Positions 1 to 64,000 of a stretch of 64,000 bases of DNA are shown here, piece after piece. This stretch comes from a virus (taxonomy: Duplodnaviria; Caudoviricetes): positions 1 to 64,000 of the IMG/VR virus record IMGVR_UViG_3300029705_000100; one strand, written 5' to 3'. Below the pieces are notes generated by a model. That model saw nothing but the letters and a program-made list of their open reading frames with translations, did not search any database and was not told the DNA's origin. The position numbers and the translations under genes are program-made. Numbering within the stretch: position 1 is the stretch's first letter; every line of letters begins with the position of its first letter.

Positions 1-254
1 AGGCGCGGCAGGGGTATGAAGCTGTCGATTTTCCGGCAAGCCGACTGGGCGTCGCTTGGCTGAAAGGGCCGGAGAGCGAGATTTATGGGGCGGAGGATAT
101 TGCCGTAAAGGGCTTGGAGAAAGCAGGGTTTGTTCCAGTGCCGGACGAGCGGGGCGCATGCTGGCTGATGGAAAGGTATGCCTGCCCGCGGTTTACAGCG
201 GCGGATGAAAACGGCTGTGTGACGCTGGATATCTGCGTCTTTGCCGGGCAATAG
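1..254 (+). CDS. Host gene 3' end, GyrI-like/AraC effector-binding domain (partial)
   Basis: Open frame from position 3: ...WLMERYACPRFTAADENGCVTLDICVFAGQ, ending in TAG at 252-254; ERYxCPRFT resembles GyrI-like proteins. Confidence 0.55.
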   Translation, partial: ARQGYEAVDFPASRLGVAWLKGPESEIYGAEDIAVKGLEKAGFVPVPDERGACWLMERYACPRFTAADENGCVTLDICVFAGQ

Positions 255-329
255 AGAAAGCGGGAGCATGCGGGGGACAGGGAAGAGCTGTCCGCTTTTT
301 TAAGGTTCGTGAAAATGTCCTTTTGCCTA

Positions 330-357
330 TTGACAAGCGGCGCATTTTGCGTATAAT
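330..357 (+). promoter_or_regulatory. Sigma70/SigA promoter of tRNA-Lys
   Basis: TTGACA (330-335), 16 nt, TATAAT (352-357), 20 nt upstream of the tRNA. Confidence 0.85.
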
Positions 358-377
358 GAGATATGTTATGCATCTTT

Positions 378-453
378 GATCCATTAGCTCAGTCGGTAGA
401 GCACCTGACTTTTAATCAGGGTGTCCCGGGTTCGAGTCCCGGATGGGTCACCA
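378..453 (+). tRNA. tRNA-Lys(UUU); probable prophage integration site
   Basis: 76-nt cloverleaf, anticodon arm CCTGA-CTTTTAA-TCAGG, TTCGAGT T-loop, encoded CCA; integrase converges on it. Confidence 0.97.
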
Positions 454-498
454 AGAAGTTTTGTAGCACTATGTGAAAACATGGTGCTACTTCTTTTT
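454..498 (+). terminator. Hairpin/terminator after tRNA-Lys
   Basis: GTAGCAC...GTGCTAC inverted repeat followed by TTCTTTTT. Confidence 0.6.
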
Positions 499-575
499 AT
501 ACCTCTGAATAAAAAAGAGACGAGCAAGTGTAAAGAAAACGCGAAGCAAAAAACTGCTCAAAACAGATTTTCTAA

Positions 576-625
576 AAAGTCCGCAAGAAAGTCCGCAAAC
601 TCCATCGAGTTGGGTTGCGGACTTT
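576..625. repeat. Candidate integrase arm-type binding sites
   Basis: AAAGTCCGCAA direct repeats at 576-586 and 588-598, inverted copy at 615-625, between tRNA and integrase stop. Confidence 0.55.
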
Positions 626-641
626 TGAAGAAAATGAGGTT

Positions 642-1919
642 TTATGCGTTCGCCGATGCAAAATCCGATAGAATGGCTTCGGCGCGATCAGTCATTGTCT
701 GCGTGTTTTTTATGTAAATATTTGCAGTCGTTGCCTGATTGGCATGGCCTTCCCAATGCTGAATTGTCTTGTCGTCTACGCCCAGTTCATGGAGAACTGT
801 GGCGTGGCTGTACCGAAACATATGCGGATGGAGATCATCGATTTCAAGAACCTTCTTGATTCTATCCATTGCCTTGCGAAGCATTGACTTCGTGTAGGGA
901 GTGTTGCTGTTGCCGACAATGTAATCTCCACAGACAGGAATGTTTTCCAGAATGATCTTCAATGGTTTGACCAGTGGAATTGTTCGGATGCTCTTCTTTG
1001 TCTTAGGGAGCTGAATGGTGGCGGTGTTGCTTCCGTTGTTGAAGGCAGCTTGCTTGGTGATGTGGATGCAGTTTTCGGCAAAGTCCACATTATCCCATGT
1101 GAGACCAAGCGCTTCGCCACGCCTCAGTCCTTCGTACATCATCAGTGCAACCAGAACTCTATCGGAAATGCCAAGATCGGGGAGGAGACTCTGAACTCGC
1201 AGCCATTCATCCTGACTCAAGGCGCGGCCTTCCTTTTTATCGGCGCCGGTCTTGGTTAGCTTACCCTTCGCGGGATTGATCACGATCAGCGATTCCTGAA
1301 TTGCCATATTGAAGATCTGTCGAAGTGTAATCAGCAGCTTATTCTGTGTGGATGCAGCGATCCTTCTGCTGTCGTTTAGCAGTTCCTGAATATTGGTGGT
1401 TGTGATTTCGTTGATCGGTTTGTCGCCAAAGACAGGATAAATGACGCGGTCCAACATTCTGCGGTAATCGTCAATGGTGGCGGGCTTCAGCTTGTTGTTA
1501 TCCTGCTTATAGACCCTGAACCACCATTCAGCCATATCTTTGAATGTGATCGTCTTTTCATGTTTGACTTCCGCGGAGTCGCTGCGAAGAACATAATCTC
1601 CCAACAGACCAGAATCAAGCACCATTTTTGCTGCTTTGAGCATAAACTCGTACTCGGTCTTGGCCTGTACATGCTTCATAATGGGAACATTGAATTCATT
1701 GATACCAATAGGTACTCGTCCACGTACCATAAAATCCTCTCCTTCTTGAGAGGGTTGTGTACCAACTGTGCTGTTATCAAGGTTCGTATCAAGAAGGACA
1801 CAGCGGATGTAATGGGCCAATTTCCGCTCATCCACGGTCACAGTGGCCTTCTTGCCATCTATGATATCCACTTTCAAACTGTCTGTCAACAGTTTTTCTC
1901 GCTCCTAACTGGTATCCAT
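642..1919 (-). CDS. int: Tyrosine integrase (in-frame TAG at codon 5)
   Basis: GLRRGE, LPKT, HMFRYSHA and TIQHWEGH catalytic motifs; ATG at 1919 with GGAGGTG RBS, reading MDTS*EREKLLTDSL with TAG at 1905-1907. Confidence 0.9.
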
Positions 1920-1920
1920 T

Positions 1921-2442
1921 TTACACCTCCACGGCTGTAGGTTTCTCTAACTTTTCAAGGAACCGATTCTGAATCAACCAAGTGATCCCGACGGCCACTG
2001 CATCGCTTTCATCATCCGTTCTATATTGCACCTTCCCTACATATTGTTCCAGAATCTTGGCTACTTCCTGCTTACTGGCTTTTCCTGAGCCGGTAAGCGC
2101 TTTTTTTATTGTGGTCGGAGCAATTTCAAGATAGACCGCCTGACGTTTCTGCCAGGCGGTCTAATCTGCAATGCCTACGACCTTTGAGATAGCTTGCGTT
2201 TCTTTTGGAAATCTTGAAAATGCTTTTTCTCTGACGAAAACGTCTACACCATCAGAAATAGAGCACAGGAGGTCGTAGATGCCACATAGAAGCTTTCCAT
2301 GGGGCGAGGAGGGGGATCGATCCTCCAAATGCCATAAAGCCTCTACATGGGCTCTGGGAGCCTCATACCGGATTATCGCAAATCCCGGACATCTCAGCGA
2401 CAGATCGGCACACAGCTATCGCAGAGGCTTAGGCGAATCCAT
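1921..2442 (-). CDS. RuvC-like Holliday junction resolvase (2 in-frame TAG); absent from ORF track
   Basis: LR*LCADLSL...VREKAF...VVGIAD*TAW...EIAPTTIKKALTGSGKASK...DDESDAVAV; TAG at 2416-2418 and 2161-2163. Confidence 0.85.
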
Positions 2443-2770
2443 CGGACCTGTCTCTATCATGATCGACCTCATAGGCAAACATCGCTCTCAGAATTGCATG
2501 GCTCAGATGGTCGTCGCTTTCGTCGCTGGCGATATATGCGAACAGATGCTGAATGGCGTGATTTACATGCTCCTCGGCGGAGATTTTCTTGTAATTGCGC
2601 TCAAGAAGAGTCTCGCCGTACTTTTCAGCGCCATACTTGGCTACTTCTGCGGCAGCGAACACTGCATGGGGCGGAAGAAAATGAAACGCATAGGGGGTCG
2701 CAGACTGCCTTCCGCCCTGATCATTGGTTACGGTTGGTACATCAGGCTGTACGCCGGTGATTATCGCCAT
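2429..2770 (-). CDS. dATP/dGTP diphosphohydrolase-domain protein (DUF5664-like)
   Basis: KYGAEKYG...NYKKI...HVNHAIQHL pattern. Confidence 0.6.
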   Translation of the reverse strand: MAIITGVQPDVPTVTNDQGGRQSATPYAFHFLPPHAVFAAAEVAKYGAEKYGETLLERNYKKISAEEHVNHAIQHLFAYIASDESDDHLSHAILRAMFAYEVDHDRDRSDGFA

Positions 2771-3414
2771 TACTCTTCCTCCTTTGCCAGCAGTTTGTCA
2801 AAACAGAGTGCGCTCCAGGATTCCATGTAGCCGTTACTGCGCGCTTCGGCCATCTGCTTCACCGTGAACCAGTCGCCAGTGAGTTTGTCAGCTTCCAGAC
2901 AGGAGATGTCTTCACGCTCAGTGTAAGCGTAGTAGACCATGCCGAGATGGACGCTGTCCACCTCGTTATCTTCGCGGGAAATAAAGCCGCAGAAGGTGAT
3001 GTCTGCAATATCTGCTTTGAAAAGACCGACTTCTTCTTCCAGCTCGCGGTACAGGCAGTCCATGATGCGTTCGCCTTCGTCCATGTGACCGCCAAGGCCG
3101 ATACTGTGCTGACCGATGAGGCGTTCGTCGCCGCCGATGCGGGTAGTCATGAAAACTCTGCCGGTGGGCTTATGTTCAATCAGCACATACGGAATCATCT
3201 GCTTGAATGTAGGATTGCATTCAGCTTCACAGCGGAGCATGGACTTCATATGCTGCTGCACCCAGTCCCTAAGGGTTATCACGTCGCCGTTATAAAGTAG
3301 GACAGCGTCTCTGCGGCACGTGAAATCGCCTTTCTAAAAATCTGCGACAACCGATCGGTCAACGCCCATGACTTTGGTGTCGCCATACTTTTCACGATAT
3401 TGTTCACTCGTCAT
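2770..3414 (-). CDS. NUDIX hydrolase (1 in-frame TAG)
   Basis: KQMIPY, GLGGH and RELEEEVG Nudix box; extended to ATG 3414 (AGAAGG RBS) through TAG at 3334-3336 (ADF*KGD). Confidence 0.8.
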
Positions 3415-3901
3415 ATTGTTCCTTCTTTCTACGAAACATCCATGTTTCGTCAATCAATTCGTCAGTTGATATCCGATAGAAGCGCTGGTTTGTTTTGGGA
3501 TTATCCAGCCCACCGAGGTCGTCAACATAGGGTCCCAGTTTGATGTAGTCCAGTAGCGGAAGCTACCGTTCAAAAGGCCTGATGCTGTCGCATCCGCTGT
3601 ATAGGCATGTTTTCAAGCCACGGGCGCGAATCATCAGAAGCGCATATTCCAGTTGCTCCATGTTGCACCCCTCTCCCATGAGGCATACACAGGTAATCAA
3701 GCCGCTATAGCGTCGGATCAGCGCATCTAGGTCACGCTACAGCGGTTGCCCGATATCCTGCTGCAGATATGGAGAGTGGCAGTTGTGACAGCGATAGTCG
3801 CAATTGGAGATGGTCAGCGTCAGGCTGATTTCCTTCGGGACTTCTTCCATCGTTATTGCGCACTCTACATACCGAAGCGGTGAATCAATTGTCCTCTACA
3901 T
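3404..3901 (-). CDS. nrdG: Anaerobic RNR activating radical-SAM enzyme (2-3 in-frame TAG); absent from ORF track
   Basis: EVPKEISLTLTISNCDYRCHNCHSPYL, TCVCLMG, LDYIKLGPY...GGLDNPKTNQRFY; TAG at 3737-3739 and 3563-3565, possibly 3896-3898; start uncertain. Confidence 0.85.
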
Positions 3902-4130
3902 CATACTTGGTATAGCATTCATCGCAGATGCGATTACCATCGACAGTTTCCACATAACCGCGTGTGATCCACTCACCACAGGCGTCGCAGCGGTGAGACT
4001 GGTGAATGTCAGTGCTTTCGCAGCGGGGACAGACACAGAGCTCCTCGTAGGGAGGAGTGTCCAGTCCATGCCGTTCAAAGACAACCTTTGCCTGTTCAAA
4101 CAATGCGCCGCATTCTACGCAGATCAGCAT
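3885..4130 (-). CDS. Small Cys-rich zinc-binding hypothetical protein
   Basis: Four CxxC pairs in 81 aa, operonic position. Confidence 0.65.
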   Translation of the reverse strand: MLICVECGALFEQAKVVFERHGLDTPPYEELCVCPRCESTDIHQSHRCDACGEWITRGYVETVDGNRICDECYTKYDVEDN

Positions 4131-4318
4131 GCATCATCGCCGTCCTTGACATTGATGTACAGGCCGCAATGACAGTCCTGTTTCTCTCGAAAATCCTTAC
4201 AGGGGCACTTGTTTTCAGGCTTCTTTTCCTACTTACAGGGGCAATGGCCATTGTTGGCTTTGATGCGCTTTTTGAGGCTCTTGACGAACACTTCGTCGGG
4301 GTTTAGCATAACACCCAT
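4124..4318 (-). CDS. Ferredoxin:thioredoxin reductase catalytic-subunit-like protein (1 in-frame TAG)
   Basis: NGHCPCK*EKKPENKCPCKDF...CHCGLY with the CPC/CPC/CHC signature; TAG at 4229-4231. Confidence 0.8.
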
Positions 4319-7221
4319 CAGAATCCCTCCAATCCGTCGTTGTAGTAGCGACGTTCTTCTTCCTCCTGTCGCTCCTTGGAGAAACTGGAAACCAATTTTA
4401 GATAGCCGATGACGCGGGTAGCGTAATCAAGATCCTTGCTATCGCAAATCGGGCATTCAGCAAGGCGGTGTTTGCTGATATATCCACAAGTTTTGCACAA
4501 GGTGTTGTGGATATTGAAGGTAAAATAGCTGCATCCGGTCCTAATCGCTGCTTCCAGAAGCAGAAGATACTGTTCCTTCGTCAGATGGTCATCCAGATTG
4601 ATGTGACAGGCGCTGCCGCCATCAAGATACTTGGTAAAAGCCTTGCCGTGAAGCATCAGCTTGTCCAGTACATTGACTTTCGGATCTTCAACCCGGAAAA
4701 AGTAGGAATTGTAGCAGTCGCGAGGGACAAACAGTTTTGCTGCCTTATCCCATGCGGCATTCTTCACGCCCAAGCCTTCTGCGGGCACCATTTCTGTGTT
4801 CCAGAGGATACCATTGCCTCGGGCTGCTCTGTTGGCCTCATATATAGGCTGGAGAACTGCTTCCGTATAGGCAATGTAGTCAGCATTTGTGGGATCAATT
4901 TCAATTCCCAGCGATTCCGCGCCCTCAATGAAGCCATTGATGCCAACCGTGAGATACTGCTTTTCCAGATTGACGAACCCAGCATCATATACAGGCAGAA
5001 GGCCTGCTTTTTGGCGTTCATGAAGGATTTCATTGAACACCAGCAGGTATCTGTGGACCTTTTCAACCTGAATCTTCATTGCCTCTCGCACATCATCCAG
5101 CCCGCGATCCCAGATGGCATTCTGAACAAGCCGATTGACATTGATGGTTATGACGCACTTGCTGCCAGTAGATACACCGCCTGCGCCAAGCGTGTAGGAG
5201 AAGGTGTTGTCCTGCAATTCATTGCGAAGGCGACAGTTATGAGTGATCATGCCGCTGGGGAGTGTGAAGTACGGTTCATTTTGGTTTGCAATCTCAAAGC
5301 AGTAAACAGATTCGCCATCGCGATCGGTGCATCTGCTAACTTCAGCAACGCGGAAATACATGCCGTTGTTGACGATACGGAAGACATTACCCATGCTACG
5401 TTTGTTTCTTGGTTCATACCAACGAATGCAGTACAGCGGGTAATTGCGGTTCCATATTTCACCGCGTATAACGACAGGTTCATCAGTGCGGTCACTGATA
5501 TTGATGCTGGTGTTCAAGCCCAATGAGGAGCACAGTGCTTCAATATCGTCAATCAGACCAGTAGATGTGCTGTAGATGCGATTGTTGTTACCGCCATCTG
5601 TCGCGTACAGTCCATCCAGAATACCTCGCCTGAAGTCAACGGACTGGATCAGCACCTCTGCGTTCAGTCTCTTAGTATTACTGTTCCTGCCGTCAACATA
5701 TCGGAAAATGAACGACGAAAGCTCATCGCTGTATAGGCTTACTGGATACATGCTATGGAGTGGCTTGTACAGCGTGAAATCACTGTCGATACCGATATCT
5801 CGCAGAGCAGCATTCATTCTTTCGATACAGTCGCCATACTTACTCTCGTTGAGAGAGAAATGGACTGTTTTTTGACATGGACCGTGCGAATCAACGCTAC
5901 CATCGCCAAGATACATGCCGATGAGGAAACCTTGGTTGTAGGACAGTCCAATATCCTTTTCAGGAACGGGATCAAGTTGCAGTGTATTGAAGAGAATGTA
6001 ATCGTCAGTATTCAGTTGATCTGCGCGGACATCGCCTCTGAGCGTCGGAAACAGATGATTATCCGTTACCACTACAGATTTGTTGTTGGAGGTGCACACC
6101 GAGTACATCGGACGACCGTGAAGCTTAATGGTTTTGGCGTGAACCCAGCTCCCATTGTGATATACACACATGTTGGCCTTGTTTCCGCTGTATTTCATGT
6201 CGTGGAGTTCCTTGATAGGCATCAGGAATACGCCGGTACTGCTCTTGGCCAGAACCTTTGTATCTCCGGCAAAACAACAGCTTGAAAGACTGTCTACACT
6301 GTCCGATCTGTACACAAAGAAACTGTGTCCTTCAGCCCACATCTCTGCAACAAAGTCCTTCCACTCCTGATCGACATAGTCGTTGCCATCGTCCAGCAGA
6401 TTTACTGTTTCTACCGGGAATGTGAGCATCTTGCGCAGGCGTTCCTTGTTGAACCACTTCATAAAACGCTTCTGCAGCCAGTTGACGGATTCCCATCGCA
6501 TAGGCGTCCCATCCGGAAAGACGAAGTTTTCGAACATGCCATGAAAGTAAGGCTTGTCGAAGTACGCGATATTAAAGAAGACCGATTGATTGCCCCTGGC
6601 CGCTGCTGGCTGATTTAAGCTGTACACTACCTGTTCAAAGTTGTCTGTGATCACCTTGTCAATGGTACGCTTGCGGCTGGACGATTCAACACATTCATTC
6701 ACATGAAGATAGTAGTCGTCGCCGTATTCCTTGCGAATGAAATAGTCCATATAGGCGATCCATTCGGGGGTGCTGATGGCACCACAGAACTGAGAAGCGA
6801 GTGCAAACACCAGATTGATGAAAGAGCCGGTGAATGCAGCAAGATTCTTCGGAGCTTCGCTTGTACCGCCGATCGTGGTGTTTCCGTGAAACAGGAACGG
6901 ATAGAGCGTTACACTTGCACAGTAGGGTTTACCGATAACGCCCGTTTCATCATGCCGGTAGATCTCATGCTCCTCCAGCTGGCGAAGGTATTCCTCGGCG
7001 GTATCAACGCCATACATCTGACTGAGCTTCTGGTACATCGCCAATCGATTGATGGCAATGGCATCACGCTTAAACAGCTCCGTTTCGAGCGTTGCAATGC
7101 TCTTTCGCTCGACATTTGCGTTCGGGTCAACTTCGCTGCCGGTAGCGGCATTGATGGCTTTGCCATATCGAGAGATAAAATCCTAATGGGATGCGTGATC
7201 CCGGTATTTGTCAATTCGCAT
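4318..7221 (-). CDS. nrdD: Anaerobic ribonucleoside-triphosphate reductase with intein (TAG at codon 13)
   Basis: LTFPV, SSC|CRL, EMVPAEGLG, C-terminal zinc ribbon and TRVIGYL; ATG at 7221 (AAAGGA RBS), TAG at 7183-7185 (SH*DFISRY). Confidence 0.93.
5236..6276 (-). mobile_element. Intein with LAGLIDADG homing endonuclease in NrdD (347 aa)
   Basis: Begins CFAGDT, ends ITHN followed by Cys; LIGMYLGDGS and GILDGLYATDGG motifs. Confidence 0.92.
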
Positions 7222-7426
7222 GGGAGTTCGTCCTTTCATTGAGCCACGCAAGCGCAGCCGGATAGTCCATCATCTTGCCGTCTACAGACAGCATCGGCAG
7301 ATGTGTAATTCCCTGGGCAAGCATTTCATCGGTATTGCTGTTGATCGAGTAATCAATACCGGATTCATCCAGGCGAGCCTTCAGAACTTCGCAGCAGGGG
7401 CAGTGATTGCTGTAGAGTACAATCAT
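7211..7426 (-). CDS. Glutaredoxin/NrdH-like redoxin
   Basis: YSNHCPCC and LPML motifs, 71 aa. Confidence 0.8.
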   Translation of the reverse strand: MIVLYSNHCPCCEVLKARLDESGIDYSINSNTDEMLAQGITHLPMLSVDGKMMDYPAALAWLNERTNSHAN

Positions 7427-8037
7427 TCCGACACCTCCATGTCATCGAAGACGACTGGGATGGCAGCTTTGGCCTGCATAAACTACTCGCGCATAAGAAA
7501 ACGCATTTCCGGATAGGCTGCCTTGCTCATGCGCAGACCGAATATGTGTCGCCATTCACGCAGATTTGCTTTCATAATAATCTTGGTTGCCGTAGAGTTA
7601 GGAAGCACCTTTCTTGCGTCTTCCGGTTTACATCCAGCGTTCAAAAGAGCATGATAGGCGCGTTCGTCAGCTTCCATGCAGCGCTGCCAAAATTCGGAAT
7701 CGGTATCACCAGGACTGTAGAACAGTGGCTGAATGAAGGCGATCTGACCGCTCATACAGACATAGCGCTGGCTTTCGATGGCAAAGCTTGCAAGGCGATG
7801 ACGCGTGATTTCCGCCATGACGTCGCGGGAAGTGATCTACTCAACTGTCATGTCAGCAAATTCAAGAGGGGAGAGGTGACCGCGTCGGATCAACGAGCGC
7901 ACAAATCGAGGAGCGCTGTCCTCGGTAATTTTTACTTCGGAGCGGTAGCAGTTGCGACCGGCTACCTCAATATCGCGAAGAGCCTACATTCCATCAGTCG
8001 GTCTCAGAATCTTCGCACTCTGGTTCAGTATCTTCAT
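7423..8037 (-). CDS. thyX: Flavin-dependent thymidylate synthase (3 in-frame TAG)
   Basis: GRNCYRS, RGHLSPLE, EITRHRLASFAIESQRY, ARKVLPN, NLREWRH; TAG at 7984-7986, 7837-7839, 7483-7485. Confidence 0.92.
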
Positions 8038-8308
8038 CTTCAGATTCTCCTTCAATGATTGTGTTGTGGATGCGTTGAGCGATGGTGCGCGGCGTCAGAG
8101 CACATCCGTATACCTTGCCGTCATCCATAAGGATCAACGCTTTGGTCATGCGTCCCGCTGTCAGGTCATGAAATACTTTCTCGTCTTTGGCGGCCTTGCA
8201 GAGCCGTCTTGCATTGGCGGACAGCGGCATGAGGATGGCTTCAATGCGATTGGCGCAAAGGACATTGCCAAAGCCAACATGCACAAATCGCTAAGGGGTA
8301 AATGCCAT
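7994..8308 (-). CDS. RemA/DUF370-like regulatory protein (TAG at codon 6)
   Basis: MAFTP*RFVHVGFGNV...DLTAGRMTKALILMDDG; GGAAGGAG RBS; TAG at 8291-8293. Confidence 0.7.
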
Positions 8309-8356
8309 GAAATATAGCTCCTTCCATTAGGATATAAGCAGGTCTTCAACCTGCGA

Positions 8357-8443
8357 TGGTAGGAGCAGCGGGGATCGAACCCGCACGCCGTTTCCGGCAG
8401 CGGTTTTAGAGACCGCCGCGTATGCCAGTTCCGCCATGCTCCC
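8357..8443 (-). tRNA. Amber-decoding tRNA (anticodon CUA) with tRNA-Leu body
   Basis: 87-nt class II cloverleaf; anticodon arm GCGGT-CTCTAAA-ACCGC (anticodon at 8407-8409); D arm GCGGAACTGGCATACGC; variable arm GCCG-GAAA-CGGC; A73; encoded CCA. Confidence 0.95.
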
Positions 8444-8556
8444 TTGATAGAGGGACTTTGTTTTGTCCTTCATCTATTAAGGGGGATATTTTGGCAAAAA
8501 ACTTACAAGGATGAGTGATTTTGTTCGAACATTGATGTGTTGGGAATAGATAGGGT

Positions 8557-8588
8557 AAAAGAAAACAGTCACGAATACTCGTGACTGT
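8557..8588 (-). terminator. Intrinsic terminator upstream of the suppressor tRNA
   Basis: CAGTCACGA/TCGTGACTG stem followed by TTTTCTTTT on the minus strand. Confidence 0.75.
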
Positions 8589-8599
8589 AGTAGAACGTA

Positions 8600-9388
8600 T
8601 TATTTGAGTGCCTTCATACTCAGAAAGTTACTTTTAGCTTCGTTGTAATCAGATAGTTTTCTATCCCATTCAGTACGGTTTTTGGCATTACGCAATACTT
8701 CGTGCAAGGACACATCGTCGAAAAATCTGGTGTCTTCATCACAGTAGCATTTTTTAGCATATTGCTTGAGGAAAAGTAGTACCGCTTCGCTACAACGCTC
8801 TTCTTCATACTCTGGGGGATAATTGTGGATGCATTTCGCCATATCGTCAACGAAGTACAGCATGTCGGGTGGAGGATCAAAATCCACAATTTCACCGTCA
8901 ATTTCAACAGGAACGGGTTTGGTATCGATACCATTTTTCTTTAGCTTATAATCGAAATATGAGCGTAGACTCTCCGCACATACCATTTCATAGTCATACC
9001 TGCAAATATCCTTGTATTGTGATAGTAATCTGTCAATGGTGGTTCGTTCACTTTTCCACAAATACCTTGCATTATGGTCTTTCAAAAGTGAAGTGAGTTC
9101 CTTGTATCTTTGCCAAGTTGGTTCATCACTCAAAACCGTCCGCATCGGGTACAAAACCGACGATTTCAGATTGTTTCTATTACCGAACCTGAAGTATATC
9201 GCAGATATTATCCATGAAACAACACCGGATAAGACGACGGATATCAAAGTGAAGATGTTAACGCGGATATTCTCCGGAGCAAAAATCCATTTCAGATAGG
9301 ATATAACATACGCAATAATCTCTTTCATGTGACACCGTCCAATCAAAGAATGTGCCTTTATAATACAGCAAATGGAGGTATTTTTCAA
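8600..9388 (-). CDS. AT-rich cargo hypothetical protein with N-terminal TM segment
   Basis: 262-aa ORF with hydrophobic N-terminus; start may be at MKEII. Confidence 0.7.
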   Translation of the reverse strand: MKNTSICCIIKAHSLIGRCHMKEIIAYVISYLKWIFAPENIRVNIFTLISVVLSGVVSWIISAIYFRFGNRNNLKSSVLYPMRTVLSDEPTWQRYKELTSLLKDHNARYLWKSERTTIDRLLSQYKDICRYDYEMVCAESLRSYFDYKLKKNGIDTKPVPVEIDGEIVDFDPPPDMLYFVDDMAKCIHNYPPEYEEERCSEAVLLFLKQYAKKCYCDEDTRFFDDVSLHEVLRNAKNRTEWDRKLSDYNEAKSNFLSMKALK

Positions 9389-9561
9389 TACTGCTGCAGA
9401 GAATTCAGATAATTGAGGCCCAAGCTATGCTTACATAGAATTATGAAAAAAGTTCACAACGATAGTGGAAACACAGCTTGAATAGAGGTATATTCATATG
9501 AGGTTAGATGCTGAAACATAATATATGATAACTACCGAGGTGTACAAGCTGAAATATCCTA

Positions 9562-10344
9562 TTGATTAACTCGCAGAGCCGCGTTATACTATATTCGAAG
9601 GGAATACAACCGATGATGATTGAGAGGACGAGATATATGAACGGTACTATCTATGCAATACGTACGGAAACTTTTCCTAAAAGAAGATTGATCAATAATG
9701 ACCTATACAGATTGTTTGAACTCGTAGCAAAAAAGTATCAAGTGATACATGGTAAGCGTGGAAAGGTTATCTATTTATACGACGATGTCTTCGAAGATGT
9801 CTACCTTTCAAACACTGTACGGTTTGTGGCTAAATACGCAACAAAGTTCATTAGAAAAGTACCACTTCAAGACAATCCTATACATTGTGCAGGAAGGTAT
9901 GCATCGAAGAATCAAATAATGCTTTTGCTGAATGAAAATAGCCGGTTTACAAGCGTAAATACTATTTTTATTCTTGTCGTGTTGTTGAAGTTACTCTTAC
10001 TCGATGAACGCAGTAAAGAATTTAGAAGTCTATCATGTCGGAAAAAGTCTATCATGCCAGTAACAGAAAAGAACATTATTCCTAACGATATAGAAGATGA
10101 TATAGCTGTTTCATTTTTGAAACAGCATATAGAAAACTTGCTCAATGACCCATATTATCGACATTATGTTCCTTCACGACATTTTATATGTGAATATATT
10201 ATAGATTGTTACGATGAACTGATTGAGCTCGTAGGCAACAATGCTATTGACGCATTGCGCAAGGCAAAGAATAAAGCGGAAGGTAATATGGGGATACTTG
10301 CTGTACAGCCACTCCAAATGCCGCGTTATCCAGCAACCATGTAA
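9562..10344 (+). CDS. AT-rich cargo hypothetical protein
   Basis: 260-aa ORF; start uncertain. Confidence 0.65.
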   Translation: MINSQSRVILYSKGIQPMMIERTRYMNGTIYAIRTETFPKRRLINNDLYRLFELVAKKYQVIHGKRGKVIYLYDDVFEDVYLSNTVRFVAKYATKFIRKVPLQDNPIHCAGRYASKNQIMLLLNENSRFTSVNTIFILVVLLKLLLLDERSKEFRSLSCRKKSIMPVTEKNIIPNDIEDDIAVSFLKQHIENLLNDPYYRHYVPSRHFICEYIIDCYDELIELVGNNAIDALRKAKNKAEGNMGILAVQPLQMPRYPATM

Positions 10345-10349
10345 ATGCA

Positions 10350-11021
10350 ATGAGGAGGAGGAGCATGAATAAAAGCCCGTTTGTACCCGAATACCTAAGG
10401 AATATGCGTATAAATACATCAGAAAAATGGATGTTTTTTGCGTCGGGCATCAGTTCATATATTGCGTCCCTTTTTGCAGAAGGATTCGTTGATGAAGGAC
10501 GACCCTTGTTAGTAAGTTTTATCTTTGGCTGCGGTGTTTTTTTAGTGCTATTCATATTATCCGTTTGTATTGTTTATTTGAAAAACAATTCATTCTTTTA
10601 CCGTTATCCAAAATTGAGTGAATATGAGATATGCAGTTTCATTAACGAGAAGTTACCGGATGAATTGATGAGAATAAATAACAATATGGCAAACGCTACT
10701 GACGATATAAATAAACAGGTTTTATGCCAACACATCTTGTATCAACTTGATGTAATTATTGAATTCATTGATACACATGTTAGAGAAAGCTTGATTAGGG
10801 GGAAGAATAACAATGGCCATATGACCGGTCGTGCCTATAATCGCATAACCCCTGATCATTTAGAGGCCGTACTGTGTTGTATATACAGAATACTTGTACA
10901 AGTGATTCCTGAAATACCTGACAATACGTATGCAGAGGCACTGAAAAGACAAGTAAATTGCCTGGCATGTAAACATCTGAAATGTGATTCAATAGAAAAA
11001 AGCAAATACATGCCTTTATGA
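10350..11021 (+). CDS. AT-rich cargo membrane protein (2 TM)
   Basis: 223-aa ORF with two hydrophobic segments; AGGAGG RBS before MNKS. Confidence 0.65.
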   Translation: MRRRSMNKSPFVPEYLRNMRINTSEKWMFFASGISSYIASLFAEGFVDEGRPLLVSFIFGCGVFLVLFILSVCIVYLKNNSFFYRYPKLSEYEICSFINEKLPDELMRINNNMANATDDINKQVLCQHILYQLDVIIEFIDTHVRESLIRGKNNNGHMTGRAYNRITPDHLEAVLCCIYRILVQVIPEIPDNTYAEALKRQVNCLACKHLKCDSIEKSKYMPL

Positions 11022-11250
11022 ACAAGAAATGAATTTGATATTTGAGTGTTAGCTTCTTTACTGTATGATGTCGTTTCTTCAAGCAAGCGCTGTTGTAACT
11101 AGCAAGTTGGCAATCCAATCTATCTTCACAAGTGAATAGCAGTGGAGTAAGCCAAAATAATAATATTACCTCAGCCAATCGTAATATAACTTATGATTTG
11201 CTGAGGTATATTGTTCTGGTTTTGAACTCGTGTTGAGATTCACACAAATA

Positions 11251-11889
11251 TCAATCAGGAGAATACGATTTCTTTCCGTGACAATTTTTGAATTTTTCTC
11301 CACTACCGCACGGGCACGGATCATTCCTGCCAACGGTTATGTTGGATAGTGGATTCCTGTTGTACAATACCAATGCTCGTTCATATATAGCTTGCTCAGC
11401 TATAGGTGGCAATCCGATATCTACACTCCCGTCATCATTGGCACAATACCTAAATAGCATGGATAAAGCGAACGCGTATGCATCCAGTTCAATTTCCTGC
11501 AAAAAATGAAGGCTTGTAGTCTCAGGAGTATTCCTTACATAATGATCAAATTCTTGTTGCCATCGGAGAATATTTTCCGGCCTCTCTGCTGCAAAGTTGT
11601 TGTCTTTCTGGAACTGTATTTGCTGCATCTGATATATATGGCGAATTTCGTGCCATATAATGTACATTACATCCTGTTCAGTTGTTGAGCAAAACCAATC
11701 AAGATTAACCGTGATTGTTCCATTTGAAGAAGCCACAGCTCCAATCAGTTGATCGTTGAAATGGTTGATGTTCACTCTTTCAAACGCAAAACGCACTTGT
11801 CCACAGTTCAAGAAAGGCATATGCCTCACAGAAAGCATCAAAAGATGATTAAGATATTCAAAGGCTTTGATTGGTTCAAATTCTCTCAC
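11251..11889 (-). CDS. HEXXH metallopeptidase-like protein with C-terminal SEC-C zinc motif
   Basis: [33 protein letters not shown]. Confidence 0.75.
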
Positions 11890-12203
11890 TACTCATCCTC
11901 CTCCGAACCCATTCTCTCACAGTACCACAAAAATTCGAGGAGCATTTTATTGTCCAAGTATCGCCTAAGTAGGGCTATACCTTCGCAAGCAAATGCCATA
12001 CCCATCATCCAGCAGAAAGGTATGTAATCATTCTTAAGTAATCTGGAGACACCAACGACTCCGCAAACAATGGCTATTACGCTCCATACAATCGGGATGA
12101 AAGGAGATATTGCACAGTATATTATGCGTATAGAGATCATGACATTAGATATCTGATCAGAGTGATTCGAATTTCCTTTTTTGGTATGGCACATAGTCTT
12201 CAC
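11889..12203 (-). CDS. Small membrane protein
   Basis: 104 aa, hydrophobic; stop overlaps start of next gene. Confidence 0.55.
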
Positions 12204-12358
12204 TCCTACGACGTTGTCTCTGTATAGGGTTTCAATTACGATTTATTATAGCATTTTCTCGTCTTTATATCAATCCTCGGAATAAGAGGAAGGAATTGTA
12301 ATTTATCTCACGAATAATGTATTAGGAACATATATAAACGGCAAAGAGGAAGGCTTAT

Positions 12359-13222
12359 ATGAGCAATGTGACACTTGAGACCTCTAACTTCGGAGAGCAA
12401 TTAGGGGCATATGATTTTTTTAACGTTCTTGTATCAGGTTCCGTATTCTTGTCATCTTTGGCTGGTATACTACTCTGCATCAATGACAATCTGAAGACTC
12501 TCCCGGATATATCGATTCTTGAAGGCGTTATTATTTCAGTTGCTGTTTTTTTTGTTGGACTCATAATTCAAGAATTGGGATCAATAGCGGATCGGTGCAT
12601 ATGGCATGTTAAGGAGTATAACTATCGCAATTTTCTAAAGAAATCTTGTCCGGACAAACGAATTATGAGAATGAAGCGGACTTGGAAATATGTTGATAAA
12701 ATTGCATACAGGCAAGCGCAAAAATCCAATAAGGGAAACTGTGTGATCCACAACCCAGCACTGCTTTGTTATTATAGAGAGATTGCAAAAGGCATCATTG
12801 ACAGTCATCCAGTAATAAAGAAGAAAAGTGAGTATTCGGATCCACTCGAAGATGACAATGTAAATCGTTGCATCTTCAGTTATTGTGAATACTTCGTTTC
12901 CTGCCAAGGAAAAGATAAGAAGGTAGAAAAACTTCGTGCGCTGTTTGCCATGGCACGCTCATTCGCAACATGCTCGTTTTTGGTTGAAGTGTGTTCGTTG
13001 ATAGCGATAATATACAAGTGCTTGAGCGATAATCTAAACCCACTCTCAATTTATACAAATCCAGACCTACAAAAATTGTCAGCAGTGTGCATAGTATGTC
13101 TTGTGTCGTATCAGTTATTTAGAAGCAGAATGACCAAAATGATGCGCTATATGATTCTGATATTGATGGGAAACTACAATGCATGCATCATCTCTCAAGA
13201 ATTTGAGCGTAAAGGCTCTTAA
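12359..13222 (+). CDS. Multi-pass membrane hypothetical protein
   Basis: 287 aa, GAYDFFNVLVSG start, about 4 TM segments, GAGGAAGG RBS. Confidence 0.7.
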   Translation: MSNVTLETSNFGEQLGAYDFFNVLVSGSVFLSSLAGILLCINDNLKTLPDISILEGVIISVAVFFVGLIIQELGSIADRCIWHVKEYNYRNFLKKSCPDKRIMRMKRTWKYVDKIAYRQAQKSNKGNCVIHNPALLCYYREIAKGIIDSHPVIKKKSEYSDPLEDDNVNRCIFSYCEYFVSCQGKDKKVEKLRALFAMARSFATCSFLVEVCSLIAIIYKCLSDNLNPLSIYTNPDLQKLSAVCIVCLVSYQLFRSRMTKMMRYMILILMGNYNACIISQEFERKGS

Positions 13223-13338
13223 ACATAGACCAAAAACAATAGCTCGATCATGATATAACCTTCTGATTGTTATCCAATGATCAAGCTATTGTTTTACTTA
13301 TTAGTTGTGGTGAGGATCACCGGGCCCGAACCCGCATG

Positions 13339-14274
13339 GGTACTGTCAAGAGTTGTGCGCAAATTCGTTCACAGGCATCCAGTGAAATCAGCCGTCAGGC
13401 AATAGAGGCGTCGCTCAAAGCGGCCTCCAAGTGCTTCATGTTCATGTATTTCTTACTGCCCCATTGAGTACCTGCGACATGGCGCAGGCGGGCACAGACG
13501 AGCATCAGCGCGGAATTGCCGTCGGGGAAGGTTCCGACTACTCTGGTTCGCCGTCGGATCTCGCGGTTCAGGCGTTCAATGACGTTGTTCGTGCGGATCC
13601 AGGTCCAATGCTCGGAGGGGAAATCGCAGTAGGTCAGCGTTTCTTCAATGCTGTCTTCCACCCTCTTCGCCGCCTCTTTCAGTTTTATCTCGCGGAGTTC
13701 AGCGATGACTGCTTTAGCTTTTTCTCGCGCTGCCTTTTTGCTTTCCTGTGCATGAATCGCCTTGAGCATCTTCGCCACCAGCTTCACCTTCGGACGCGGC
13801 ACGACGGAAAACACATTGCGGTAGAAATGTACTATGCAGCGCTGGTATTTCGCATCCGGAAATACCTCGCCGACTAGCCTCCAGCATGCCCAGACATTTG
13901 TCGCCCACTATCAGCTTTACGCCCTCCAGACCGCGTCCCTTCAGCCACTGGAAGAAGCTGACCCAGCTGGCCTTATCCTCCTTCATGCCCTCTGCGGCCC
14001 CCAGAATCTCGCGATATCCGTCTTCATTGACCGCAATCGCCACCAGAATGGCCACATTTTCGTATTCTCCGCCCCAGTTCCGGCGCAAATAGATGTCGTC
14101 CACATACACATACGGATATTTTCCACCCTGCAGCGGTCGGTTACTTCCTCGTTCAGTGTTACAATCTTCTCAGACATGGTTCCCAGGCTCCTTTCAGAAT
14201 GTGTAGTGTCGCGACTTCATTCTACCACTTGCCTGTCAACCATGTCTATTTCTTTTTGCGCAACTTATTGTACC
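13339..14274 (-). pseudogene. IS256-family element, internally deleted and frameshifted
   Basis: Fragments MSEKIV.., YVDDIYLRR, RTNNVIERLNREIRRR in different frames; imperfect GGTAC..TTG(T)GCGCAAA terminal repeats; ends approximate. Confidence 0.8.
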
Positions 14275-14439
14275 TTATCGACATATTTCTTTTTTGCACT
14301 ACAAATTGTGCATTATCTGTAACCGTCAAATAATCCCTCGTGAGAATTGTCGCTATCTATCGCGATATCTCGATATCTACAAAAAAGGCTCAGAAGTATC
14401 CGGTCAAACGGTACCACTGAGTCTTTTTGTATAAGGCTG

Positions 14440-16173
14440 TTATCGGCAAAGCTTCTGTAGCTGCTGATTCCATGGCGCAAGCATATCCAGGAAGTCACAG
14501 GAATACCGCCCACCAGCGCAAGGCATTTGCTCCAGCAGGTATTTCAGATATTTGTATGGATCCAGTCCGTTGGCTTTCGCCGTTTCCACAATGCTGTAGA
14601 CTGCAGCACTGGCTGTGGCTCCGTTCGGCGTATTGCAGAACAGCCAGTTCTTCCGGCCCATCACGAATGGACGGATGGCGTTTTCATCCAGATTGTTCGA
14701 GATCGGAATCCGTCCATTCAGCAGGAAACTGCCGAGAATCTGCTTCTGGCCGGTGGCGTAGCCTACTGCCTTGCTCAGCGGTGAATTCCGCAGCGCGTCA
14801 ATGCTGCTGCACCATGTCCAGAATGCTTCCAGCACGGGTCGGCTTCGTTTTTCGCGTTCCGTCTGCCGTTCTGCCGGAGAAAGTCCTGCGAATTCACGCT
14901 CCAGCATGAACAGTTTTTCGCAGAATTCAAAGCCTTCCTTCGCTTTGCTGCCCTGTGCCTGTTCTCCGTTCGGATCGCTGCCGGGAATTGCTTCGAGAAA
15001 TTTCCGGCGCACATGTGCCCAGCAGCCGCAGCGGGTTCCGTTTGTTACCTTGCTGTACCCTGCGTAGCCGTCCGTGACAAAGTATCCATCATACCCTTCG
15101 AGGAACTTCTTTGCATAGTCCCCGGAGCGTCCCGGCTGGTAGTCGAATAGAACAATCTGCTTCTCTTCATGTTCACCGCTCCGGTAGGCCCACATGTAGG
15201 ACTCGCTGGTCGGCGTCCTTCCCGGCTCCTTCAGCACCTGTACTGTGGTTTCGTCGCAGTGCAGAACACTGCTCTTCAGTAGTTCCGTTTTCATATGCTT
15301 CCATAGCGGGGCAAAGTAGTCTCTGTCAACCGCCAGCACCCAGTTCGCCAGCGTTGCACGGTTCATCTTAAGGCCTGCTCTCTCCCAGTCCTGCACCTGC
15401 CGGTACATCGGAATGGCCATGACATATTTGTCGTACAGCACCTGTGCTACAGTACTGGCGCTGGCTATACTGTGCTTCAGTACGGGATATCTGTGTCCCT
15501 CCGGAACATCTGCCTTTACGAGAACCATTCCCGGTCTGTTTTCACATTTGGCACAGACATCCATGTCCGCACGTTCACAGCCTTCACACTCCGGCATACC
15601 ATCTTCACAGCCGCGGCAGGCGTAGGTCGCGCGGTAATACTCGTGAACCTTTACCTGTGCAGGAATATATTCGCACTCCTTGCGGATATACTCCCTGCCG
15701 ATTTTCTCAAGGGCATGTCCGCAGCGGCGGCAGACCTGCTCTTCTGCCGGGAGCTCGTATTCATGAATCTCCACCGGCAGCCCGTCCAGCAGTTCCTCAC
15801 GGCTGCGTTTCCTGGCTCGCTTGTGCGATTTCACTTCAACCGTGCTTTCTGGGAGCGCTGTCGGATCTTTTGCTTTGGCGTCCGCTGCATCCTCTGCTTC
15901 GTTGAAGATGCTCAGCTGTTCGCAGTCCGCCGGGAGCACAGTCAGCGGCTTCTGTTTTTCGCTCTTGCTCCCGAAATGTGCCTTCTGCAGATTACGGTAC
16001 ATGGCGCTCATATTTTCCAGACGATTCTCCAGATACGTTATGTACTCCTTCGCTTCGGGCGACAGCGTTCTTTCGTCCGGACGTTCCATGACACCGCCTC
16101 CTGCGTCTTTTTCTTCCAACTCCATTATATCACGATCCGGCAGACAGAACAAATGACCGGCGCGCAGCAGCAC
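14440..16173 (-). CDS. tnpC: IS66 transposase
   Basis: LHCDETTVQVL, CWAHVRRKF, ISNNLDENAIRPFVMGRKNWLF; true start probably nearer 16089. Confidence 0.92.
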   Translation of the reverse strand: MLLRAGHLFCLPDRDIMELEEKDAGGGVMERPDERTLSPEAKEYITYLENRLENMSAMYRNLQKAHFGSKSEKQKPLTVLPADCEQLSIFNEAEDAADAKAKDPTALPESTVEVKSHKRARKRSREELLDGLPVEIHEYELPAEEQVCRRCGHALEKIGREYIRKECEYIPAQVKVHEYYRATYACRGCEDGMPECEGCERADMDVCAKCENRPGMVLVKADVPEGHRYPVLKHSIASASTVAQVLYDKYVMAIPMYRQVQDWERAGLKMNRATLANWVLAVDRDYFAPLWKHMKTELLKSSVLHCDETTVQVLKEPGRTPTSESYMWAYRSGEHEEKQIVLFDYQPGRSGDYAKKFLEGYDGYFVTDGYAGYSKVTNGTRCGCWAHVRRKFLEAIPGSDPNGEQAQGSKAKEGFEFCEKLFMLEREFAGLSPAERQTEREKRSRPVLEAFWTWCSSIDALRNSPLSKAVGYATGQKQILGSFLLNGRIPISNNLDENAIRPFVMGRKNWLFCNTPNGATASAAVYSIVETAKANGLDPYKYLKYLLEQMPCAGGRYSCDFLDMLAPWNQQLQKLCR

Positions 16174-16206
16174 CGGCCAAAATTCGAAAAGTATTAAATC
16201 TCTGTG

Positions 16207-16632
16207 TCACACCAGATCTTTGGCACTGACATTTTTGTGCGCTTTGGGCTGAACGATGCTCAGGCCTTCCATGAGCCAGCGATACTGCTGCGGGGTAAGT
16301 TGCTGCACTTCTTCACGGGTACGCGGCCATTGATAGCGACCGTTCTCCAGACGTTTGTACAGCAGCACAAATCCGTCTCCGTCCCAGAACAATGCCTTGA
16401 ACCGGTCGCTCCTTTTGCCGCAGAACAGAAAGACTGCCTGCTGTCTGGGATCCAGTCTGAACTGCTGCTGCACCTGCGCTGCCAGTCCGTTGATTCCACG
16501 GCGCATATCTGTGTATCCGCAGGCAATATATATCGCGCCGATCTGACTCAGATCCAGCGTCTTCATCTCAGCATCTCCAGAACCTGACGCAGCAGCGTTA
16601 CGTCCGCTCCATTCCGGATTTCTATGCTCCAT
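16207..16632 (-). CDS. tnpB: IS66 accessory protein
   Basis: GYTDMRRGINGL, LFWDGDGFVLLYKRLE. Confidence 0.9.
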   Translation of the reverse strand: MEHRNPEWSGRNAAASGSGDAEMKTLDLSQIGAIYIACGYTDMRRGINGLAAQVQQQFRLDPRQQAVFLFCGKRSDRFKALFWDGDGFVLLYKRLENGRYQWPRTREEVQQLTPQQYRWLMEGLSIVQPKAHKNVSAKDLV

Positions 16633-16946
16633 TCGCCTTTGCGCAGAATGATCTGCGCAGCTTCAACAGCGTCCGCCTGTTGTGCTTCGCGATATGGAAC
16701 CGGTTCGAAGTTTACTGGAACCAACTGCCTTTCTTCCGCCTGGATCATCTGCGATCCTATGCTTTTCACGGGCAGTTTTCTGCTTTCCTGTTCCCATACC
16801 AACCTCTGCCGACGATAATATGTCGCAACCGGCATACTGTGCTCTCTGCACCATGCCGCTACCGTCTGACCGCTATTCCGGCAGTCATGTACCATTTCCC
16901 GCCACTGCTTCAGTATTGCTTCACGTTTTGCATCCTGTAGTTTCAT
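16563..16946 (-). CDS. tnpA: IS66 accessory HTH protein
   Basis: SGQTVAAWCREH...YYRR pattern. Confidence 0.85.
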   Translation of the reverse strand: MKLQDAKREAILKQWREMVHDCRNSGQTVAAWCREHSMPVATYYRRQRLVWEQESRKLPVKSIGSQMIQAEERQLVPVNFEPVPYREAQQADAVEAAQIILRKGEWSIEIRNGADVTLLRQVLEMLR

Positions 16947-17143
16947 CCCATCCGCCCTCTCATGAGAGTTAGCGCTATCTCTCGCTATATCGCGCGATTC
17001 TATTATCTCATGGGAATTTTCGGCGCGGGGAGACGGGGGATTATTTGACGCTTACCATTATCTCGATGATGGTGGTGTCTAGTAACTATGGCTAGAATAA
17101 GAACCAATGCGATCTTTCTTTTACTTCATCTCATCTATGATTA

Positions 17144-17173
17144 AAGCCACTTTGCAGAGGAGCAAAGTGGCTT
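17144..17173. terminator. Terminator-like hairpin, target of group IIC intron
   Basis: AAGCCACTTTGC-AGAGGA-GCAAAGTGGCTT, 6 nt before the intron 5' end. Confidence 0.75.
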
Positions 17174-17179
17174 CTTTGA

Positions 17180-19096
17180 GTGCGCCCGGCGGCGCACGTT
17201 TCTAAAGGGTGAAAGACCCGAATCCGCCCGGTAGCGGGAAGGAGATAGCCGAAGGCAAGGGGGTCCCTCGTGAGGCGGAATCTGAAGGAAGCCGGATGTG
17301 GGGAAAAAAACTCACGGGCAAACCTCTGGCCTGACGAAAAGAAACCGCATATAAGGTTATGCATGAGGGTAAGGCTGCTCAACAAGACGAAGCCCAATAG
17401 CTACACGGAATCATGCGTGATAGATGCGGCAGGTAGATGGAGGGAAAGAAACGTGTGGGACCCGGGGAGGTCTGCGCGGAACGCGCCGAAAGGCGTAACC
17501 ACAGCCATAAAAGGAAAGCTGTGCTGAACGCGCAGAAGTCAGCCGAGGCCATAGTACCTTGTGGGGAAAAAACAAGGGAAGGGCCGAACCAATACAGCCG
17601 GAGTAACCGGGGAAAGGAGAACTGCATGAAGAGAGCAGAAAATACCGAAAGTAGCTGCCTGCAAATGAATAGCACGGAATGCGAAGGGTATGCAGGAGCG
17701 CAGAGTGCGGTTAAACCGGAACGAGGAGAAACGGAAAGCAGACAGCCGAAGCTGCTTGAGGCGATACTGGACAGGGATAACCTGAACAGGGCGTACAAGC
17801 GAGTGAAGGCGAACAAGGGAGCACCGGGAGTAGACGGGATGACCGTAGAGGAGGCGCTGCCATGGCTCAAAGAACACGGGAAGGAATTGCGGGAAAGTAT
17901 CCGCGAGGGGAAGTACAAGCCGGAGCCGGTGAGGCGGAAAGAAATACCGAAGCCGGACGGAGGAGTACGGAAGCTGGGGATACCGACGGTGAAAGACCGG
18001 ATCATCCAACAGGCGATCGCTCAGCAATTGACGCCGCTGTATGAACCGAAGTTAACGGAAGGGAGCTATGGATACCGACCGGGAAGAAGCGCACAGGATG
18101 CGATCTTCAAGATCCGGGGATATGCAGAGGACGGATATGAATGGGCGGTACTGCTCGATCTGAGCAAGTATTTCGATACGCTGAACCATGAGAAACTGCT
18201 GAACATCCTGCGGGAGACCGTGAAGGATGAGCGGGTGATACAGATGATAAAGAAGTATCTGAAAAGCGGAGCGATGGAGAACGGCGTGAAGATCGCGACG
18301 GAAGAAGGACGTCCGCAGGGAGGCCCGCTGTCACCGCTGCTAGCGAATGTGTACCTGAATGAGTTTGACATGGAATACGAGAGACGAGGGGTACCGGTAG
18401 TGAGGTACGCAGATGACATCGTATTGCTGTGCAAAAGTCAAAGAGCAGGGGAACGACTGCTGAAGAGCAGCATCCGCTATCTGGAAGGGAAACTGAAGCT
18501 AAAGGTGAACCGGGAGAAAATCCATATCGCAAAGGTAAACGCGACGAAGAAGTTCAAGTTTCTGGGCTTCTCGTACAGTAAGGGAAAGGAAGGACTGTTC
18601 ATACGAGTCCACCCGAAAGCCCTGCTGAAAGCGAAGAACAGGCTAAGGGAACTGACGAAGCGGAACCGTGGAAAGAATGTCAGACAGGTCATGAAAGAAG
18701 TAAAACAGTACATGACAGGGTGGCTGAATTACTATGCGACAGCGTCCATGAAGCAGAGAATGCGGGAATGGGACGAATGGCTGCGGCACAGAATCCGGGC
18801 ATATATCTGGAAGCAATGGAAGAAGCCAAGAACCAAACTGAGAAACCTGATGAAGCTGGGCGTACCGGAGTACTTCGCGCAGATGGCGGCGAACAGCAGG
18901 AGAGGATATTGGTTTACGGTAGATACCGGAGCCGTGAAAAGAGCGATAACAAATGAAAGACTCGCACGCGCAGGGTTCTTTGAACTCTCCCCGGCATACG
19001 AGTCTATTCAGTCTGCTTGTATTGGACGCGCCGTGTACCGAACGGTACGCACGGTGTGGTGAGAGGTCGGGAGTTAATCGCCCCCTCCTACTCGAT
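17180..19096 (+). mobile_element. Group II intron (class IIC)
   Basis: 5' GTGCG; domain V CGCCGTGTACCGAACGGTACGCACGGTGTGGTGAGAGG; 3' CTACTCGAT; inserted after a hairpin. Confidence 0.92.
17626..19062 (+). CDS. ltrA: Group II intron reverse transcriptase/maturase
   Basis: GIPTVKDRIIQQA, PQGGPLSPLLANVYL, RYADD, domain X; no endonuclease domain; AAAGGAG RBS. Confidence 0.93.
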   Translation: MKRAENTESSCLQMNSTECEGYAGAQSAVKPERGETESRQPKLLEAILDRDNLNRAYKRVKANKGAPGVDGMTVEEALPWLKEHGKELRESIREGKYKPEPVRRKEIPKPDGGVRKLGIPTVKDRIIQQAIAQQLTPLYEPKLTEGSYGYRPGRSAQDAIFKIRGYAEDGYEWAVLLDLSKYFDTLNHEKLLNILRETVKDERVIQMIKKYLKSGAMENGVKIATEEGRPQGGPLSPLLANVYLNEFDMEYERRGVPVVRYADDIVLLCKSQRAGERLLKSSIRYLEGKLKLKVNREKIHIAKVNATKKFKFLGFSYSKGKEGLFIRVHPKALLKAKNRLRELTKRNRGKNVRQVMKEVKQYMTGWLNYYATASMKQRMREWDEWLRHRIRAYIWKQWKKPRTKLRNLMKLGVPEYFAQMAANSRRGYWFTVDTGAVKRAITNERLARAGFFELSPAYESIQSACIGRAVYRTVRTVW

Positions 19097-19262
19097 CGAT
19101 CTGAAATGGATAGCATCTATCTATAATTAAGTAAAAAAAGTATTATTTGCACATATACATTTCTTCTGGTACTGTCTACATATATTATACCACCGAATTC
19201 TCTCTCTATTCGGTATACTCCAATACGGGTGCCAGAAGATCGTTTGGCTTAATTGACCTGTT

Positions 19263-19886
19263 TCAGGTAGTATGCCTTGAAGCAATGCATTTAGTTAAGA
19301 CTACGATTTTTCTGTTTGCAACTCGTAGTTTCACATAATCTTCCAATTCATGAGCAAAAACAAGGGTGTTACAGCATCCTTCTTCGCGCATGTGATATAT
19401 TTCAGTTTCCCAACGGTGCTGATCGTCTTCATCTAACGGTAATCCATTTTCGAATAGTTCCTTTTGAATAGTCTGATCCTCAGATAAAGAACCACCCTTT
19501 TCTGCTTTTTTTATATCGAGCATAATAAAATTACGAACTGTCGATAATCCAGTGTAAAGAGCAACAGCCTCATTAAAGGTCCACTGAGATTTGGGTTTCT
19601 CGTAAAACTTGGAGTCAACCTTTTTAAGAGGCTTCGCTTGTAAAATTGCGACCATCAAAGCGCCAGCAACTTTGTATCTATTCAACCTACCCGATGGATC
19701 TTTCATATAATGGTTTTTTGCATGTACTCTTGCTTCTTCATAATAGTTACGAAGTTGCACCTTAACATCATCGGGTAAAAAGACTAATCCACCATAAGTC
19801 CTAACTAAATATTCACATCTGGGCTTTATGATTTTTTCCCATGTCTCATTAAACTGCCGTTCAGTCATTATAACTCCTACGTCCAA
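19263..19886 (-). CDS. AT-rich cargo hypothetical protein
   Basis: 207-aa ORF, GTAGGAG RBS. Confidence 0.7.
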   Translation of the reverse strand: MDVGVIMTERQFNETWEKIIKPRCEYLVRTYGGLVFLPDDVKVQLRNYYEEARVHAKNHYMKDPSGRLNRYKVAGALMVAILQAKPLKKVDSKFYEKPKSQWTFNEAVALYTGLSTVRNFIMLDIKKAEKGGSLSEDQTIQKELFENGLPLDEDDQHRWETEIYHMREEGCCNTLVFAHELEDYVKLRVANRKIVVLTKCIASRHTT

Positions 19887-20068
19887 TCATATTTATTTCT
19901 CTTCGGGCTGATATGAAAGTTCTTGAGCAAATTCTAAGGTTTCACCATAATCCTCGTCGCTATTGCTAAGTTCAGGGATTACAGAAACATCTCGTGTAGA
20001 ACTTCTATTTATGGGTAACGAAAAACCAATAATGATAACCGCGATGATTAAAGCAATAAAAAAGAAAC

Positions 20069-20566
20069 TCATGATTTTCCCCCCTGACCTACATTGGCGG
20101 AATGAATACTCTTTGGACGATTGAAATATCCCCTAGCAGTATTTCGGCTCTGAGAATATACTATGCGAAGGGCATAGAACTTTTTCAACATAAAAAGTGC
20201 AGGAGAGATCATCATTAGAATTTTTAAGCCAAACGAGACATATCCTTGAACCTCTGCCGGGATTTGTGAAAATAAATCAACACCATTAGATTTAAACACA
20301 TACGCACTTCCAAGAAAAAGTAAATATAATATTCCTGAAATCATCGCTAAACGATCAATTGTGTACTGCGATGAATTGTAGGCTGTAACGTGTTCAAAAT
20401 CTTCAATCACATCAATTACTAAAGGTGTCAAATAGAGCACAACAACTAAAATCATAGTTGTAAAACTCTCAGACCATATAGCAAAGAAATGCGATACCAG
20501 ACCTAACACAGATATAAAGAAAAGCCACACCGAGGACGAAAGTGATCTATTACGCATGTTCAACAT
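20069..20566 (-). CDS. AT-rich cargo membrane protein (about 4 TM)
   Basis: 165-aa hydrophobic ORF. Confidence 0.65.
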   Translation of the reverse strand: MLNMRNRSLSSSVWLFFISVLGLVSHFFAIWSESFTTMILVVVLYLTPLVIDVIEDFEHVTAYNSSQYTIDRLAMISGILYLLFLGSAYVFKSNGVDLFSQIPAEVQGYVSFGLKILMMISPALFMLKKFYALRIVYSQSRNTARGYFNRPKSIHSANVGQGGKS

Positions 20567-20759
20567 CCTGTCAAGTATTCTATCTTTACAATTATTGTAT
20601 CAAAAGATTGGGAATAGTACAAGTAGTTGATATACCATATCTTGTCGTTTTTTTTATTTTTAAGTAAATATTTATTGAATTCAAAACTCATGAAGCATCT
20701 AGTTCACGGTATCGCACTGAGGATTGTAGGCGTCCTATTAAACTCAGTTATGCGTACAG

Positions 20760-21000
20760 CACCGTATCATTTATAAAGTGAAGTACGGGCTTCCGTCCGT
20801 AATCACCGTAATCTTTTCCTCCGGAGTATTTCATAGTGTGGGTGCAAAGTCGGCCACTTTCTCATCGCTGCTTTTCAGCTGTTTTGAGAAGAAGTGAGCA
20901 TTTTGCGCTGCGAGGTACGGCTGGCACATTCGTCCTCGATGGCCTTGCACCGATCAGCGGCATCCTGATAACGCTCTGCCAGCGCATTGCTATTTGCATT
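20760..21000 (-). pseudogene. Possible decayed C-terminal remnant of a serine recombinase
   Basis: Frameshifted fragments ALAERYQDAADRCKAIEDE / KQLKSSDEKVADF / KITVITDGSPYFTFINDT resemble recombinase coiled-coil tails. Confidence 0.3.
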
Positions 21001-21190
21001 ATAATATCAATGACATTTTCCTGAGAAGAACTTTGTTGATATTATTCCGATAATGAGATATACTATTACCAAGAAAAGTAACCAGATTGCACAACACCAT
21101 TCATGACAACACCCCAATGCCATCTTCACGGAAGGCAAACTGTCAGCGATCTTACTCTACGTTGCGCTGATTTATAATAGGAGAAACACC

Positions 21191-22414
21191 ATGTTCAATA
21201 ACAACGAACATTATACATTGATTGATCCGAGGCTGATCAAGGGAATCGAGAAAGTTCAAAAACTAGCTTTATGGAACAGAAGAAACATGATAGAACAAAA
21301 TTCCTACATCGAAACCGCAAAAAGAATTGCAGAAGTTCAGCTTCAGATAGAATCCGGTGTATCGCTTGAAGAGACAGTTTTTCAAGATTTTTATTCCAGA
21401 CTGTGTTATAGAATGTACTATTGTGAATATAGTTTGCATGTCTACAAGCACGTTAATTCTTATGTGCTTATAGATCCATTGGTAGAACGCTTACTCCTTG
21501 TATTGGCTGCTATTGAAGCCGATGTGTGTATTCCTGTATGTATTGAAAGTGATTATCTTCATCGGAAACTGGATTCTGATGTGTTAGAGTATAAAAGGGA
21601 AGTGAAAAGGAAAAATAGTAATCTTTGGATAAGAACAAACCAAATTATGAAAGATATTAATACAATTCTGTGCAATATAAGCGTTACCAATAATTTGGAA
21701 TATGACCAGCATGGTAATTGTTGTAGATTGGATGAGGATATAAAATGTCAGATTGCGCATGTATATCATGAAAAACTAATGGAGTTTGATGATAGCGCCA
21801 ATTTTTACTCCATAGTACAAGAAAGAATACACGGGATAAGAAAACGTGGAACCAAATATTCTATACTCGTTAACTGGAAAAAAGATCCTTACACAAATTC
21901 AAGTTTAGACGGAGCAGTTAAAGGAACACGAAGAATGGAAGTGATAAAAAAGGGCACCTGCATTGATCGCATTGGTAATGCTCATGGTAGCTATTTTTGT
22001 CCTCTTGATTCAAACGGAATCCCTTTTCCTTTGAGACAGAGGGCTATAGGAGCAGTGTTAAAAAACGAAGATTTTCTAGAAGAAAACTCCTGTTATCATA
22101 GATATTTACTCCTAAAGGATTTTACGAGACAGAATTTTCAAATTGCTATTAAAGAGTCTCCATACAATGAGGTAGCAAAGCAGGTTTTATTTTGCAAATT
22201 AGATGCTTATTATTGGGATGTTGCCTCCACCGATAATAAATGTGATCATCCAGGCGAAGCCTACGGCGATCAATATAGTGATGGAATCAAAATAGGAATA
22301 ATTGACAATATGTTTTTTGATGATGATGGAGGGGCAATCCAATATATTACTCCATTTTCAGCTAAGCAGCTAGAAATTATGTACATGATTAAAGAAATCG
22401 AATATTACGTATGA
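21191..22414 (+). CDS. Protein with C-terminal TNT (DUF4237)-like NAD+ glycohydrolase domain
   Basis: IDRIGNAHGSYFCP...PFPLRQRAI...YHRY...DGGAIQY pattern; ATAGGAG RBS. Confidence 0.6.
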   Translation: MFNNNEHYTLIDPRLIKGIEKVQKLALWNRRNMIEQNSYIETAKRIAEVQLQIESGVSLEETVFQDFYSRLCYRMYYCEYSLHVYKHVNSYVLIDPLVERLLLVLAAIEADVCIPVCIESDYLHRKLDSDVLEYKREVKRKNSNLWIRTNQIMKDINTILCNISVTNNLEYDQHGNCCRLDEDIKCQIAHVYHEKLMEFDDSANFYSIVQERIHGIRKRGTKYSILVNWKKDPYTNSSLDGAVKGTRRMEVIKKGTCIDRIGNAHGSYFCPLDSNGIPFPLRQRAIGAVLKNEDFLEENSCYHRYLLLKDFTRQNFQIAIKESPYNEVAKQVLFCKLDAYYWDVASTDNKCDHPGEAYGDQYSDGIKIGIIDNMFFDDDGGAIQYITPFSAKQLEIMYMIKEIEYYV

Positions 22415-22426
22415 AATAAACAATAC

Positions 22427-22465
22427 CCCCAACTCATTTTGGGAATATTCCAAAGAGAGTTGGGG
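22427..22465. terminator. Hairpin between convergent TNT-like and DNA polymerase genes
   Basis: CCCCAACTC...GAGTTGGGG inverted repeat. Confidence 0.55.
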
Positions 22466-22527
22466 CGTTATCAACGTGATTTATACGGTAGGTATATGAA
22501 CAATCACACATGTAGACTTTTAGAAGA

Positions 22528-25500
22528 TCAGGACAGAATAGTGTATTCCTGCAGCCAGAGTTCTTGTTGGCCGGAAATGGGTTTGGGCTTACCAGTAGAG
22601 AAGGAATAGGCAGGACGGCGAAGCCAATCTTTGACAAGAATGATATTGCCTTCGGTCTATGGCTGTTCCTGATACTATAGCTTTTTTACCTTCATCACGC
22701 CAACGTTGCCCGTTGCGACGCTGTACAGCCGCAGCTTCGGGCTGTAGCGGTCATCGACTTCAAGAACCACATATACCGCCCGCTCACTTTCACAGACGGT
22801 CAGAGGCGTGCCTATATGTTCTGCCTCAAAGCGGAGGCAATCAGCCAGCGGAAGCTCCTCTTCAGGGCTGTTCTGCTCCAGCTGCCGAAGGATGGCAAGG
22901 TGCCTCTCCTGTGAGGGCTTCACATGGGTCTTGGAAAAACGGGATTCACCCTCGAGAAACTGCTTGTACACGTTCAACAGCTTCCCGGGCGTACCAAACT
23001 CACGGAAGTAGTCAAAGCGGATCAGAATATCGATTGCGCGGGAGTCAAAAGCGGGATTCATGGTCATATCATACAGCAGGTCGGTGAAACAGGCATACTG
23101 ATTATTCCGCATGCGGTAGAGGGCCTGAGCTACGCGCTTTCCGATATGCTTGATGGAGGTTAGGGCATCGGAGATGGTGTTGGCGTCATGATCGAGGTAA
23201 TAATCCCGATTGTCCTGACGGAATCGACAGGGTGCGACACGAATTCCGAATGCACGTTTCATCTCGGCTTTGACCTGCGCAATGCGATCCTTGTCGCCCT
23301 TGTCGGCATAGCCGGAGAGGAGAGTTGTGTAGTATTCCTACGGGTGATGCGCTTTCAGCCATGCGCCATAGAGGGAATCAAGAGCGACGCAGACAGCGTG
23401 CGAGGCGTTGAACAAATATGCCGTGGCATCGTTAATGATTGTCCAAACCCTTTCTGCGGCATCGGCATCACCGGTGTATGAAGTGAATCCAAGCAAAAAC
23501 TGTTCCTTCAGCTTCAGAACCTTTTCAGCTTTCTTTTTGGAAATAGCTTTGATTGCTGAGTATGCTTCGGGTGCTGTAAAACCGGAGACCTGCAGTGTCT
23601 TCATGATTTGTTCCTGATACAGAATGAAGCTGGAGGTCATATCTCTTGTCTGGATTAGCTTATCGAAGGCAGGAATACCATAGTCGAAGTGTCTCCGATC
23701 CAGAAATGTGGGTAGCATGGACTTGAAGGCCGGACGGACTGCTGCGACAAAGGCTGCAAGCTCCGTGATGTTCTTCGGCTTGTACCGCATGACCTTTTCG
23801 CGGGTCTTTTCCTGCTCTACCTGATTGAGCCCCATTGTGTAGCCTTCGGCATACATGCGCCAGGTGTCGCGATCACCGCGTGTCATATCCAACAGTTCGT
23901 TGACATTGGGCTGTACCATGCCAATCCGTTGAAAGGCTTGTTGGTTTGTGCGGCATACTTCCACCAACTATATGTCATTTTTCAGATATCCATACTGTTC
24001 GGATGTTGCGCCGTCGATGAAAGCAGCGAATACCGGCTGCTTTTTTCCTGTCTTGCTGTTGATACGTATGACGCCGATCTCGCGGCGGATATCTTCAATG
24101 CAGAGAAGATAAGCGCAAGGATGGGGAGAGATGGAGTCGATCATGCCCATGTAGCGCTCGCTGGCAGCGATCAGATCGCGGAACTGATCGGGAACGAAGT
24201 CAGCCAGATCGACTTCTTCACCTTCATCCGCATACCTGACAGCAGTTTCATAGGCTTTCAGCTGATTACCTATCTCATTGGCTGTCTCAAAGGGAATGTT
24301 CGCAGCTCGGCAGTACATTTTCCATGCGGAAAGGCGTTTCAGCGTACCGAATGCGACCATAGGCGCCGCATGCCATTCACCAAGGACTTCCAACTGTGCC
24401 TGTTCAAATGCTTCACGGTTGGCAACGTTCATATCGATGTCAGGAAGAGAGCCGGACAGGATACGGTCGGCAGAAATAAAGCGATCGGGGAACATTTCTA
24501 CCGGTATGGCAAAACGGTCGATGGACGACAAGCCCAAAAGCGAATTGGTGTAGTAGCTGGGTGCGCTGCCTCTGCCGGTCTTGGTGATGACGCCGCCTTT
24601 TTCAACAGCACGGCGCACAATTTCATGGTCAAGCAGGAAGTAATCGCTCATGCCGGTAGAGGTGACGGTATCAGCCTCATAGCGAAGTCCATCCATGCGG
24701 ATTGCTTTTTCTTCATCAGACATGCCTGCGGTCTGACGTTCAAACTCGCGGAGAATCAGTTCCATATACTTCAGATTCCGCTGTTCCTGTGTCAGATTCG
24801 GAAAGATCGTCGGGAGCTTCTTGCTCTTGTCGAACACGATATCCTCGAAGGTCAGAAAAACATTGGTATTTTCTATAGCTTCGCGGATCTGGGCATCGGA
24901 GAGCACCCCCTGCTCCTGAAAGCGCCGGAAAGCTTCGGCTCCGGAAGGATAATCCATATACCAGCCGCCTTCATCCTCATAGCGGATGTGATTTGCTTCC
25001 AGTCTGTGCTCGCGCAGCGCAGCGTCTTCCGGATAGATGAAATGGCTGTCCGTTCCCATGATCAGGGGGATGCCATGTGCTCGGTATAGCTTCAGAAGGA
25101 AGCGGTTGAGCTCCTTTTGCTTGTCGGTGTCGTGGTACTGCACCTCCAGCATGAAGCTGTCGCGGAAGTGTGCTGCTATGCGCAGGATCAGGCGCGTTGC
25201 CTCCTCTTCGCCATACTTGAACACGCCGGCGATGCAGGCAGTGGTGACGAATACATCCTTGGGGTCCAGAGAAAGCAGCAGCTCCAGATCAATGCGCGGA
25301 CGATAGTAATAGCCGGAGATGTTGGCTTCGGATAGGATGAAGTTCAGATCACCAACGCCTTTCCGGGTCTTTGCAGCCAGAATGATATGGCAGTTGGTGT
25401 TATCCTTCTCATGCCTGTCTTTGACGATATACGCTTCGGTCACATAACGCCAGCGTAGATTGTACTTTTCTGCAAGAGAGGCACACTGGTGATACGCGCC

Positions 25501-25704
25501 CTGATTACCGTGTTCGCAGGAGGACAAAACGGAATACCCGAGCTCGACAGCGCGGCGGGCATAGTCTTCGTTGGTGGCCACGCTGTCGGTGAGCAGGATA
25601 TTGCTGACACAGGAGTGCCGGTGATAGCAGACATAGGGAATGTCCGGCGCGGCGTCGGTTGTCGGCGCCGCGCGTGGAACATCCTATACGGGAGCAGTGG
25701 TCAT
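22528..25704 (-). CDS. dnaE: DNA polymerase III alpha-like (family C) polymerase (5 in-frame TAG)
   Basis: PHP domain, GRGSA, LPDIDMN, SPHPCA, ILYQEQ, YLFNASHA; TAG at 25684-6, 23968-70, 23338-40, 22675-7, 22657-9 joins three track ORFs in one frame. Confidence 0.93.
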
Positions 25705-26483
25705 GCAGGTGTGCTCCTTTCCTTGGTGTGGATGATCTCCTGTCCGATAGGGCAGTGATCACGGGTAGAGCAGATGAATTTGCAGAAGTAGTCCGAGGAT
25801 GATACCAGCCAGTCTTTGTCTGCGCGGATACCATCAATAGTCCGCTCAACCCAGTCCATTGTTTCATTATATCGTTCCATGGAGAAAGGCTCGTCCACGA
25901 ATTTTCTGTAGCGGAACATATTGAACTGCAGCATGGAAGGGTATTCGCCATAGCGATCCTTCACATAAGCGGCATAGGTGTAGAGCTGCCGGGTATTCTC
26001 AAACAGCTTCTTCTTCAGCGACTGCATGGACTTCGATTTGTGATCGATGACGGTGATCAGTCCGGTGTTATGATCACGCAGGATCAAGTCGGCAATACCG
26101 ACAAAACGGTTGCCGCGAATATCCAATTCAAACTTATCTTCGACAGACAGAATATCGTAGTGATCTCCAAAGCCATCGAAGGATTTGAAGTAGTGCAGGC
26201 CTTCTTCATAATACTTACCGGCAAGCCCGCGGGGAAACGGCGGAAAGTATTCCCTGACGGCTTCATCGTACTCAGCGGTATAGACGTCGGCCAGTTCAAA
26301 GGACATCAGTTCGTCCTTCGCCCAGCGTTCAAGGATGCTGTGGCAATGGGTCCCGTAGGAGGCGTAGGCGTTCTGAATCTGCGGCAGTTTGTCGATGTAC
26401 TGCAGCTTGAAGGCCAGAGGACATTGATCATAGAGGGCCTACTTGCTGAACGACCATTTCATGTCATCGGGAATGAGGCACAT
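25701..26483 (-). CDS. PD-(D/E)XK RecB/Cas4-like exonuclease (TAG at codon 15)
   Basis: WSFSK*ALYDQCP...YGTHCH...GIADL...IDHKS...QLYTY; TAG at 26439-26441. Confidence 0.85.
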
Positions 26484-26994
26484 GATGCTGCTCCTTTGCG
26501 TTCATATCATTGTGGGGAGGATCGTTTGCATCCAACTCTTCCAAACGAAGTTCAAGGTCAGCAGCCAGAGCCTTACGCAGGGACTCAGGATAGGACGGAA
26601 ACATAGCGTTGATGAAGCGCTGCTCATCCCCCTCAAACACTACGCCGCCATGGTCGGAATGGTGCTGAACGACGCTCTCCAGATGGGCAGCGCACAGCAG
26701 AATGCCAAAACACTTCTCACGCACAGCTGCAGCACAGCCCGGATTCAAAGTTTTGCCCTTCATCTCGCAATCGGCGAGGTGAGCAGGATACCTGTTCAGC
26801 TTGCTGCTGCCCGTGCGCTTCAGATAATCGAGCGCGCGTGCAATAATCTCCCGGGATTGCATGATGCGGTGATAGTGCTCGTCGAGGAGCTTGATTGCAG
26901 TTTCCTCGTCCATAAGAATGATAATTTCTGTGTTCATAGTGCCTCCATAGTCGTGGTCAGAAGGGCTGCGTACTCTCAGCCATGCGGATTGCAT
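26464..26994 (-). CDS. Hypothetical protein
   Basis: Operonic ORF; start probably at MNTEII. Confidence 0.55.
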   Translation of the reverse strand: MQSAWLRVRSPSDHDYGGTMNTEIIILMDEETAIKLLDEHYHRIMQSREIIARALDYLKRTGSSKLNRYPAHLADCEMKGKTLNPGCAAAVREKCFGILLCAAHLESVVQHHSDHGGVVFEGDEQRFINAMFPSYPESLRKALAADLELRLEELDANDPPHNDMNAKEQHHVPHSR

Positions 26995-28753
26995 ACTCCG
27001 GAAGGCTGTCAGCGCGTGGATTGGGCGGTATGATGCCGTTTTTGTCCCATGAGAAGCGGTTGAGATCGCCCTTGTCCGCCTGATAGATTCGTCGGCTGTC
27101 TGGACAGTAGCAGCATTCGATGATTCTGCGTACGCCGCCTTCGCGATTCTTGATGATTCTGAGGTTCGGCTGTTCGACGACGATGGCGCTGTCGGCCAGT
27201 CTCACGGTGGCGGAGCTTCCGCCGATGTCGTCCTGTCCGAGGGTTTCGCCGGTTTTGACCTTGCGAGGATGGGCAACCAGAATCACATGGACGTGATACT
27301 GATTGGCAAAACGCTTGAGGGCGTTCGCGAATTTGCCCTGCGCTTTGGTCTCTTCGTCGCTGTCGCTGAGCGCAGTCATGAGATTGTCGGCCAGAAACAG
27401 CTTGCAGCCATAGCGTCGGGCTGCGGTGACGAATACCTTCAGAATGGCTTCGGACTGATTGGACTCGAACAGCTCGGTATTGTCGTAGAGGTAGAAGTGG
27501 TCGCGGTAATACTCGGACTACCGCTGCTGAACCAGCGGAGAAATACATGGCACGCGCATACCACGCACAGTATCGTATTTCAGTCCGATGTAGTCAGAAC
27601 CTGCTGCTTGCAGGTTGATCCAGTCCAGAAAGCGCTCTTTGGTGAGTTCGCCGGAGTATGCGCAGACGGAATATCCCTGTTCAATGGCATTAAGCAGCAG
27701 CTGACCAGTGAGCGTTGACTTACCGCTTCCTGCACGTCCAGTAAATACAGTGATCGCGCCTTCTGCCAAGCCGCCGATGGTCTCGTCCAACGCTGGGATC
27801 ATAGTTTTGATGCGTGGGATGGTGGTCGGGTCATAGGGCATGACGTCCGCCAATTGCAGAAGTCCCTTGACCGGAACCGGCTGGGCACCGTTGAGAGCGT
27901 CAAGCAGAGTATCTTTTCCGTGAAAGAAAAGGATTTCGTTAGCATCTTTGCAGGGCTTACCGTCCGGCCTGTCCGGATAGTCTTCAACGATCATGCAGCG
28001 GGATTCGTCCAGCCTGCGAACCACCTCGCGAATCATCTTTCTGCCCGGTTCATCGTTGTCGCCGAACAGGATAATGGACTGAAAGCGTTCCAGCCAATTC
28101 CAGCAATGATCGATCCAATCGAGATTGCTGCAGCCAGAGGGGACGGAGACCACATTACGGGCTCCGGCCTCATACAGAGAAAGGGCGTCGATCATGCCCT
28201 CGGTGATAATCTATGGCTGCGAGAAGGAGCACATATCCATGCCGAACAGGATTGGTCGGCTGCCGGGATACTGCCATTCCTTACGCTCCTTACCCTGCGG
28301 CTTTCGAGGAGCGCGGAATTTGACGTAGATAAGCTCGCCATCCTTGTAGAATGGAAAGATAATGCTTCCGTCAGTTGCCGTCGAGACAGAGAAGGCGTTC
28401 AGTGTCTCGGCTCTGATCTTTCTGGAGGAAAAGTAGCGGATAATGGTATCGGTAAGCGGCAGCTGCTGTACATCAGGCAGAACAAACTGCTTTTTTGCTC
28501 TGGCGGCGGGACGGATCAGATCCGCCCGCTCGCCAAAACGTTCAGAAAGTTCCTCAAATCGGCCGCGTACACCACAGGTGCCGCGTTTGCACACATAGAC
28601 GCCTTCGGTCAGGTTGAGTGCAAAAGTGTACTTGTCTCCGCTCTCGCCGCCATGACAGATAGGGCAGTGCTCAGGAATCAGCTCGTCGCCTCGGACGGTA
28701 TATGGTTCCAGATGGCGTCTGGCAAACTCCAGAATATGCTGTGAAATTTCCAT
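26957..28753 (-). CDS. T7 gp4/Twinkle-like primase-helicase (2 in-frame TAG)
   Basis: Zn finger CPIC, Toprim P*IITEGMIDAL, GRAGSGKS, DNLM, VAHPRK; TAG at 28211-3 and 27518-20. Confidence 0.92.
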
Positions 28754-28766
28754 ATCAAACCTCCCA

Positions 28767-29288
28767 TCATACAGCGAAATACAGAGAGGCCTTCACCCTC
28801 ACGCTTTTCAGCAGGCGTGACATCTGTGCTTCCCCGGCGACGCCAACAAAAGGTATGATCTCACGGCTGCTGTAGCCATGCTGCTTCATTCGGCAGACGA
28901 TCAATTCCTTTTCGTTGAGCGTACTTTCAAATTCCCGAAGACTCAGTTCATTATCTGCCTCACAGGATAGGCGATCGTCGGATTGAATGGCGGCGTCCTC
29001 GTAATCGACACGCTGAATCTTCTTGATCTCGTTGCCGTAGCAGTATTTCGGAATCTTGACCAGAGACATGCTGCGGCACAGATCGCATAATGCGCCATGA
29101 ATTGCGAATCTGCAGTGCGTGACGGTAGATTCATCGGGGATCTTCCGGAGGTGATTCAAGAAAACAAGTCTCGCCTCCTGCAGAAGATCATCCAAATCCA
29201 AACAGTCATGCGCGTGATGTGATGTGAAATCACGCACCTGATGTTGAATGAACGGTTCATACTGAAAGAGAAATTCGGATTCTTGCAT
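28767..29288 (-). CDS. Sigma-70-family (regions 2/4) phage sigma factor
   Basis: DLDDLLQEARLVF and C-terminal HTH GYSSREI. Confidence 0.7.
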   Translation of the reverse strand: MQESEFLFQYEPFIQHQVRDFTSHHAHDCLDLDDLLQEARLVFLNHLRKIPDESTVTHCRFAIHGALCDLCRSMSLVKIPKYCYGNEIKKIQRVDYEDAAIQSDDRLSCEADNELSLREFESTLNEKELIVCRMKQHGYSSREIIPFVGVAGEAQMSRLLKSVRVKASLYFAV

Positions 29289-29338
29289 GGGAGTCTACTT
29301 CATTACTGCCTCCTGATTTTTCCGGATATGGGCGTCCG

Positions 29339-29713
29339 TCAGATAGGCAGCTCGTCGTCGGACGAATGCGAAGCAGCAGCGGGCGTCATACTGTTCTTGC
29401 GGCTCGGAAATTCCACATGGTTGGCGCTGATCTGGACAGAAACGCGGTTCTGTCCCTCGCGGTCTACATAGTTCCGCAGAGAAAGATCGCCATGGACCGT
29501 GACCTGATCTCCCTTATGGAGGTACTGCGCAACGTTCTCTGCCAGACGACGCCAGACGGTGACGCGGTAGAAAATGGGGATGTAATTGCCGCTTGCGTCT
29601 TTAGCCTTCGTATCGGATGCCAGAGTGAACGTGGTGCAGGGCGCATCGTTAATCGTGGAAAGGGTGGGGTCGGCGGTCAGACGGCCGGCGACAACAATCA
29701 GATTCTAACTCAT
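29339..29713 (-). CDS. ssb: Single-stranded DNA-binding protein (TAG at codon 3); absent from ORF track
   Basis: MS*NLIVVAGRLTADP...VTVWRRLAENVAQYLHKGDQVTVHG...DDELPI; TAG at 29705-29707. Confidence 0.92.
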
Positions 29714-29716
29714 GCG

Positions 29717-30727
29717 TTAATCCTCCATATCATCATTGGGCGTGCGATCGGGCACGTCCTTGAAACAGTCGTAAATTCTGCGCAGGGTAGCTTCATCGGT
29801 TACAGCGCGGTAATTGGCGGTACCGCCGGTAATCTGCTTGATCTGCGCGGCAACAACTTCCTTGTCCTCTTTGCTCAGTCCGGCGCAGTACCTCTGCATA
29901 GTCTCCTCAACCAACGCAGTCAGCGGTACCTCTTCGTGGACAGGAGTAGGAGTGGATGCAGCAATGGGGGCGGGCACCTTCGGTTTTGCACCGGCCAGCC
30001 ACTCATGGATGCGAGCGCCGGTATCGGGGGCGATCAGGAAATACTGCCCGTCGAACAGGCCGGTACGATCCTTGGTGGCAGCTGCCGCGTGCGACTGATC
30101 CAGTTCAAAGAAAATGGTGAATTCGTATTCCACGCCATCGCGGAACACGGGCGCCATGCCAATCTTCCGGGGCGTTTTCTTGCCGCTGCCATTATCCTCA
30201 ATGACATACTCGGTCTTGGTTCTGAGCGTGACGGCGACGTGCATTGCACACTGCAGGATACGGTCAACGAGACGATTGTGAAGGGGAGTGACTTCTCGCC
30301 AAGCGGTATAGGAGTTGCCGCTGCGCTTTGCAACATTGCCCTGAACGTCCAGCAGACCGCCTTCACCGGTCCATGCATGGGACAGCGAGTCGATGACCAG
30401 ATACTCAACGCCTGCCTGCTCGGCCAGATCAATCGCTTCAAGATAGCGGGCTGCGCTGTAAGGCGCTTCCAGATTGATGGTCAGGTATTCGCCGACGAGC
30501 GTACTGCCGACCTGCTTTCCGACATACAGAGAACCGGATTCATTCTCCGTATCAATCAGGCAGATCTTCTCCCAGATTTGAGCGTCGGAGAGCTCCGGGT
30601 GTGCGGTTCGCACCTATCCGAAGCCGAGAAGCAGAGAACTGAGCGTTTTGCCGGAACCGGACGATCCTGCAAGGCCAATCTTCTACTTTGCCAGCGAACG
30701 CTGGGCTTTTCTGATTTGGATAGCCAT
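29717..30727 (-). CDS. Sak4-like AAA ATPase/annealase (2 in-frame TAG)
   Basis: MAIQIRKAQRSLAK*KIGLAGSSGSGKT...GFG*VR...IDTE...VIDSLSHAW; TAG at 30683-5 and 30614-6. Confidence 0.88.
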
Positions 30728-30937
30728 GAAACATTCCTCCGTTATGAATAGTAGAGCTGCTGTTGATCCAGTGCCCTCTATACTGTAAGGGGCACATATT
30801 TGGAAGAAACTTACACAATATGTGAGTTTTCTTGCCGGAAAGCAGCATGCGCGTATTATATCAGATTGTAATATGCTGAACAATGACCCTTTTTCGGACA
30901 GGGAATAGACGAGAACGGACCATTTAGCTGTAAAGTA

Positions 30938-31855
30938 TCACTCATCAAAGAGGTAGGCATACCCCATACTGTTGACTACCTGTTGACGCTCTTCGTGGTT
31001 TGAATGCAGATATGTGTTAGTGATTGTGACGCTTGTATGTCCGGCGAGATCACGAGATACTGCTGCACCGCCAATAGGATTTCGGTCTATATCCGAGGTA
31101 AATGTATGGCGAAATCTGTGAATGCCGCTGGGAATGCCTACACTATGTTGCTTGGACTGAAGGCTTTTCCACAGGGATACTCGGTTCATCCGATTACCTT
31201 TTTGAGAAACGAAAAGCGGTTCGTTGGGGTCGCATTTTCCACGGAGCCAGAGGTATCGGTCGATATATGGCCAGACGAAGGACGCGACCTCGACGTTTGA
31301 CCAACTGCCGCCCTTGCGCTTGCATCTGATTTGTCCATTTCGGATGTTAACGGCATCTACTACGTTGAGACTGCATAGTTCGGATGCTCGAAGGCCGCTG
31401 CCAAGCATAAGAGCGACTATAGCTGCGTCTCTGGTGTTATTGCGAGCATTGTCTGATACAGACAGCAGTTCCAGCAGTGCTTTTAATTGGTTAGAAGAGT
31501 ATTCTTTCTCTTCGCCTTCATCTGCTTTCTTCTTTTCTTTGATACAATGAAGCGCACGCGTTGGATCATCCGAGATTACACCTGCACTCAAAAGAAAACG
31601 GAAGAAATTTTTGAGGACAACAATGTAGTTGTTACGGGTCGCTGTCTTCAAACTGCGCTTGTACAGTTCCTGATAGTATTCAACCATTATTAGGCCGTTG
31701 ATCATCTGTACGTCAGAATAGTTCAGCGATAGATGATACTTTTCATCCAGCCAATTATCGAAACGGTGCAGTATTTCACCATAATGACTAGTGGTTGTAG
31801 TGGCCTTTTCTTCTGCTGAAAGATGATTGATGAACAGATCAATGAGTTGTGCCAT
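30938..31855 (-). CDS. Second tyrosine recombinase (XerC/D-like)
   Basis: GSGLRASEL, KRKG, IHRFRHTF, LAGH...Y. Confidence 0.88.
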   Translation of the reverse strand: MAQLIDLFINHLSAEEKATTTTSHYGEILHRFDNWLDEKYHLSLNYSDVQMINGLIMVEYYQELYKRSLKTATRNNYIVVLKNFFRFLLSAGVISDDPTRALHCIKEKKKADEGEEKEYSSNQLKALLELLSVSDNARNNTRDAAIVALMLGSGLRASELCSLNVVDAVNIRNGQIRCKRKGGSWSNVEVASFVWPYIDRYLWLRGKCDPNEPLFVSQKGNRMNRVSLWKSLQSKQHSVGIPSGIHRFRHTFTSDIDRNPIGGAAVSRDLAGHTSVTITNTYLHSNHEERQQVVNSMGYAYLFDE

Positions 31856-31883
31856 TTGTTATCGCCTCTCTGATTTAGTCAAG

Positions 31884-32000
31884 TTACTATACAGTCTCCT
31901 TCTTCTGAGATTCGCTGTTTCCATTGCAATCGCAACGTTCGCCAGGATCCAGATTTGCTCCGCAAAATGGGCAGGTGTAGTAATATTTCGTTCGTTGCAT
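31884..32000 (-). CDS. Small zinc-finger protein ending TAG-TAA
   Basis: MQRTKYYYTCPFCGANLDPGERCDC... Confidence 0.6.
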
Positions 32001-32005
32001 TTTGC

Positions 32006-32338
32006 TTAATCCTCCTGATTAGAGATCGCCAGATGACTACGGCGCTGAAGATCATGAATGTATTGAAGAAGATCAGTCGCTCCCTGTTTATATGCTTCGA
32101 GGGCTAAATCGGAAAAATAAGTATGAGATAGGGCGATAAGTTCACTAACGACTTCTTCGATCGCGGGAGAGGAGTTTTCAAGTGAATCAAGAAAACTGTG
32201 GTACTCCTCGTAGTGTTTTCTATAGTAGGGATATTGATCGAGATTATGTTCAACTTCCATTTGGAGTTGCTCGAAGCGATTACCCCATACGTCATCGAGT
32301 GCGAGAAATTGATCCAGCGGCATAAGATAGTGTTTCAT
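32006..32338 (-). CDS. Hypothetical protein
   Basis: MKHYLMP start with AAAGGAG RBS. Confidence 0.6.
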   Translation of the reverse strand: MKHYLMPLDQFLALDDVWGNRFEQLQMEVEHNLDQYPYYRKHYEEYHSFLDSLENSSPAIEEVVSELIALSHTYFSDLALEAYKQGATDLLQYIHDLQRRSHLAISNQED

Positions 32339-32351
32339 ATTGCAAGCTCCT

Positions 32352-32966
32352 TTAGTGTTCAGTAAATACAACAGCCTCGCCAGGCTGCAGATCCCAACAG
32401 GACATACCGGTTGCGACGCAGTTACCGCAATAGGAAGGACACTCCCGGGCATGATCAGGAAGATTGCTGTTCTCTTTAAGGAATCGGATATATGCAATGG
32501 GCAGATTATGAGGATTGTCGGGCAGGAAGATGCCCCACGCGCTGAGAACGATGGTCAGATTTGCCGGGAACATGCCATTGGCATCAAGCCATTCGTTGAC
32601 AAGTTCATACTTCTTCGTGAAGGCCAGAAAGCGGGTGCTCGGCTTGTCTTTAGCAACGCGCACCATCATATCCAGATAGGCAGCATTCGGAATGTCTCCG
32701 GCAGAGTGCCAGCGGAAGTAACCATGGAAGAAGGCGGCAATGCCTACCTCGTATTCATACTGCTCGGGATTTGCCAACCACATCTCCAGATTGTTCTGCA
32801 GGTGCGCCTTGTTCTGCTGGAAGCAGAAGCGCCCGCGTCGCGCGTAGCACTTTTTGAAACATGGAGCGTCCGGGCGACAAGTACCACCGACTGGAAGACT
32901 GACAGAGGGAATATCCACGCCCAGCTTCGAGACGTGATAAGAAATATGTACATGATCAGGGGTCAT
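32352..32966 (-). CDS. Phage Gp88-like protein
   Basis: SVSLPVGGTC...CFKKCYA, FRWHSAGD, FTKKY, CGNC. Confidence 0.7.
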   Translation of the reverse strand: MTPDHVHISYHVSKLGVDIPSVSLPVGGTCRPDAPCFKKCYARRGRFCFQQNKAHLQNNLEMWLANPEQYEYEVGIAAFFHGYFRWHSAGDIPNAAYLDMMVRVAKDKPSTRFLAFTKKYELVNEWLDANGMFPANLTIVLSAWGIFLPDNPHNLPIAYIRFLKENSNLPDHARECPSYCGNCVATGMSCWDLQPGEAVVFTEH

Positions 32967-33092
32967 GAGAGCCTCCTTTTTCCATTGAAAAAAGAGCAGC
33001 CTCATGCTATAATGAAGCTGCTCTCTTATGGGGTTGGCTAATGTAGCCGGGAGCGTATGGCTGAACGAAGTTCGTACCTTCGTTCAGCCTTT

Positions 33093-33965
33093 TTATGCAG
33101 TTGTAGGCATATTGTCGGCAGACTGTTCGATATTCAGAATGAGTTTCACGGCCTTTTCGGCTTTGCCTGCCGCAGATACGATCATCTTGTTGTCGTCCCG
33201 CAGGGCATGAAGCCAGCTCTGAATGTATGCGGCGGAGTTCTTGAAGCTGCCATTGGTTTCGATACCCAGTTCGTTCATCAGGATGGCTGCGCCCATCTCA
33301 GCAACCAGTTCTTCCTTGGAGTAATTCTCGCTGCCGAACCACGCCGGAGAGGACAGGCGATCCAGACGGCTCTTGTGTCCCGTGGAGTGAGTCGCCTCAT
33401 GAAATGCGGTGGAGTAGTATTCCGCAATCTGCGGGAACTGCTCCCGTAGTGGCAGATGGATTTCGTCAGTGGAGGGGCGGTAGAATGCTTCGTTCTGCTT
33501 CTCATGAATGATGCGGCAGCCAGAACGCTGGCTGTAATCCGCGAGGATCGTTTCTGCCTCTGCAATGGGATCAGCAGGCTTCAGGTCTTCGGAAGTGAAC
33601 CGCGGCTTCAGATTCTCGCACTGATCGATATGAAAGACATTGTAGTATTTCAGGAGCGGAATCGTCTTCTTGACGGGCTTGCCCTCCTTGTCCTTCTCCA
33701 CAACGTCCAGCGGCTTCCAGAATACGACGATCTGTGCCTTTTCGCCCTTACGGATAACTCCGCCTACTTCGGTCGCCTGCTTGAAGGTCACATACTCGCC
33801 GGGTTTGGAAAGCAGCATCTGATTGAGGAAGGAATAGGGTCTGCCGGTGACGCGGCTGTAAGCTCCAGTTCGCACGCCCGTCCACGGACGTACCCACGGA
33901 ATGATGCCCTTCTCCAGTTCGGCAATGATGCGGTCGGTGACGATCTGATAGACGTTGATAGCCAT
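33093..33965 (-). CDS. ardC: ArdC-like antirestriction ssDNA-binding protein
   Basis: VYQIVTDRII...PWVRPW...YSFLNQ, FHEATHSTGH, YSKEELVAEMGA, YIQSWL. Confidence 0.88.
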   Translation of the reverse strand: MAINVYQIVTDRIIAELEKGIIPWVRPWTGVRTGAYSRVTGRPYSFLNQMLLSKPGEYVTFKQATEVGGVIRKGEKAQIVVFWKPLDVVEKDKEGKPVKKTIPLLKYYNVFHIDQCENLKPRFTSEDLKPADPIAEAETILADYSQRSGCRIIHEKQNEAFYRPSTDEIHLPLREQFPQIAEYYSTAFHEATHSTGHKSRLDRLSSPAWFGSENYSKEELVAEMGAAILMNELGIETNGSFKNSAAYIQSWLHALRDDNKMIVSAAGKAEKAVKLILNIEQSADNMPTTA

Positions 33966-34034
33966 GTCATGCACTCCTTTCGTAGTCGAAAAAAGCTGCC
34001 GGCTGTTCAGCAGCTTGAGAGAACGCTTGTGTAT

Positions 34035-34259
34035 TTATGTTTCGTTGATCATCAGCAGGATGATCTGCTGTCCATCCATATCCTCGAACTCGACATTGAG
34101 AGAGGTTACAGGGAGTTTACCAACAGAGGCGACAGCTTTGGGATTCTCACGATAAAATCGCGGATCGGGGATGAAAAACACACTGCTCGGACTCGTTTTA
34201 ATATTGATCTGAATGGTAGAATCAGCGGGGAAAAGAGAGAGCAGTTCGCCTACAGTCAT
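34035..34259 (-). CDS. Small early hypothetical protein
   Basis: Operonic ORF with AGGAGG RBS. Confidence 0.6.
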   Translation of the reverse strand: MTVGELLSLFPADSTIQINIKTSPSSVFFIPDPRFYRENPKAVASVGKLPVTSLNVEFEDMDGQQIILLMINET

Positions 34260-34471
34260 GATCTAACCTCCTCGTTATGAATGTCAGTGAGCGAATCGTA
34301 TTCCGCATTACACTTGGTGCAGGTGTATTGCCCGTAAGGCCGATCAGAATCGTAGATGGCTGCGGCAATGTCCTCCAGATTACTATGAAATTCGCCGCCT
34401 TCATCGACGATCACTTCAAGGTAGACACGCTGATGGGCATAGAACCTGTTGTTTCCACATTTGCAGCGCAT
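34256..34471 (-). CDS. Small zinc-ribbon early protein
   Basis: CKCG...CTKC, ATGA overlap. Confidence 0.6.
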   Translation of the reverse strand: MRCKCGNNRFYAHQRVYLEVIVDEGGEFHSNLEDIAAAIYDSDRPYGQYTCTKCNAEYDSLTDIHNEEVRS

Positions 34472-34743
34472 GAAGTTTCCTCCTCATCTTCGGGCGGCGG
34501 CAGATAGACGTCATTGAGTGTGACACCGCGATTCATTGCTTCTTCCCAAAAGGATTCATGATTTTCGCAGATGTAATCGAAGATCCCTTCGGGCGTCAGG
34601 CCGGCTTCGATCATCGCATCTACGGAATCGAAGCAGTTGTTGTAATCGCCGCCGTAATCATCGTAGATACGGTAGCCGATGGTGGGTTCATCGGACGGTT
34701 GCCGTCCTGATCGAGGTTCTGGAACCTTGTAAATTGGACGCAT
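34411..34743 (-). CDS. Acidic early hypothetical protein
   Basis: Operonic ORF. Confidence 0.5.
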   Translation of the reverse strand: MRPIYKVPEPRSGRQPSDEPTIGYRIYDDYGGDYNNCFDSVDAMIEAGLTPEGIFDYICENHESFWEEAMNRGVTLNDVYLPPPEDEEETSCAANVETTGSMPISVSTLK

Positions 34744-34768
34744 ACCATGTTGCTCATTTCATCACTCC

Positions 34769-35590
34769 TTAGACATGGAAGGCATGGTCGGGCTGGATGA
34801 TGCGGTAGGATACAGAACGGTGTGCGTTCATCACATCTTCCACCAGTTTTTCAAAGCCATATTCGTTCATGGATTCCAGATAGGAGGAGATGCTGTCCTC
34901 GATTTCCTCTAGTTCATTTGGATCGAGTTTCCCGTGAACGAGGACATACACCGACTGGTTATCCGGCTCGTCTTCGACAGGATCAAAGTGGAATTCAATC
35001 AGCGACGAATCCAGCAGGCGATCCATGGCGGCGGCAAGAGCGGCAGACATGGGATTGCTGCGACCGGCATGTTCATAGTTCTTGATGGTATAGTAGTCTC
35101 CGGTGCCCCAGATCAGCGTGCCACACTCGATTTCCGGTCGATGGCAGACCACATAATTGGTCGGTTGATCGGACTCTCCGTACTGCAGAATGAGGATAGC
35201 ATCCTCGTGTGCGGCAAGACAGAACATCCGGCAACCGTCACGCGTAAAGGTCCGCCCAACGTAATGCTGATAGGGCGACTGATTGCGGACAGCAGGGATG
35301 ACGCTTACTTGTTTGCCGGTGCTGTGGGAAAGCAGGCGATCGCGCCAGAACCCGGCCATATGAGCGTCTCCCTTCTTCAGGGCAATGGACATCATGGCAT
35401 TGTTGATGGTGTAATCGCAGTTCTGTTCGGCGTATCCCGGCGCACAGGTTTTCTGAAGTTCTCCGCGGGTTTCATAACCCTGATAGCGGAACCAGATCTG
35501 AACATGGCTGCTGTTGGAGCGGTCTTTGGTCTGAGTGATCTCAAGACCATCAGGCAGACGCGTTTTTAGAATATCAAGCATGGTTTTCAT
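34769..35590 (-). CDS. Early hypothetical protein
   Basis: 273 aa, GGAGG RBS. Confidence 0.7.
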   Translation of the reverse strand: MKTMLDILKTRLPDGLEITQTKDRSNSSHVQIWFRYQGYETRGELQKTCAPGYAEQNCDYTINNAMMSIALKKGDAHMAGFWRDRLLSHSTGKQVSVIPAVRNQSPYQHYVGRTFTRDGCRMFCLAAHEDAILILQYGESDQPTNYVVCHRPEIECGTLIWGTGDYYTIKNYEHAGRSNPMSAALAAAMDRLLDSSLIEFHFDPVEDEPDNQSVYVLVHGKLDPNELEEIEDSISSYLESMNEYGFEKLVEDVMNAHRSVSYRIIQPDHAFHV

Positions 35591-35609
35591 AGGTAGCCTC
35601 CTTTGTTAC

Positions 35610-36047
35610 TCAGCCGCCGTTTTCGACGGACTGATAGTCGATTTCAACCGGGTCATCCGACAGGATGGCCACATACTTCGTAAGAATCTCGTCAATCCTC
35701 TCTTCAGTCAATGCTCCCTCTGCTTCGGGAAGATTCCACGGATACGAGGGCTGATAGATCAGGAACTGATCGCCCTCAAAGTTGGTACAGGCAGAGAAGA
35801 CGACGCCTTCCGCTTCTTCAATCACCTCCGCGAGGATGGCGGCGAGTCCGCAGATGCAGACGTCATCGTAGGCCAGATAGTCCTCATAGGTCGGTTCGGT
35901 AATATCGTGCTTGGCAAGCCAATCCTCGATCACAGTTTTGAAATGCGGCGCATGTTCCAGCAGAGCATTCAGCTGGTCAACCGACGCATCAGGGATGGCG
36001 GAGGCGTTGATGCCGTAGCCGTAGTTGTGCCATGTTTTGTAACCCAT
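35610..36047 (-). CDS. Early hypothetical protein
   Basis: 145 aa, GGAAGGA RBS. Confidence 0.7.
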   Translation of the reverse strand: MGYKTWHNYGYGINASAIPDASVDQLNALLEHAPHFKTVIEDWLAKHDITEPTYEDYLAYDDVCICGLAAILAEVIEEAEGVVFSACTNFEGDQFLIYQPSYPWNLPEAEGALTEERIDEILTKYVAILSDDPVEIDYQSVENGG

Positions 36048-36074
36048 GTATGATTCCTTCCATTACATAGTAAT

Positions 36075-36653
36075 TCACTCAATCTCAATAACACCGGCGA
36101 TGGGCACATATTCCCATGTGGAGTGGAGCGCCTGTGAAGCACGGGTCAGAATATCATCCATCCACGACAGACGGTCTTCGTCTTCCTTGATGGGCATTTC
36201 CTTCTGTGCCGTAAGGATCGCATGCAGCACCTCTTCCTGCGCCATACCGGGCGGACAGTCAAAGCACGCCGTATCGACGATGGAGGACTCCTGCTCACGA
36301 TAGTATATCTGCACATAAACCGGATTGCTTTCGTACAAGCGCTTGACTCCGCCGTGACCGATCTCAAAGAGTTCGTCGCAGCTGATATCATCCAAGGAAA
36401 GCAGATGGAGAGGCGGCTCAGGTTCGGTAGCGGCGATGGAGGAATGGAAACAGCGCTGCATGGCATCACAGGACTGCTTGAAATCATCATAGCTCTGCAC
36501 ACCGCAGAACAGGTTTTTCATTTCGACCCATGTGAGGTCGCAGGTATCGGCGGAACCAATATGCTGGAATTCGTCATGGTCGCCGTTGATTTCGGGCGTG
36601 ATCCAGAACCCGATTCCTCCGCTTGGCCTGAAAATGATGCGTCGTCTGGTCAT
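36075..36653 (-). CDS. Early hypothetical protein
   Basis: 192 aa, GGAGG RBS. Confidence 0.7.
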   Translation of the reverse strand: MTRRRIIFRPSGGIGFWITPEINGDHDEFQHIGSADTCDLTWVEMKNLFCGVQSYDDFKQSCDAMQRCFHSSIAATEPEPPLHLLSLDDISCDELFEIGHGGVKRLYESNPVYVQIYYREQESSIVDTACFDCPPGMAQEEVLHAILTAQKEMPIKEDEDRLSWMDDILTRASQALHSTWEYVPIAGVIEIE

Positions 36654-37135
36654 CAGGCAGTGCCTCCTTCCGGTCTCAGAAAATCGAAGATGGTATAGTT
36701 TTCGCCGAGCTTCTCGCAGATGCGATAATGGGAGCCAAATTCCGCATTCCAGTCCTCGCGGACGGCGTTGTCCAAGAGCTTCTGCATTTCGCTTTCCGGG
36801 AGTTCGGAGCGTGCCTCGATGGAGAATCGCAGTTCGTCCCCGCCGTAGCTGTAATCGTGCGGAGAATAGATGGAAACGCTGTCAAGTATCAGAACGCCGC
36901 CACAAAAAGCGAACGCCCGTTCTGCTTTCTCGCTGAGCAGAGGAATGGCGATTTCCTGAATCTTTTTGCGGTATGCGTCGATATCGAAGCGATCCCAGAT
37001 CGCTTTTTCTTCTTCATCGGTATAGTTTTCTGCATCGACATTCAGGGAAAAGTCAGGCTCCAGAAGCGTATTGTACATATTGACGTCAACTCCGCCCCGC
37101 AGAGAGTAGCGACGCGTAGGGATACTCTTGCTCAT
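36653..37135 (-). CDS. Early hypothetical protein
   Basis: Start at MSKSIP, GAGGTG RBS. Confidence 0.6.
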   Translation of the reverse strand: MSKSIPTRRYSLRGGVDVNMYNTLLEPDFSLNVDAENYTDEEEKAIWDRFDIDAYRKKIQEIAIPLLSEKAERAFAFCGGVLILDSVSIYSPHDYSYGGDELRFSIEARSELPESEMQKLLDNAVREDWNAEFGSHYRICEKLGENYTIFDFLRPEGGTA

Positions 37136-37145
37136 ACCGGTCACC

Positions 37146-37424
37146 TCACACCAGTTCGGTTCCGCCATTGGCGAGACTGTTGAAGTATTCATCCAGCTCT
37201 ACAGGAGCGATAGTGCGATCGTCCGTGGGCTCGTCATCCTGGCAGTCGGCATACAGCCGCAGCTTCAGCGCAGGTGCGTTTCCGTGCCGGTCAACCTCCA
37301 CCCATGCCAGGAGAATCGAGCGATCACCGCGATCGAGGCAGATGTCGATGCCCGGATATTCTGGATCATTGCGGACATGAGCGCTCAGCGTGCCGAGGGG
37401 AGTCCTGATTTTCGTTCTTCCCAT
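37146..37424 (-). CDS. Early hypothetical protein
   Basis: Start at MGRTK, CAGGAGG RBS. Confidence 0.6.
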   Translation of the reverse strand: MGRTKIRTPLGTLSAHVRNDPEYPGIDICLDRGDRSILLAWVEVDRHGNAPALKLRLYADCQDDEPTDDRTIAPVELDEYFNSLANGGTELV

Positions 37425-37437
37425 AGTAAGCCTCCTG

Positions 37438-37650
37438 TCAGTCGTTGTAATGGTCGATGAAGCTGATGCATTCATCCAGATCGTCCGAATCCCATTCGGC
37501 TGCGTCCATGGCGTCGGGCGATTCGCCCGGCAGATAGACTTCATACCGGGGGATGATGCAGCCCAGCTTGTCCAATGTGCGGCGCAGCTCCTGATCGCTG
37601 TGTTCATAGATGCCAAAGCCCCGATGGGTTTTGATTTTCTTCATCGGCAA
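37438..37650 (-). CDS. Early hypothetical protein
   Basis: 70 aa, GAGGAGG RBS. Confidence 0.6.
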   Translation of the reverse strand: MPMKKIKTHRGFGIYEHSDQELRRTLDKLGCIIPRYEVYLPGESPDAMDAAEWDSDDLDECISFIDHYND

Positions 37651-37656
37651 TCCTCC

Positions 37657-38190
37657 TCAGGCTACCCAGCCGAAGGCTTTCCGCAGATGCGGTGCGCGCC
37701 GGTTATAGGGTTTGGCCAGCGTCTCGCAGATGGTCTGCCAGTCGAGATTGTCGCCGTGATTCTCATACCATGCCCTGCCGCGCTCAGAGAGACGATAGAC
37801 GTCGAAATGATTCCGGCCATCGTGATGGACACAGGTGGCGTGTACGCTGCCGCGCTCTGTCTCTTCGATGGTCACATAGTCCATATTACTGATGATCTCA
37901 GACACAGCCTGTCGGAGCGTATCAAAAACCTTTCCTCCGGGGAAGCGGCCGCGCCATGTTCCGATATCGGCGATGACCAGCCAAGGTCCATCGGAAACGC
38001 GTTCCACATCATGCCAAAATTCGGAGCCGTTGATCTCCATGACGTCATAGATCCAGCGCCAGATCATATCCTCGGTGATCTCGCCCTCTTCGTAATCTTC
38101 AAGCAGCGCTTCACGGGCAGACTCCTCGGCAGCGTCGTAGCTGCCGAAGGAGACGTCGATTTCATTGGTGTGGATAATATGTGTTCTCAC
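37657..38190 (-). CDS. Early hypothetical protein
   Basis: 177 aa, GGAGG RBS. Confidence 0.7.
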   Translation of the reverse strand: MRTHIIHTNEIDVSFGSYDAAEESAREALLEDYEEGEITEDMIWRWIYDVMEINGSEFWHDVERVSDGPWLVIADIGTWRGRFPGGKVFDTLRQAVSEIISNMDYVTIEETERGSVHATCVHHDGRNHFDVYRLSERGRAWYENHGDNLDWQTICETLAKPYNRRAPHLRKAFGWVA

Positions 38191-38819
38191 TTGGATTCCT
38201 CCTTGGGAGTGAACTTGTGTACAAGCGGCTTCTGTTCAATGGAAATCTTGTAGTGATTCCCAAGGTAGTCGCCGTCCAGCCAGCATTCATAGCTGTTTTC
38301 GCTGGTGACGAGCTGGAAATCAGTCTTGTCCTTCCATCGGGGAATACACCCTTCCGTAGCTTCGGTACTGAGCTTGGAGTGGAGCACTGCGACTGCGTCT
38401 TCCCGACTGACGAACAGGGACTCATCGTGTCCGGTTTCATCATCAACTGCCCAGTCTTCGATGACTGCCCATACATGCGTTGCCGGATTTGCCGCATTCG
38501 GGTCAATAGACGGCTCCAGCATCTCGGGAGCCATGATGACCATATCCAGCGAGAGTTCATCCAGCTTCTTGGGCTGTCCGTAGAGGGAGGAAAAGCGAGC
38601 TTCCAGCTCACGGACCTCGCAGGGCAGCACCGGAACATCAAACTGACAGTAAATGTCGGGGGTATCGTTTTCGGTCTCGCGGTTATCATCGGTGCGGATT
38701 TCTGTGACTACGCCGTACAGACCGGCAAAATCGCTGGTATTGTTTGCATGGACGTACATACCGACAAAGTAGAAGATGCCATCGACGGTAATGCCGGAGC
38801 TGGTTCTTGTGTATATCAT
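38187..38819 (-). CDS. Early hypothetical protein
   Basis: 210 aa, GGAGG RBS. Confidence 0.7.
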   Translation of the reverse strand: MIYTRTSSGITVDGIFYFVGMYVHANNTSDFAGLYGVVTEIRTDDNRETENDTPDIYCQFDVPVLPCEVRELEARFSSLYGQPKKLDELSLDMVIMAPEMLEPSIDPNAANPATHVWAVIEDWAVDDETGHDESLFVSREDAVAVLHSKLSTEATEGCIPRWKDKTDFQLVTSENSYECWLDGDYLGNHYKISIEQKPLVHKFTPKEESK

Positions 38820-38822
38820 AGG

Positions 38823-39203
38823 TCAGACCTCCTTCTGCAATTCAGGGGCGTCATAGAAGATTCGCTGCGGAGTGTCATAGACAATGTGCCCATCCAATAC
38901 TTCACAGTCATCTCTGCGGAAATGAATCTGCTGATACCAGTCCTCGTCCTCATTGTGGCAAAAGAGCTGGAACATACAGTCGGGGCTTGCTTTGGCATAG
39001 TCTCCAATGATGTCGATAATATTGGAGTAGCCGTTGTTGTAGGTGGTCAGGAACTGAGCAACACACTCGCCATCAGGGGCGTCGCCATGCCATTCGGTGA
39101 CTTCATCATCGAGCGCATTGCGAAGATCGTAAGCCTTTTCTTCAGAGATGGGAGCTCCGGTGGCATTCTTTCCATGCAGCGACCACTGGATATATGTGCT
39201 CAT
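38823..39203 (-). CDS. Early hypothetical protein
   Basis: 126 aa, ATGA overlap. Confidence 0.65.
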   Translation of the reverse strand: MSTYIQWSLHGKNATGAPISEEKAYDLRNALDDEVTEWHGDAPDGECVAQFLTTYNNGYSNIIDIIGDYAKASPDCMFQLFCHNEDEDWYQQIHFRRDDCEVLDGHIVYDTPQRIFYDAPELQKEV

Positions 39204-39622
39204 GTATTTCCCTCCAGTTCACCATCTGTATTGCTGAGCTGTCTGCAGATGGCGGCAGCCTCCAGCAGCATGGAGCACAGCCCGTTTGCATAGTAGCGGA
39301 AGTCCTCCTCAAAGACGGTACAGGCGTCTTCAGTAAGCAGGCAGGCTTCGTCCGGCTTCAGGATTTCTCCTTCTTCCCGTTCCATCTCGTCATAGGGGAT
39401 CCAGAGAATGCCCTCACGAACGGGCGTGATAAAACCACCTGCGGAGTTACCTTCGCTGATGGGATAGCGCCAGATCAGCTCGTTCTGATAGGTCTCCATC
39501 TGCTCCTCACGCAGATCGGCCAGAGCGCGGTCGGTTCCTCCGTCAGCGCGAATGCGTGCAAGGAGATCGTCTTTACACGGCAGTGTAGCGGGGTCCAGAT
39601 TCATGTTCATGTATTTCCACAT
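39200..39622 (-). CDS. Early hypothetical protein
   Basis: 140 aa, AAAGGA RBS. Confidence 0.65.
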   Translation of the reverse strand: MWKYMNMNLDPATLPCKDDLLARIRADGGTDRALADLREEQMETYQNELIWRYPISEGNSAGGFITPVREGILWIPYDEMEREEGEILKPDEACLLTEDACTVFEEDFRYYANGLCSMLLEAAAICRQLSNTDGELEGNT

Positions 39623-39642
39623 AGGAGTTCCTTTCTGCCGTG

Positions 39643-39987
39643 TCAGGCGGCGACGTTCTCTTTTGTAGGAATTGGCAGCGGATTATCTTCATAGCAGCAG
39701 TACCAGTTCCACAGATTTTCCTCGGTATCAAAGTCGGGCAGATGATCGAAGAAATGAATATCATCATAGCCGGGAATGGTCAGCCTCATTTCTTCGTCCA
39801 GATAACTCAGATAGCTGTCGAAGAAATCGCAGACAACATGCGGATCAATACCAAAGGTGTTTATGTGGTCGGCTATGAACAGCGAATTGAGGATGATTTC
39901 CTTTCGCAGACTCCAGAGCATCTCACTTGTCATAGTGAACCATCTCCTGATTGGCGTAGCAGTGGATATAGCAATCGTAGTTGCCAC
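39643..39987 (-). CDS. Early hypothetical protein
   Basis: Start probably at MTSEML. Confidence 0.55.
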   Translation of the reverse strand: MATTIAISTATPIRRWFTMTSEMLWSLRKEIILNSLFIADHINTFGIDPHVVCDFFDSYLSYLDEEMRLTIPGYDDIHFFDHLPDFDTEENLWNWYCCYEDNPLPIPTKENVAA

Positions 39988-40348
39988 GGGAAGGTGCGCA
40001 GCGGATATAGTAGACGTACTTTTCGGTCTGCATCCTGTAGCCGACCACCTTCAGATAGCTGTCCTCCAGCAGCAGGCCGGGGTGTTCGCGCAGATACTGG
40101 CGCATTCCTTCACGGGAGCTGAGCAGATCGGTGCGCAGACACTCCATCAGCACATGCAGTTCTGCTCTGAACTCGGGCGTGTTGAGCTCTCCGGAATCAC
40201 CGGGAAACCATGAATGCCAGAACTCCTCACCGCTGCTGCCAAAATCGGCGCGGATATGACCGATGCGCGGCAGCGTCGTGCTCTCGCCGGAATAGAAAAA
40301 CGCCTTTTCATCGGGCAGTGCAGCCTTCAAAGGGAAATCAAACAGCAT
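39923..40348 (-). CDS. Early hypothetical protein
   Basis: 141 aa, GAGGA RBS. Confidence 0.65.
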   Translation of the reverse strand: MLFDFPLKAALPDEKAFFYSGESTTLPRIGHIRADFGSSGEEFWHSWFPGDSGELNTPEFRAELHVLMECLRTDLLSSREGMRQYLREHPGLLLEDSYLKVVGYRMQTEKYVYYIRCAPSRGNYDCYIHCYANQEMVHYDK

Positions 40349-40349
40349 A

Positions 40350-40727
40350 TCAGTTCCTCCTGTATACGTTCTTCATGTCGGACTGAGCGGCGCGTTCCTC
40401 AGCTTCATCCAGTTCACGCTCCATTTCGCGATCACCGTAGTCAGCGATCATGATCTTGGTGTAGGGATTCGTGGACAAAACAGCGTCCACATGACCGTCG
40501 CGTATGACGATGATGATCTCAGATGCGGCACGTTTGTCCAGTTGCATTTTCAGATACCGTCCAGCCATTATCCGGGGTTCAACATGCGGCGCAAGTTGAT
40601 TGGAGCGAAGGCGTTGAATGGTTGTATTGTACAAGGTGCGAAAGCGATCATCCTTCCATTGATCAGGATCGCGCTTGTACATCAGCGTATCGCGGATGCA
40701 TTCGCGTGAAAGATCAGGCAATGGCAT
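40350..40727 (-). CDS. Early hypothetical protein
   Basis: 125 aa, GGAGGA RBS; in frame with the upstream TAG-ending gene. Confidence 0.65.
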   Translation of the reverse strand: MPLPDLSRECIRDTLMYKRDPDQWKDDRFRTLYNTTIQRLRSNQLAPHVEPRIMAGRYLKMQLDKRAASEIIIVIRDGHVDAVLSTNPYTKIMIADYGDREMERELDEAEERAAQSDMKNVYRRN

Positions 40728-40745
40728 GACAGTTCCTCCCTCCGC

Positions 40746-41270
40746 CTAAAGTGTTGTAGTTGAAAGAATTTGATATGGTGACCACCTACCACAAATGCCG
40801 CAAAGCGTAGTGCCTTTTCCATCATGCTCGATACGCGCTTGCGTTGCAAGAAAGGGCGTGCCACAGCATTCCGTACAGGCAGTTACAACAGATATTCCGT
40901 GCAGTGCATCGGGACGATACTTTTGGCTGAAGGGAATGAAATCGACCCATAACGGATTGTCGAAGATTCGCATGGAATGCAGCACAATAACCTCCTGTTC
41001 AAATTCAGCCTTGCCCTGATGGATAAAGGTGTGTTCCCTGATCCACGCTGCCAGCTGATGATGAAGCGAGTCCTCTTCACTGCGATAAATGAGCTCTTTC
41101 ATCAGCCTTTGCCATTCGGAACGCTCTATGTCGCCAAGAGCACACATCACACCGTGGCGGTATCCGTAGACTTTGTTTCGACCTTCTCCGGATAGAAGAA
41201 CCGAACGCCCGGTTCCGTAATGACATCTGAGGTCTTCAAAAGTTGGAAGATTGTCATTCCTCGGGTTCAT
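40746..41270 (-). CDS. Early hypothetical protein with C-terminal Cys pairs; ends in TAG
   Basis: Start at MNPRN; CTECC and CGIC. Confidence 0.65.
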   Translation of the reverse strand: MNPRNDNLPTFEDLRCHYGTGRSVLLSGEGRNKVYGYRHGVMCALGDIERSEWQRLMKELIYRSEEDSLHHQLAAWIREHTFIHQGKAEFEQEVIVLHSMRIFDNPLWVDFIPFSQKYRPDALHGISVVTACTECCGTPFLATQARIEHDGKGTTLCGICGRWSPYQILSTTTL

Positions 41271-41808
41271 AGTCGTCCTCCATATCATCCGATTCACTGT
41301 CGATGAACAGGATTTCGACGCGAACGATATAGCCAAAAGCATCGCGCTGGAAATAGCAGTCGTAGCAGCCGTCACCGTAACCGGAGCTGCTGACAGCGCC
41401 ATAAGGAAGAACGCCTACCTGCTGTCTGGAGAGGGTGATCTGACAGCAATGGTCATACCAAAGATCGGCATGCTCAGTGGGAGTGCAATCAGGGTCAATG
41501 ATCCGGTCATCCCTGTAATGGCCGGCATCAAAGAAACCTGCCTGTCCGCTGTCAACGCCGACAGAAAAAGGCGCGTCCTCCATGAGCTCCGGAAGGGAAT
41601 CCGCGCTTTCATGCTCTGCGATCAGCCGGGTGACATGAGGATAGCTGGAATCACCGTCATAGACTGCAGAGGCATGCCATGTACCGTTGCGCACGGTTTC
41701 CAGCGAGTTGCAGCACCAGACGTCCTCTGCATAGCAGGGATCGGTGACAATCAGCCTTCCCGATACGACTTCAAAGGACCCGAGGTCAAATTTATCATCA
41801 CTCGTCAT
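41254..41808 (-). CDS. DUF4241-like protein
   Basis: SGRLIVTDPCY, GVDSGQAGFFD, SSGYGDGCY. Confidence 0.65.
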   Translation of the reverse strand: MTSDDKFDLGSFEVVSGRLIVTDPCYAEDVWCCNSLETVRNGTWHASAVYDGDSSYPHVTRLIAEHESADSLPELMEDAPFSVGVDSGQAGFFDAGHYRDDRIIDPDCTPTEHADLWYDHCCQITLSRQQVGVLPYGAVSSSGYGDGCYDCYFQRDAFGYIVRVEILFIDSESDDMEDDYEPEE

Positions 41809-42002
41809 GTGAGGTTCCTCCTGTGATTGGTTCGCATTACACGCCGTTCCCCGCTTGCGCAGACTATACGAGTTTACGATATCGACGGAAGCTGAGCGGC
41901 AGCTTGGAGGCTGCCTCAGCCTCTCAAGCAAGGCTGAGCTGATGGAGATTGCATGTCGGGGCATGGCGTGCTTATGTCCTGCGCCAGACTTTTTTGTATT
42001 GG

Positions 42003-42650
42003 TCAGGTATGGAAATCAAAGCTCATATATGGCCTGCCTTTCCGCTCTCCGCGGTGAAGAATCAGTCCGCCGTTATGTTCGCGGTTGCCGGACATGGAGT
42101 GAATCAGGTAGAAGCAATCCGGGAAATCGTTGTATGCGTAGATCGTTTCACCATAGCGGCTTCTGATACGGTTGCGCAGCGCCTTGGACAGCGCACGGCG
42201 CTTATGGCGATCCATGCAGATACTGCGGACAGTACGGCTTGCGTTACTGAAGTCGAACTGCACCCGGCCTTCGTACTTAGACTGATGGGTGAAGATCGCG
42301 CCGCCCTTTGCATCCAGCATCAGCCTCTTCAGTTCATCCAGAGGTACATCAGCGTTCTGAGCGAAGCCCTGAAGCTGTCCTCCGTTGCCCTCGCACATCC
42401 AATAGAAGTGCAGCGAGACGATGCCCTCGTATACGGTGGCTCGGAGAAGATAGCTGCCATCCATTTCAAGGTGCTGACTATTCTCGCTGTCCAGCCATTC
42501 GATGAAGCGATGTCGATTCAGGTAGAAGTAGTGCTTGCCGTTGCTGTGGCGGGTGATGACGCGCAGAATGGTGCAGCAGCTGTCATGCGTTACCACGATA
42601 CGGGCAGAGTTTTCGTAAAGCGGGCGATTACGCCATGTGGGTCTACTCAT
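42003..42650 (-). CDS. Hypothetical protein downstream of detached array unit
   Basis: 215 aa, CAGGAGG RBS. Confidence 0.7.
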   Translation of the reverse strand: MSRPTWRNRPLYENSARIVVTHDSCCTILRVITRHSNGKHYFYLNRHRFIEWLDSENSQHLEMDGSYLLRATVYEGIVSLHFYWMCEGNGGQLQGFAQNADVPLDELKRLMLDAKGGAIFTHQSKYEGRVQFDFSNASRTVRSICMDRHKRRALSKALRNRIRSRYGETIYAYNDFPDCFYLIHSMSGNREHNGGLILHRGERKGRPYMSFDFHT

Positions 42651-42689
42651 AACCGAAACCTCCTGAAAATGATGTTGCAGCGTGTCCGT

Positions 42690-42803
42690 CCGGCACGGAC
42701 TTCATGAGTTTACGATGGCTCCCAGTAGGATACCATCCGCGTTGCGGGCGGCGAGCGCGTTTCGCGATCTCCGCCCGCAGGCTGGAGGGGATCCATTGGG
42801 AAA
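42690..42803 (-). repeat. Detached tenth unit of the RT-associated array
   Basis: + strand CCGGCACGGACTTCATGAGTTTACGATG followed by a GC-rich hairpin. Confidence 0.8.
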
Positions 42804-42868
42804 CTGATTGACGGACCTGCCGCACTTGGGATGTGCCGCCCATGACCTGCCTATCTCAAGTCATTCGG

Positions 42869-43783
42869 TCAGGCGTTGTAGCGATAAAGCTCCATGGCGC
42901 CGTTGGGGGAACGTCTGGCAGCGTCGGTCAGCAGACTCAGCGAACCGGCGCAGTCATTGCGATAGATACGCTTGTTTTCAAACATGATCGCGTTCTTGAG
43001 GGTGTAGAACGCGCCGGCGTTGACATAGGGCGTGATGAAGCTGTCAGGGAGGCATATACGATGGTTCAGTTCAAGAAAGTCGAAGCCTTCCAGCAGCTTA
43101 TCCAGTTCTGCGAAGGTGAGGCAGGCGGAGGCGTCGGTGAGGAGCTTCGTGAAGCGGTATTTCATCGGACGGATGTTGTTGCGATCCACCTGACCGTAGT
43201 TGCGTACGTAGACCTTGGTATTCTTGCGATTGGCCTGTGCAACAGCGTCGTCAATCTCCCGGTGTACAGCCTGCACATAGTCGGAAAGAATATTGATGAT
43301 AGCGTTCATGGAGAAGAACATGCTGCGCTCAGCAAACGCAGTTCTGTCATGGCGCTCCAGATTGGCCAGCTTGTGTGCTTCCTTCCGGATCTGCTCAATG
43401 GCATACTTCCAGTCATAGGCACGGGCGACGGCGTCGCGGACGCCGTCAATACCGTGACGGGTGACCAGCCGGTGGAACTGCGCGGCGATGAAGCGGCGGT
43501 GGATGTAGGGATTGAACACATGGCCGTCGGCCATCATCTGGCCATAGAACTGGCTGTTCTTGCCGAAGATGCGGTCGTCATCGTCGTTCAGGTTGAGCGT
43601 GAACAGCTCGCCGGTCTGCTTGTCGCGGATCTGAATGGTCAACTCAGCGCCCTCGGGGATCAGCGACTGGTGCAGACGCAGGGACAGGAAGCCCTCGGTA
43701 TCAACTCCGGCCTTGTGGAGCTGGGCGGCCATGTCGGGACGGCGGGTACGGGAAGCGGTGTGATGGACGTGGTTCTTAGTCAT
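42869..43783 (-). CDS. 304-aa hypothetical protein embedded in RT array (candidate partner)
   Basis: Long ORF, GAAGGAG RBS, between array units. Confidence 0.8.
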   Translation of the reverse strand: MTKNHVHHTASRTRRPDMAAQLHKAGVDTEGFLSLRLHQSLIPEGAELTIQIRDKQTGELFTLNLNDDDDRIFGKNSQFYGQMMADGHVFNPYIHRRFIAAQFHRLVTRHGIDGVRDAVARAYDWKYAIEQIRKEAHKLANLERHDRTAFAERSMFFSMNAIINILSDYVQAVHREIDDAVAQANRKNTKVYVRNYGQVDRNNIRPMKYRFTKLLTDASACLTFAELDKLLEGFDFLELNHRICLPDSFITPYVNAGAFYTLKNAIMFENKRIYRNDCAGSLSLLTDAARRSPNGAMELYRYNA

Positions 43784-44270
43784 GGGGATTTTCCTCCTTC
43801 GTTTCGTTCAAGATCCAGTTGCGGTAGATGATGCAGTCAGGGTCGGTTCCGCGCCAAAAGAAATGGCCGGGGACGTGCCACGGGATGATCCCTTCACATG
43901 CGCCGAGGCAGATGAATGCTTCAAGGCGGATGCGGGCTTCGTGGCGGGGAATGTTGTTCTCCAGCTCCTGCATGGTAAGCCTGTCGCTGGAAAGCGCCTT
44001 GAAAGGACCTTTGTTGAGGCTTTCCTGCTTGGAGGGGACGCTGTGCTTGTACTGTGCGTACAGGCGTTCAATCTCCTGATAGGGATCACCCTCAAAGCGG
44101 ATGAAGCCGTCAAAGGTTCCGGTACCGGCAAGAATTTCGCCATTTCGGACGAGTACCTTATTGCCGATAGAAATATAACGGCGGTCGAGATGGATAGTGA
44201 TGGGCTCGTAGGGCTTGTCTCCGAAGGAGAATCCCTCGCATGTGTCGATGAGGTGTTCATAGATGGTCAT
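43776..44270 (-). CDS. Hypothetical protein embedded in RT array (candidate partner)
   Basis: Start MTIYEH with GGAAGGA RBS, about 35 nt after the last array repeat. Confidence 0.75.
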   Translation of the reverse strand: MTIYEHLIDTCEGFSFGDKPYEPITIHLDRRYISIGNKVLVRNGEILAGTGTFDGFIRFEGDPYQEIERLYAQYKHSVPSKQESLNKGPFKALSSDRLTMQELENNIPRHEARIRLEAFICLGACEGIIPWHVPGHFFWRGTDPDCIIYRNWILNETKEENPHD

Positions 44271-44302
44271 GGTTTCCTTCCTTTCTGCGCAGACTTGCAA
44301 TC

Positions 44303-45613
44303 CCGGCACATAGCTTCATGGGTTTACGGTAGAGAGAAGACGCGGATGTCGTCGGGCATCCCGACGACATAGGGTCTTCTGAACGTTGAGAACTGCCGAT
44401 CTGCGCTCATGTGTGCAGCTGTATTTCTGTTCGGACAGCAAATCCACCCGGCACAAACTTCATTGGTTTACGATGGAACGCCGGCCGCCCGGGCTGGAGC
44501 GGCCGAGGTTTCCGAAGTGCGGCGCAAGCCCGGGCGGCCGGCGTCACCTGTTGTGCGGATTCATCTGCCCGTTGCCTGTGCTGGCATGGGGGTTGCTCAG
44601 ACTGTCCTGCGCATGACTTCATAGGTTTACGATGCAGGAACGGTCATCTCATCGGCCTGAAGAAAGGCTTCCGCGCTTCAGGCGATGAGATAACGGTTCC
44701 TCCTGAGAACAACAGTCATTGCATCCCGATCACTGCGCGGGTGATCCCGTTGGCGTCTCATATCCTCCTGCACAAGTCTTCATCGGTTTACGATGGCGTG
44801 CAGGTATCTTCGAGCTGAAGGGAAGGTTTCCGAAGTGCGCAGCTCGAGGATACCTGCATGTCTGGATAAAGGATCATTGACGCCTGTCCCTGTGCTGGGA
44901 GTGCATCGGGGTTCCTGTTTCGTGCGTACTTCAACGATTTACGATGAAGCCTGCAGCGCCTGGCGCGAGAAGGCTTCCTGATCGCGCCTGGCGCTGCAGG
45001 CAGCTGAATGTGCAGGCGTCCCGATGCGGCATTGCACCATGCTGATAATCCCGGCGTCATTCCTGCCCGGCGCATGCTTCAAAGGTTTACGATGAACTGA
45101 AGGCAGGATCGAAGTCTCCAGCAGGTATGCTGGGGCGCACGATCCGCCTTCAGATCTGCGTTGCAGGACTGAGCGCCGATCGGCTGCGCTGCCGAAACCT
45201 CCTTTCACAGATATTGGGCTTGGTGCAGCGGTCATGGAGTCCGGTCTAAACTGTATGGATTTACGATGATACCCACGAGGTGGCCATAACGCGGTATCCG
45301 TGGAATTGGCCTCCTCGTGGATAGATGAATTGCTCCTCTTCCTGCTGCGTGACAGACTTCACAGGTGGCTTTGCTTGAAACATTGGCCCGATACTTCATG
45401 GATTTACGATGAATCCAGGATCCGGAGGGGTGGAAACGTTTCGTTGAAATCGCCTCTGGATCCTGGAGTATGATGCTGTACCCTGCAAAGCCAGCGCCGG
45501 GCAGCGCAGATGGATGACAGCCCGAAGGAACGGCCTGTTATTGCATGGATTTACGATGGGGCAGCGCGCGACACGGTCCTGAGTGTTTCATGAGCGGACC
45601 TGACGCGCGCTGC
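44303..45613 (-). repeat. Array of nine ~150-bp repeat-hairpin units downstream of the RT
   Basis: Core TTTACG at 44323, 44467, 44626, 44787, 44938, 45086, 45260, 45403, 45550; consensus CCKGCRCAnnCTTCATnGRTTTACGATG; each followed by a distinct long inverted repeat. Confidence 0.93.
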
Positions 45614-45662
45614 TTACTGCGTTTTCCTTCCAACTGTCAGTTACGCAGGCGGCGTAATGTGC

Positions 45663-46958
45663 TCAGGCCATATGCATCCGCACCTCATTGCGGTACAGGG
45701 ATGCGCTGATGCGGCGGAGCTTCCACAGATGCACCATGGACACATAGCCGCAGCGCCTGAGCATATCGTTGGGCACCTTGTGGTAGTTGGAGCAGGAATT
45801 CCACTTGCCGGTGTACACATGCCGGATGTGATCCTTCACGAACTCGTCCAGCATACGCACATCTGCTTCGGTGGTGACTGTCCCGAGGAAATACTCACCC
45901 CAGCCAAATTCCCGGTCATTCTGCAGATGCGCCACATACAGCTTGTGATTGATCTGGCGGATGATGCGGCGCAGAACGTCTTCGCTTCGCTTGTCCTGTC
46001 CCTTGCGGGTCTTGGTCATGCGGCGGATATCTTTCTTGACGCGGTTCATGCTGGACTTGGAGAAGGTGATGTCCCTGCCGCAGATATCGAAGCCGAGAAA
46101 GGTGAAGTTGGTATCGGCGTCGATGGGCGTGACCTTCTTGGGGTTGATCGTCAGTCCTTTGGAGGCAAGACCTTCGTACAGGATGGTTTTCGCCTTTTCA
46201 AAGTCAGGACCCAAAAGGAGAATGTCGTCCGAGTAGCGGTAGTAGACCACATCCAGCTTCGTGATGGCTTCGTCAATGTCCCGGAGAAGATAGTTGGCGA
46301 GGAAGGGCGAGACGGCAAAGCCCTGCGCGATGCCCTTGTACACCCTCTGCACCTGACCATGCTCGTCCAGAATCACATCGTCGTGGAGGTAATCCCATAC
46401 GATGCGGTCGATGCAGCTGCCGGTGTCCAGTTCCCGGAGCGCCTGATCCAGCGAATCCCGGGAGATTTCATCGAAATAGTGATGAATGTCGAACTTCGCG
46501 CCCTTGAGCCCCGGATGGGTGGCGAGATAGTTGGAGATTCTGCGGACGATGTGCGGAACGCCTACGCCCTTCTGATAGGAAACGCAGCAGGGGTGGATGC
46601 GATCCTGATACATACGGGTGTAAACGCTGCCCAGCTGAGTGCAGATGACGCGGTCCATGGGGTTGTTGCAGTACACCTTGCGCATTTCCGTAGAGTCCGG
46701 CTTGGAAATCAGGATGATGTGCGGCGGCGCAATTCTGTACTTGCCCGCCAGCATGAGCTTGGCCAGCTGGATGCGGAATTCCGGTTCGGTAAACTGCCGC
46801 ACCTCGGGAATGGCGATGCCCTTCATGACGCAGTGGTCAATGGTCATCTGAAGGGTATCCTTGTCCATGAACAGGGCCAGCTTGTCGTCGATCTCCTTCA
46901 GGTCGGGCTGCGGATTGGAGGAGAAGAAGTGCTCATTCATTGCGTCAAGTCCTTTCAT
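45663..46958 (-). CDS. Stand-alone reverse transcriptase (not intron-embedded)
   Basis: SKPD..MRKV, KFDIHHYFDEI, GIAQGFAVSPFLANYLL, YYRYSDD, FTFLGF; start may be ATG 46940. Confidence 0.93.
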   Translation of the reverse strand: MKGLDAMNEHFFSSNPQPDLKEIDDKLALFMDKDTLQMTIDHCVMKGIAIPEVRQFTEPEFRIQLAKLMLAGKYRIAPPHIILISKPDSTEMRKVYCNNPMDRVICTQLGSVYTRMYQDRIHPCCVSYQKGVGVPHIVRRISNYLATHPGLKGAKFDIHHYFDEISRDSLDQALRELDTGSCIDRIVWDYLHDDVILDEHGQVQRVYKGIAQGFAVSPFLANYLLRDIDEAITKLDVVYYRYSDDILLLGPDFEKAKTILYEGLASKGLTINPKKVTPIDADTNFTFLGFDICGRDITFSKSSMNRVKKDIRRMTKTRKGQDKRSEDVLRRIIRQINHKLYVAHLQNDREFGWGEYFLGTVTTEADVRMLDEFVKDHIRHVYTGKWNSCSNYHKVPNDMLRRCGYVSMVHLWKLRRISASLYRNEVRMHMA

Positions 46959-47247
46959 CGGATTTGGCAGTCAGATTCAGTTCCAGCGGACATTCGCCGC
47001 CGAAATGGATACCTGCGTAGAAGTAGCGCCCGGATACGGAGACGAAGGTCAGGAACTGGGCGCGCCACTTGCCGTTTTCATCCTCGGCGTGGTTGTGCGG
47101 TTCTCCCATCTGGAAGCCGCAGTAGCGGGACCTTCGCAGATAGATGGGCGGCATGCAGTTGAACATGCCCTCATAAACCTCTTCGGAAACCTCGGTGCCG
47201 GGAGCGACCTCCTCCCAGCATTCAGGCCAGTTGTCGTGGGTAATCAT
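46945..47247 (-). CDS. 100-aa hypothetical protein overlapping the RT start (possibly DUF1419-like)
   Basis: EVSEEVYEGMFNCMPP...GFQMGEP; stop overlaps the RT RBS/start. Confidence 0.6.
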   Translation of the reverse strand: MITHDNWPECWEEVAPGTEVSEEVYEGMFNCMPPIYLRRSRYCGFQMGEPHNHAEDENGKWRAQFLTFVSVSGRYFYAGIHFGGECPLELNLTAKSDERT

Positions 47248-47450
47248 TTTGTGGCTCCTTTCTCTGCGCTGATCTTCTCAACGTAAGGTGCGAGAATCGT
47301 CTGTGTACGGACGGTATCGACATACGGCGTGTAATTGAGCAGGTTCAATTCACACGCCGCTTCTTCGATGGTCATTTTGTGGCTCACAATGTCCATAGCG
47401 ATGCTTTCAAGGATGTTAGGAATGTTGTAACGCTTTTCTGCCATGCTCAC
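47244..47450 (-). CDS. Small hypothetical protein
   Basis: 68 aa, GGAGGTG RBS. Confidence 0.55.
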   Translation of the reverse strand: MSMAEKRYNIPNILESIAMDIVSHKMTIEEAACELNLLNYTPYVDTVRTQTILAPYVEKISAEKGATK

Positions 47451-47457
47451 ACCTCCG

Positions 47458-49428
47458 TCATGCGGTCAGAAGCGCCATTGCCTGTGTTTCGATGATGTAG
47501 TCGCCGGGCGATTCCATGATCGCGTCGTATGCCTCGCGTCCCTGAAATTCATCGACAATGCGGCGGCTTTCCTCGTCCATTTCCTCATAATGAACCTTGC
47601 CGTAGGTGGGCGGGAGCCATGCACGCTGGCGTCCGACATAGATATTCAGCCTGTCCACGATCTTCCGGTCACGGAAGCGGACGTGGCAGGTTCCCTTCTT
47701 GTAGAAGGTAACGTCGAAGTATTTACAGTGGATGTTGCCGGTCTGACCGGCGCGTTCTGCTTCCTGCAGGCGATACATGAGGTTGCAGCTCCATGTTTCG
47801 CCCCTGTCGAGGTAATCGAGCGCCTTTTCAAGGTCATCCAGCACGCCGAAGCAGCTGTGCGTGTCCAGTCCTTCCAGCGTATCCTTGTAGCGGCCATATT
47901 TGTCACGCTTATATCCTCGGGCGAAGCAGCCGTAGGTCGGGATGACGCACTTGATGTTTACGCAATGGGCTTTGTTGGACTTCCAGCCGTTGTAGTAGTG
48001 GACATTGTCGTTCTGAATGTCCGCGTTGTAGGTGTGCTCGGCGGAGAGCTTGTCGAAGCACTTGATGATGGCTTCCTCAACGCCGACAACGATCTGTCCG
48101 CGAATCTGGTCGAGCACCTGCTGGATGTTGAAACGGGAGAACTCATAGTCCCGCATCCGGTCGATGGTCGAGTGGTATTCGTCGCGCATGGCGGAGGTCA
48201 TGCGATCACGAAGATCGGGCAGATCGAAAAGTTCTGTCCAGTATCGACTGCGGACCGAGCGAAGGAAGCGGTTGACGTCATCAGCGCTGCATTCGTTGTC
48301 GCAATCATGACCGGAAACCTGAAGGGTGATGATGGGCTTGCTGTACTTGCTGGTACGGCTGTTTTGAATGTGCGGAGCGACGCCGTTATACTTCCGCATG
48401 AGGGAGATGCCAGCTTCGCACAGAAGTGCGTATTCCAGCAGCAGGCGGTCAATGTCGTTGGCGGGAGCCAGTTCCTGCGGTGATTCGCTCTCAAAATACA
48501 CATCCTGCGCTTTTTTCAGCTCGTCCCATATGGAGGTATCTGCGGACGACGCCGGAATGGTCAGATTGATGAGCGCCACATCCACCCTTGCCTGCCTTGG
48601 AGCATGAGCAAAGGCGTCGTTGACGAAGCGGATTGTTGCTCCGTATCGCTTCAATTCCTTCGCCAGCGCCATGCGGCTGCCGGTGTATGGATTGCGGATG
48701 GTTTCCGCATTGAGGATGCAGGCGATCTGTCCGCCATTTGCGCATAGTTCAATGGCATGGAGCAGATGACGGTCGCCATGAGAGAAGGGCGGGTTCATGA
48801 GAATCAGGCTGTACCGCTTGCGGGTGAAGTAATCGAGAAAATCGTCATGCACCACGCGGTAGCCCTTGCCTGTCAGGATGGCGCGCAGATTTGGATCAAG
48901 CTCTATACAGTCCACATCATCAAGGGTTCGGCCGCTGTAATAGCTCTTTTTGCGGTAGCTGTTACTGCGCTTCTGGGCGAAGTCGATCAGATTGCCCATA
49001 CCGGCGCTGGGCTCTAACACAGAATCCACCATGCCCCAATCCACACCGGCCAGCAGCTGACCGGCCAGTGCGGATGGAGTCGGATAAAATTCGCTGTCTG
49101 CGGACGGGAGCAGATGAATCGGGCATGTCGTTTCCTGACGGTTCAGTTCCTGCTCGGCGAGATATTCCCGGGCAGGCTCCAGAAGGGCGGATTTGGCTTC
49201 GATCAGCGAGTCAAACCAGCCGACACGGGTGTACCTGTCCCAATCTTTGGAAATGATGCGCACCATGGCTTCATAGGGCTTTTCGTAACGCATACGATAG
49301 GTGGAATGCTCAATCTTGCCGACAAGTTCGCCGCAAAGGAAGCAGTTCCAAGTTTTGCAGACCCCATTGGTTCCGTTGTGAATGCGCGGATCGTCCAGCA
49401 TCACATGATTGCGGAAGTATTCGCTCAT
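47458..49428 (-). CDS. N6-adenine DNA methyltransferase with DUF4942-like C-terminus
   Basis: EFYPTP, VLEPSAGMG, ILMNPPFS, FYKKGTCH. Confidence 0.85.
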   Translation of the reverse strand: MSEYFRNHVMLDDPRIHNGTNGVCKTWNCFLCGELVGKIEHSTYRMRYEKPYEAMVRIISKDWDRYTRVGWFDSLIEAKSALLEPAREYLAEQELNRQETTCPIHLLPSADSEFYPTPSALAGQLLAGVDWGMVDSVLEPSAGMGNLIDFAQKRSNSYRKKSYYSGRTLDDVDCIELDPNLRAILTGKGYRVVHDDFLDYFTRKRYSLILMNPPFSHGDRHLLHAIELCANGGQIACILNAETIRNPYTGSRMALAKELKRYGATIRFVNDAFAHAPRQARVDVALINLTIPASSADTSIWDELKKAQDVYFESESPQELAPANDIDRLLLEYALLCEAGISLMRKYNGVAPHIQNSRTSKYSKPIITLQVSGHDCDNECSADDVNRFLRSVRSRYWTELFDLPDLRDRMTSAMRDEYHSTIDRMRDYEFSRFNIQQVLDQIRGQIVVGVEEAIIKCFDKLSAEHTYNADIQNDNVHYYNGWKSNKAHCVNIKCVIPTYGCFARGYKRDKYGRYKDTLEGLDTHSCFGVLDDLEKALDYLDRGETWSCNLMYRLQEAERAGQTGNIHCKYFDVTFYKKGTCHVRFRDRKIVDRLNIYVGRQRAWLPPTYGKVHYEEMDEESRRIVDEFQGREAYDAIMESPGDYIIETQAMALLTA

Positions 49429-49691
49429 ACGACCACCTCGCATTCTGCGCACCGAGGACTGAGTACCATCAGCGGCTTGCCCAACTGTTTGGCGAAGTCG
49501 TCTGCGGCTTCCTTTCCGGACATGAGAGCAATCACACGATAGCAGAGGGAGTTCAGCTCGTCCTCGGTGATCTTACGCCATTTCCAGAGCCAGTCGATCG
49601 TGGTGCAGCACCAGTGAGCGTCCAGTCCGGTGTATTTGCCCTGCTCCAGCTTGTCGAGGGTGTCCAGCAGGAGTTTGTGTCTGTGCAGCAT
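49425..49691 (-). CDS. Early hypothetical protein
   Basis: Start MLHRHK, GAGGAGG RBS. Confidence 0.6.
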   Translation of the reverse strand: MLHRHKLLLDTLDKLEQGKYTGLDAHWCCTTIDWLWKWRKITEDELNSLCYRVIALMSGKEAADDFAKQLGKPLMVLSPRCAECEVVV

Positions 49692-49705
49692 ACCGATTCC
49701 TCCTC

Positions 49706-50497
49706 TCATACGGCCAAGTTGCCGACTGTTGTATCAGCAGACAGATACCTGTCGCGTTCAGCGCCCAGTCCAAACGGCGGGAACTTCATCTTTTCGATCT
49801 CGGACAGCAGGGTGTAGCCCCATTCCCAGTCGAATCCGTGCGTAGCCTTGCCGAACAGGAGCCAGTCGCCGTCTTCCTGCATTTCGGCTTCGGTGACGAG
49901 GAAGGTATAGGCGCCGCCGCCGAAGAACTTGACCAGAATCTGCGCATCGTCGCCCTTGCCCTCCTGAGAGCCGAAAGGATGCTTTTCCAGCTTGCGGATG
50001 ACTTCGGCGGTCAGCAGCTTCATGGTGCGGATGGGCTTGACAGATTCCGGATCGGCCTTCTTGGGCTGCTCCGGCTTTTTCAGATTCTTCGGCACTTCGC
50101 GCTTCTTCGCATCGGGGAAAAAGGATGCAGGGACTTGGTAGAGAATCCCGTATTCTGCGCGGCACCATTCCAGCAGCGCAAACGCCTTGGATTCCGCAAT
50201 CTTCGTGGCGATTTCCAGCTGCTTGTCCGAGCGGCGGGTAACTTCCAACAGGCAGTCCATAACGCCGCATCCGAGAATCATGGTGGTGACGCCGCTCTGC
50301 TCATTGCGTTCGATGGGCGTGGCGTGCAGATAGTAGCCGCGGGGACGCACAGCACCGGTGGCCCAGTGGCGGCTTCCCTCATTGTAGGAGATGTGCAGAT
50401 CGATGCAGTTTGCGGTGCTGATGCATCCCACAGGATTGCGTGCTTCTTCCGGACTGATGGAAACGATGGGGATGAACTGCTGAATGTTCGTGGTCAT
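49706..50497 (-). CDS. Two-domain protein, C-terminal DUF2958-like
   Basis: KFFGG...FLVTE...LFG...EWGY..LSEI...ERDRY. Confidence 0.65.
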   Translation of the reverse strand: MTTNIQQFIPIVSISPEEARNPVGCISTANCIDLHISYNEGSRHWATGAVRPRGYYLHATPIERNEQSGVTTMILGCGVMDCLLEVTRRSDKQLEIATKIAESKAFALLEWCRAEYGILYQVPASFFPDAKKREVPKNLKKPEQPKKADPESVKPIRTMKLLTAEVIRKLEKHPFGSQEGKGDDAQILVKFFGGGAYTFLVTEAEMQEDGDWLLFGKATHGFDWEWGYTLLSEIEKMKFPPFGLGAERDRYLSADTTVGNLAV

Positions 50498-50593
50498 AGA
50501 TACTCCTCCTATCAATTAAGAGGGATATTTGCGCGCTGAATTTTCAGATCATGCGTAAATTCCCTCTTTGTCGTGCTGATGACGGTTGTTCTG

Positions 50594-50794
50594 TCAGGCG
50601 GCGAGCGCCCAATAAGGCGGCAGACAGCCGATTCGGCGGTCAAGCTCCGCGTCTATGGCGTTGATGACTTCATGCCAGCATGTGCCGATGTTGCCGGACG
50701 CAACATTTCTGCATATGGAGTCCTGAAGCCGCTCCAGCTGAGATGTGCTGTATGTACCGATTCGCTCCAGAATCGTTGTGCGGGATATCTTCAT
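50594..50794 (-). CDS. Small early hypothetical protein
   Basis: 66 aa, GGAGGA RBS. Confidence 0.6.
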   Translation of the reverse strand: MKISRTTILERIGTYSTSQLERLQDSICRNVASGNIGTCWHEVINAIDAELDRRIGCLPPYWALAA

Positions 50795-50809
50795 AGTGGT
50801 TCCTCCTGA

Positions 50810-51148
50810 TTATCTTCGGTAACTGCCGAAGCGCCTTGCGTGCTTGCGCCTGCGCTCCCGCATGGTTAAATCGGATAGGATTGCGCAGGATGCGCCATAC
50901 TCGCGGGCAAGGAACCGCGCTATGCCCTGATAGCGTTCATGGGCGTTCCTTGCACTCTGCATGTCCGGGTATCCTGTGCGCCGCAGCCACTCTCGATAGG
51001 GCAGTTCCCCGCGAAGGCCATACTGAGCCTGTTCCCATAGGGCGGACAGGTCTTTATCGTCCATTTCGCGGATCTGTGCTTTGAGAGCGGCGGCGGATAC
51101 TTCAAATGCTTTACGGTCCGATTTCTCCGTGTCCTTATGCACGGTCAT
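50810..51148 (-). CDS. Early hypothetical protein
   Basis: 112 aa, ATGA overlap. Confidence 0.6.
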   Translation of the reverse strand: MTVHKDTEKSDRKAFEVSAAALKAQIREMDDKDLSALWEQAQYGLRGELPYREWLRRTGYPDMQSARNAHERYQGIARFLAREYGASCAILSDLTMRERRRKHARRFGSYRR

Positions 51149-51381
51149 GCCAGCTCTGCGATTCCGTCATGAATGCGGATTCCTGCATCGACTCCGTTGC
51201 AGGTGACGTAGTATTCACGCTCCGATACTGCCGCAAGCGTGAACAGCCTTCCCATGTAGGTGAAGGTCAACTGTCCTTTGCGGACAGCTTCACAGGCCAG
51301 ATACAGCGCGGTTGCACAGATTGCGTGCTTGATGGAAGTGGGGTAGCTCCGCATTGATTGGCGGGTGGTGTAGCTCTGCAT
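51145..51381 (-). CDS. Early hypothetical protein
   Basis: Start MQSYTT, AGGAGGAG RBS. Confidence 0.6.
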   Translation of the reverse strand: MQSYTTRQSMRSYPTSIKHAICATALYLACEAVRKGQLTFTYMGRLFTLAAVSEREYYVTCNGVDAGIRIHDGIAELA

Positions 51382-51465
51382 AATGCTCCTCCTGTTCATG
51401 GTTGTGCACTTGAATATTTAGTATTACTAAACTACGAGACAAAAAAAGAGAACCTGCCGCATGGC

Positions 51466-51726
51466 TCATTTCTGCCATGTGCGGGTTCTGCACCAGCTGT
51501 GGACGAAACGATGCTTGCATAAGTCCGATACGGAAGTCCGGATTACATCCCAGATGCTGCTTGCAAGCTCTCCGGTTGCCGCACAGAAGTACGGCGAAAT
51601 TGCAGGATTGATGCTTTGCGCATATGCTACAACGTCCTCCCGACTGAAGACATAGTTGATCTTGCCGGTAGCAGGGTCTCTCTGCGGCGTTTCGCTGAGC
51701 AGACTCTTTGCGGGGAATCTGTACAT
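51466..51726 (-). CDS. Small early hypothetical protein followed by a terminator hairpin and T-run
   Basis: GAGGAG RBS; GAACCCGCACATGG..CCATGCGGCAGGTTC then TCTTTTTTT. Confidence 0.5.
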   Translation of the reverse strand: MYRFPAKSLLSETPQRDPATGKINYVFSREDVVAYAQSINPAISPYFCAATGELASSIWDVIRTSVSDLCKHRFVHSWCRTRTWQK

Positions 51727-51819
51727 GGTGACGCTCCTCTCAAAGGACAGGCGGCTCCATCACAGGGACAGAGCCGCCGCGGGGATGGTGTTGACGCTGA
51801 TGGATGGTGGACATGGGTA

Positions 51820-52437
51820 TCAGGCAGCCTTGGCTTCGGTGTTGGGGGCTTCGGTGGTGGAGCCTTCGCTGGTGGCGGGGGCAGACTGAGGGTTGGTGAG
51901 AGCGGCAAGCTGGGCACGGACGGCGGCAAGTTCAGCTTCCAGATCAGCCTTGGTCGGACCCTTAGCCTTTGCCTTGGACACAGATTCGGCGGGGTTTTTG
52001 CCGGCGTTGGAGTGTACGGGAGCGGCGGCGACTTCGGCCCAACCACCCTTGACGAATGCACGGAAAGTTGCGATGGACTTGACCTTCTTCGCCTGCTCGC
52101 CCTTATCCTTGCCGTAGGCGGTCATCTTGACGGTGAGGGTGTTGGCAAGGTTGTCGATGGTGAGGGCGAAGCCGTAGGCAGTCATGAGCGGGGACAGGTC
52201 GGACAGGGTTTCGTCGATAGACTTGTTGCCCTCGATAAAAGCCACGTAGGACAGGTAAGCGTCGTAGGACTTCTGCTTGAACTCCTGTGCGGTCATGGGG
52301 GCAGAGGTGGCGGGGGTAGTCTTGGTGGTCTTGGCGGTGGTGTTCTTCATGGTCTTTTCCTCCTTCTGGTTCTTGGGCAGAGTGGTAGCGGGGACGGTAG
52401 CGGTAGCAACGGGGGTAGCGGTGGTGTTCTTAGACAT
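51820..52437 (-). CDS. Ala/Thr/Lys-rich first gene of the leftward early operon
   Basis: Start MSKNTT, GAAGGAGG RBS. Confidence 0.7.
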   Translation of the reverse strand: MSKNTTATPVATATVPATTLPKNQKEEKTMKNTTAKTTKTTPATSAPMTAQEFKQKSYDAYLSYVAFIEGNKSIDETLSDLSPLMTAYGFALTIDNLANTLTVKMTAYGKDKGEQAKKVKSIATFRAFVKGGWAEVAAAPVHSNAGKNPAESVSKAKAKGPTKADLEAELAAVRAQLAALTNPQSAPATSEGSTTEAPNTEAKAA

Positions 52438-52481
52438 GGTTCTTCCTCCTTCAAATTCGGCAGATGTATTCTGACGGGGTT

Positions 52482-52535
52482 CCTGTTTCGGCTCATGCCA
52501 ATCGTCAGCCCACGGACTTCTACCGTGGGGACAGG
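52482..52535 (-). ncRNA. Candidate type III hammerhead ribozyme
   Basis: CCUGUC / stem I CCCACGG-UAGAAGU-CCGUGGG / CUGACGA / UU + stem II GGC-AUGA-GCC / GAAA / CAGG. Confidence 0.7.
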
Positions 52536-53962
52536 TAGCCCATGCTTCCCGTTCACATGGGCAGCCCCCCAGTGTACAGCTTGACACAGAGACTGATTCC
52601 CTAATCCAGACAGAGAAGGGCTGATTCCGTCACCAATCACAGGATTTGAACGGCGTCGCATTGGCGTAATTCCCACCTACTCCCGCCGTCGGTTATCCTG
52701 CCGCATATCACAGCCCATCCAGACAGATGGGGACACCTGTTCCTTGCGACAAACCTATTGCGGGGGCATTGTGCAACCTACACCCACCGTGAGACACTCC
52801 TGTACGTCGTGCCGTGTTTTCGCTGTACACCTATGCAATTTTTTCTCCATGCCCACAATGCAAGCCTTTACTGCGGTCTCCCGCCTATCGCCGCCCATGG
52901 GATTAGGCACAGGCTATAAGGTCGCCACCCGTCAAGCCTTGCACTTGACGCGCCGCCGTTGGTCGGCGTTACCCCGCACACTTGACCATGTGGGCAGGTG
53001 CTACATCAGCCGTAGCCGCTTGAATGGGCATCCCTCCGTTTCGTCGTCGTGGGGTTCTGTGTTCCTGCCGTCCGAGCGGTTTTGACCGCCGCCCTTCCGG
53101 CGAGACCAGTATACACCTGCATTTTTTTCGCCGCCGCCTGTTTGCCGCATGGCGGTCATGTGCGTTTTTTCGCGCTCTTAGGAAATGCGATTTTTTCGGG
53201 CAGTCGGTCGGATTGTCAAAGTGTAACAAAAACAATCTTGAAAAATTTGTGCAACATTCCGAGTTGACAAGTTTTGAAAGTGGGTGCTTCGGCCTATTAA
53301 GCGCGTGTACATGTGCGCGCAGGCGCGTTTGTTGAGAAAATCGGGATTGCGGCGGGCTGTGTGGGGCATGGGCAGGAATGGCGGGAGACGGGAGGACGGC
53401 GGGAGAATTTCGCCGCATGGAGGACGGAAAACGCCGGATTGACAGAACGTGTGTTCGCTGTGTGGGGCATGTACGGCGGGACGGCGAACAGGGACGGCGG
53501 GAGGACGGGCAGAACGTCGGGAGGCTTGACAGGTGCAGGGAGTACAGCAAAAGGGAACATAATACCGTGTTATGTTGCCTTTTACGTCTGAAAAGCAACA
53601 TAACCCAGAAAAACCCCTATGCCTGTGGCACGACATCCTGATTCCGCAATATATAATGAAGAAAGACCGTCCTCAGCTGATCTGAGTCGGTCTTAACTTA
53701 TCTGTATGAAGCTGAATGAAGATGAGAATTTGGATTTCCGTGCTGCAAGAGGCTTGCCCCTTCATTGTGCGGCTCTATTATATATAGAAGAAACTGCTCC
53801 AAAGCAAAGAATCAGATGATAAAAACATCGGGAAATCATCGGAAAACCTCGCAGGATCGAGGGGAATTATCACGATTTCGATGGTATTTTCAATAATTCC
53901 CGATGCATTTCTGTACTCAACTCCGATCGTTTTGTCCGAACGGCTATTGCGGCTATCGAGTA

Positions 53963-54070
53963 CGCGAAATCACTCTTCCGCGTGGAAGTAACATATAGGG
54001 GAAGAGAATGCAATAGATTCTTGTTCAGCCTCGCGAAAAGGTTCCTCAGCGTGGAAGTAACATATTGGGA
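53963..54070 (+). repeat. Two copies of bipartite motif CGCGAAA-N15-GAAGTAA
   Basis: Copies at 53963 and 54032 (69 bp apart). Confidence 0.8.
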
Positions 54071-54349
54071 TGCGGAGTCTGTTTGTTTCGGCATCTGAAA
54101 TATATTCCATAGCCAGAAAATTCTCTGGATTATGTAAAAAATGCTTCGAAATGTCCCTCTTAGATAGTGAGGGGTCGATGGAGAAGATAAGTCCCGAGAT
54201 GAGATGAATGTGTTTTGAATCCTGATGCGTGTCGGAGAAGAGAGTCTCCGGAAGCAAATAGTAGTCTTATAATACTATATAATACAACATACACTCTCCG
54301 GGGACACCCTCTCGTAGTTATGATAAACCCCTTGGCGAGGAGGAACAGC

Positions 54350-56122
54350 GTGGTGAATAAAACAATCGATGAACGGGTATTGGAGAAAATGATCGAGCTG
54401 TATGTGTCCTATCGAGGGCGATACATACTCTGTCTGCCAACCGGAAACATCATCACACCCAAGAGAAAAGACGGTAAGTACAGCTGGCTGTCGAATGCTG
54501 TTTTGAGAAATCACCTTGAACAACAATACGCGGTGGGTGTTTTTGCAGATAATTACGGCAGCAGATTTATATGCTTTGATGTGGATAACGGGAATGCGGA
54601 TACAGTTCATGCAATTATTGATGAACTCGCGGCACTTGGGTTTTCAAGAAGCGACATCCATGTGTCCTTCAGCGGTGGCAAGGGCTATCACGTTGAAGTT
54701 TTCTTTGATGAGTGCATCATTACATACCGTCTGCAGGCACTGTACAGCCATGTAATCACTGCACGAGGCCTTGACCCGCAAAAGGTGGAATTTCGCCCCA
54801 TGAATACAGCGTCTATCAAACTGCCTTTATCAAGACATGCAAAGACCGGCAAAATTTGCTGGTTTGTTGATAGAGACACCCTCGTGCCCATCATGAGACA
54901 GGATTATGTTTTGAGCATTCATCAAATCAGAGCTGCCGAAGTAAAAGCGCTGATCCCCGAATGCCCTGTTATCACACCAAGAAGCCAGGAGACGAAGATC
55001 CATTCAGAAAAAGGCTGTTCATCTCCGGAAACCAGAGACCTTGGCACAACGCTTGAACAGGTGGGTACGCGGCACAACATGATGCGCAACATTGCGGTAT
55101 TCAAGCGGACGCATGGGGCAAGCCGGGAGGAATGTGAAACTGCATTGCATGAATGGATTGAAGCACAGGATTCCCAGTATTACAAGTCGTCACAACGGGA
55201 TATCCGCCGAGACATCGATGAGCTGATCGCCTGGGTATACTCAGAGCGTTTTGTGCTCCAGAAAGCAGCAAGCGTTGATTCGACAGTTTTGCGTACCTCC
55301 ATGTTAGAAGGCTTGCTTGCGCAGAATACCCGTACTGCCAGAAGACTGTACTTTTTGTTTCTGGTCCGCTGTCGGATGCAGCAGCCCAGAATGTCGCTGA
55401 AGGATGCCGGCAAAGCTATTGGCGCCAGCGTTCCAACCGTTGTCAAGGGCATTCGTGCTCTGACGGAAGGCCAGCATATTGAGGTTGTTGAAGGTAAGAG
55501 ATTAAGTCTGGGCAACGGAGTATTTACCGCCGAGTGCCGTAGCTACGTTGTTCCTCATTCTGGCGGAAACCGTGATGAGCTGTGCATAACCATTACCATG
55601 CGTGAACTCATTTTTGACTTCAATGCCTGTTATCATAAGGTTTTGCATGCATAGATCGCCCAGAATGTGCTCAAAGAAAGCCTGACTCGCTCTGAGTGGG
55701 AAGAATATCTGGAGTATCTGAGCTATGTAAATGGCGAAGTGACAGATATGGAGACCAGCAGACGGATCGACCTGATTGCCACAAAGCAGACACTGAGTCA
55801 TAAGGCCTTCGGGAAAATTGATGTATTTGACCTGGGCGACAGATTGCTGTATCCGGCTTATGACGTTGGCTGCAAACTGCATCTGGCACATCCCAGCGCA
55901 TTGGGCAGTGAATGCACGGACAAGGAATCATGGTGGATTCGTGTGAAGCGGTGTGTGCTGAAAAACGGCGTAACGTCCTATCAGGTGCTGCGTAAGAACT
56001 TCATACCGGCAGAGGACGTCAGGAGGCTGGCGCGATCGTCAAACGATCCGCAGGCGATGGACATTTGTGACTGGATACTGTCACTCGAATCCATACAGGA
56101 GGACGATGAAAATGAGAAATGA
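54350..56122 (+). CDS. Archaeo-eukaryotic primase-like replication protein (PriCT-like region), read through TAG into a Bro-N-like domain
   Basis: FICFDVD, SFSGGKGYHV, KLPL, RHNMM; GAGGAGG RBS; TAG at 55652-4 in frame with ORF 55667-56122. Confidence 0.7.
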
Positions 56123-56513
56123 GTCAGAGTGGGCATACCTGCCCCTGAGTGAAGAGCGCGTTGTGGCGCAGTAGCTGAAGAACCGGTGTAAACTGGATGC
56201 AGCGTATGATGCCCGACAGCAAAGTGGGACGTCTCTGGATTCACAGGGAGGATATGGATAGGCTGAGGCTGTGTAGTGTACCTACATGGATCTGGATCGC
56301 CTGATTGCCGCATGCGATATTCCTGATGACATGATGAGTACGCTGACGTTGGTGATGGACGGCTATTCGCTTCGTGATATTGCAGAGCTGCATGAACGGG
56401 AAGTGAAAGCAGTGGAACGGGAATTCAGAAACGCTGTGTCCCTGATTGTACGCAATAACAATCAGGCATGGGTGAATACGTACACGCGAAAAAGAGCTCC
56501 AGATCAGAAGTAA
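56112..56513 (+). CDS. Sigma-region-4-like HTH regulator (3 in-frame TAG)
   Basis: MRNESEW...VVAQ*LKNR...G*AEAV*CTYMDLDRLI...GYSLRDIAE; TAG at 56172, 56259, 56274. Confidence 0.7.
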
Positions 56514-56663
56514 CGTTTATGGGAAAGAGCCTTTGAAAAAAGTTGAAAGCTATGCGCGAAATATACCTGTATGTCAGAAGTAACATTTATGGGGAAAGGA
56601 GTCGGCAGAAAAGCTGAAGTTCCCGCGCGAAATACTTCCGCTGGCCGGAAGTAAAGTTTAGGG
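56485..56663 (+). repeat. Three copies of bipartite motif CGCGAAA-N15-GAAGTAA
   Basis: Copies at 56485, 56555, 56626 (70 and 71 bp apart), ending at the RBS of the late-operon lead gene. Confidence 0.85.
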
Positions 56664-56675
56664 AGGAGGATGAAC

Positions 56676-57404
56676 GTGGCAACACGTTATGGAATCACAT
56701 AGCCCAATGGCGTTAGATTTACGCTTTTGTATAACGAGGATCAGAGCAAGATCGAGCTTATAGAGGAGCTGATCCTGAAATACTGGTCAAACTACTGTCT
56801 TAGGAATTGGCTCAGTGATAACCATGAGCAGCCATACTCACCGGAAATAAAGGTGAAGAGGCTGCTGGATCGCTGCGGTACACTTCTCCTGCGCGATGTG
56901 CCTCCGGACGAGAGAGACACCTTGACGAGCTACAAGGAAATGGTTGTGGGTAGCAGAGAAATCAATGTTTCAGACTGCCCGGAGGCTATTGCGGAAATGC
57001 TGGAAAGCGGCTGCGTTCAGTTGAACAGGCTGACGCCCGACGACCGGCTGAGATATGAGCTTCTGACAGATAAGCTTGATGAACGCATCGGCGCACAGAA
57101 AAAGAAAGTTGCTCGCGCGAGACCGTCAACGCGGTTCGAGCGCTTGGAAGCAATCCGGAACGCTTTTCAAGGCTGCACGATTCATGGCTGCAGGGTGGAT
57201 ACGGATGGATGCTTCGAACATAATGGCGCTGTTTATCAGGTGGACAGTACGGAAGGAAAATACGCCCCGCATAAAACGCGGTATGGCGATCAGTATGACA
57301 TGGACAGGATCATCGTAATCGAAGTTCCGGACGGTGGCGTACACTTTGCTGATCAGGACGGATATCTGATGGACGATGCGATGATCGCTGTGCTAACGAG
57401 GTGA
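56676..57404 (+). CDS. Hypothetical protein (TAG at codon 9)
   Basis: GGAGGAGG RBS, MATRYGIT*PNG; TAG at 56700-2. Confidence 0.75.
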
Positions 57405-57408
57405 GAGA

Positions 57409-58560
57409 ATGAATGATAAGCGCGATCTGATTCGCGAAATGTACAGCAAGGCGATCGGCGCATCTGATCTCGATTGGTCGGAGATTGCCGAGCAGTCCGG
57501 ATGCGGATAGCACCCGGATCAGCTCCGCAAGATGGGCGCGGGCATTAAGCTGGCCGCAGATAATGGAATGCTTGCTTAGTATCCGGAGGAAGAAAACAAG
57601 CTGGACAATGTACAACAGCTTCGTGATCTTCGTAATGAGATCAACGAGACCTATAGAGCAAAATCCCGCAGCGAGGCGCTGCGGGATGCTGTTGTTCATG
57701 CGGTGAAGACCATGCCGCCCATGACTGTGCTGCCTGCGGATGAGAAGTATTCCATCGGCAAGCGTACGCTGGTACTCTGCATTGCAGACTGCCACTTTGG
57801 TGCAGAGTGGACGGTGCGCGGCCTTCGCGGCGAGGTACTGAACAGCTATACGCCCGAGGTGTTCTTTGAGCGCATGTCCATGCTACTGTTCCAGACCAGA
57901 CTGATTCTGGAGAAGGAGCAGATTGGCGACGTTCAGCTCCTGATCTGCGGCGACAGTCTGGACGGCATGCTGAGAGCCAGCCAGCTCATGAAGCTGCGCT
58001 GGGGCGTAGTTGAAAGCTGCATGCGCTTTTCGGAATATATGGCGCAGTGGATCAACGAACTGTCCAGATATGCTACTGTATCTGTCTGCGGCGTTGACGG
58101 CAATCACACCGAGACCCGCAGTCTGAACAGTAAACGCGGTGATTTTCCCGGCGAGAATCTGGAGAAAGTAATCTTCTGGTTCCTGAATGAACGTTTGAAG
58201 GATAATGCCAATGTAATCGTCGATGGTGTGACCGAACAGCAGAAGCACTTGAGCGTTCAGGGCTGCAGCATCCTGCTGACGCACGGAACTGATGTCCGGA
58301 TGATGGAAAAAGCGGCAAGACAGTCGATGCTTCTCTACAACGAGGGTATCGACTTCTTTATCTGCGGACATAAGCACCGCGAGCAGGAATGTGTTTCCGG
58401 CTATACGGATCAGGGCAACTCGGTAATCGTTCGTGTTCCCAGTATTTGTGGTATGGATGAATACGCACAACAGCTTGGATACGGCGGTCGCCCGGGGGCT
58501 ATGGCGATGGTTCTGGAAGCCGGCTATGGCAGGCGTTGCGTCTATCCCATCAACTTGTAA
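57409..58560 (+). CDS. Calcineurin-like metallophosphoesterase (2 in-frame TAG)
   Basis: IADCHFG, CGDSLDG, DGNH, THG, CGHKH; TAG at 57508 and 57577. Confidence 0.85.
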
Positions 58561-58572
58561 CGGAGGGATAAG

Positions 58573-59493
58573 ATGGCAACTGGAACGAAGCTGAAGGGGC
58601 GAAAGATCACTTCCAAGATGTGCGTCAAGTGCGGAAAGGTGCTGCCTCTTGACAAGTTCTATGCGAACAAGGACTGGGCGGCACAGTCCTATCATGACGC
58701 ATGGTGCAAGGATTGTGCATCGAAGTGCAGCATCAGCAAAGAAGGCGCACGCGAGTTCTGCTGGTACAATAATCGCCGGTGGTCTGATGCATACTGGGAC
58801 ATGGCCGTAAAGAAATCGGCCTACGCGCTGGCCAATGATCCTGATTATCTTGCAGCACGGGACGATGCAAAGCGCGAAGATCTGGAGAACCGTACTGCAG
58901 GCAAATACTTTTTCAGCATCATGAACCTTGGCAACGTATATCAATACTCTGCAAACATCGACACCGATGGCGCATACCGCGAATTCAATCCGGATTCAAC
59001 GGCTGGCACGGTTACGCGAGACGATTCAGGGGCTTTCCTTGATGACGGCGAGCTGATCTACAGCCGCGAATGGAACGGCATGTATACCCAGCGTGAGATT
59101 GACTATCTGGATGATTACTATGCCCGGTAGGAAGAAGGATTCGTGTTGGACAATCAGAATATCCAGGACTACGCCAGGAAATCTGCAAAGGCGTCGCTGG
59201 ACGCAGATATCAAATACAGCAAGATGCGCCACGGTCAAGCATCTGTCAACGAATGGAAAGAGGCACAGGCGATCTTCGATAACCTCTCGAAATCGGCGAA
59301 CTTCGCAGCCTGTAAGCGCAAGCCCGGCGATATGGCTGGCCTTGGTTCGTTGGGCGCAATCGTTGCCAAGATCGAGATGAGCGGTGAACTGGACACGCCC
59401 ATGGTGGAATTTCCTCCTGACGACATCGATAGGATCATCGCGGACTTCCGGCATACAGTCGCTGCTGTCGGACTTGAGCAGGTGGTTGTATGA
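58573..59493 (+). CDS. Zinc-ribbon protein preceding terminase, possible small terminase (1 in-frame TAG)
   Basis: CVKCGK..CKDC; YYAR*EEGFVLDNQ with TAG at 59128-30. Confidence 0.65.
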
Positions 59494-61142
59494 TATAGAC
59501 GCAAATCAGAGACATTCGGGATGTGAAGTTGTGGGCAATGCAGATTCACTTCTGGAGGACACATCTGGATGTGTTCATTGAGGAATACTTCCATATCAAG
59601 CTCAAGGATACGCAGCGCGTGGTTGCCCGGCAGTTTGGCAATGCGGATACCCTCATGGTGGTCAAGAGCCGCGGCTATGGCAAGACATGGCTGACAGCAT
59701 AGTGCTGTATTGCGGTTGGAGTGCTGTATCCCGGCAGTCTAATTGCTGTTGTCTCGGGCACCGCTGAACAGGCAACCCTGATCGTTAAGAAGATTCAGGA
59801 TTACTTTGTTCGGAATCCCGAGATCATGCGTGAGATTCAGACGGACAGTCATCGTCCTGTGCAGCTGTCCCGAAACAAGGGTATCTGTACTCTGAAGAAC
59901 GGTTCGAAGATCGAGAGCTTTTCGGTCGGCACCATGCGAGGCAATCGTGCCAAAATCGTGGTGATCGACGAATCGCCTGAGGTCAAGGCAGACGACCTGG
60001 ATGCGGTCATCGGTCCTGTCCGCAACACCAAGCGCGATATCTGTCATCAACGCGGGATTAAGGACTATACCAGTAAGACTATTTCGATCACGTCCGCCTG
60101 CCTGAAGAGCAACTATTTCTACGCCATGTTCATGGCAGCTTTGAAGGAGTTTTCCAAGGGCAGCACATCCAACTTCGCGTGCGCACTGGATTATCAGAGT
60201 GCGGCGCGTGTCGGAATTACAGATTTAGACTTCTTCCTGAAGGAACAGAAAAAGATGCCCGAAGCAAAGTTTGCTATGGAATATGGCAGCTGCTTCGTGG
60301 GCGCGGAATCTGGCTCTATGTTCCCATATGATCTGACGGAGAACTGCAGAACGCTCAGACAGGTCGAGGTAGTGCAGCCGACCAGTTGCACCTCAGATTA
60401 CGTCATGGGCGTTGACCTTGCAACCTCCAGCAAAAGACTGGCGGATAATGCCGTGATCACGGTCGTCAAGCTGGTCGAGATGGAAAACGGAAACTACCTC
60501 AAGAGAGTGGTCTACATGCGGTCCTATCACGGTAAACGCTTGGATGCACTGGCTGAAGAGGTGCGTCGAACCTATGCGAAGTTTCCGAGGATCATCAAGA
60601 TTGTATTCGACCATCGCGGTTTGGGTGATGCGCTGCCCGAATTCCTTTCGCAGCCATGGACAGATGACAACGGTAAGGAATATCCCCCGTGGACGCTGGA
60701 CGACAGTAAGTCGTTCATACATAATGCGGTGCCGATCCTTCGCAGCGTCAAGGCCAATCCACAGATCAATCAGCAGCTTGTTTCGTGCCTACGTGTGGCA
60801 TAGGAACAAGGTTCGATTGAACTGCCCGTGAATTCCAGGTATGCGGAAACACCGCCTGATGAAGACGGTGAAGAAGAATCGGTAAAACAGAAAAAACTGA
60901 CGCTGCAGGAAAAAGCGATCTTTCTGGAGGGAGATGCACTGCAGATTGAGATGGGCAATATCATCATGAAGACCGGCACAGGCGGAACGATTCTGTATGA
61001 TGTGGCTCGTGCCAACCAGCACAAGGACAGATACTCAGCGCTTTCAATGGCAGTGCGCTTCATCGCTGAATTGGAAGATGAGCGAAAACGCAAAATGCTC
61101 AGGCCGAAGAATAACTTTATCGGTGTCGTGAGCAGAATCTGA
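59490..61142 (+). CDS. terL: Terminase large subunit (3 in-frame TAG)
   Basis: SRGYGKT Walker A, VVIDES Walker B, GVDLA, HKDRYSAL; TAG at 59496, 59700, 60801. Confidence 0.92.
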
Positions 61143-61155
61143 TGGGAGGAATACA

Positions 61156-62700
61156 ATGGGATGGTTTGATAGATAGAGAAAGACCCCTCAGCCGCGGGAC
61201 GAGCCCAGACAGGCGAAGAGCGTAGATATCGCTGTGGGTGCAAAGGATGACGGCAATGGTACGATGACTTATAATGATAAGTCCATTACCTACACCGGCG
61301 ACCTTGCGAGCTATGACTATGACAGCATCCTTCGGGATAAACAGCGCAATATCAACAGCCTGTTTGAACTGAGCGACTACTATGTAGACGCCGATCCAAT
61401 CTACCGTGGTATCATCAGGGGGGTGTATGTACCCTTCAGCGTTGCGGATGACTGGAGGCTGATCGGCGCAAACGAGCAGACCAAGGAAAAATACGAAGAG
61501 TACTATGAACGTATCGGCCTTGCGGATCGCGCCAGAAGCATCTATTACCAGTATTACAAATACGGCAATGTGTATGTTTACCTGCTGGAGGATGGCAGGA
61601 TGATTACGCTTCCGGTGCATCTGATCCGCATTGCGAACGTCATGATCGGTAACGAGCCGGTACTGGAGTTCAACTGCAAATCCGTCCGCGACGATATGCG
61701 GCAGCAGGGCGTCAAGGCGCAGAAGGATTTTCTGGAGGATGAGGATCTGGAAGTTCGACTGGAAGGTTTTCCACCCGAGGTTGCGGAGGCAATCAAGAAG
61801 GGCTCCGACTGGGTGCAGCTGAATCCGGAGAATACGTTCTGCATGCAGGACTTCAAGGAGGACTGGACGCGGTACGCTATTCCCATGGTCGCCACCTGCC
61901 TGGGTGCATTTCGCAGGAAGGCACTGATCGCACAGTATGAATCGGCGTAGCTGAATCTGGGCGCGCACAGCTTTGTTCATGTGACCTATGGTGACAGTAA
62001 ATCGGACATTATGCCAGATATCACTGCACTCAATGCAGTCAACGCACTGTTCCGCAGGGCGATGACCGGTTCTGCGCTGGCGACGACCAACCATCTGTGT
62101 AAGGCGGAGGTCATTCAGCCGAACCTGAACGAGATGTTCTCGGATGACAAGTACCGGGATGTCAATGCAGAAATCTTGTCCGCAGGCGGCATCTCTGGTA
62201 TTATTGTCTCCGGCCGCGCTGAGGACGGCAGCAATTTTGCTTCAGCTCAAGTCTCCATGCAGACTGCTGCGATCCGCATCAAGCAGGCGCGGGATAATTT
62301 CTGCGAGCTCATGGATAAGATCAACCTGCGGCTCAACGGCAGAGGACGTGGCGGCGTAACGCACAGCCGCCCGGAAAATGTGCCGCGCTTTACCTATCCG
62401 CCTGTGGATCTGGCTAACAGTCATAAGTTTCAGGAAGTATGTCTGAAGCTGTGGGAAGCCGGCGTTGTTTCTACCAAGACCATGCTGCAGACTCACGGAT
62501 ATGATATGGATCAGGAAGTGGAGCGTATGAAGCATGAGCCTGCCAGAGATAAGGATGGCAAAGAGAATCATGATTCTTCCGCGTCCGGAGGCGGCAAGGT
62601 TGGCCGCCCGGAGATGGATGACACTGAGCGCAGCTCTGACCCGTTGAAATCGCAGACAGGTGCGCAGCCGAAGCCCTCAAACCCCGAAGGAAGTTAGTAA
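61156..62700 (+). CDS. Portal protein (2 in-frame TAG; ends TAG-TAA)
   Basis: MGWFDR*R start with GGGAGGA RBS; follows terminase; TAG at 61174 and 61948. Confidence 0.8.
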
Positions 62701-62712
62701 GAGGAGGATACA

Positions 62713-63828
62713 ATGAATAAGGTATCTTTTATGGCACCGCGGGTGATGATGGCGGCAACTGAGCAGAACGATATTTACATGACTGTCGTGATGCGCATGT
62801 TCTCCACGGCGCCCAACAGAAACGGCTTTGCTGTGAGCGAAGCATTTATCGACAATATCGTTGCCAATGCGGCGAAGTACACCTGTCTTCCGTAGTGCGC
62901 GGACGCTGGTCGCCTGAGAAACGGCGGCATGGACGGCTTGACACACCGATTGAACAAGACCTCCGGCATCTTTGAGAGCGAGCAGATCGGCTCGTTCTTT
63001 TCTTTTGCCAAGGAGATTGACAACGGCGTGATCAGCCTACTTGGCGAAGCGAGAATTCCCAAGAGAAATCCGATGCTTTGTGAAACGCTCATGCGGCTGT
63101 ATGAGGCTGGCGCACTGAATTTCTCGTTTGAGATACTGGTAGGCAATGCCACCCAGATGGATGGCGTCACGCTGATCGACGCTGTAGAAGGCAACGAACT
63201 GATTGGCATGGCGGTGGTTACGACTCCCGCTTGCCCCGAGGCGACAGCGATCAAGCTGATCGCCGAAGATGAAAACGATAACGATGATGACAGAGAGGAT
63301 GAAGAGGAAATGGACGAGAAGGATAAGAAGATCGCCGAACTGGAAGGCAAGCTTCAGTAGGCTGAGCAGAAGGCGACCAATGATGAAGAGCTCCGTAAGA
63401 AGGACGAGGAGCTTACCAAAGAAAAGGAGCAGCGCGAAAGGGCTGAGGCTGAGCTGACCGAGGCAACCGGCAAGCTGACCGAAGCGGAAACCCAGCTGGC
63501 AGAAAAGGATACCCGCATTGCTGAACTGGAGGCGCAGGTATCCGAGCTCGACCCCATCAAGGCTGAGGTCGAGCAGCTGCGTGCTGACAAGGCTGCCGCT
63601 GAACTGGCTGCCAAGCAGCAAGAACTGACCCGATTTGCGGAAGCTCAGGGTCTGGACGCCAAGGAAGCGGCTATCGCCGAAGCGATCCAGAAGGCAGACT
63701 ATGCTGCTCTGGTTGCTGAATCCATGAAGAAGGAAAAGACCGAGACCAAGCCTGTCGTCGCATCCTACGCCATGGGCGGCGGCATTACTGCCAAGGGCGA
63801 ATACGATGACCTGCTGGGCAAGGCCTGA
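62713..63828 (+). CDS. Prohead protease with C-terminal coiled-coil scaffold (2 in-frame TAG)
   Basis: NRNG...LP*CAD...FSFEI...GMAVVTTPA then acidic coiled coil; TAG at 62893 and 63358. Confidence 0.78.
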
Positions 63829-63850
63829 TGATGAATAGGAGGAATGAGAT

Positions 63851-64000
63851 ATGGCTGGTTATGTGACTAAGCTGATGGGCCACGTCTATGACGGCGCCTA
63901 TACTGCCGCCGAACCGCTGATCAACGGCGTGTTCGCAGAGATTACCGCAGACGGCGTCAAGAAGACTGCCGCCGCAAAGGACACCATCCTGCGCGTTGAG
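63851..64000 (+). CDS. Head decoration/capsid gene (partial)
   Basis: AGGAGG RBS, MAGYVTK...; follows scaffold; truncated by window edge. Confidence 0.55.
   Translation, partial: MAGYVTKLMGHVYDGAYTAAEPLINGVFAEITADGVKKTAAAKDTILRVE

Follow-up and report, generated by a model that had tools for sequence, protein, structure and literature searches.

Leucine at TAG in a phage gene would be a second genetic code within a bacterial cell. Does the prophage studied here use such a code? The window is a stretch of 64,000 nucleotides of the virus record IMGVR_UViG_3300029705_000100, for which an earlier note had reported 38 in-frame TAGs in 21 core genes and read them as leucine instead of glutamine. 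The window belongs to a prophage found in Clostridia metagenome-assembled genomes (MAGs), with integrase, terminase large subunit (TerL) and portal genes (Table 1), and this prophage resides in uncultured gut Clostridia. It resembles the SPbeta-like and Clostridium phage c-st-like phages of Bacillota in being large, temperate and equipped with a DnaE-type polymerase, but it is no more than distantly related to them: the identity of TerL to YonF of SPbeta and to a c-st protein is 26-30%, across more than 90% of the protein. For the comparisons we used 15 relatives, namely 4 contigs of viruses and 11 prophage loci from MAGs of Clostridia.

The host uses the standard code. The flanking host gene does stop at TAG, as had been noted, and this gene together with the tRNA-Lys finds a match, at 78% identity, in a different contig that belongs to a MAG of related Clostridia. 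Of 41 long ORFs in the host MAG loci, 6 stop at TAG, and the only tRNA(CUA) in one of these MAGs (G006) belongs to the prophage.

Table 1. Features of the window, with the in-frame TAGs of each.
Feature	Position	Strand	TAGs	Remarks
Host gene upstream of tRNA-Lys	ends at 252-254			ends in TAG
Host tRNA-Lys(UUU)	378..453	+		likely attachment site
Tyrosine integrase	642..1889	-	0
Nucleotide-metabolism and recombination module	1921..8094	-	11	6.1% of Leu+TAG codons
RuvC-like	1921-2478	-	2
MazZ-like	2429-2797	-
NUDIX	2770-3453	-	1
Unknown gene	3404-4123	-	4
NrdD with intein	4318-7251	-	1
ThyX	7423-8094	-	3
Phage tRNA-Leu(CUA), putative	8357..8443	-		87 nt; ARAGORN and Rfam
Terminator-like hairpin	8565..8588	-		between cargo and tRNA
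14-kb cargo, low-GC genes	8600..22414	.		inserted between tRNA and DnaE
IS66 transposase	14440-16173			within cargo
Group II intron	17264-19096			within cargo
DnaE-like polymerase	22528..25704	-	5	25684, 23968, 23338, 22675, 22657
PD-(D/E)XK nuclease	25701..26483	-	1	codon 15
Toprim primase fused to DnaB-like helicase	26957..28753	-	2
SSB	29339..29713	-	1	codon 3
AAA_24 ATPase	29717..30883	-	2
TAG-free early/anti-defence block	30938..53649	-	0	~19 conserved genes, 4,620 codons; XerC-like recombinase, GP88, ArdC-like anti-restriction, DUF4942 methyltransferase, DUF2958
Reverse transcriptase with repeat array	within 30938..53649
AEP-primase-like protein, Ant-like C-terminus	54215..56122	+	1	single gene through TAG 55652
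Small sigma-factor-like protein	56067..56513	+	3	weak match
Three late-region genes	56670..59493	+	4	total
Unknown late gene	56670-57404	+	1
Calcineurin-like phosphoesterase	within 56670..59493	+	2
HNH/endonuclease VII-like protein	within 56670..59493	+	1
TerL	59490..61142	+	3
Portal protein	61156..62700	+	3	third is final codon before TAA
Conserved head-region gene, unknown family	62713..63828	+	2

In-frame TAGs in conserved genes

The in-frame TAGs of the prophage genes are real. When TAG is read through, 38 are in frame in 18 genes conserved in relatives (1921-63828), which essentially reproduces the initial count. Three further TAGs (37199, 40293 and 53617) are doubtful, since all are upstream of the conserved part of the gene and probably lie ahead of the true start codons. 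The whole contig has 50 in-frame TAGs. The sequence contexts cited in the earlier note were recovered for MS*N (SSB), P*IITEG (Toprim), SFSK*, KNDI*, GWFDR*R, LRVA*EQ, MRE*F, AK*KIG and GFG*V, but CPCK*E could not be located.

It had also been claimed that only TAG interrupts these genes, in the absence of frameshifts, and that the genuine stops are nearly all TGA or TAA. Both claims hold. The tblastn alignments with relatives pass through the TAGs with the frame unbroken, and neither in-frame TAA or TGA nor frameshifts were found in the TAG-bearing conserved genes of the contig. Among the 54 conserved genes of the contig, 38 end in TGA, 15 in TAA, one runs off the contig end, and none stops at TAG. 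Portal is the sole gene with TAG as its last codon. Three other runs of faecal metagenomes, one of them possibly the source sample, have contigs that are identical to the window over the TAG sites 22657-22659, 22675-22677, 23338-23340 and 27518-27520.

Residues aligned with TAG

The amino acid was assessed by tallying the codons opposite TAG in well-aligned contexts, a check proposed together with the original claim. Where the relative does not itself have TAG, the TAGs of the contig face a leucine codon in 121 of 150 cases (80.7%), close to the 79.4% of leucine found opposite ordinary leucine codons in the same alignments. The remaining fifth or so is chiefly Ile (8%), Val and Met; Gln and Tyr occur twice each in the 150 cases (~1%), Trp is near zero and Ser absent. 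The converse tally is similar, as the TAGs of the relatives align to leucine in 120 of 149 cases. A relative has TAG at 3.0% of the leucine positions of the contig, versus 0.41% for Gln, 0.04% for Tyr and 0% for Ser, Trp and Glu. The log-likelihood is -144 for leucine and -368 for methionine, the second best. The leucine codons aligned to TAG follow the phage's own leucine usage, with CTG making up about 50%. The TAG at 55652, in the AEP/Ant-like gene, aligns to leucine in one relative (G002).

Homologues using the standard code give a concordant picture. In DnaE, column 579 is leucine in 120 of 120 sequences, column 1016 has L 26, V 24 and I 9, and column 1010 has leucine in 26 of 63. In TerL, column 71 has L 83, V 19 and I 16, and column 438 has L 39 and F 4. 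None of the DnaE and TerL TAG columns contains Gln in these homologues. In the databases, the last residue of 33 DnaE and 75 TerL proteins lies immediately ahead of a TAG site, and hence many relatives have been truncated there by gene callers. These results support the proposed reading of TAG as leucine and not glutamine, with columns that are leucine or aliphatic and no dominance of Gln, Tyr or Trp.

A putative leucine suppressor tRNA

The contig encodes a single phage tRNA, with anticodon CUA. This tRNA was not part of the earlier finding, and it supplies a mechanism. It is of class II, with a variable arm of 15 nt and the 3-bp D stem of a bacterial tRNA-Leu; it carries A73, A15:U48 and a Leu-type D loop, and its CCA is encoded in the gene. 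The copy in the window has a wobble pair, G1-U72. We found no sigma-70-like promoter upstream of it. It is kept in 14 relatives with compensatory changes. Of the 11 MAG prophage loci, 9 have a tRNA(CUA). An alignment of three host tRNAs with 11 distinct copies found in relatives gave a cloverleaf with 97% pairing, in which both partners vary at 20 of the 24 pairs, a covariation that supports the fold.

BLAST searches of five host MAGs with this tRNA gave tRNA-Leu as best match in all cases. However, over the whole length it is 69% identical to both host tRNA-Ser(UGA) and host tRNA-Leu(UAA), and since overall identity is tied, the assignment to tRNA-Leu rests on the identity elements and the D arm. 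The identity set of leucyl-tRNA synthetase (LeuRS), defined in E. coli, comprises A73, A15:U48 and the Leu-type position of G18G19 in the D loop. The phage tRNA has all of these, as checked against host tRNAs: in G006 every tRNA-Leu likewise has A15, U48, A73 and a GAAYYGG D loop, whereas tRNA-Ser has G73 with G15/C48 and tRNA-Tyr has G15/C48 with the D loop GAGTGG. The body is thus of Leu type, yet the anticodon matches no standard leucine codon. The anticodon loop, CTCTAAA, is one base (A35 to U) apart from the CTCAAAA of host tRNA-Leu(CAA).

ARAGORN labels this gene tRNA-Pyl, a label that follows from the anticodon alone. tRNA-Pyl has a 3-nt variable loop, a small D loop and a 6-bp anticodon stem, and its use would lead one to expect Lys-like residues opposite TAG. 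We rejected this assignment given the 15-nt variable arm, the 11-nt D loop and the 5-bp anticodon stem, and because lysine lies opposite the TAGs of relatives only twice and never opposite those of the contig.

Distribution of TAG across the genome

TAG is present in genes of nucleotide metabolism, replication, packaging, virion and lysis, and absent from the integrase, which is therefore readable in the host code, and from the 23-kb early/anti-defence block. Its share of leucine codons is 6.1% in nucleotide metabolism, 5.0% in replication and 5.9% in late genes, versus 0.8% in the early block. The corresponding modules of the relatives have 53, 21, 8 and 1 TAGs, the early block being TAG-free, or nearly so (at most one TAG), in these genomes too. 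No supported in-frame TAG was found in the 14-kb cargo, which is not conserved: in the relatives the tRNA and DnaE adjoin. TAGs are concentrated near gene starts, with 20 of the 50 in the contig falling in the first 40 codons when 8.2 +/- 2.4 are expected from leucine positions (15 versus 7.1 at the TAG sites of relatives), a bias that depends in part on choosing the most upstream start codon.

A leucine code and its alternatives

In-frame TAGs in most replication, packaging and virion genes, together with the phage's own leucine-type tRNA, lead us to interpret TAG as leucine. From sequence comparison, we regard it as very probable that this temperate, SPbeta-like phage resides in uncultured Clostridia at a host tRNA-Lys and has UAG as a leucine codon. 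An anticodon loop like that of host tRNA-Leu(CAA) would have acquired the anticodon CUA on a tRNA-Leu body by the change of A35 to U. Since the anticodon is not recognized by bacterial LeuRS, the host enzyme should charge this tRNA with leucine. The charged tRNA would then compete with release factor 1 (RF1) at UAG. Genes lacking TAG could be translated by the unmodified host, while those with TAG may stay locked for as long as the phage tRNA is lacking. In the lysogen, such a lock might serve as a fail-safe should lytic expression leak; once the phage has been induced or has infected a cell, it might set the timing.

The alternative that fares best, although we consider it improbable, is that TAG remains mostly a stop, a programmed attenuator with a small fraction of leucine readthrough. 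The host presumably has RF1, we saw no anti-RF1 function, and TAGs lie near 5' ends, where termination is cheap. But essential genes with several TAGs each, such as DnaE, TerL and portal, would then give very little full-length product. Moreover, the 54 conserved genes have all lost TAG as a stop, as expected from selection under efficient readthrough, and TAG exchanges freely with leucine codons deep within genes.

It is more unlikely still that the class II tRNA is charged with Tyr or Ser, or with another residue by an unseen phage synthetase. No release factor or synthetase gene was found on the contig, estimated at 37% of the genome, so that about two thirds are missing. A73 also fits bacterial tRNA-Tyr, U35 is an element of tyrosyl-tRNA synthetase, the identity to tRNA-Ser(UGA) equals that to tRNA-Leu(UAA), and DnaE column 789 has slightly more Tyr (40) than Leu (36) among distant homologues. 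Against this stand the near absence of Tyr and Ser in both tallies, the combination of A15:U48 with the Leu D-loop register, where host tRNA-Tyr and tRNA-Ser(UGA) have G15/C48, and the G73 of all host tRNA-Ser.

We give almost no credence to the ordinary code 15, where TAG encodes glutamine, even if this is what has been reported or assumed throughout the recoded-phage literature examined. Glutamine is too rare in the two tallies, it is missing from the DnaE and TerL columns, and the phage tRNA is of class II with a variable arm of 15 nt, a structure that no tRNA-Gln has. Finally, decay of the prophage by nonsense mutation, or assembly and sequencing errors, might be suspected from the fragmented look of the genes under table 11, but it is already refuted by the comparative data, i.e., interruptions by TAG alone, 54 TAG-TAG alignments kept with relatives at 55-88% amino-acid identity, sense codons for leucine in relatives at many of the sites, further TAGs at leucine positions in every relative, as seen in independent assemblies, the same TAG sites in contigs of other runs, and the conserved tRNA.

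Returning to the leucine code, we lean slightly towards its being the working code of an entire lineage of Clostridia phages, large and temperate, from animal and human guts. One hijacked tRNA-Leu would serve the lineage, and start-proximal TAGs would act as translational locks dividing the genome in two. The host could read the integrase and the early/anti-defence block, whereas the genes for nucleotide metabolism, replication, late transcription, packaging, virion and lysis would depend on the tRNA. If so, the phage code would lie outside every translation table used for phage annotation, and the anticodon-blind LeuRS would provide a recoding route beside the glutaminyl and tryptophanyl enzymes (GlnRS and TrpRS).

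Comparison with known recoded systems

Recoded gut phages and prophages that encode a suppressor tRNA use code 15 (TAG to Gln), e.g., crAss-like, Lak, Garnet, Topaz and phAss-1, or code 4 (TGA to Trp) (bioRxiv 10.1101/2021.08.26.457843, PMC10607447, PMC9523058). The main survey reports only these two changes in phages whose code differs from that of the host. Our searches of the literature likewise returned only Gln and Trp and no paper on a phage with TAG as leucine, in agreement with the earlier note, which knew of no example. The prophage shares with these phages the many in-frame TAGs in conserved genes, the tRNA(CUA) and the standard-code host, the features of stop-codon-recoded phages with suppressor tRNA (bioRxiv 10.1101/2021.08.26.457843); its TAG columns, however, are not those of code 15, being leucine instead of glutamine, and its tRNA is a class II tRNA-Leu derivative. 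As in recoded gut prophages, the integrase is TAG-free, and lytic, late and lysis genes are recoded. No phage synthetase is seen in either case, and charging is presumably left to a host enzyme, but here this would be a LeuRS that ignores the anticodon, whereas GlnRS and TrpRS tolerate a changed one. A further difference is that recoding is as heavy in the genes for replication and nucleotide metabolism as in the late genes.

TAG is also reassigned to leucine in NCBI tables 16 and 22, for chlorophycean and Scenedesmus obliquus mitochondria, the latter table also having TCA as a stop. The TAG columns of the phage agree with these tables in aligning to leucine, but the tables describe green-algal organelle genomes with no evolutionary link to the phage, and in the present case two codes coexist within one bacterial cell. 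A parallel in mechanism is supP (Su6), the classical amber suppressor of E. coli. This mutant allele of a host tRNA-Leu gene, obtained in the laboratory, has anticodon CUA and is charged with leucine because LeuRS does not inspect the anticodon. The phage tRNA is likewise a tRNA-Leu with the anticodon changed to CUA, with leucine charging predicted; unlike supP, it belongs to the phage, where it is conserved and needed by dozens of genes.

In-frame TAG codons lie at leucine positions

We translated every stop-to-stop ORF of the contig (the whole ~72-kb record) with TAG as X and picked frames by conservation instead of ORF length. The translations were compared by tblastn with G001, an 80-kb syntenic viral relative showing 55-80% amino acid identity, then with three more viral contigs and 11 prophage loci in Clostridia MAGs. 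Retaining the top-scoring frame at each place resulted in 54 conserved genes. An earlier note had counted 38 in-frame TAGs in 21 core genes, without frameshifts. We reproduce this count, with 38 in 18 conserved genes between 1921 and 63828; alignments to the relatives cross them in one frame, and readthrough fuses the table 11 fragments into full-length genes. Three additional TAGs in this interval lie upstream of conserved parts (at least two certainly, probably all) and probably precede the true gene starts. The conserved genes all end in TGA (38) or TAA (15), as the note had stated for nearly all phage stops, apart from one that runs off the contig end, and the only one with TAG as its last codon, the portal, has TAA directly after. 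The host code was said to look standard, and TAG indeed ends 6 of 41 long ORFs in ~75 kb of host MAG DNA, as well as the flanking bacterial gene. Since conserved phage genes lack TAG stops and host ORFs have them, TAG has been purged as a stop in the phage and not in its hosts. Four TAG sites of the window are identical in contigs from three other runs, one of which may be the source sample. The fraction covered by greedily chosen ORFs (100 aa or longer) goes up from 0.827 to 0.862 with TAG as sense, but to 0.909 with TGA as sense, which makes it a non-discriminating statistic.

To identify the residue, we tallied the relative's codon opposite each contig TAG, and the contig codon opposite each TAG of a relative, across 15 relatives, admitting only sites with at least 5 of 10 flanking residues identical. 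Contig TAGs faced another TAG in 54 cases. In the 150 others they faced Leu 121 times (80.7%), Ile 12 times, Gln and Tyr twice each, and never Ser or Trp, in agreement with the earlier proposal that TAG stands for Leu and not Gln. Ordinary Leu codons face Leu in 79.4% of cases in the same alignments. The reciprocal tally gives contig Leu opposite 120 of 149 TAGs of the relatives. By residue, the contig positions that are TAG in a relative amount to 3.0% of Leu, 0.41% of Gln, 0.04% of Tyr, and 0% of Ser, Trp, and Glu. When the TAG profile is scored against empirical substitution profiles from these alignments, Leu has a log-likelihood of -144 and the runner-up, Met, of -368. The Leu codons facing TAG match phage-wide usage, with CTG accounting for about half and TTG not specially favoured. 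TAG thus occupies leucine positions and, given this Leu share and codon usage, acts as one more synonymous Leu codon over the sampled divergence.

The note had also called for a tally in homologues, and database proteins called under the standard code, read at the DnaE and TerL columns, point to the same residue as the close relatives. In DnaE, Leu is found in 120 of 120 sequences at column 579, in 26 at column 1016 (V 24, I 9), and in 26 of 63 at column 1010. Column 789 is the single site led by a rival residue (Y 40, L 36, M 7). In TerL, column 71 has L 83, V 19, I 16, and column 438 has L 39, F 4. Gln, Ser, and Trp are absent from these DnaE and TerL columns. Exactly one residue before a TAG site, 33 DnaE and 75 TerL database proteins come to an end; many relatives were therefore shortened by standard-code gene calling. 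When ThyX is compared with solved structures, its TAG columns fall at poorly conserved positions (Cys, Ile, Leu).

The number of TAGs per gene differs widely among relatives. The AEP-primase-like gene has one in the window and at least eight in the orthologue of G002, another relative (loci L016-L019), where several are opposite non-Leu window residues (Met, Tyr, Ala). A division of this gene in two, the first ending at the TAG, was rejected, as relatives align across the TAG with Leu at the site.

Positions of features on the contig (TAG share, percentage of Leu plus TAG codons)
Feature	Position	Strand	Remarks
Bacterial gene fragment, stop	252-254		TAG
tRNA-Lys(UUU)	378-453		bacterial
Tyrosine integrase	642-1889		TAG-free; adjoins bacterial start stretch
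Nucleotide metabolism module	1.9-8.1 kb		TAG share 6.1%
MazZ-like protein and NUDIX hydrolase	2429-3453		MazZ-like 2429-2797, with dATP/dGTP diphosphohydrolase N-terminal domain (PF18909); NUDIX 2770-3453
NrdD	4318-7251		intein at ~residues 372-672
Phage tRNA, anticodon CUA	8357-8443	-	87 nt; CCA encoded; sole phage tRNA on contig
Cargo insert	8600-22414		14 kb
Low-GC cargo genes	8600-13222, 19263-22414		37-41% GC; no counterparts in relatives
SEC-C-motif protein	11251-11889		in cargo
Small cargo ORF	11889-12203		TAG stop
IS66-family transposase	14440-16173		577 aa; small accessory ORFs adjoin; in cargo
Group II intron, complete	17264-19096		Rfam D1-D4 and D5/D6; RT ORF 17437-19062; in cargo
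407-aa protein	21191-22414		sub-threshold TNT-toxin-like match; in cargo
Replication module	22.5-30.9 kb		TAG share 5.0%
Nuclease / primase-helicase spacer	26484-26979		494 bp
TAG-poor block	30.9-53.7 kb		19 genes, 4,620 codons; TAG share 0.8%
Tenth motif copy	42691-42717		1.6 kb beyond the array
Motif array	44305-45558		nine copies, spacing 143-174 bp
Reverse transcriptase	45663-46958	-	71% identical in G001
AEP-primase-like gene	54215-56122		1 TAG
Late region	54.2-72 kb		TAG share 5.9%

A conserved tRNA(CUA) resembling tRNA-Leu

The phage tRNA(CUA) has a variable arm of 15 nt, a D loop of 11 nt, and an anticodon stem of 5 bp. ARAGORN labels it Pyl, which is due to the anticodon alone. Homologous genes are present in all four viral relatives and 9 of the 11 MAG loci, with DnaE almost always immediately upstream. 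Related loci were better retrieved by a tRNA pattern scan and an alignment-based genome scan than by a DnaE single-protein scan of viral contigs, which gave only two loci. In an alignment of 11 suppressors and 3 host tRNAs, the cloverleaf is 97% paired and 20 of the 24 pairs have changed on both sides, a covariation that no shuffle or slid register approached.

Searched by BLAST against five host MAGs, prophage copies aside, the gene hits only tRNA-Leu among the matches that ARAGORN could assign. Its identity over the whole length is 69% to host Leu and 69% to host Ser tRNAs, which does not separate the two, and the assignment hence rests on identity elements and the D arm. We compared it with every class II tRNA of the host Clostridia MAG G006. 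A15, U48, A73, and the GAAYYGG D-loop register are common to the suppressor and all tRNA-Leu of this MAG. G73 is found in all its tRNA-Ser, and G15/C48 in tRNA-Ser(UGA), the single one parsed; its tRNA-Tyr combines A73 with G15/C48 and a D loop of the GAGTGG type. The anticodon loops of the suppressor (CTCTAAA) and of host tRNA-Leu(CAA) (CTCAAAA) are one base apart. Bacterial LeuRS, from work in E. coli, uses A73 and tertiary features of the D loop and does not read the anticodon. The host LeuRS would then charge the phage tRNA(CUA), and the charged tRNA would outcompete RF1 at UAG. From these comparisons we consider it very probable that TAG is decoded as Leu by means of the phage tRNA. A search of the five viral records, each of them a fragment, turned up no gene for a release factor (PF00472) or a class I synthetase (PF00133).

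Because DnaE precedes the tRNA in the same orientation in the relatives, the replication transcript is the probable source of the tRNA; in the window, the cargo is inserted between the two genes. There is a terminator-like hairpin just upstream of the tRNA, and no sigma-70-like promoter was found there.

We also compared the tRNA(CUA) loci L026:9799-9883 and L032:13185-13270 with the window suppressor. The MAG prophage closest by DnaE (88% identity) has a far more divergent tRNA(CUA) with another acceptor stem, and a relative at 65% identity has yet another type. Evolution or exchange seems to be faster for the suppressor gene than for the neighbouring polymerase.

TAG codons are partitioned between modules and skewed to 5' gene ends

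TAG is frequent in three modules, including a late region that encodes the terminase, the portal, virion proteins, and an endolysin-like protein whose gene has TAG as codons 7 and 9, and rare in the 30.9-53.7 kb block. The latter has three TAGs, at least two and probably all upstream of conserved parts. The relatives are partitioned likewise: their three recoded modules have 53, 21, and 8 TAGs, and the block has 1. This block encodes a XerC-like recombinase, an ArdC-like anti-restriction protein, a reverse transcriptase, a DUF4942 methyltransferase, and DUF2958, functions of the kind needed immediately upon DNA entry.

Within genes, TAGs are skewed to the 5' end. The first 40 codons contain 20 of 50 TAGs, for 8.2 +/- 2.4 expected when drawing on the genes' Leu positions, and the first TAG falls there in 19 of 32 genes (7.3 expected). 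The bias recurs at sites where only the relatives have TAG (15, 7.1 expected, P about 0.001). The most upstream start codon was used, which could inflate the early class; most early TAGs do, however, fall within stretches that align with relatives. TAG is followed by A 21 times, by G 15, by T 9, and by C 8 times, against 58% purine after Leu codons, with no clear context signal. The TAG-free genes could run in a naive or lysogenic cell while TAG-bearing genes would wait for the tRNA. Judging from codon placement, it is plausible, and slightly favoured in our view, that TAGs act as a lock or timing device. The division into TAG-free and TAG-bearing modules, together with the location of TAGs near gene starts, offers a model of how the code could control the lysogeny-lysis switch, one that can be tested directly.

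Directly downstream of the reverse transcriptase gene, inside the TAG-poor block, is an array of a ~27-nt motif ending TTTACGATG.

Comparison with known recoded phages

Phages that recode a stop codon by means of their own suppressor tRNA, while the host keeps the standard code, are known and include prophages with TAG-free integrases (bioRxiv 10.1101/2021.08.26.457843, PMC10607447, PMC9523058). In phages whose code differs from the host's, the main survey found only TAG-to-Gln and TGA-to-Trp, and argued for a particular susceptibility of GlnRS and TrpRS to repurposing. Gln was also reported for phAss-1 and in a metaproteomic study. The present system is of the same kind, but here TAG would mean Leu. 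We found no report of TAG-to-Leu in phages in the full-text open-access literature and preprints searched. Pipelines and papers treat phage recoding as TAG-to-Gln or TGA-to-Trp; in a lineage where TAG is Leu, table 15 mistranslates every recoded site and table 11 fragments the genes. The mechanisms of recoding would also be widened, the route here being putative charging by an anticodon-ignoring synthetase.

TAG means Leu in NCBI tables 16 and 22, those of green-algal mitochondria, organelle codes that are unrelated to this phage. The phage tRNA(CUA) would be functionally like supP, the classical tRNA-Leu amber suppressor of E. coli, and is a natural, compact putative Leu amber suppressor for Bacillota.

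The prophage and its accessory genes

The IMG/VR viral record is 72 kb long, with a CheckV completeness estimate of 37%, and the window takes in its first 64 kb. The window starts with ~640 bp of bacterial DNA, comprising the end of a gene and a tRNA-Lys, 78% identical to a different contig of a goat-colon Clostridia MAG. As the integrase comes next, this part of the window is one end of a prophage, with the tRNA-Lys as the probable attachment site. Against SPbeta YonF and a protein of Clostridium phage c-st, TerL shows 26-30% identity. DnaE relatives were found in uncultured Clostridia MAGs from goat, sheep, cattle rumen, rabbit, chicken, and human gut.

Besides an IS66 transposase and a group II intron, the cargo contains low-GC genes, which look like a recent standard-code acquisition and may serve in defence or as toxins. 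NrdD is split by an intein with a LAGLIDADG homing-endonuclease domain, and inteins (PF14890) also occur in several database DnaE homologues of the clade. PurZ, which is adenylosuccinate-synthetase-like (PF00709), is absent from the five fragmentary viral records. The MazZ-like gene adjoins those of a NUDIX hydrolase, ThyX, and NrdD, a grouping that hints at nucleotide-pool editing or DNA base modification.

Phage DNA is present in at least eight animal faecal metagenome runs, with no RNA among the runs listed. In one faecal run contig, the nuclease / primase-helicase spacer is replaced by 35 other bases, a strain-level indel.

Follow-up and report, generated by a model that had tools for sequence, protein, structure and literature searches.

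Gut phages that reassign a stop codon with a suppressor tRNA of their own have been described among the crAss-like, Lak, Garnet/Topaz and other groups, and they follow either code 15, in which TAG is read as Gln, or code 4, in which TGA is read as Trp (bioRxiv 10.1101/2021.08.26.457843; PMC9523058; PMC10607447). Where the code of a phage differs from that of its host, just TAG-to-Gln and TGA-to-Trp have been observed (bioRxiv 10.1101/2021.08.26.457843). Published surveys of recoded phages point to GlnRS and TrpRS as the synthetases open to phage exploitation, and other papers on phage recoding assume code 15. Outside phages, TAG-to-Leu is found in chlorophycean and chytrid mitochondria, where it is listed as NCBI tables 16 and 22 (PMC6551751, PMC6131824), and UAG is leucine in some phyllopharyngean ciliates (PMC11687900). 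In the phage literature searched, a body of work that takes in few of the subscription journals, no phage was described as reading TAG as Leu.

A leucine-inserting amber suppressor is familiar from the laboratory. E. coli supP (Su+6) is a mutant of the cellular leuX gene for a tRNA-Leu, in which the anticodon CAA has become CUA. Bacterial leucyl-tRNA synthetase (LeuRS) recognizes A73 and the D-arm/tertiary core of its tRNA and does not read the anticodon.

Here we describe a phage tRNA gene with anticodon CUA that combines features of these systems. As in the recoded gut phages, the tRNA(CUA) belongs to the phage, the host uses the standard code, TAG lies in genes for replication and for the virion, neither the integrase nor the early genes contain the recoded codon, and a phage synthetase was not found in the record. 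Unlike in those phages, the amino acid indicated is Leu instead of Gln and the tRNA is a class II derivative of tRNA-Leu; neither a release factor 2 gene nor a ribozyme beside the tRNA was found here. With supP/Su+6, which works because LeuRS ignores the anticodon, the gene shares a tRNA-Leu body carrying CUA, one base from the CAA isoacceptor; however, nothing depends on the laboratory mutant, whereas the phage gene is natural and conserved and dozens of phage codons depend on it. The reassignment is the same as in the mitochondria and ciliates, but there it is genome-wide, in an organelle or a nucleus, whereas here it would be the code of a virus inside a host that reads TAG as stop. Stop recoding by a phage suppressor tRNA is already known.

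The phage record and its gene map

The DNA analysed, called the window below, is a stretch of 64 kb, the first part of a 72,042-bp virus record of prophage type. CheckV estimates the completeness of the record at 37%, and the record lacks genes for tail and lysis. Animal faecal and gut metagenomes, bovine and sheep among them, contain this DNA; among the public runs listed for positions 4318-8600, none was of RNA. A homologue in the databases bears the label Candidatus Ventricola, and a related prophage is integrated beside a tRNA-Pro in a Clostridia metagenome-assembled genome (MAG) from goat reticulum. The element is a temperate phage of gut Clostridia, temperate because it carries a tyrosine integrase. 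Genes were called with a simple in-house caller, and their starts are approximate. Two tRNAs of the window were called by ARAGORN, the CUA tRNA and a tRNA-Lys. The features used below are as follows.

378-453: tRNA-Lys(UUU), at the left edge of the record
642-1889, minus strand: tyrosine integrase (Pfam PF00589), adjoining the tRNA-Lys, free of TAG as called
4318-7221, minus strand: NrdD-type anaerobic ribonucleotide reductase (PHROG 25611, 1e-184)
7423-8055, minus strand: ThyX (Pfam PF02511, 5e-47), start approximate, with in-frame TAGs
7994-8308, minus strand: RemA-like gene (Pfam PF04025, 1.2e-19), directly downstream of the CUA tRNA
8357-8443, minus strand: class II tRNA of 87 nt, anticodon CUA, tRNA-Leu body (ARAGORN, Rfam, covariation)
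8357-8360, minus strand: discriminator A73 (8360) and encoded CCA (8357-8359), read from the sequence and invariant in 14 homologues
8407-8409, minus strand: anticodon CUA, which reads UAG (ARAGORN, sequence)
8565-8588, minus strand: terminator-like hairpin from a consensus scan only, about 120 nt upstream of the tRNA, ending the cargo block described below
22528-25704, minus strand: DNA polymerase III alpha-type (homology, gene call), TAG at codons 7, 579, 789, 1010 and 1016
26957-28753, minus strand: primase-helicase (homology, gene call), TAG at codons 181 and 412
29717-52437, minus strand: early arm (gene call), 5,812 called codons, zero TAG
59523-61142, plus strand: large terminase (homology, gene call), TAG at codons 60 and 427
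61156-62700, plus strand: portal (homology, gene call), TAG at codons 7, 265 and 514

The record also encodes a NUDIX protein, a PD-(D/E)XK nuclease and an SSB, and the head genes lie on the plus-strand side. The tRNA-Lys(UUU) beside the integrase is probably the attachment site; in the relative G002 a tRNA-Pro takes its place. The early arm holds a stand-alone reverse transcriptase (RVT_1, 45663-46958) and an ArdC-like anti-restriction/metallopeptidase gene (33093-33974). For a close relative, the matches of the head and connector proteins are to the SPbeta prophage families YonB, YomX and YomW. Taken with the CheckV estimate, these SPbeta-like proteins suggest that the complete genome far exceeds the 72 kb of the record.

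A conserved CUA tRNA with a leucine-type body

The CUA tRNA scores 52.1 bits against the Rfam tRNA family RF00005, for which the gathering score is 29, with a local E value of 3e-10. It is the sole Rfam match in positions 8000-8800, where neither an HDV-like nor a theta ribozyme, of the kinds known to accompany phage suppressor tRNAs, was detected. The acceptor stem has seven base pairs (GGGAGCA/UGCUCCU, with G1-U72) and is followed by U8 and G9. The D arm consists of a 3-bp stem (GCG/CGC) and an 11-nt loop (GAACUGGCAUA), and the 5-bp anticodon stem (GCGGU/ACCGC) closes the loop CU-CUA-AA. The variable arm of 15 nt contains a 4-bp stem (U-GCCG-GAAA-CGGC-GU), and the T arm reads GCGGG-UUCGAUC-CCCGC. 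Position 15 is A, and the last base of the variable region (48) is U.

A pattern scan for homologues recovered CUA tRNAs from 4 IMG/VR contigs, 6 genome contigs and 39 metagenome contigs. Among the 25 distinct sequences obtained, 14 belong to the gut and rumen clade and were used for covariation. These 14 homologues, from related phage contigs, share the cloverleaf, with 96.7% of cells paired compared with 43-56% in slid controls. Compensatory changes on both sides occur in 9 of 24 stem pairs, and two of the four pairs of the variable-arm stem covary. Among 500 shuffles, 0-1 reached the observed values on four of five measures; on the fifth, the count of further pair types, the homologues were not above the shuffles. 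The anticodon CUA is common to all 14. Both the D arm and the anticodon loop sat in the search pattern and are therefore invariant by construction; A73 and CCA lay outside the pattern and are invariant all the same. The CUA tRNA is thus conserved and structurally constrained beyond chance.

Several comparisons point to leucine as the origin of the body. BLAST against annotated phage tRNAs returned tRNA-Leu for six of the six nearest. Two candidate host MAGs contain related prophages; there, tRNA-Leu made up 3 of 3 next-best matches (CAA, UAA and GAG), and across 61 genomes from the order of one of these MAGs all 9 matching tRNAs were tRNA-Leu. The nearest cellular tRNAs were therefore tRNA-Leu in 12 of 12 cases, in a set that lacks the tRNA-Tyr of an incomplete host MAG. 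Complete E. coli genomes yielded no BLAST match to the CUA tRNA.

The details of the fold agree with this assignment. The 3-bp D stem, the 11-nt D loop and the placement of G18G19 are as in tRNA-Leu, and the D arm is one base off that of the tRNA-Leu(GAG) of a related-prophage MAG. The pair A15/U48 matches the tRNA-Leu genes of the candidate host MAGs, whereas G73 and G15 replace A73 and A15 in the three tRNA-Ser genes of these MAGs. Since the anticodon CUA is not a leucine anticodon (NAG or YAA), the gene is a tRNA-Leu derivative and not an ordinary isoacceptor. The anticodon loop of the tRNA-Leu(CAA) of the same MAG equals that of the CUA tRNA except at position 35, which makes descent from a CAA isoacceptor through a single change plausible, as far as sequence comparison can indicate; no CAA ancestor was found at the tRNA locus.

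ARAGORN prints the gene as tRNA-Pyl, a label that follows from the anticodon alone. A tRNA-Pyl has a very short variable loop, a small D loop and an elongated anticodon stem. We rejected the label on the basis of the 15-nt variable arm, the 11-nt D loop and the 5-bp anticodon stem.

The original prediction had described an intact class II tRNA with CUA, A73, A15/U48 and an encoded CCA, and ARAGORN, Rfam and the sequence itself bear out each of these features. The D-arm string that it gave is exact, and the strand, which it had left unstated, is minus. Its proposal of a leucine-type body was likewise upheld by the nearest tRNAs and by the D arm. Taken together, these data make it very probable that this phage gene encodes an amber suppressor whose ancestor was a bacterial tRNA-Leu. 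From the anticodon-blind recognition described above, we infer that the host LeuRS charges it.

In-frame TAG codons and their distribution

In the 72 genes called, 38 TAG codons are in frame, corresponding to about 2.7% of Leu codons. They occur in the DNA polymerase, primase-helicase, NrdD, ThyX, terminase, portal and other genes. Conserved genes are open solely when TAG is read through, TGA and TAA never interrupt them, and all called genes that end inside the record stop at TGA or TAA. For comparison we used G001, an 80-kb IMG/VR provirus that was the closest relative fetched and whose polymerase is 72% identical; its aligned genes contain 55 in-frame TAG and one TGA. The single TAG of NrdD, at codon 13 (7183-7185), is TAG in G001 too.

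The distribution of TAG is uneven. Late genes carry 4.2 TAGs per 1000 codons, replisome genes 3.9 and the nucleotide module 2.8, whereas the early arm and the inserted cargo have none. Furthermore, the first 40 codons hold 13 of the 31 alignment-supported TAGs compared with 44 of the 501 Leu codons of the same genes (OR 7.5, p 3e-6).

Proteins of this clade in public collections often end at TAG, giving polymerase fragments of 776 and 700 aa and terminase fragments of 383 aa, the latter broken off after codon 426. This lineage turns up often in gut assemblies from ENA and Logan, and its genes are miscalled systematically.

The host code was tested on the G002 MAG, the host of a related prophage and not the window phage's own host. 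In this MAG, prfA, the gene for RF1, scores 488 bits, above the cut-off of 423 bits, and long ORFs end in TGA 58 times, in TAA 57 times and in TAG 6 times. The six TAG-terminated ORFs indicate that TAG is a rare but real stop there. RF-1, PCRF and class Ia synthetase domains were absent from the 72-kb record, which is incomplete (CheckV 37%). This is consistent with one tRNA gene being sufficient and with no need for a phage synthetase; a helper gene could lie elsewhere, since the record is incomplete.

A mechanism can be proposed from these observations. The host LeuRS would charge the CUA tRNA, and the charged tRNA would compete with host RF1 at UAG, where Leu would be inserted. Modification by MiaA to i6A37 strengthens the decoding of codons that start with U, and A36-A37-A38 makes the CUA tRNA a likely substrate. 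Insertion of Leu would yield full-length nucleotide-metabolism, replisome and virion proteins. The CUA tRNA appears to lie in a leftward operon behind replisome genes, and the early arm and the integrase are TAG-free, so early and lysogeny genes would be independent of the suppressor. When the tRNA is missing, in the lysogen or very early, TAG genes would be truncated, often inside the first 40 codons; transcription of the operon would supply the tRNA, and the TAG genes would then be read through. TAG = Leu may then be a translational timing lock besides a code change. The TAG-free early arm and the enrichment in the first 40 codons fit such a translational gate.

It is conceivable that Leu is inserted but that suppression is only partial against RF1, with TAG serving mainly as an attenuator of the amount or timing of expression and with mostly truncated products. 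The retention of RF1 in the related host, the rarity of TAG and its concentration near gene starts speak in favour of such leakiness, as does the finding that neither an RF1 antagonist nor an RF2 gene was found in the record. However, several essential single-copy enzymes hold two to five TAGs each, five in the case of the polymerase, which would multiply any inefficiency, and relatives are richer in TAG, as the count for G001 indicates. We consider partial suppression unlikely, although more probable than the other alternatives to efficient reading of TAG as leucine.

TAG occupies leucine positions

The amino acid was derived from aligned relatives, a source independent of the shape of the tRNA. 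In the alignment with G001, TAG codons of the window stand opposite TAG in 11 cases, a Leu codon in 15 and another codon in 5; conversely, TAG codons of G001 stand opposite a Leu codon of the window in 36 cases and another codon in 9. Leu is therefore opposite TAG in 51 of the 65 non-TAG pairs (15 of 20 for window TAG, 36 of 45 for G001 TAG), whereas Tyr and Gln occur once each and Ser not at all. Since Leu makes up 7.9% of aligned residues, the binomial probability for Leu opposite TAG is 3e-14. In a substitution likelihood from the same alignments Leu was the best amino acid, 111 log units above Met and 165 above Gln, and TAG pairs with Leu about as often (75%) as ordinary Leu codons pair with Leu (77%).

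Standard-code homologues at 57-66% identity (47 polymerases and 38 terminases) were used to check individual columns. Codon 579 of the polymerase (23968-23970) is Leu in 47 of 47 homologues, the column of codon 1016 contains 21 L, 17 V and 7 I, and codon 427 of the terminase (60801-60803) corresponds to 34 L and 4 F among 38. In other columns of these distant homologues Leu is outnumbered and the residues, although hydrophobic, are mixed, as at polymerase codon 789 (28 Y, 12 L) and terminase codon 60 (18 V, 15 I, 5 L). In a three-way alignment of the RemA-like gene, codon 6 (8291-8293) is TAG in the window and TTA (Leu) in two relatives. The same bias of TAG towards Leu positions is seen in five further relatives.

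By these alignments, TAG occupies in this phage lineage the leucine positions of relatives. Two claims of the original prediction can be judged here: that the phage is recoded held, since conserved essential genes read through TAG and not through TGA or TAA, and the predicted meaning, TAG = Leu, was supported by comparisons made independently of the tRNA's shape. Code 15 was rejected, since Gln accounts for 1 and Leu for 51 of the 65 pairs.

Bacterial TyrRS identity elements include A73 and U35. By these textbook rules the CUA tRNA could also be read by TyrRS, polymerase codon 789 is mostly Tyr in distant homologues, and ARAGORN suggests pyrrolysine, so a tRNA that carries Tyr, Ser, Gln or pyrrolysine had to be weighed. 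The residues found opposite TAG and the position of Gln far below Leu in the likelihood both argue against this; so do A73 with A15/U48, as in tRNA-Leu, against the G73 of the host tRNA-Ser genes, a variable arm and D loop unlike those of tRNA-Pyl or tRNA-Gln, and nearest tRNAs that are all Leu. An amino acid other than leucine is therefore very improbable.

The tRNA locus in relatives

In relatives, the gene order is DNA polymerase, tRNA, RemA-like gene, ThyX and NrdD, and in both G001 and G002 the CUA tRNA follows the polymerase by about 40 nt or less. In the window, a 14-kb block (8600-22500) lies between the DNA polymerase and the CUA tRNA. The block has a low GC content of 37-45% and is TAG-free; it contains a group II intron (Rfam, 17264-19096) with an intron-encoded protein at about 17437-19062, besides unannotated genes and one for a SEC-C-motif protein, and it looks like a later insertion of cargo in the standard code. 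The insertion and the terminator-like hairpin split the tRNA from the polymerase operon in the window phage, and no sigma-70-like promoter was seen ahead of the tRNA in a consensus scan.

A more distant locus, L131 (GCA_031550535.1, a 300-kb contig), has a CUA tRNA at 9188-9273, at the syntenic site. Its polymerase is 65% identical to that of the window, and only one in-frame TAG occurs among 2,474 aligned residues. Two standard-code sisters (L132 and L133), slightly more distant than L131 and represented by loci of only about 15 kb each, have no tRNA between the polymerase and RemA. A tRNA with a single TAG in L131 and sisters without the tRNA suggest that the tRNA was gained first and that TAGs accumulated later.

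Other Leu-type CUA tRNAs occur in metagenome contigs and in MAGs from soil and elsewhere (Bryobacterales, Thermoleophilia, Phycisphaerae), with acceptor stems typical of the respective phylum; the Thermoleophilia tRNA has chromosomal neighbours that encode an Era-type GTPase and a DeoC-family aldolase. Recoded neighbours of these Bryobacterales, Thermoleophilia and Phycisphaerae tRNAs were not evident, and the tRNAs were not counted as support.

That the CUA tRNA is incidental, with the TAG genes being decaying pseudogenes or assembly artefacts or with TAG being read by a host suppressor, might be raised because the element is an integrated prophage, prophages often decay and the database gene calls of the clade are fragmented, but this is still less credible, given that only TAG interrupts (55 TAG against one TGA), that frames are conserved across TAG at 57-82% identity, that 11 window TAG codons are TAG in G001 too, that the pattern is repeated in many independent assemblies, that the searched loci have the tRNA in TAG-rich relatives and lack it in two standard-code sisters, and that the related-prophage MAG encodes RF1 and genuinely terminates genes at TAG.

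Implications

On balance, we lean towards the view that these phages use a third natural phage code, TAG = leucine, which arises from a single tRNA-Leu(CUA) gene and the host LeuRS and is widespread among the SPbeta-like temperate phages that infect gut and rumen Clostridia, and in which early TAGs in replication and virion genes would be locks that the tRNA opens. On the same view, the code has been hidden because pipelines cut genes at TAG or translate it as glutamine.

A leucine reassignment would mean that an anticodon-blind synthetase is exploitable by phages too, with one tRNA gene. Annotation of this clade under code 15 would place a wrong residue at every TAG site. The gene may also provide a natural and compact Leu amber-suppressor system for anaerobic Firmicutes, and it would allow a direct test, in a temperate phage, of whether codon choice times the lytic genes.
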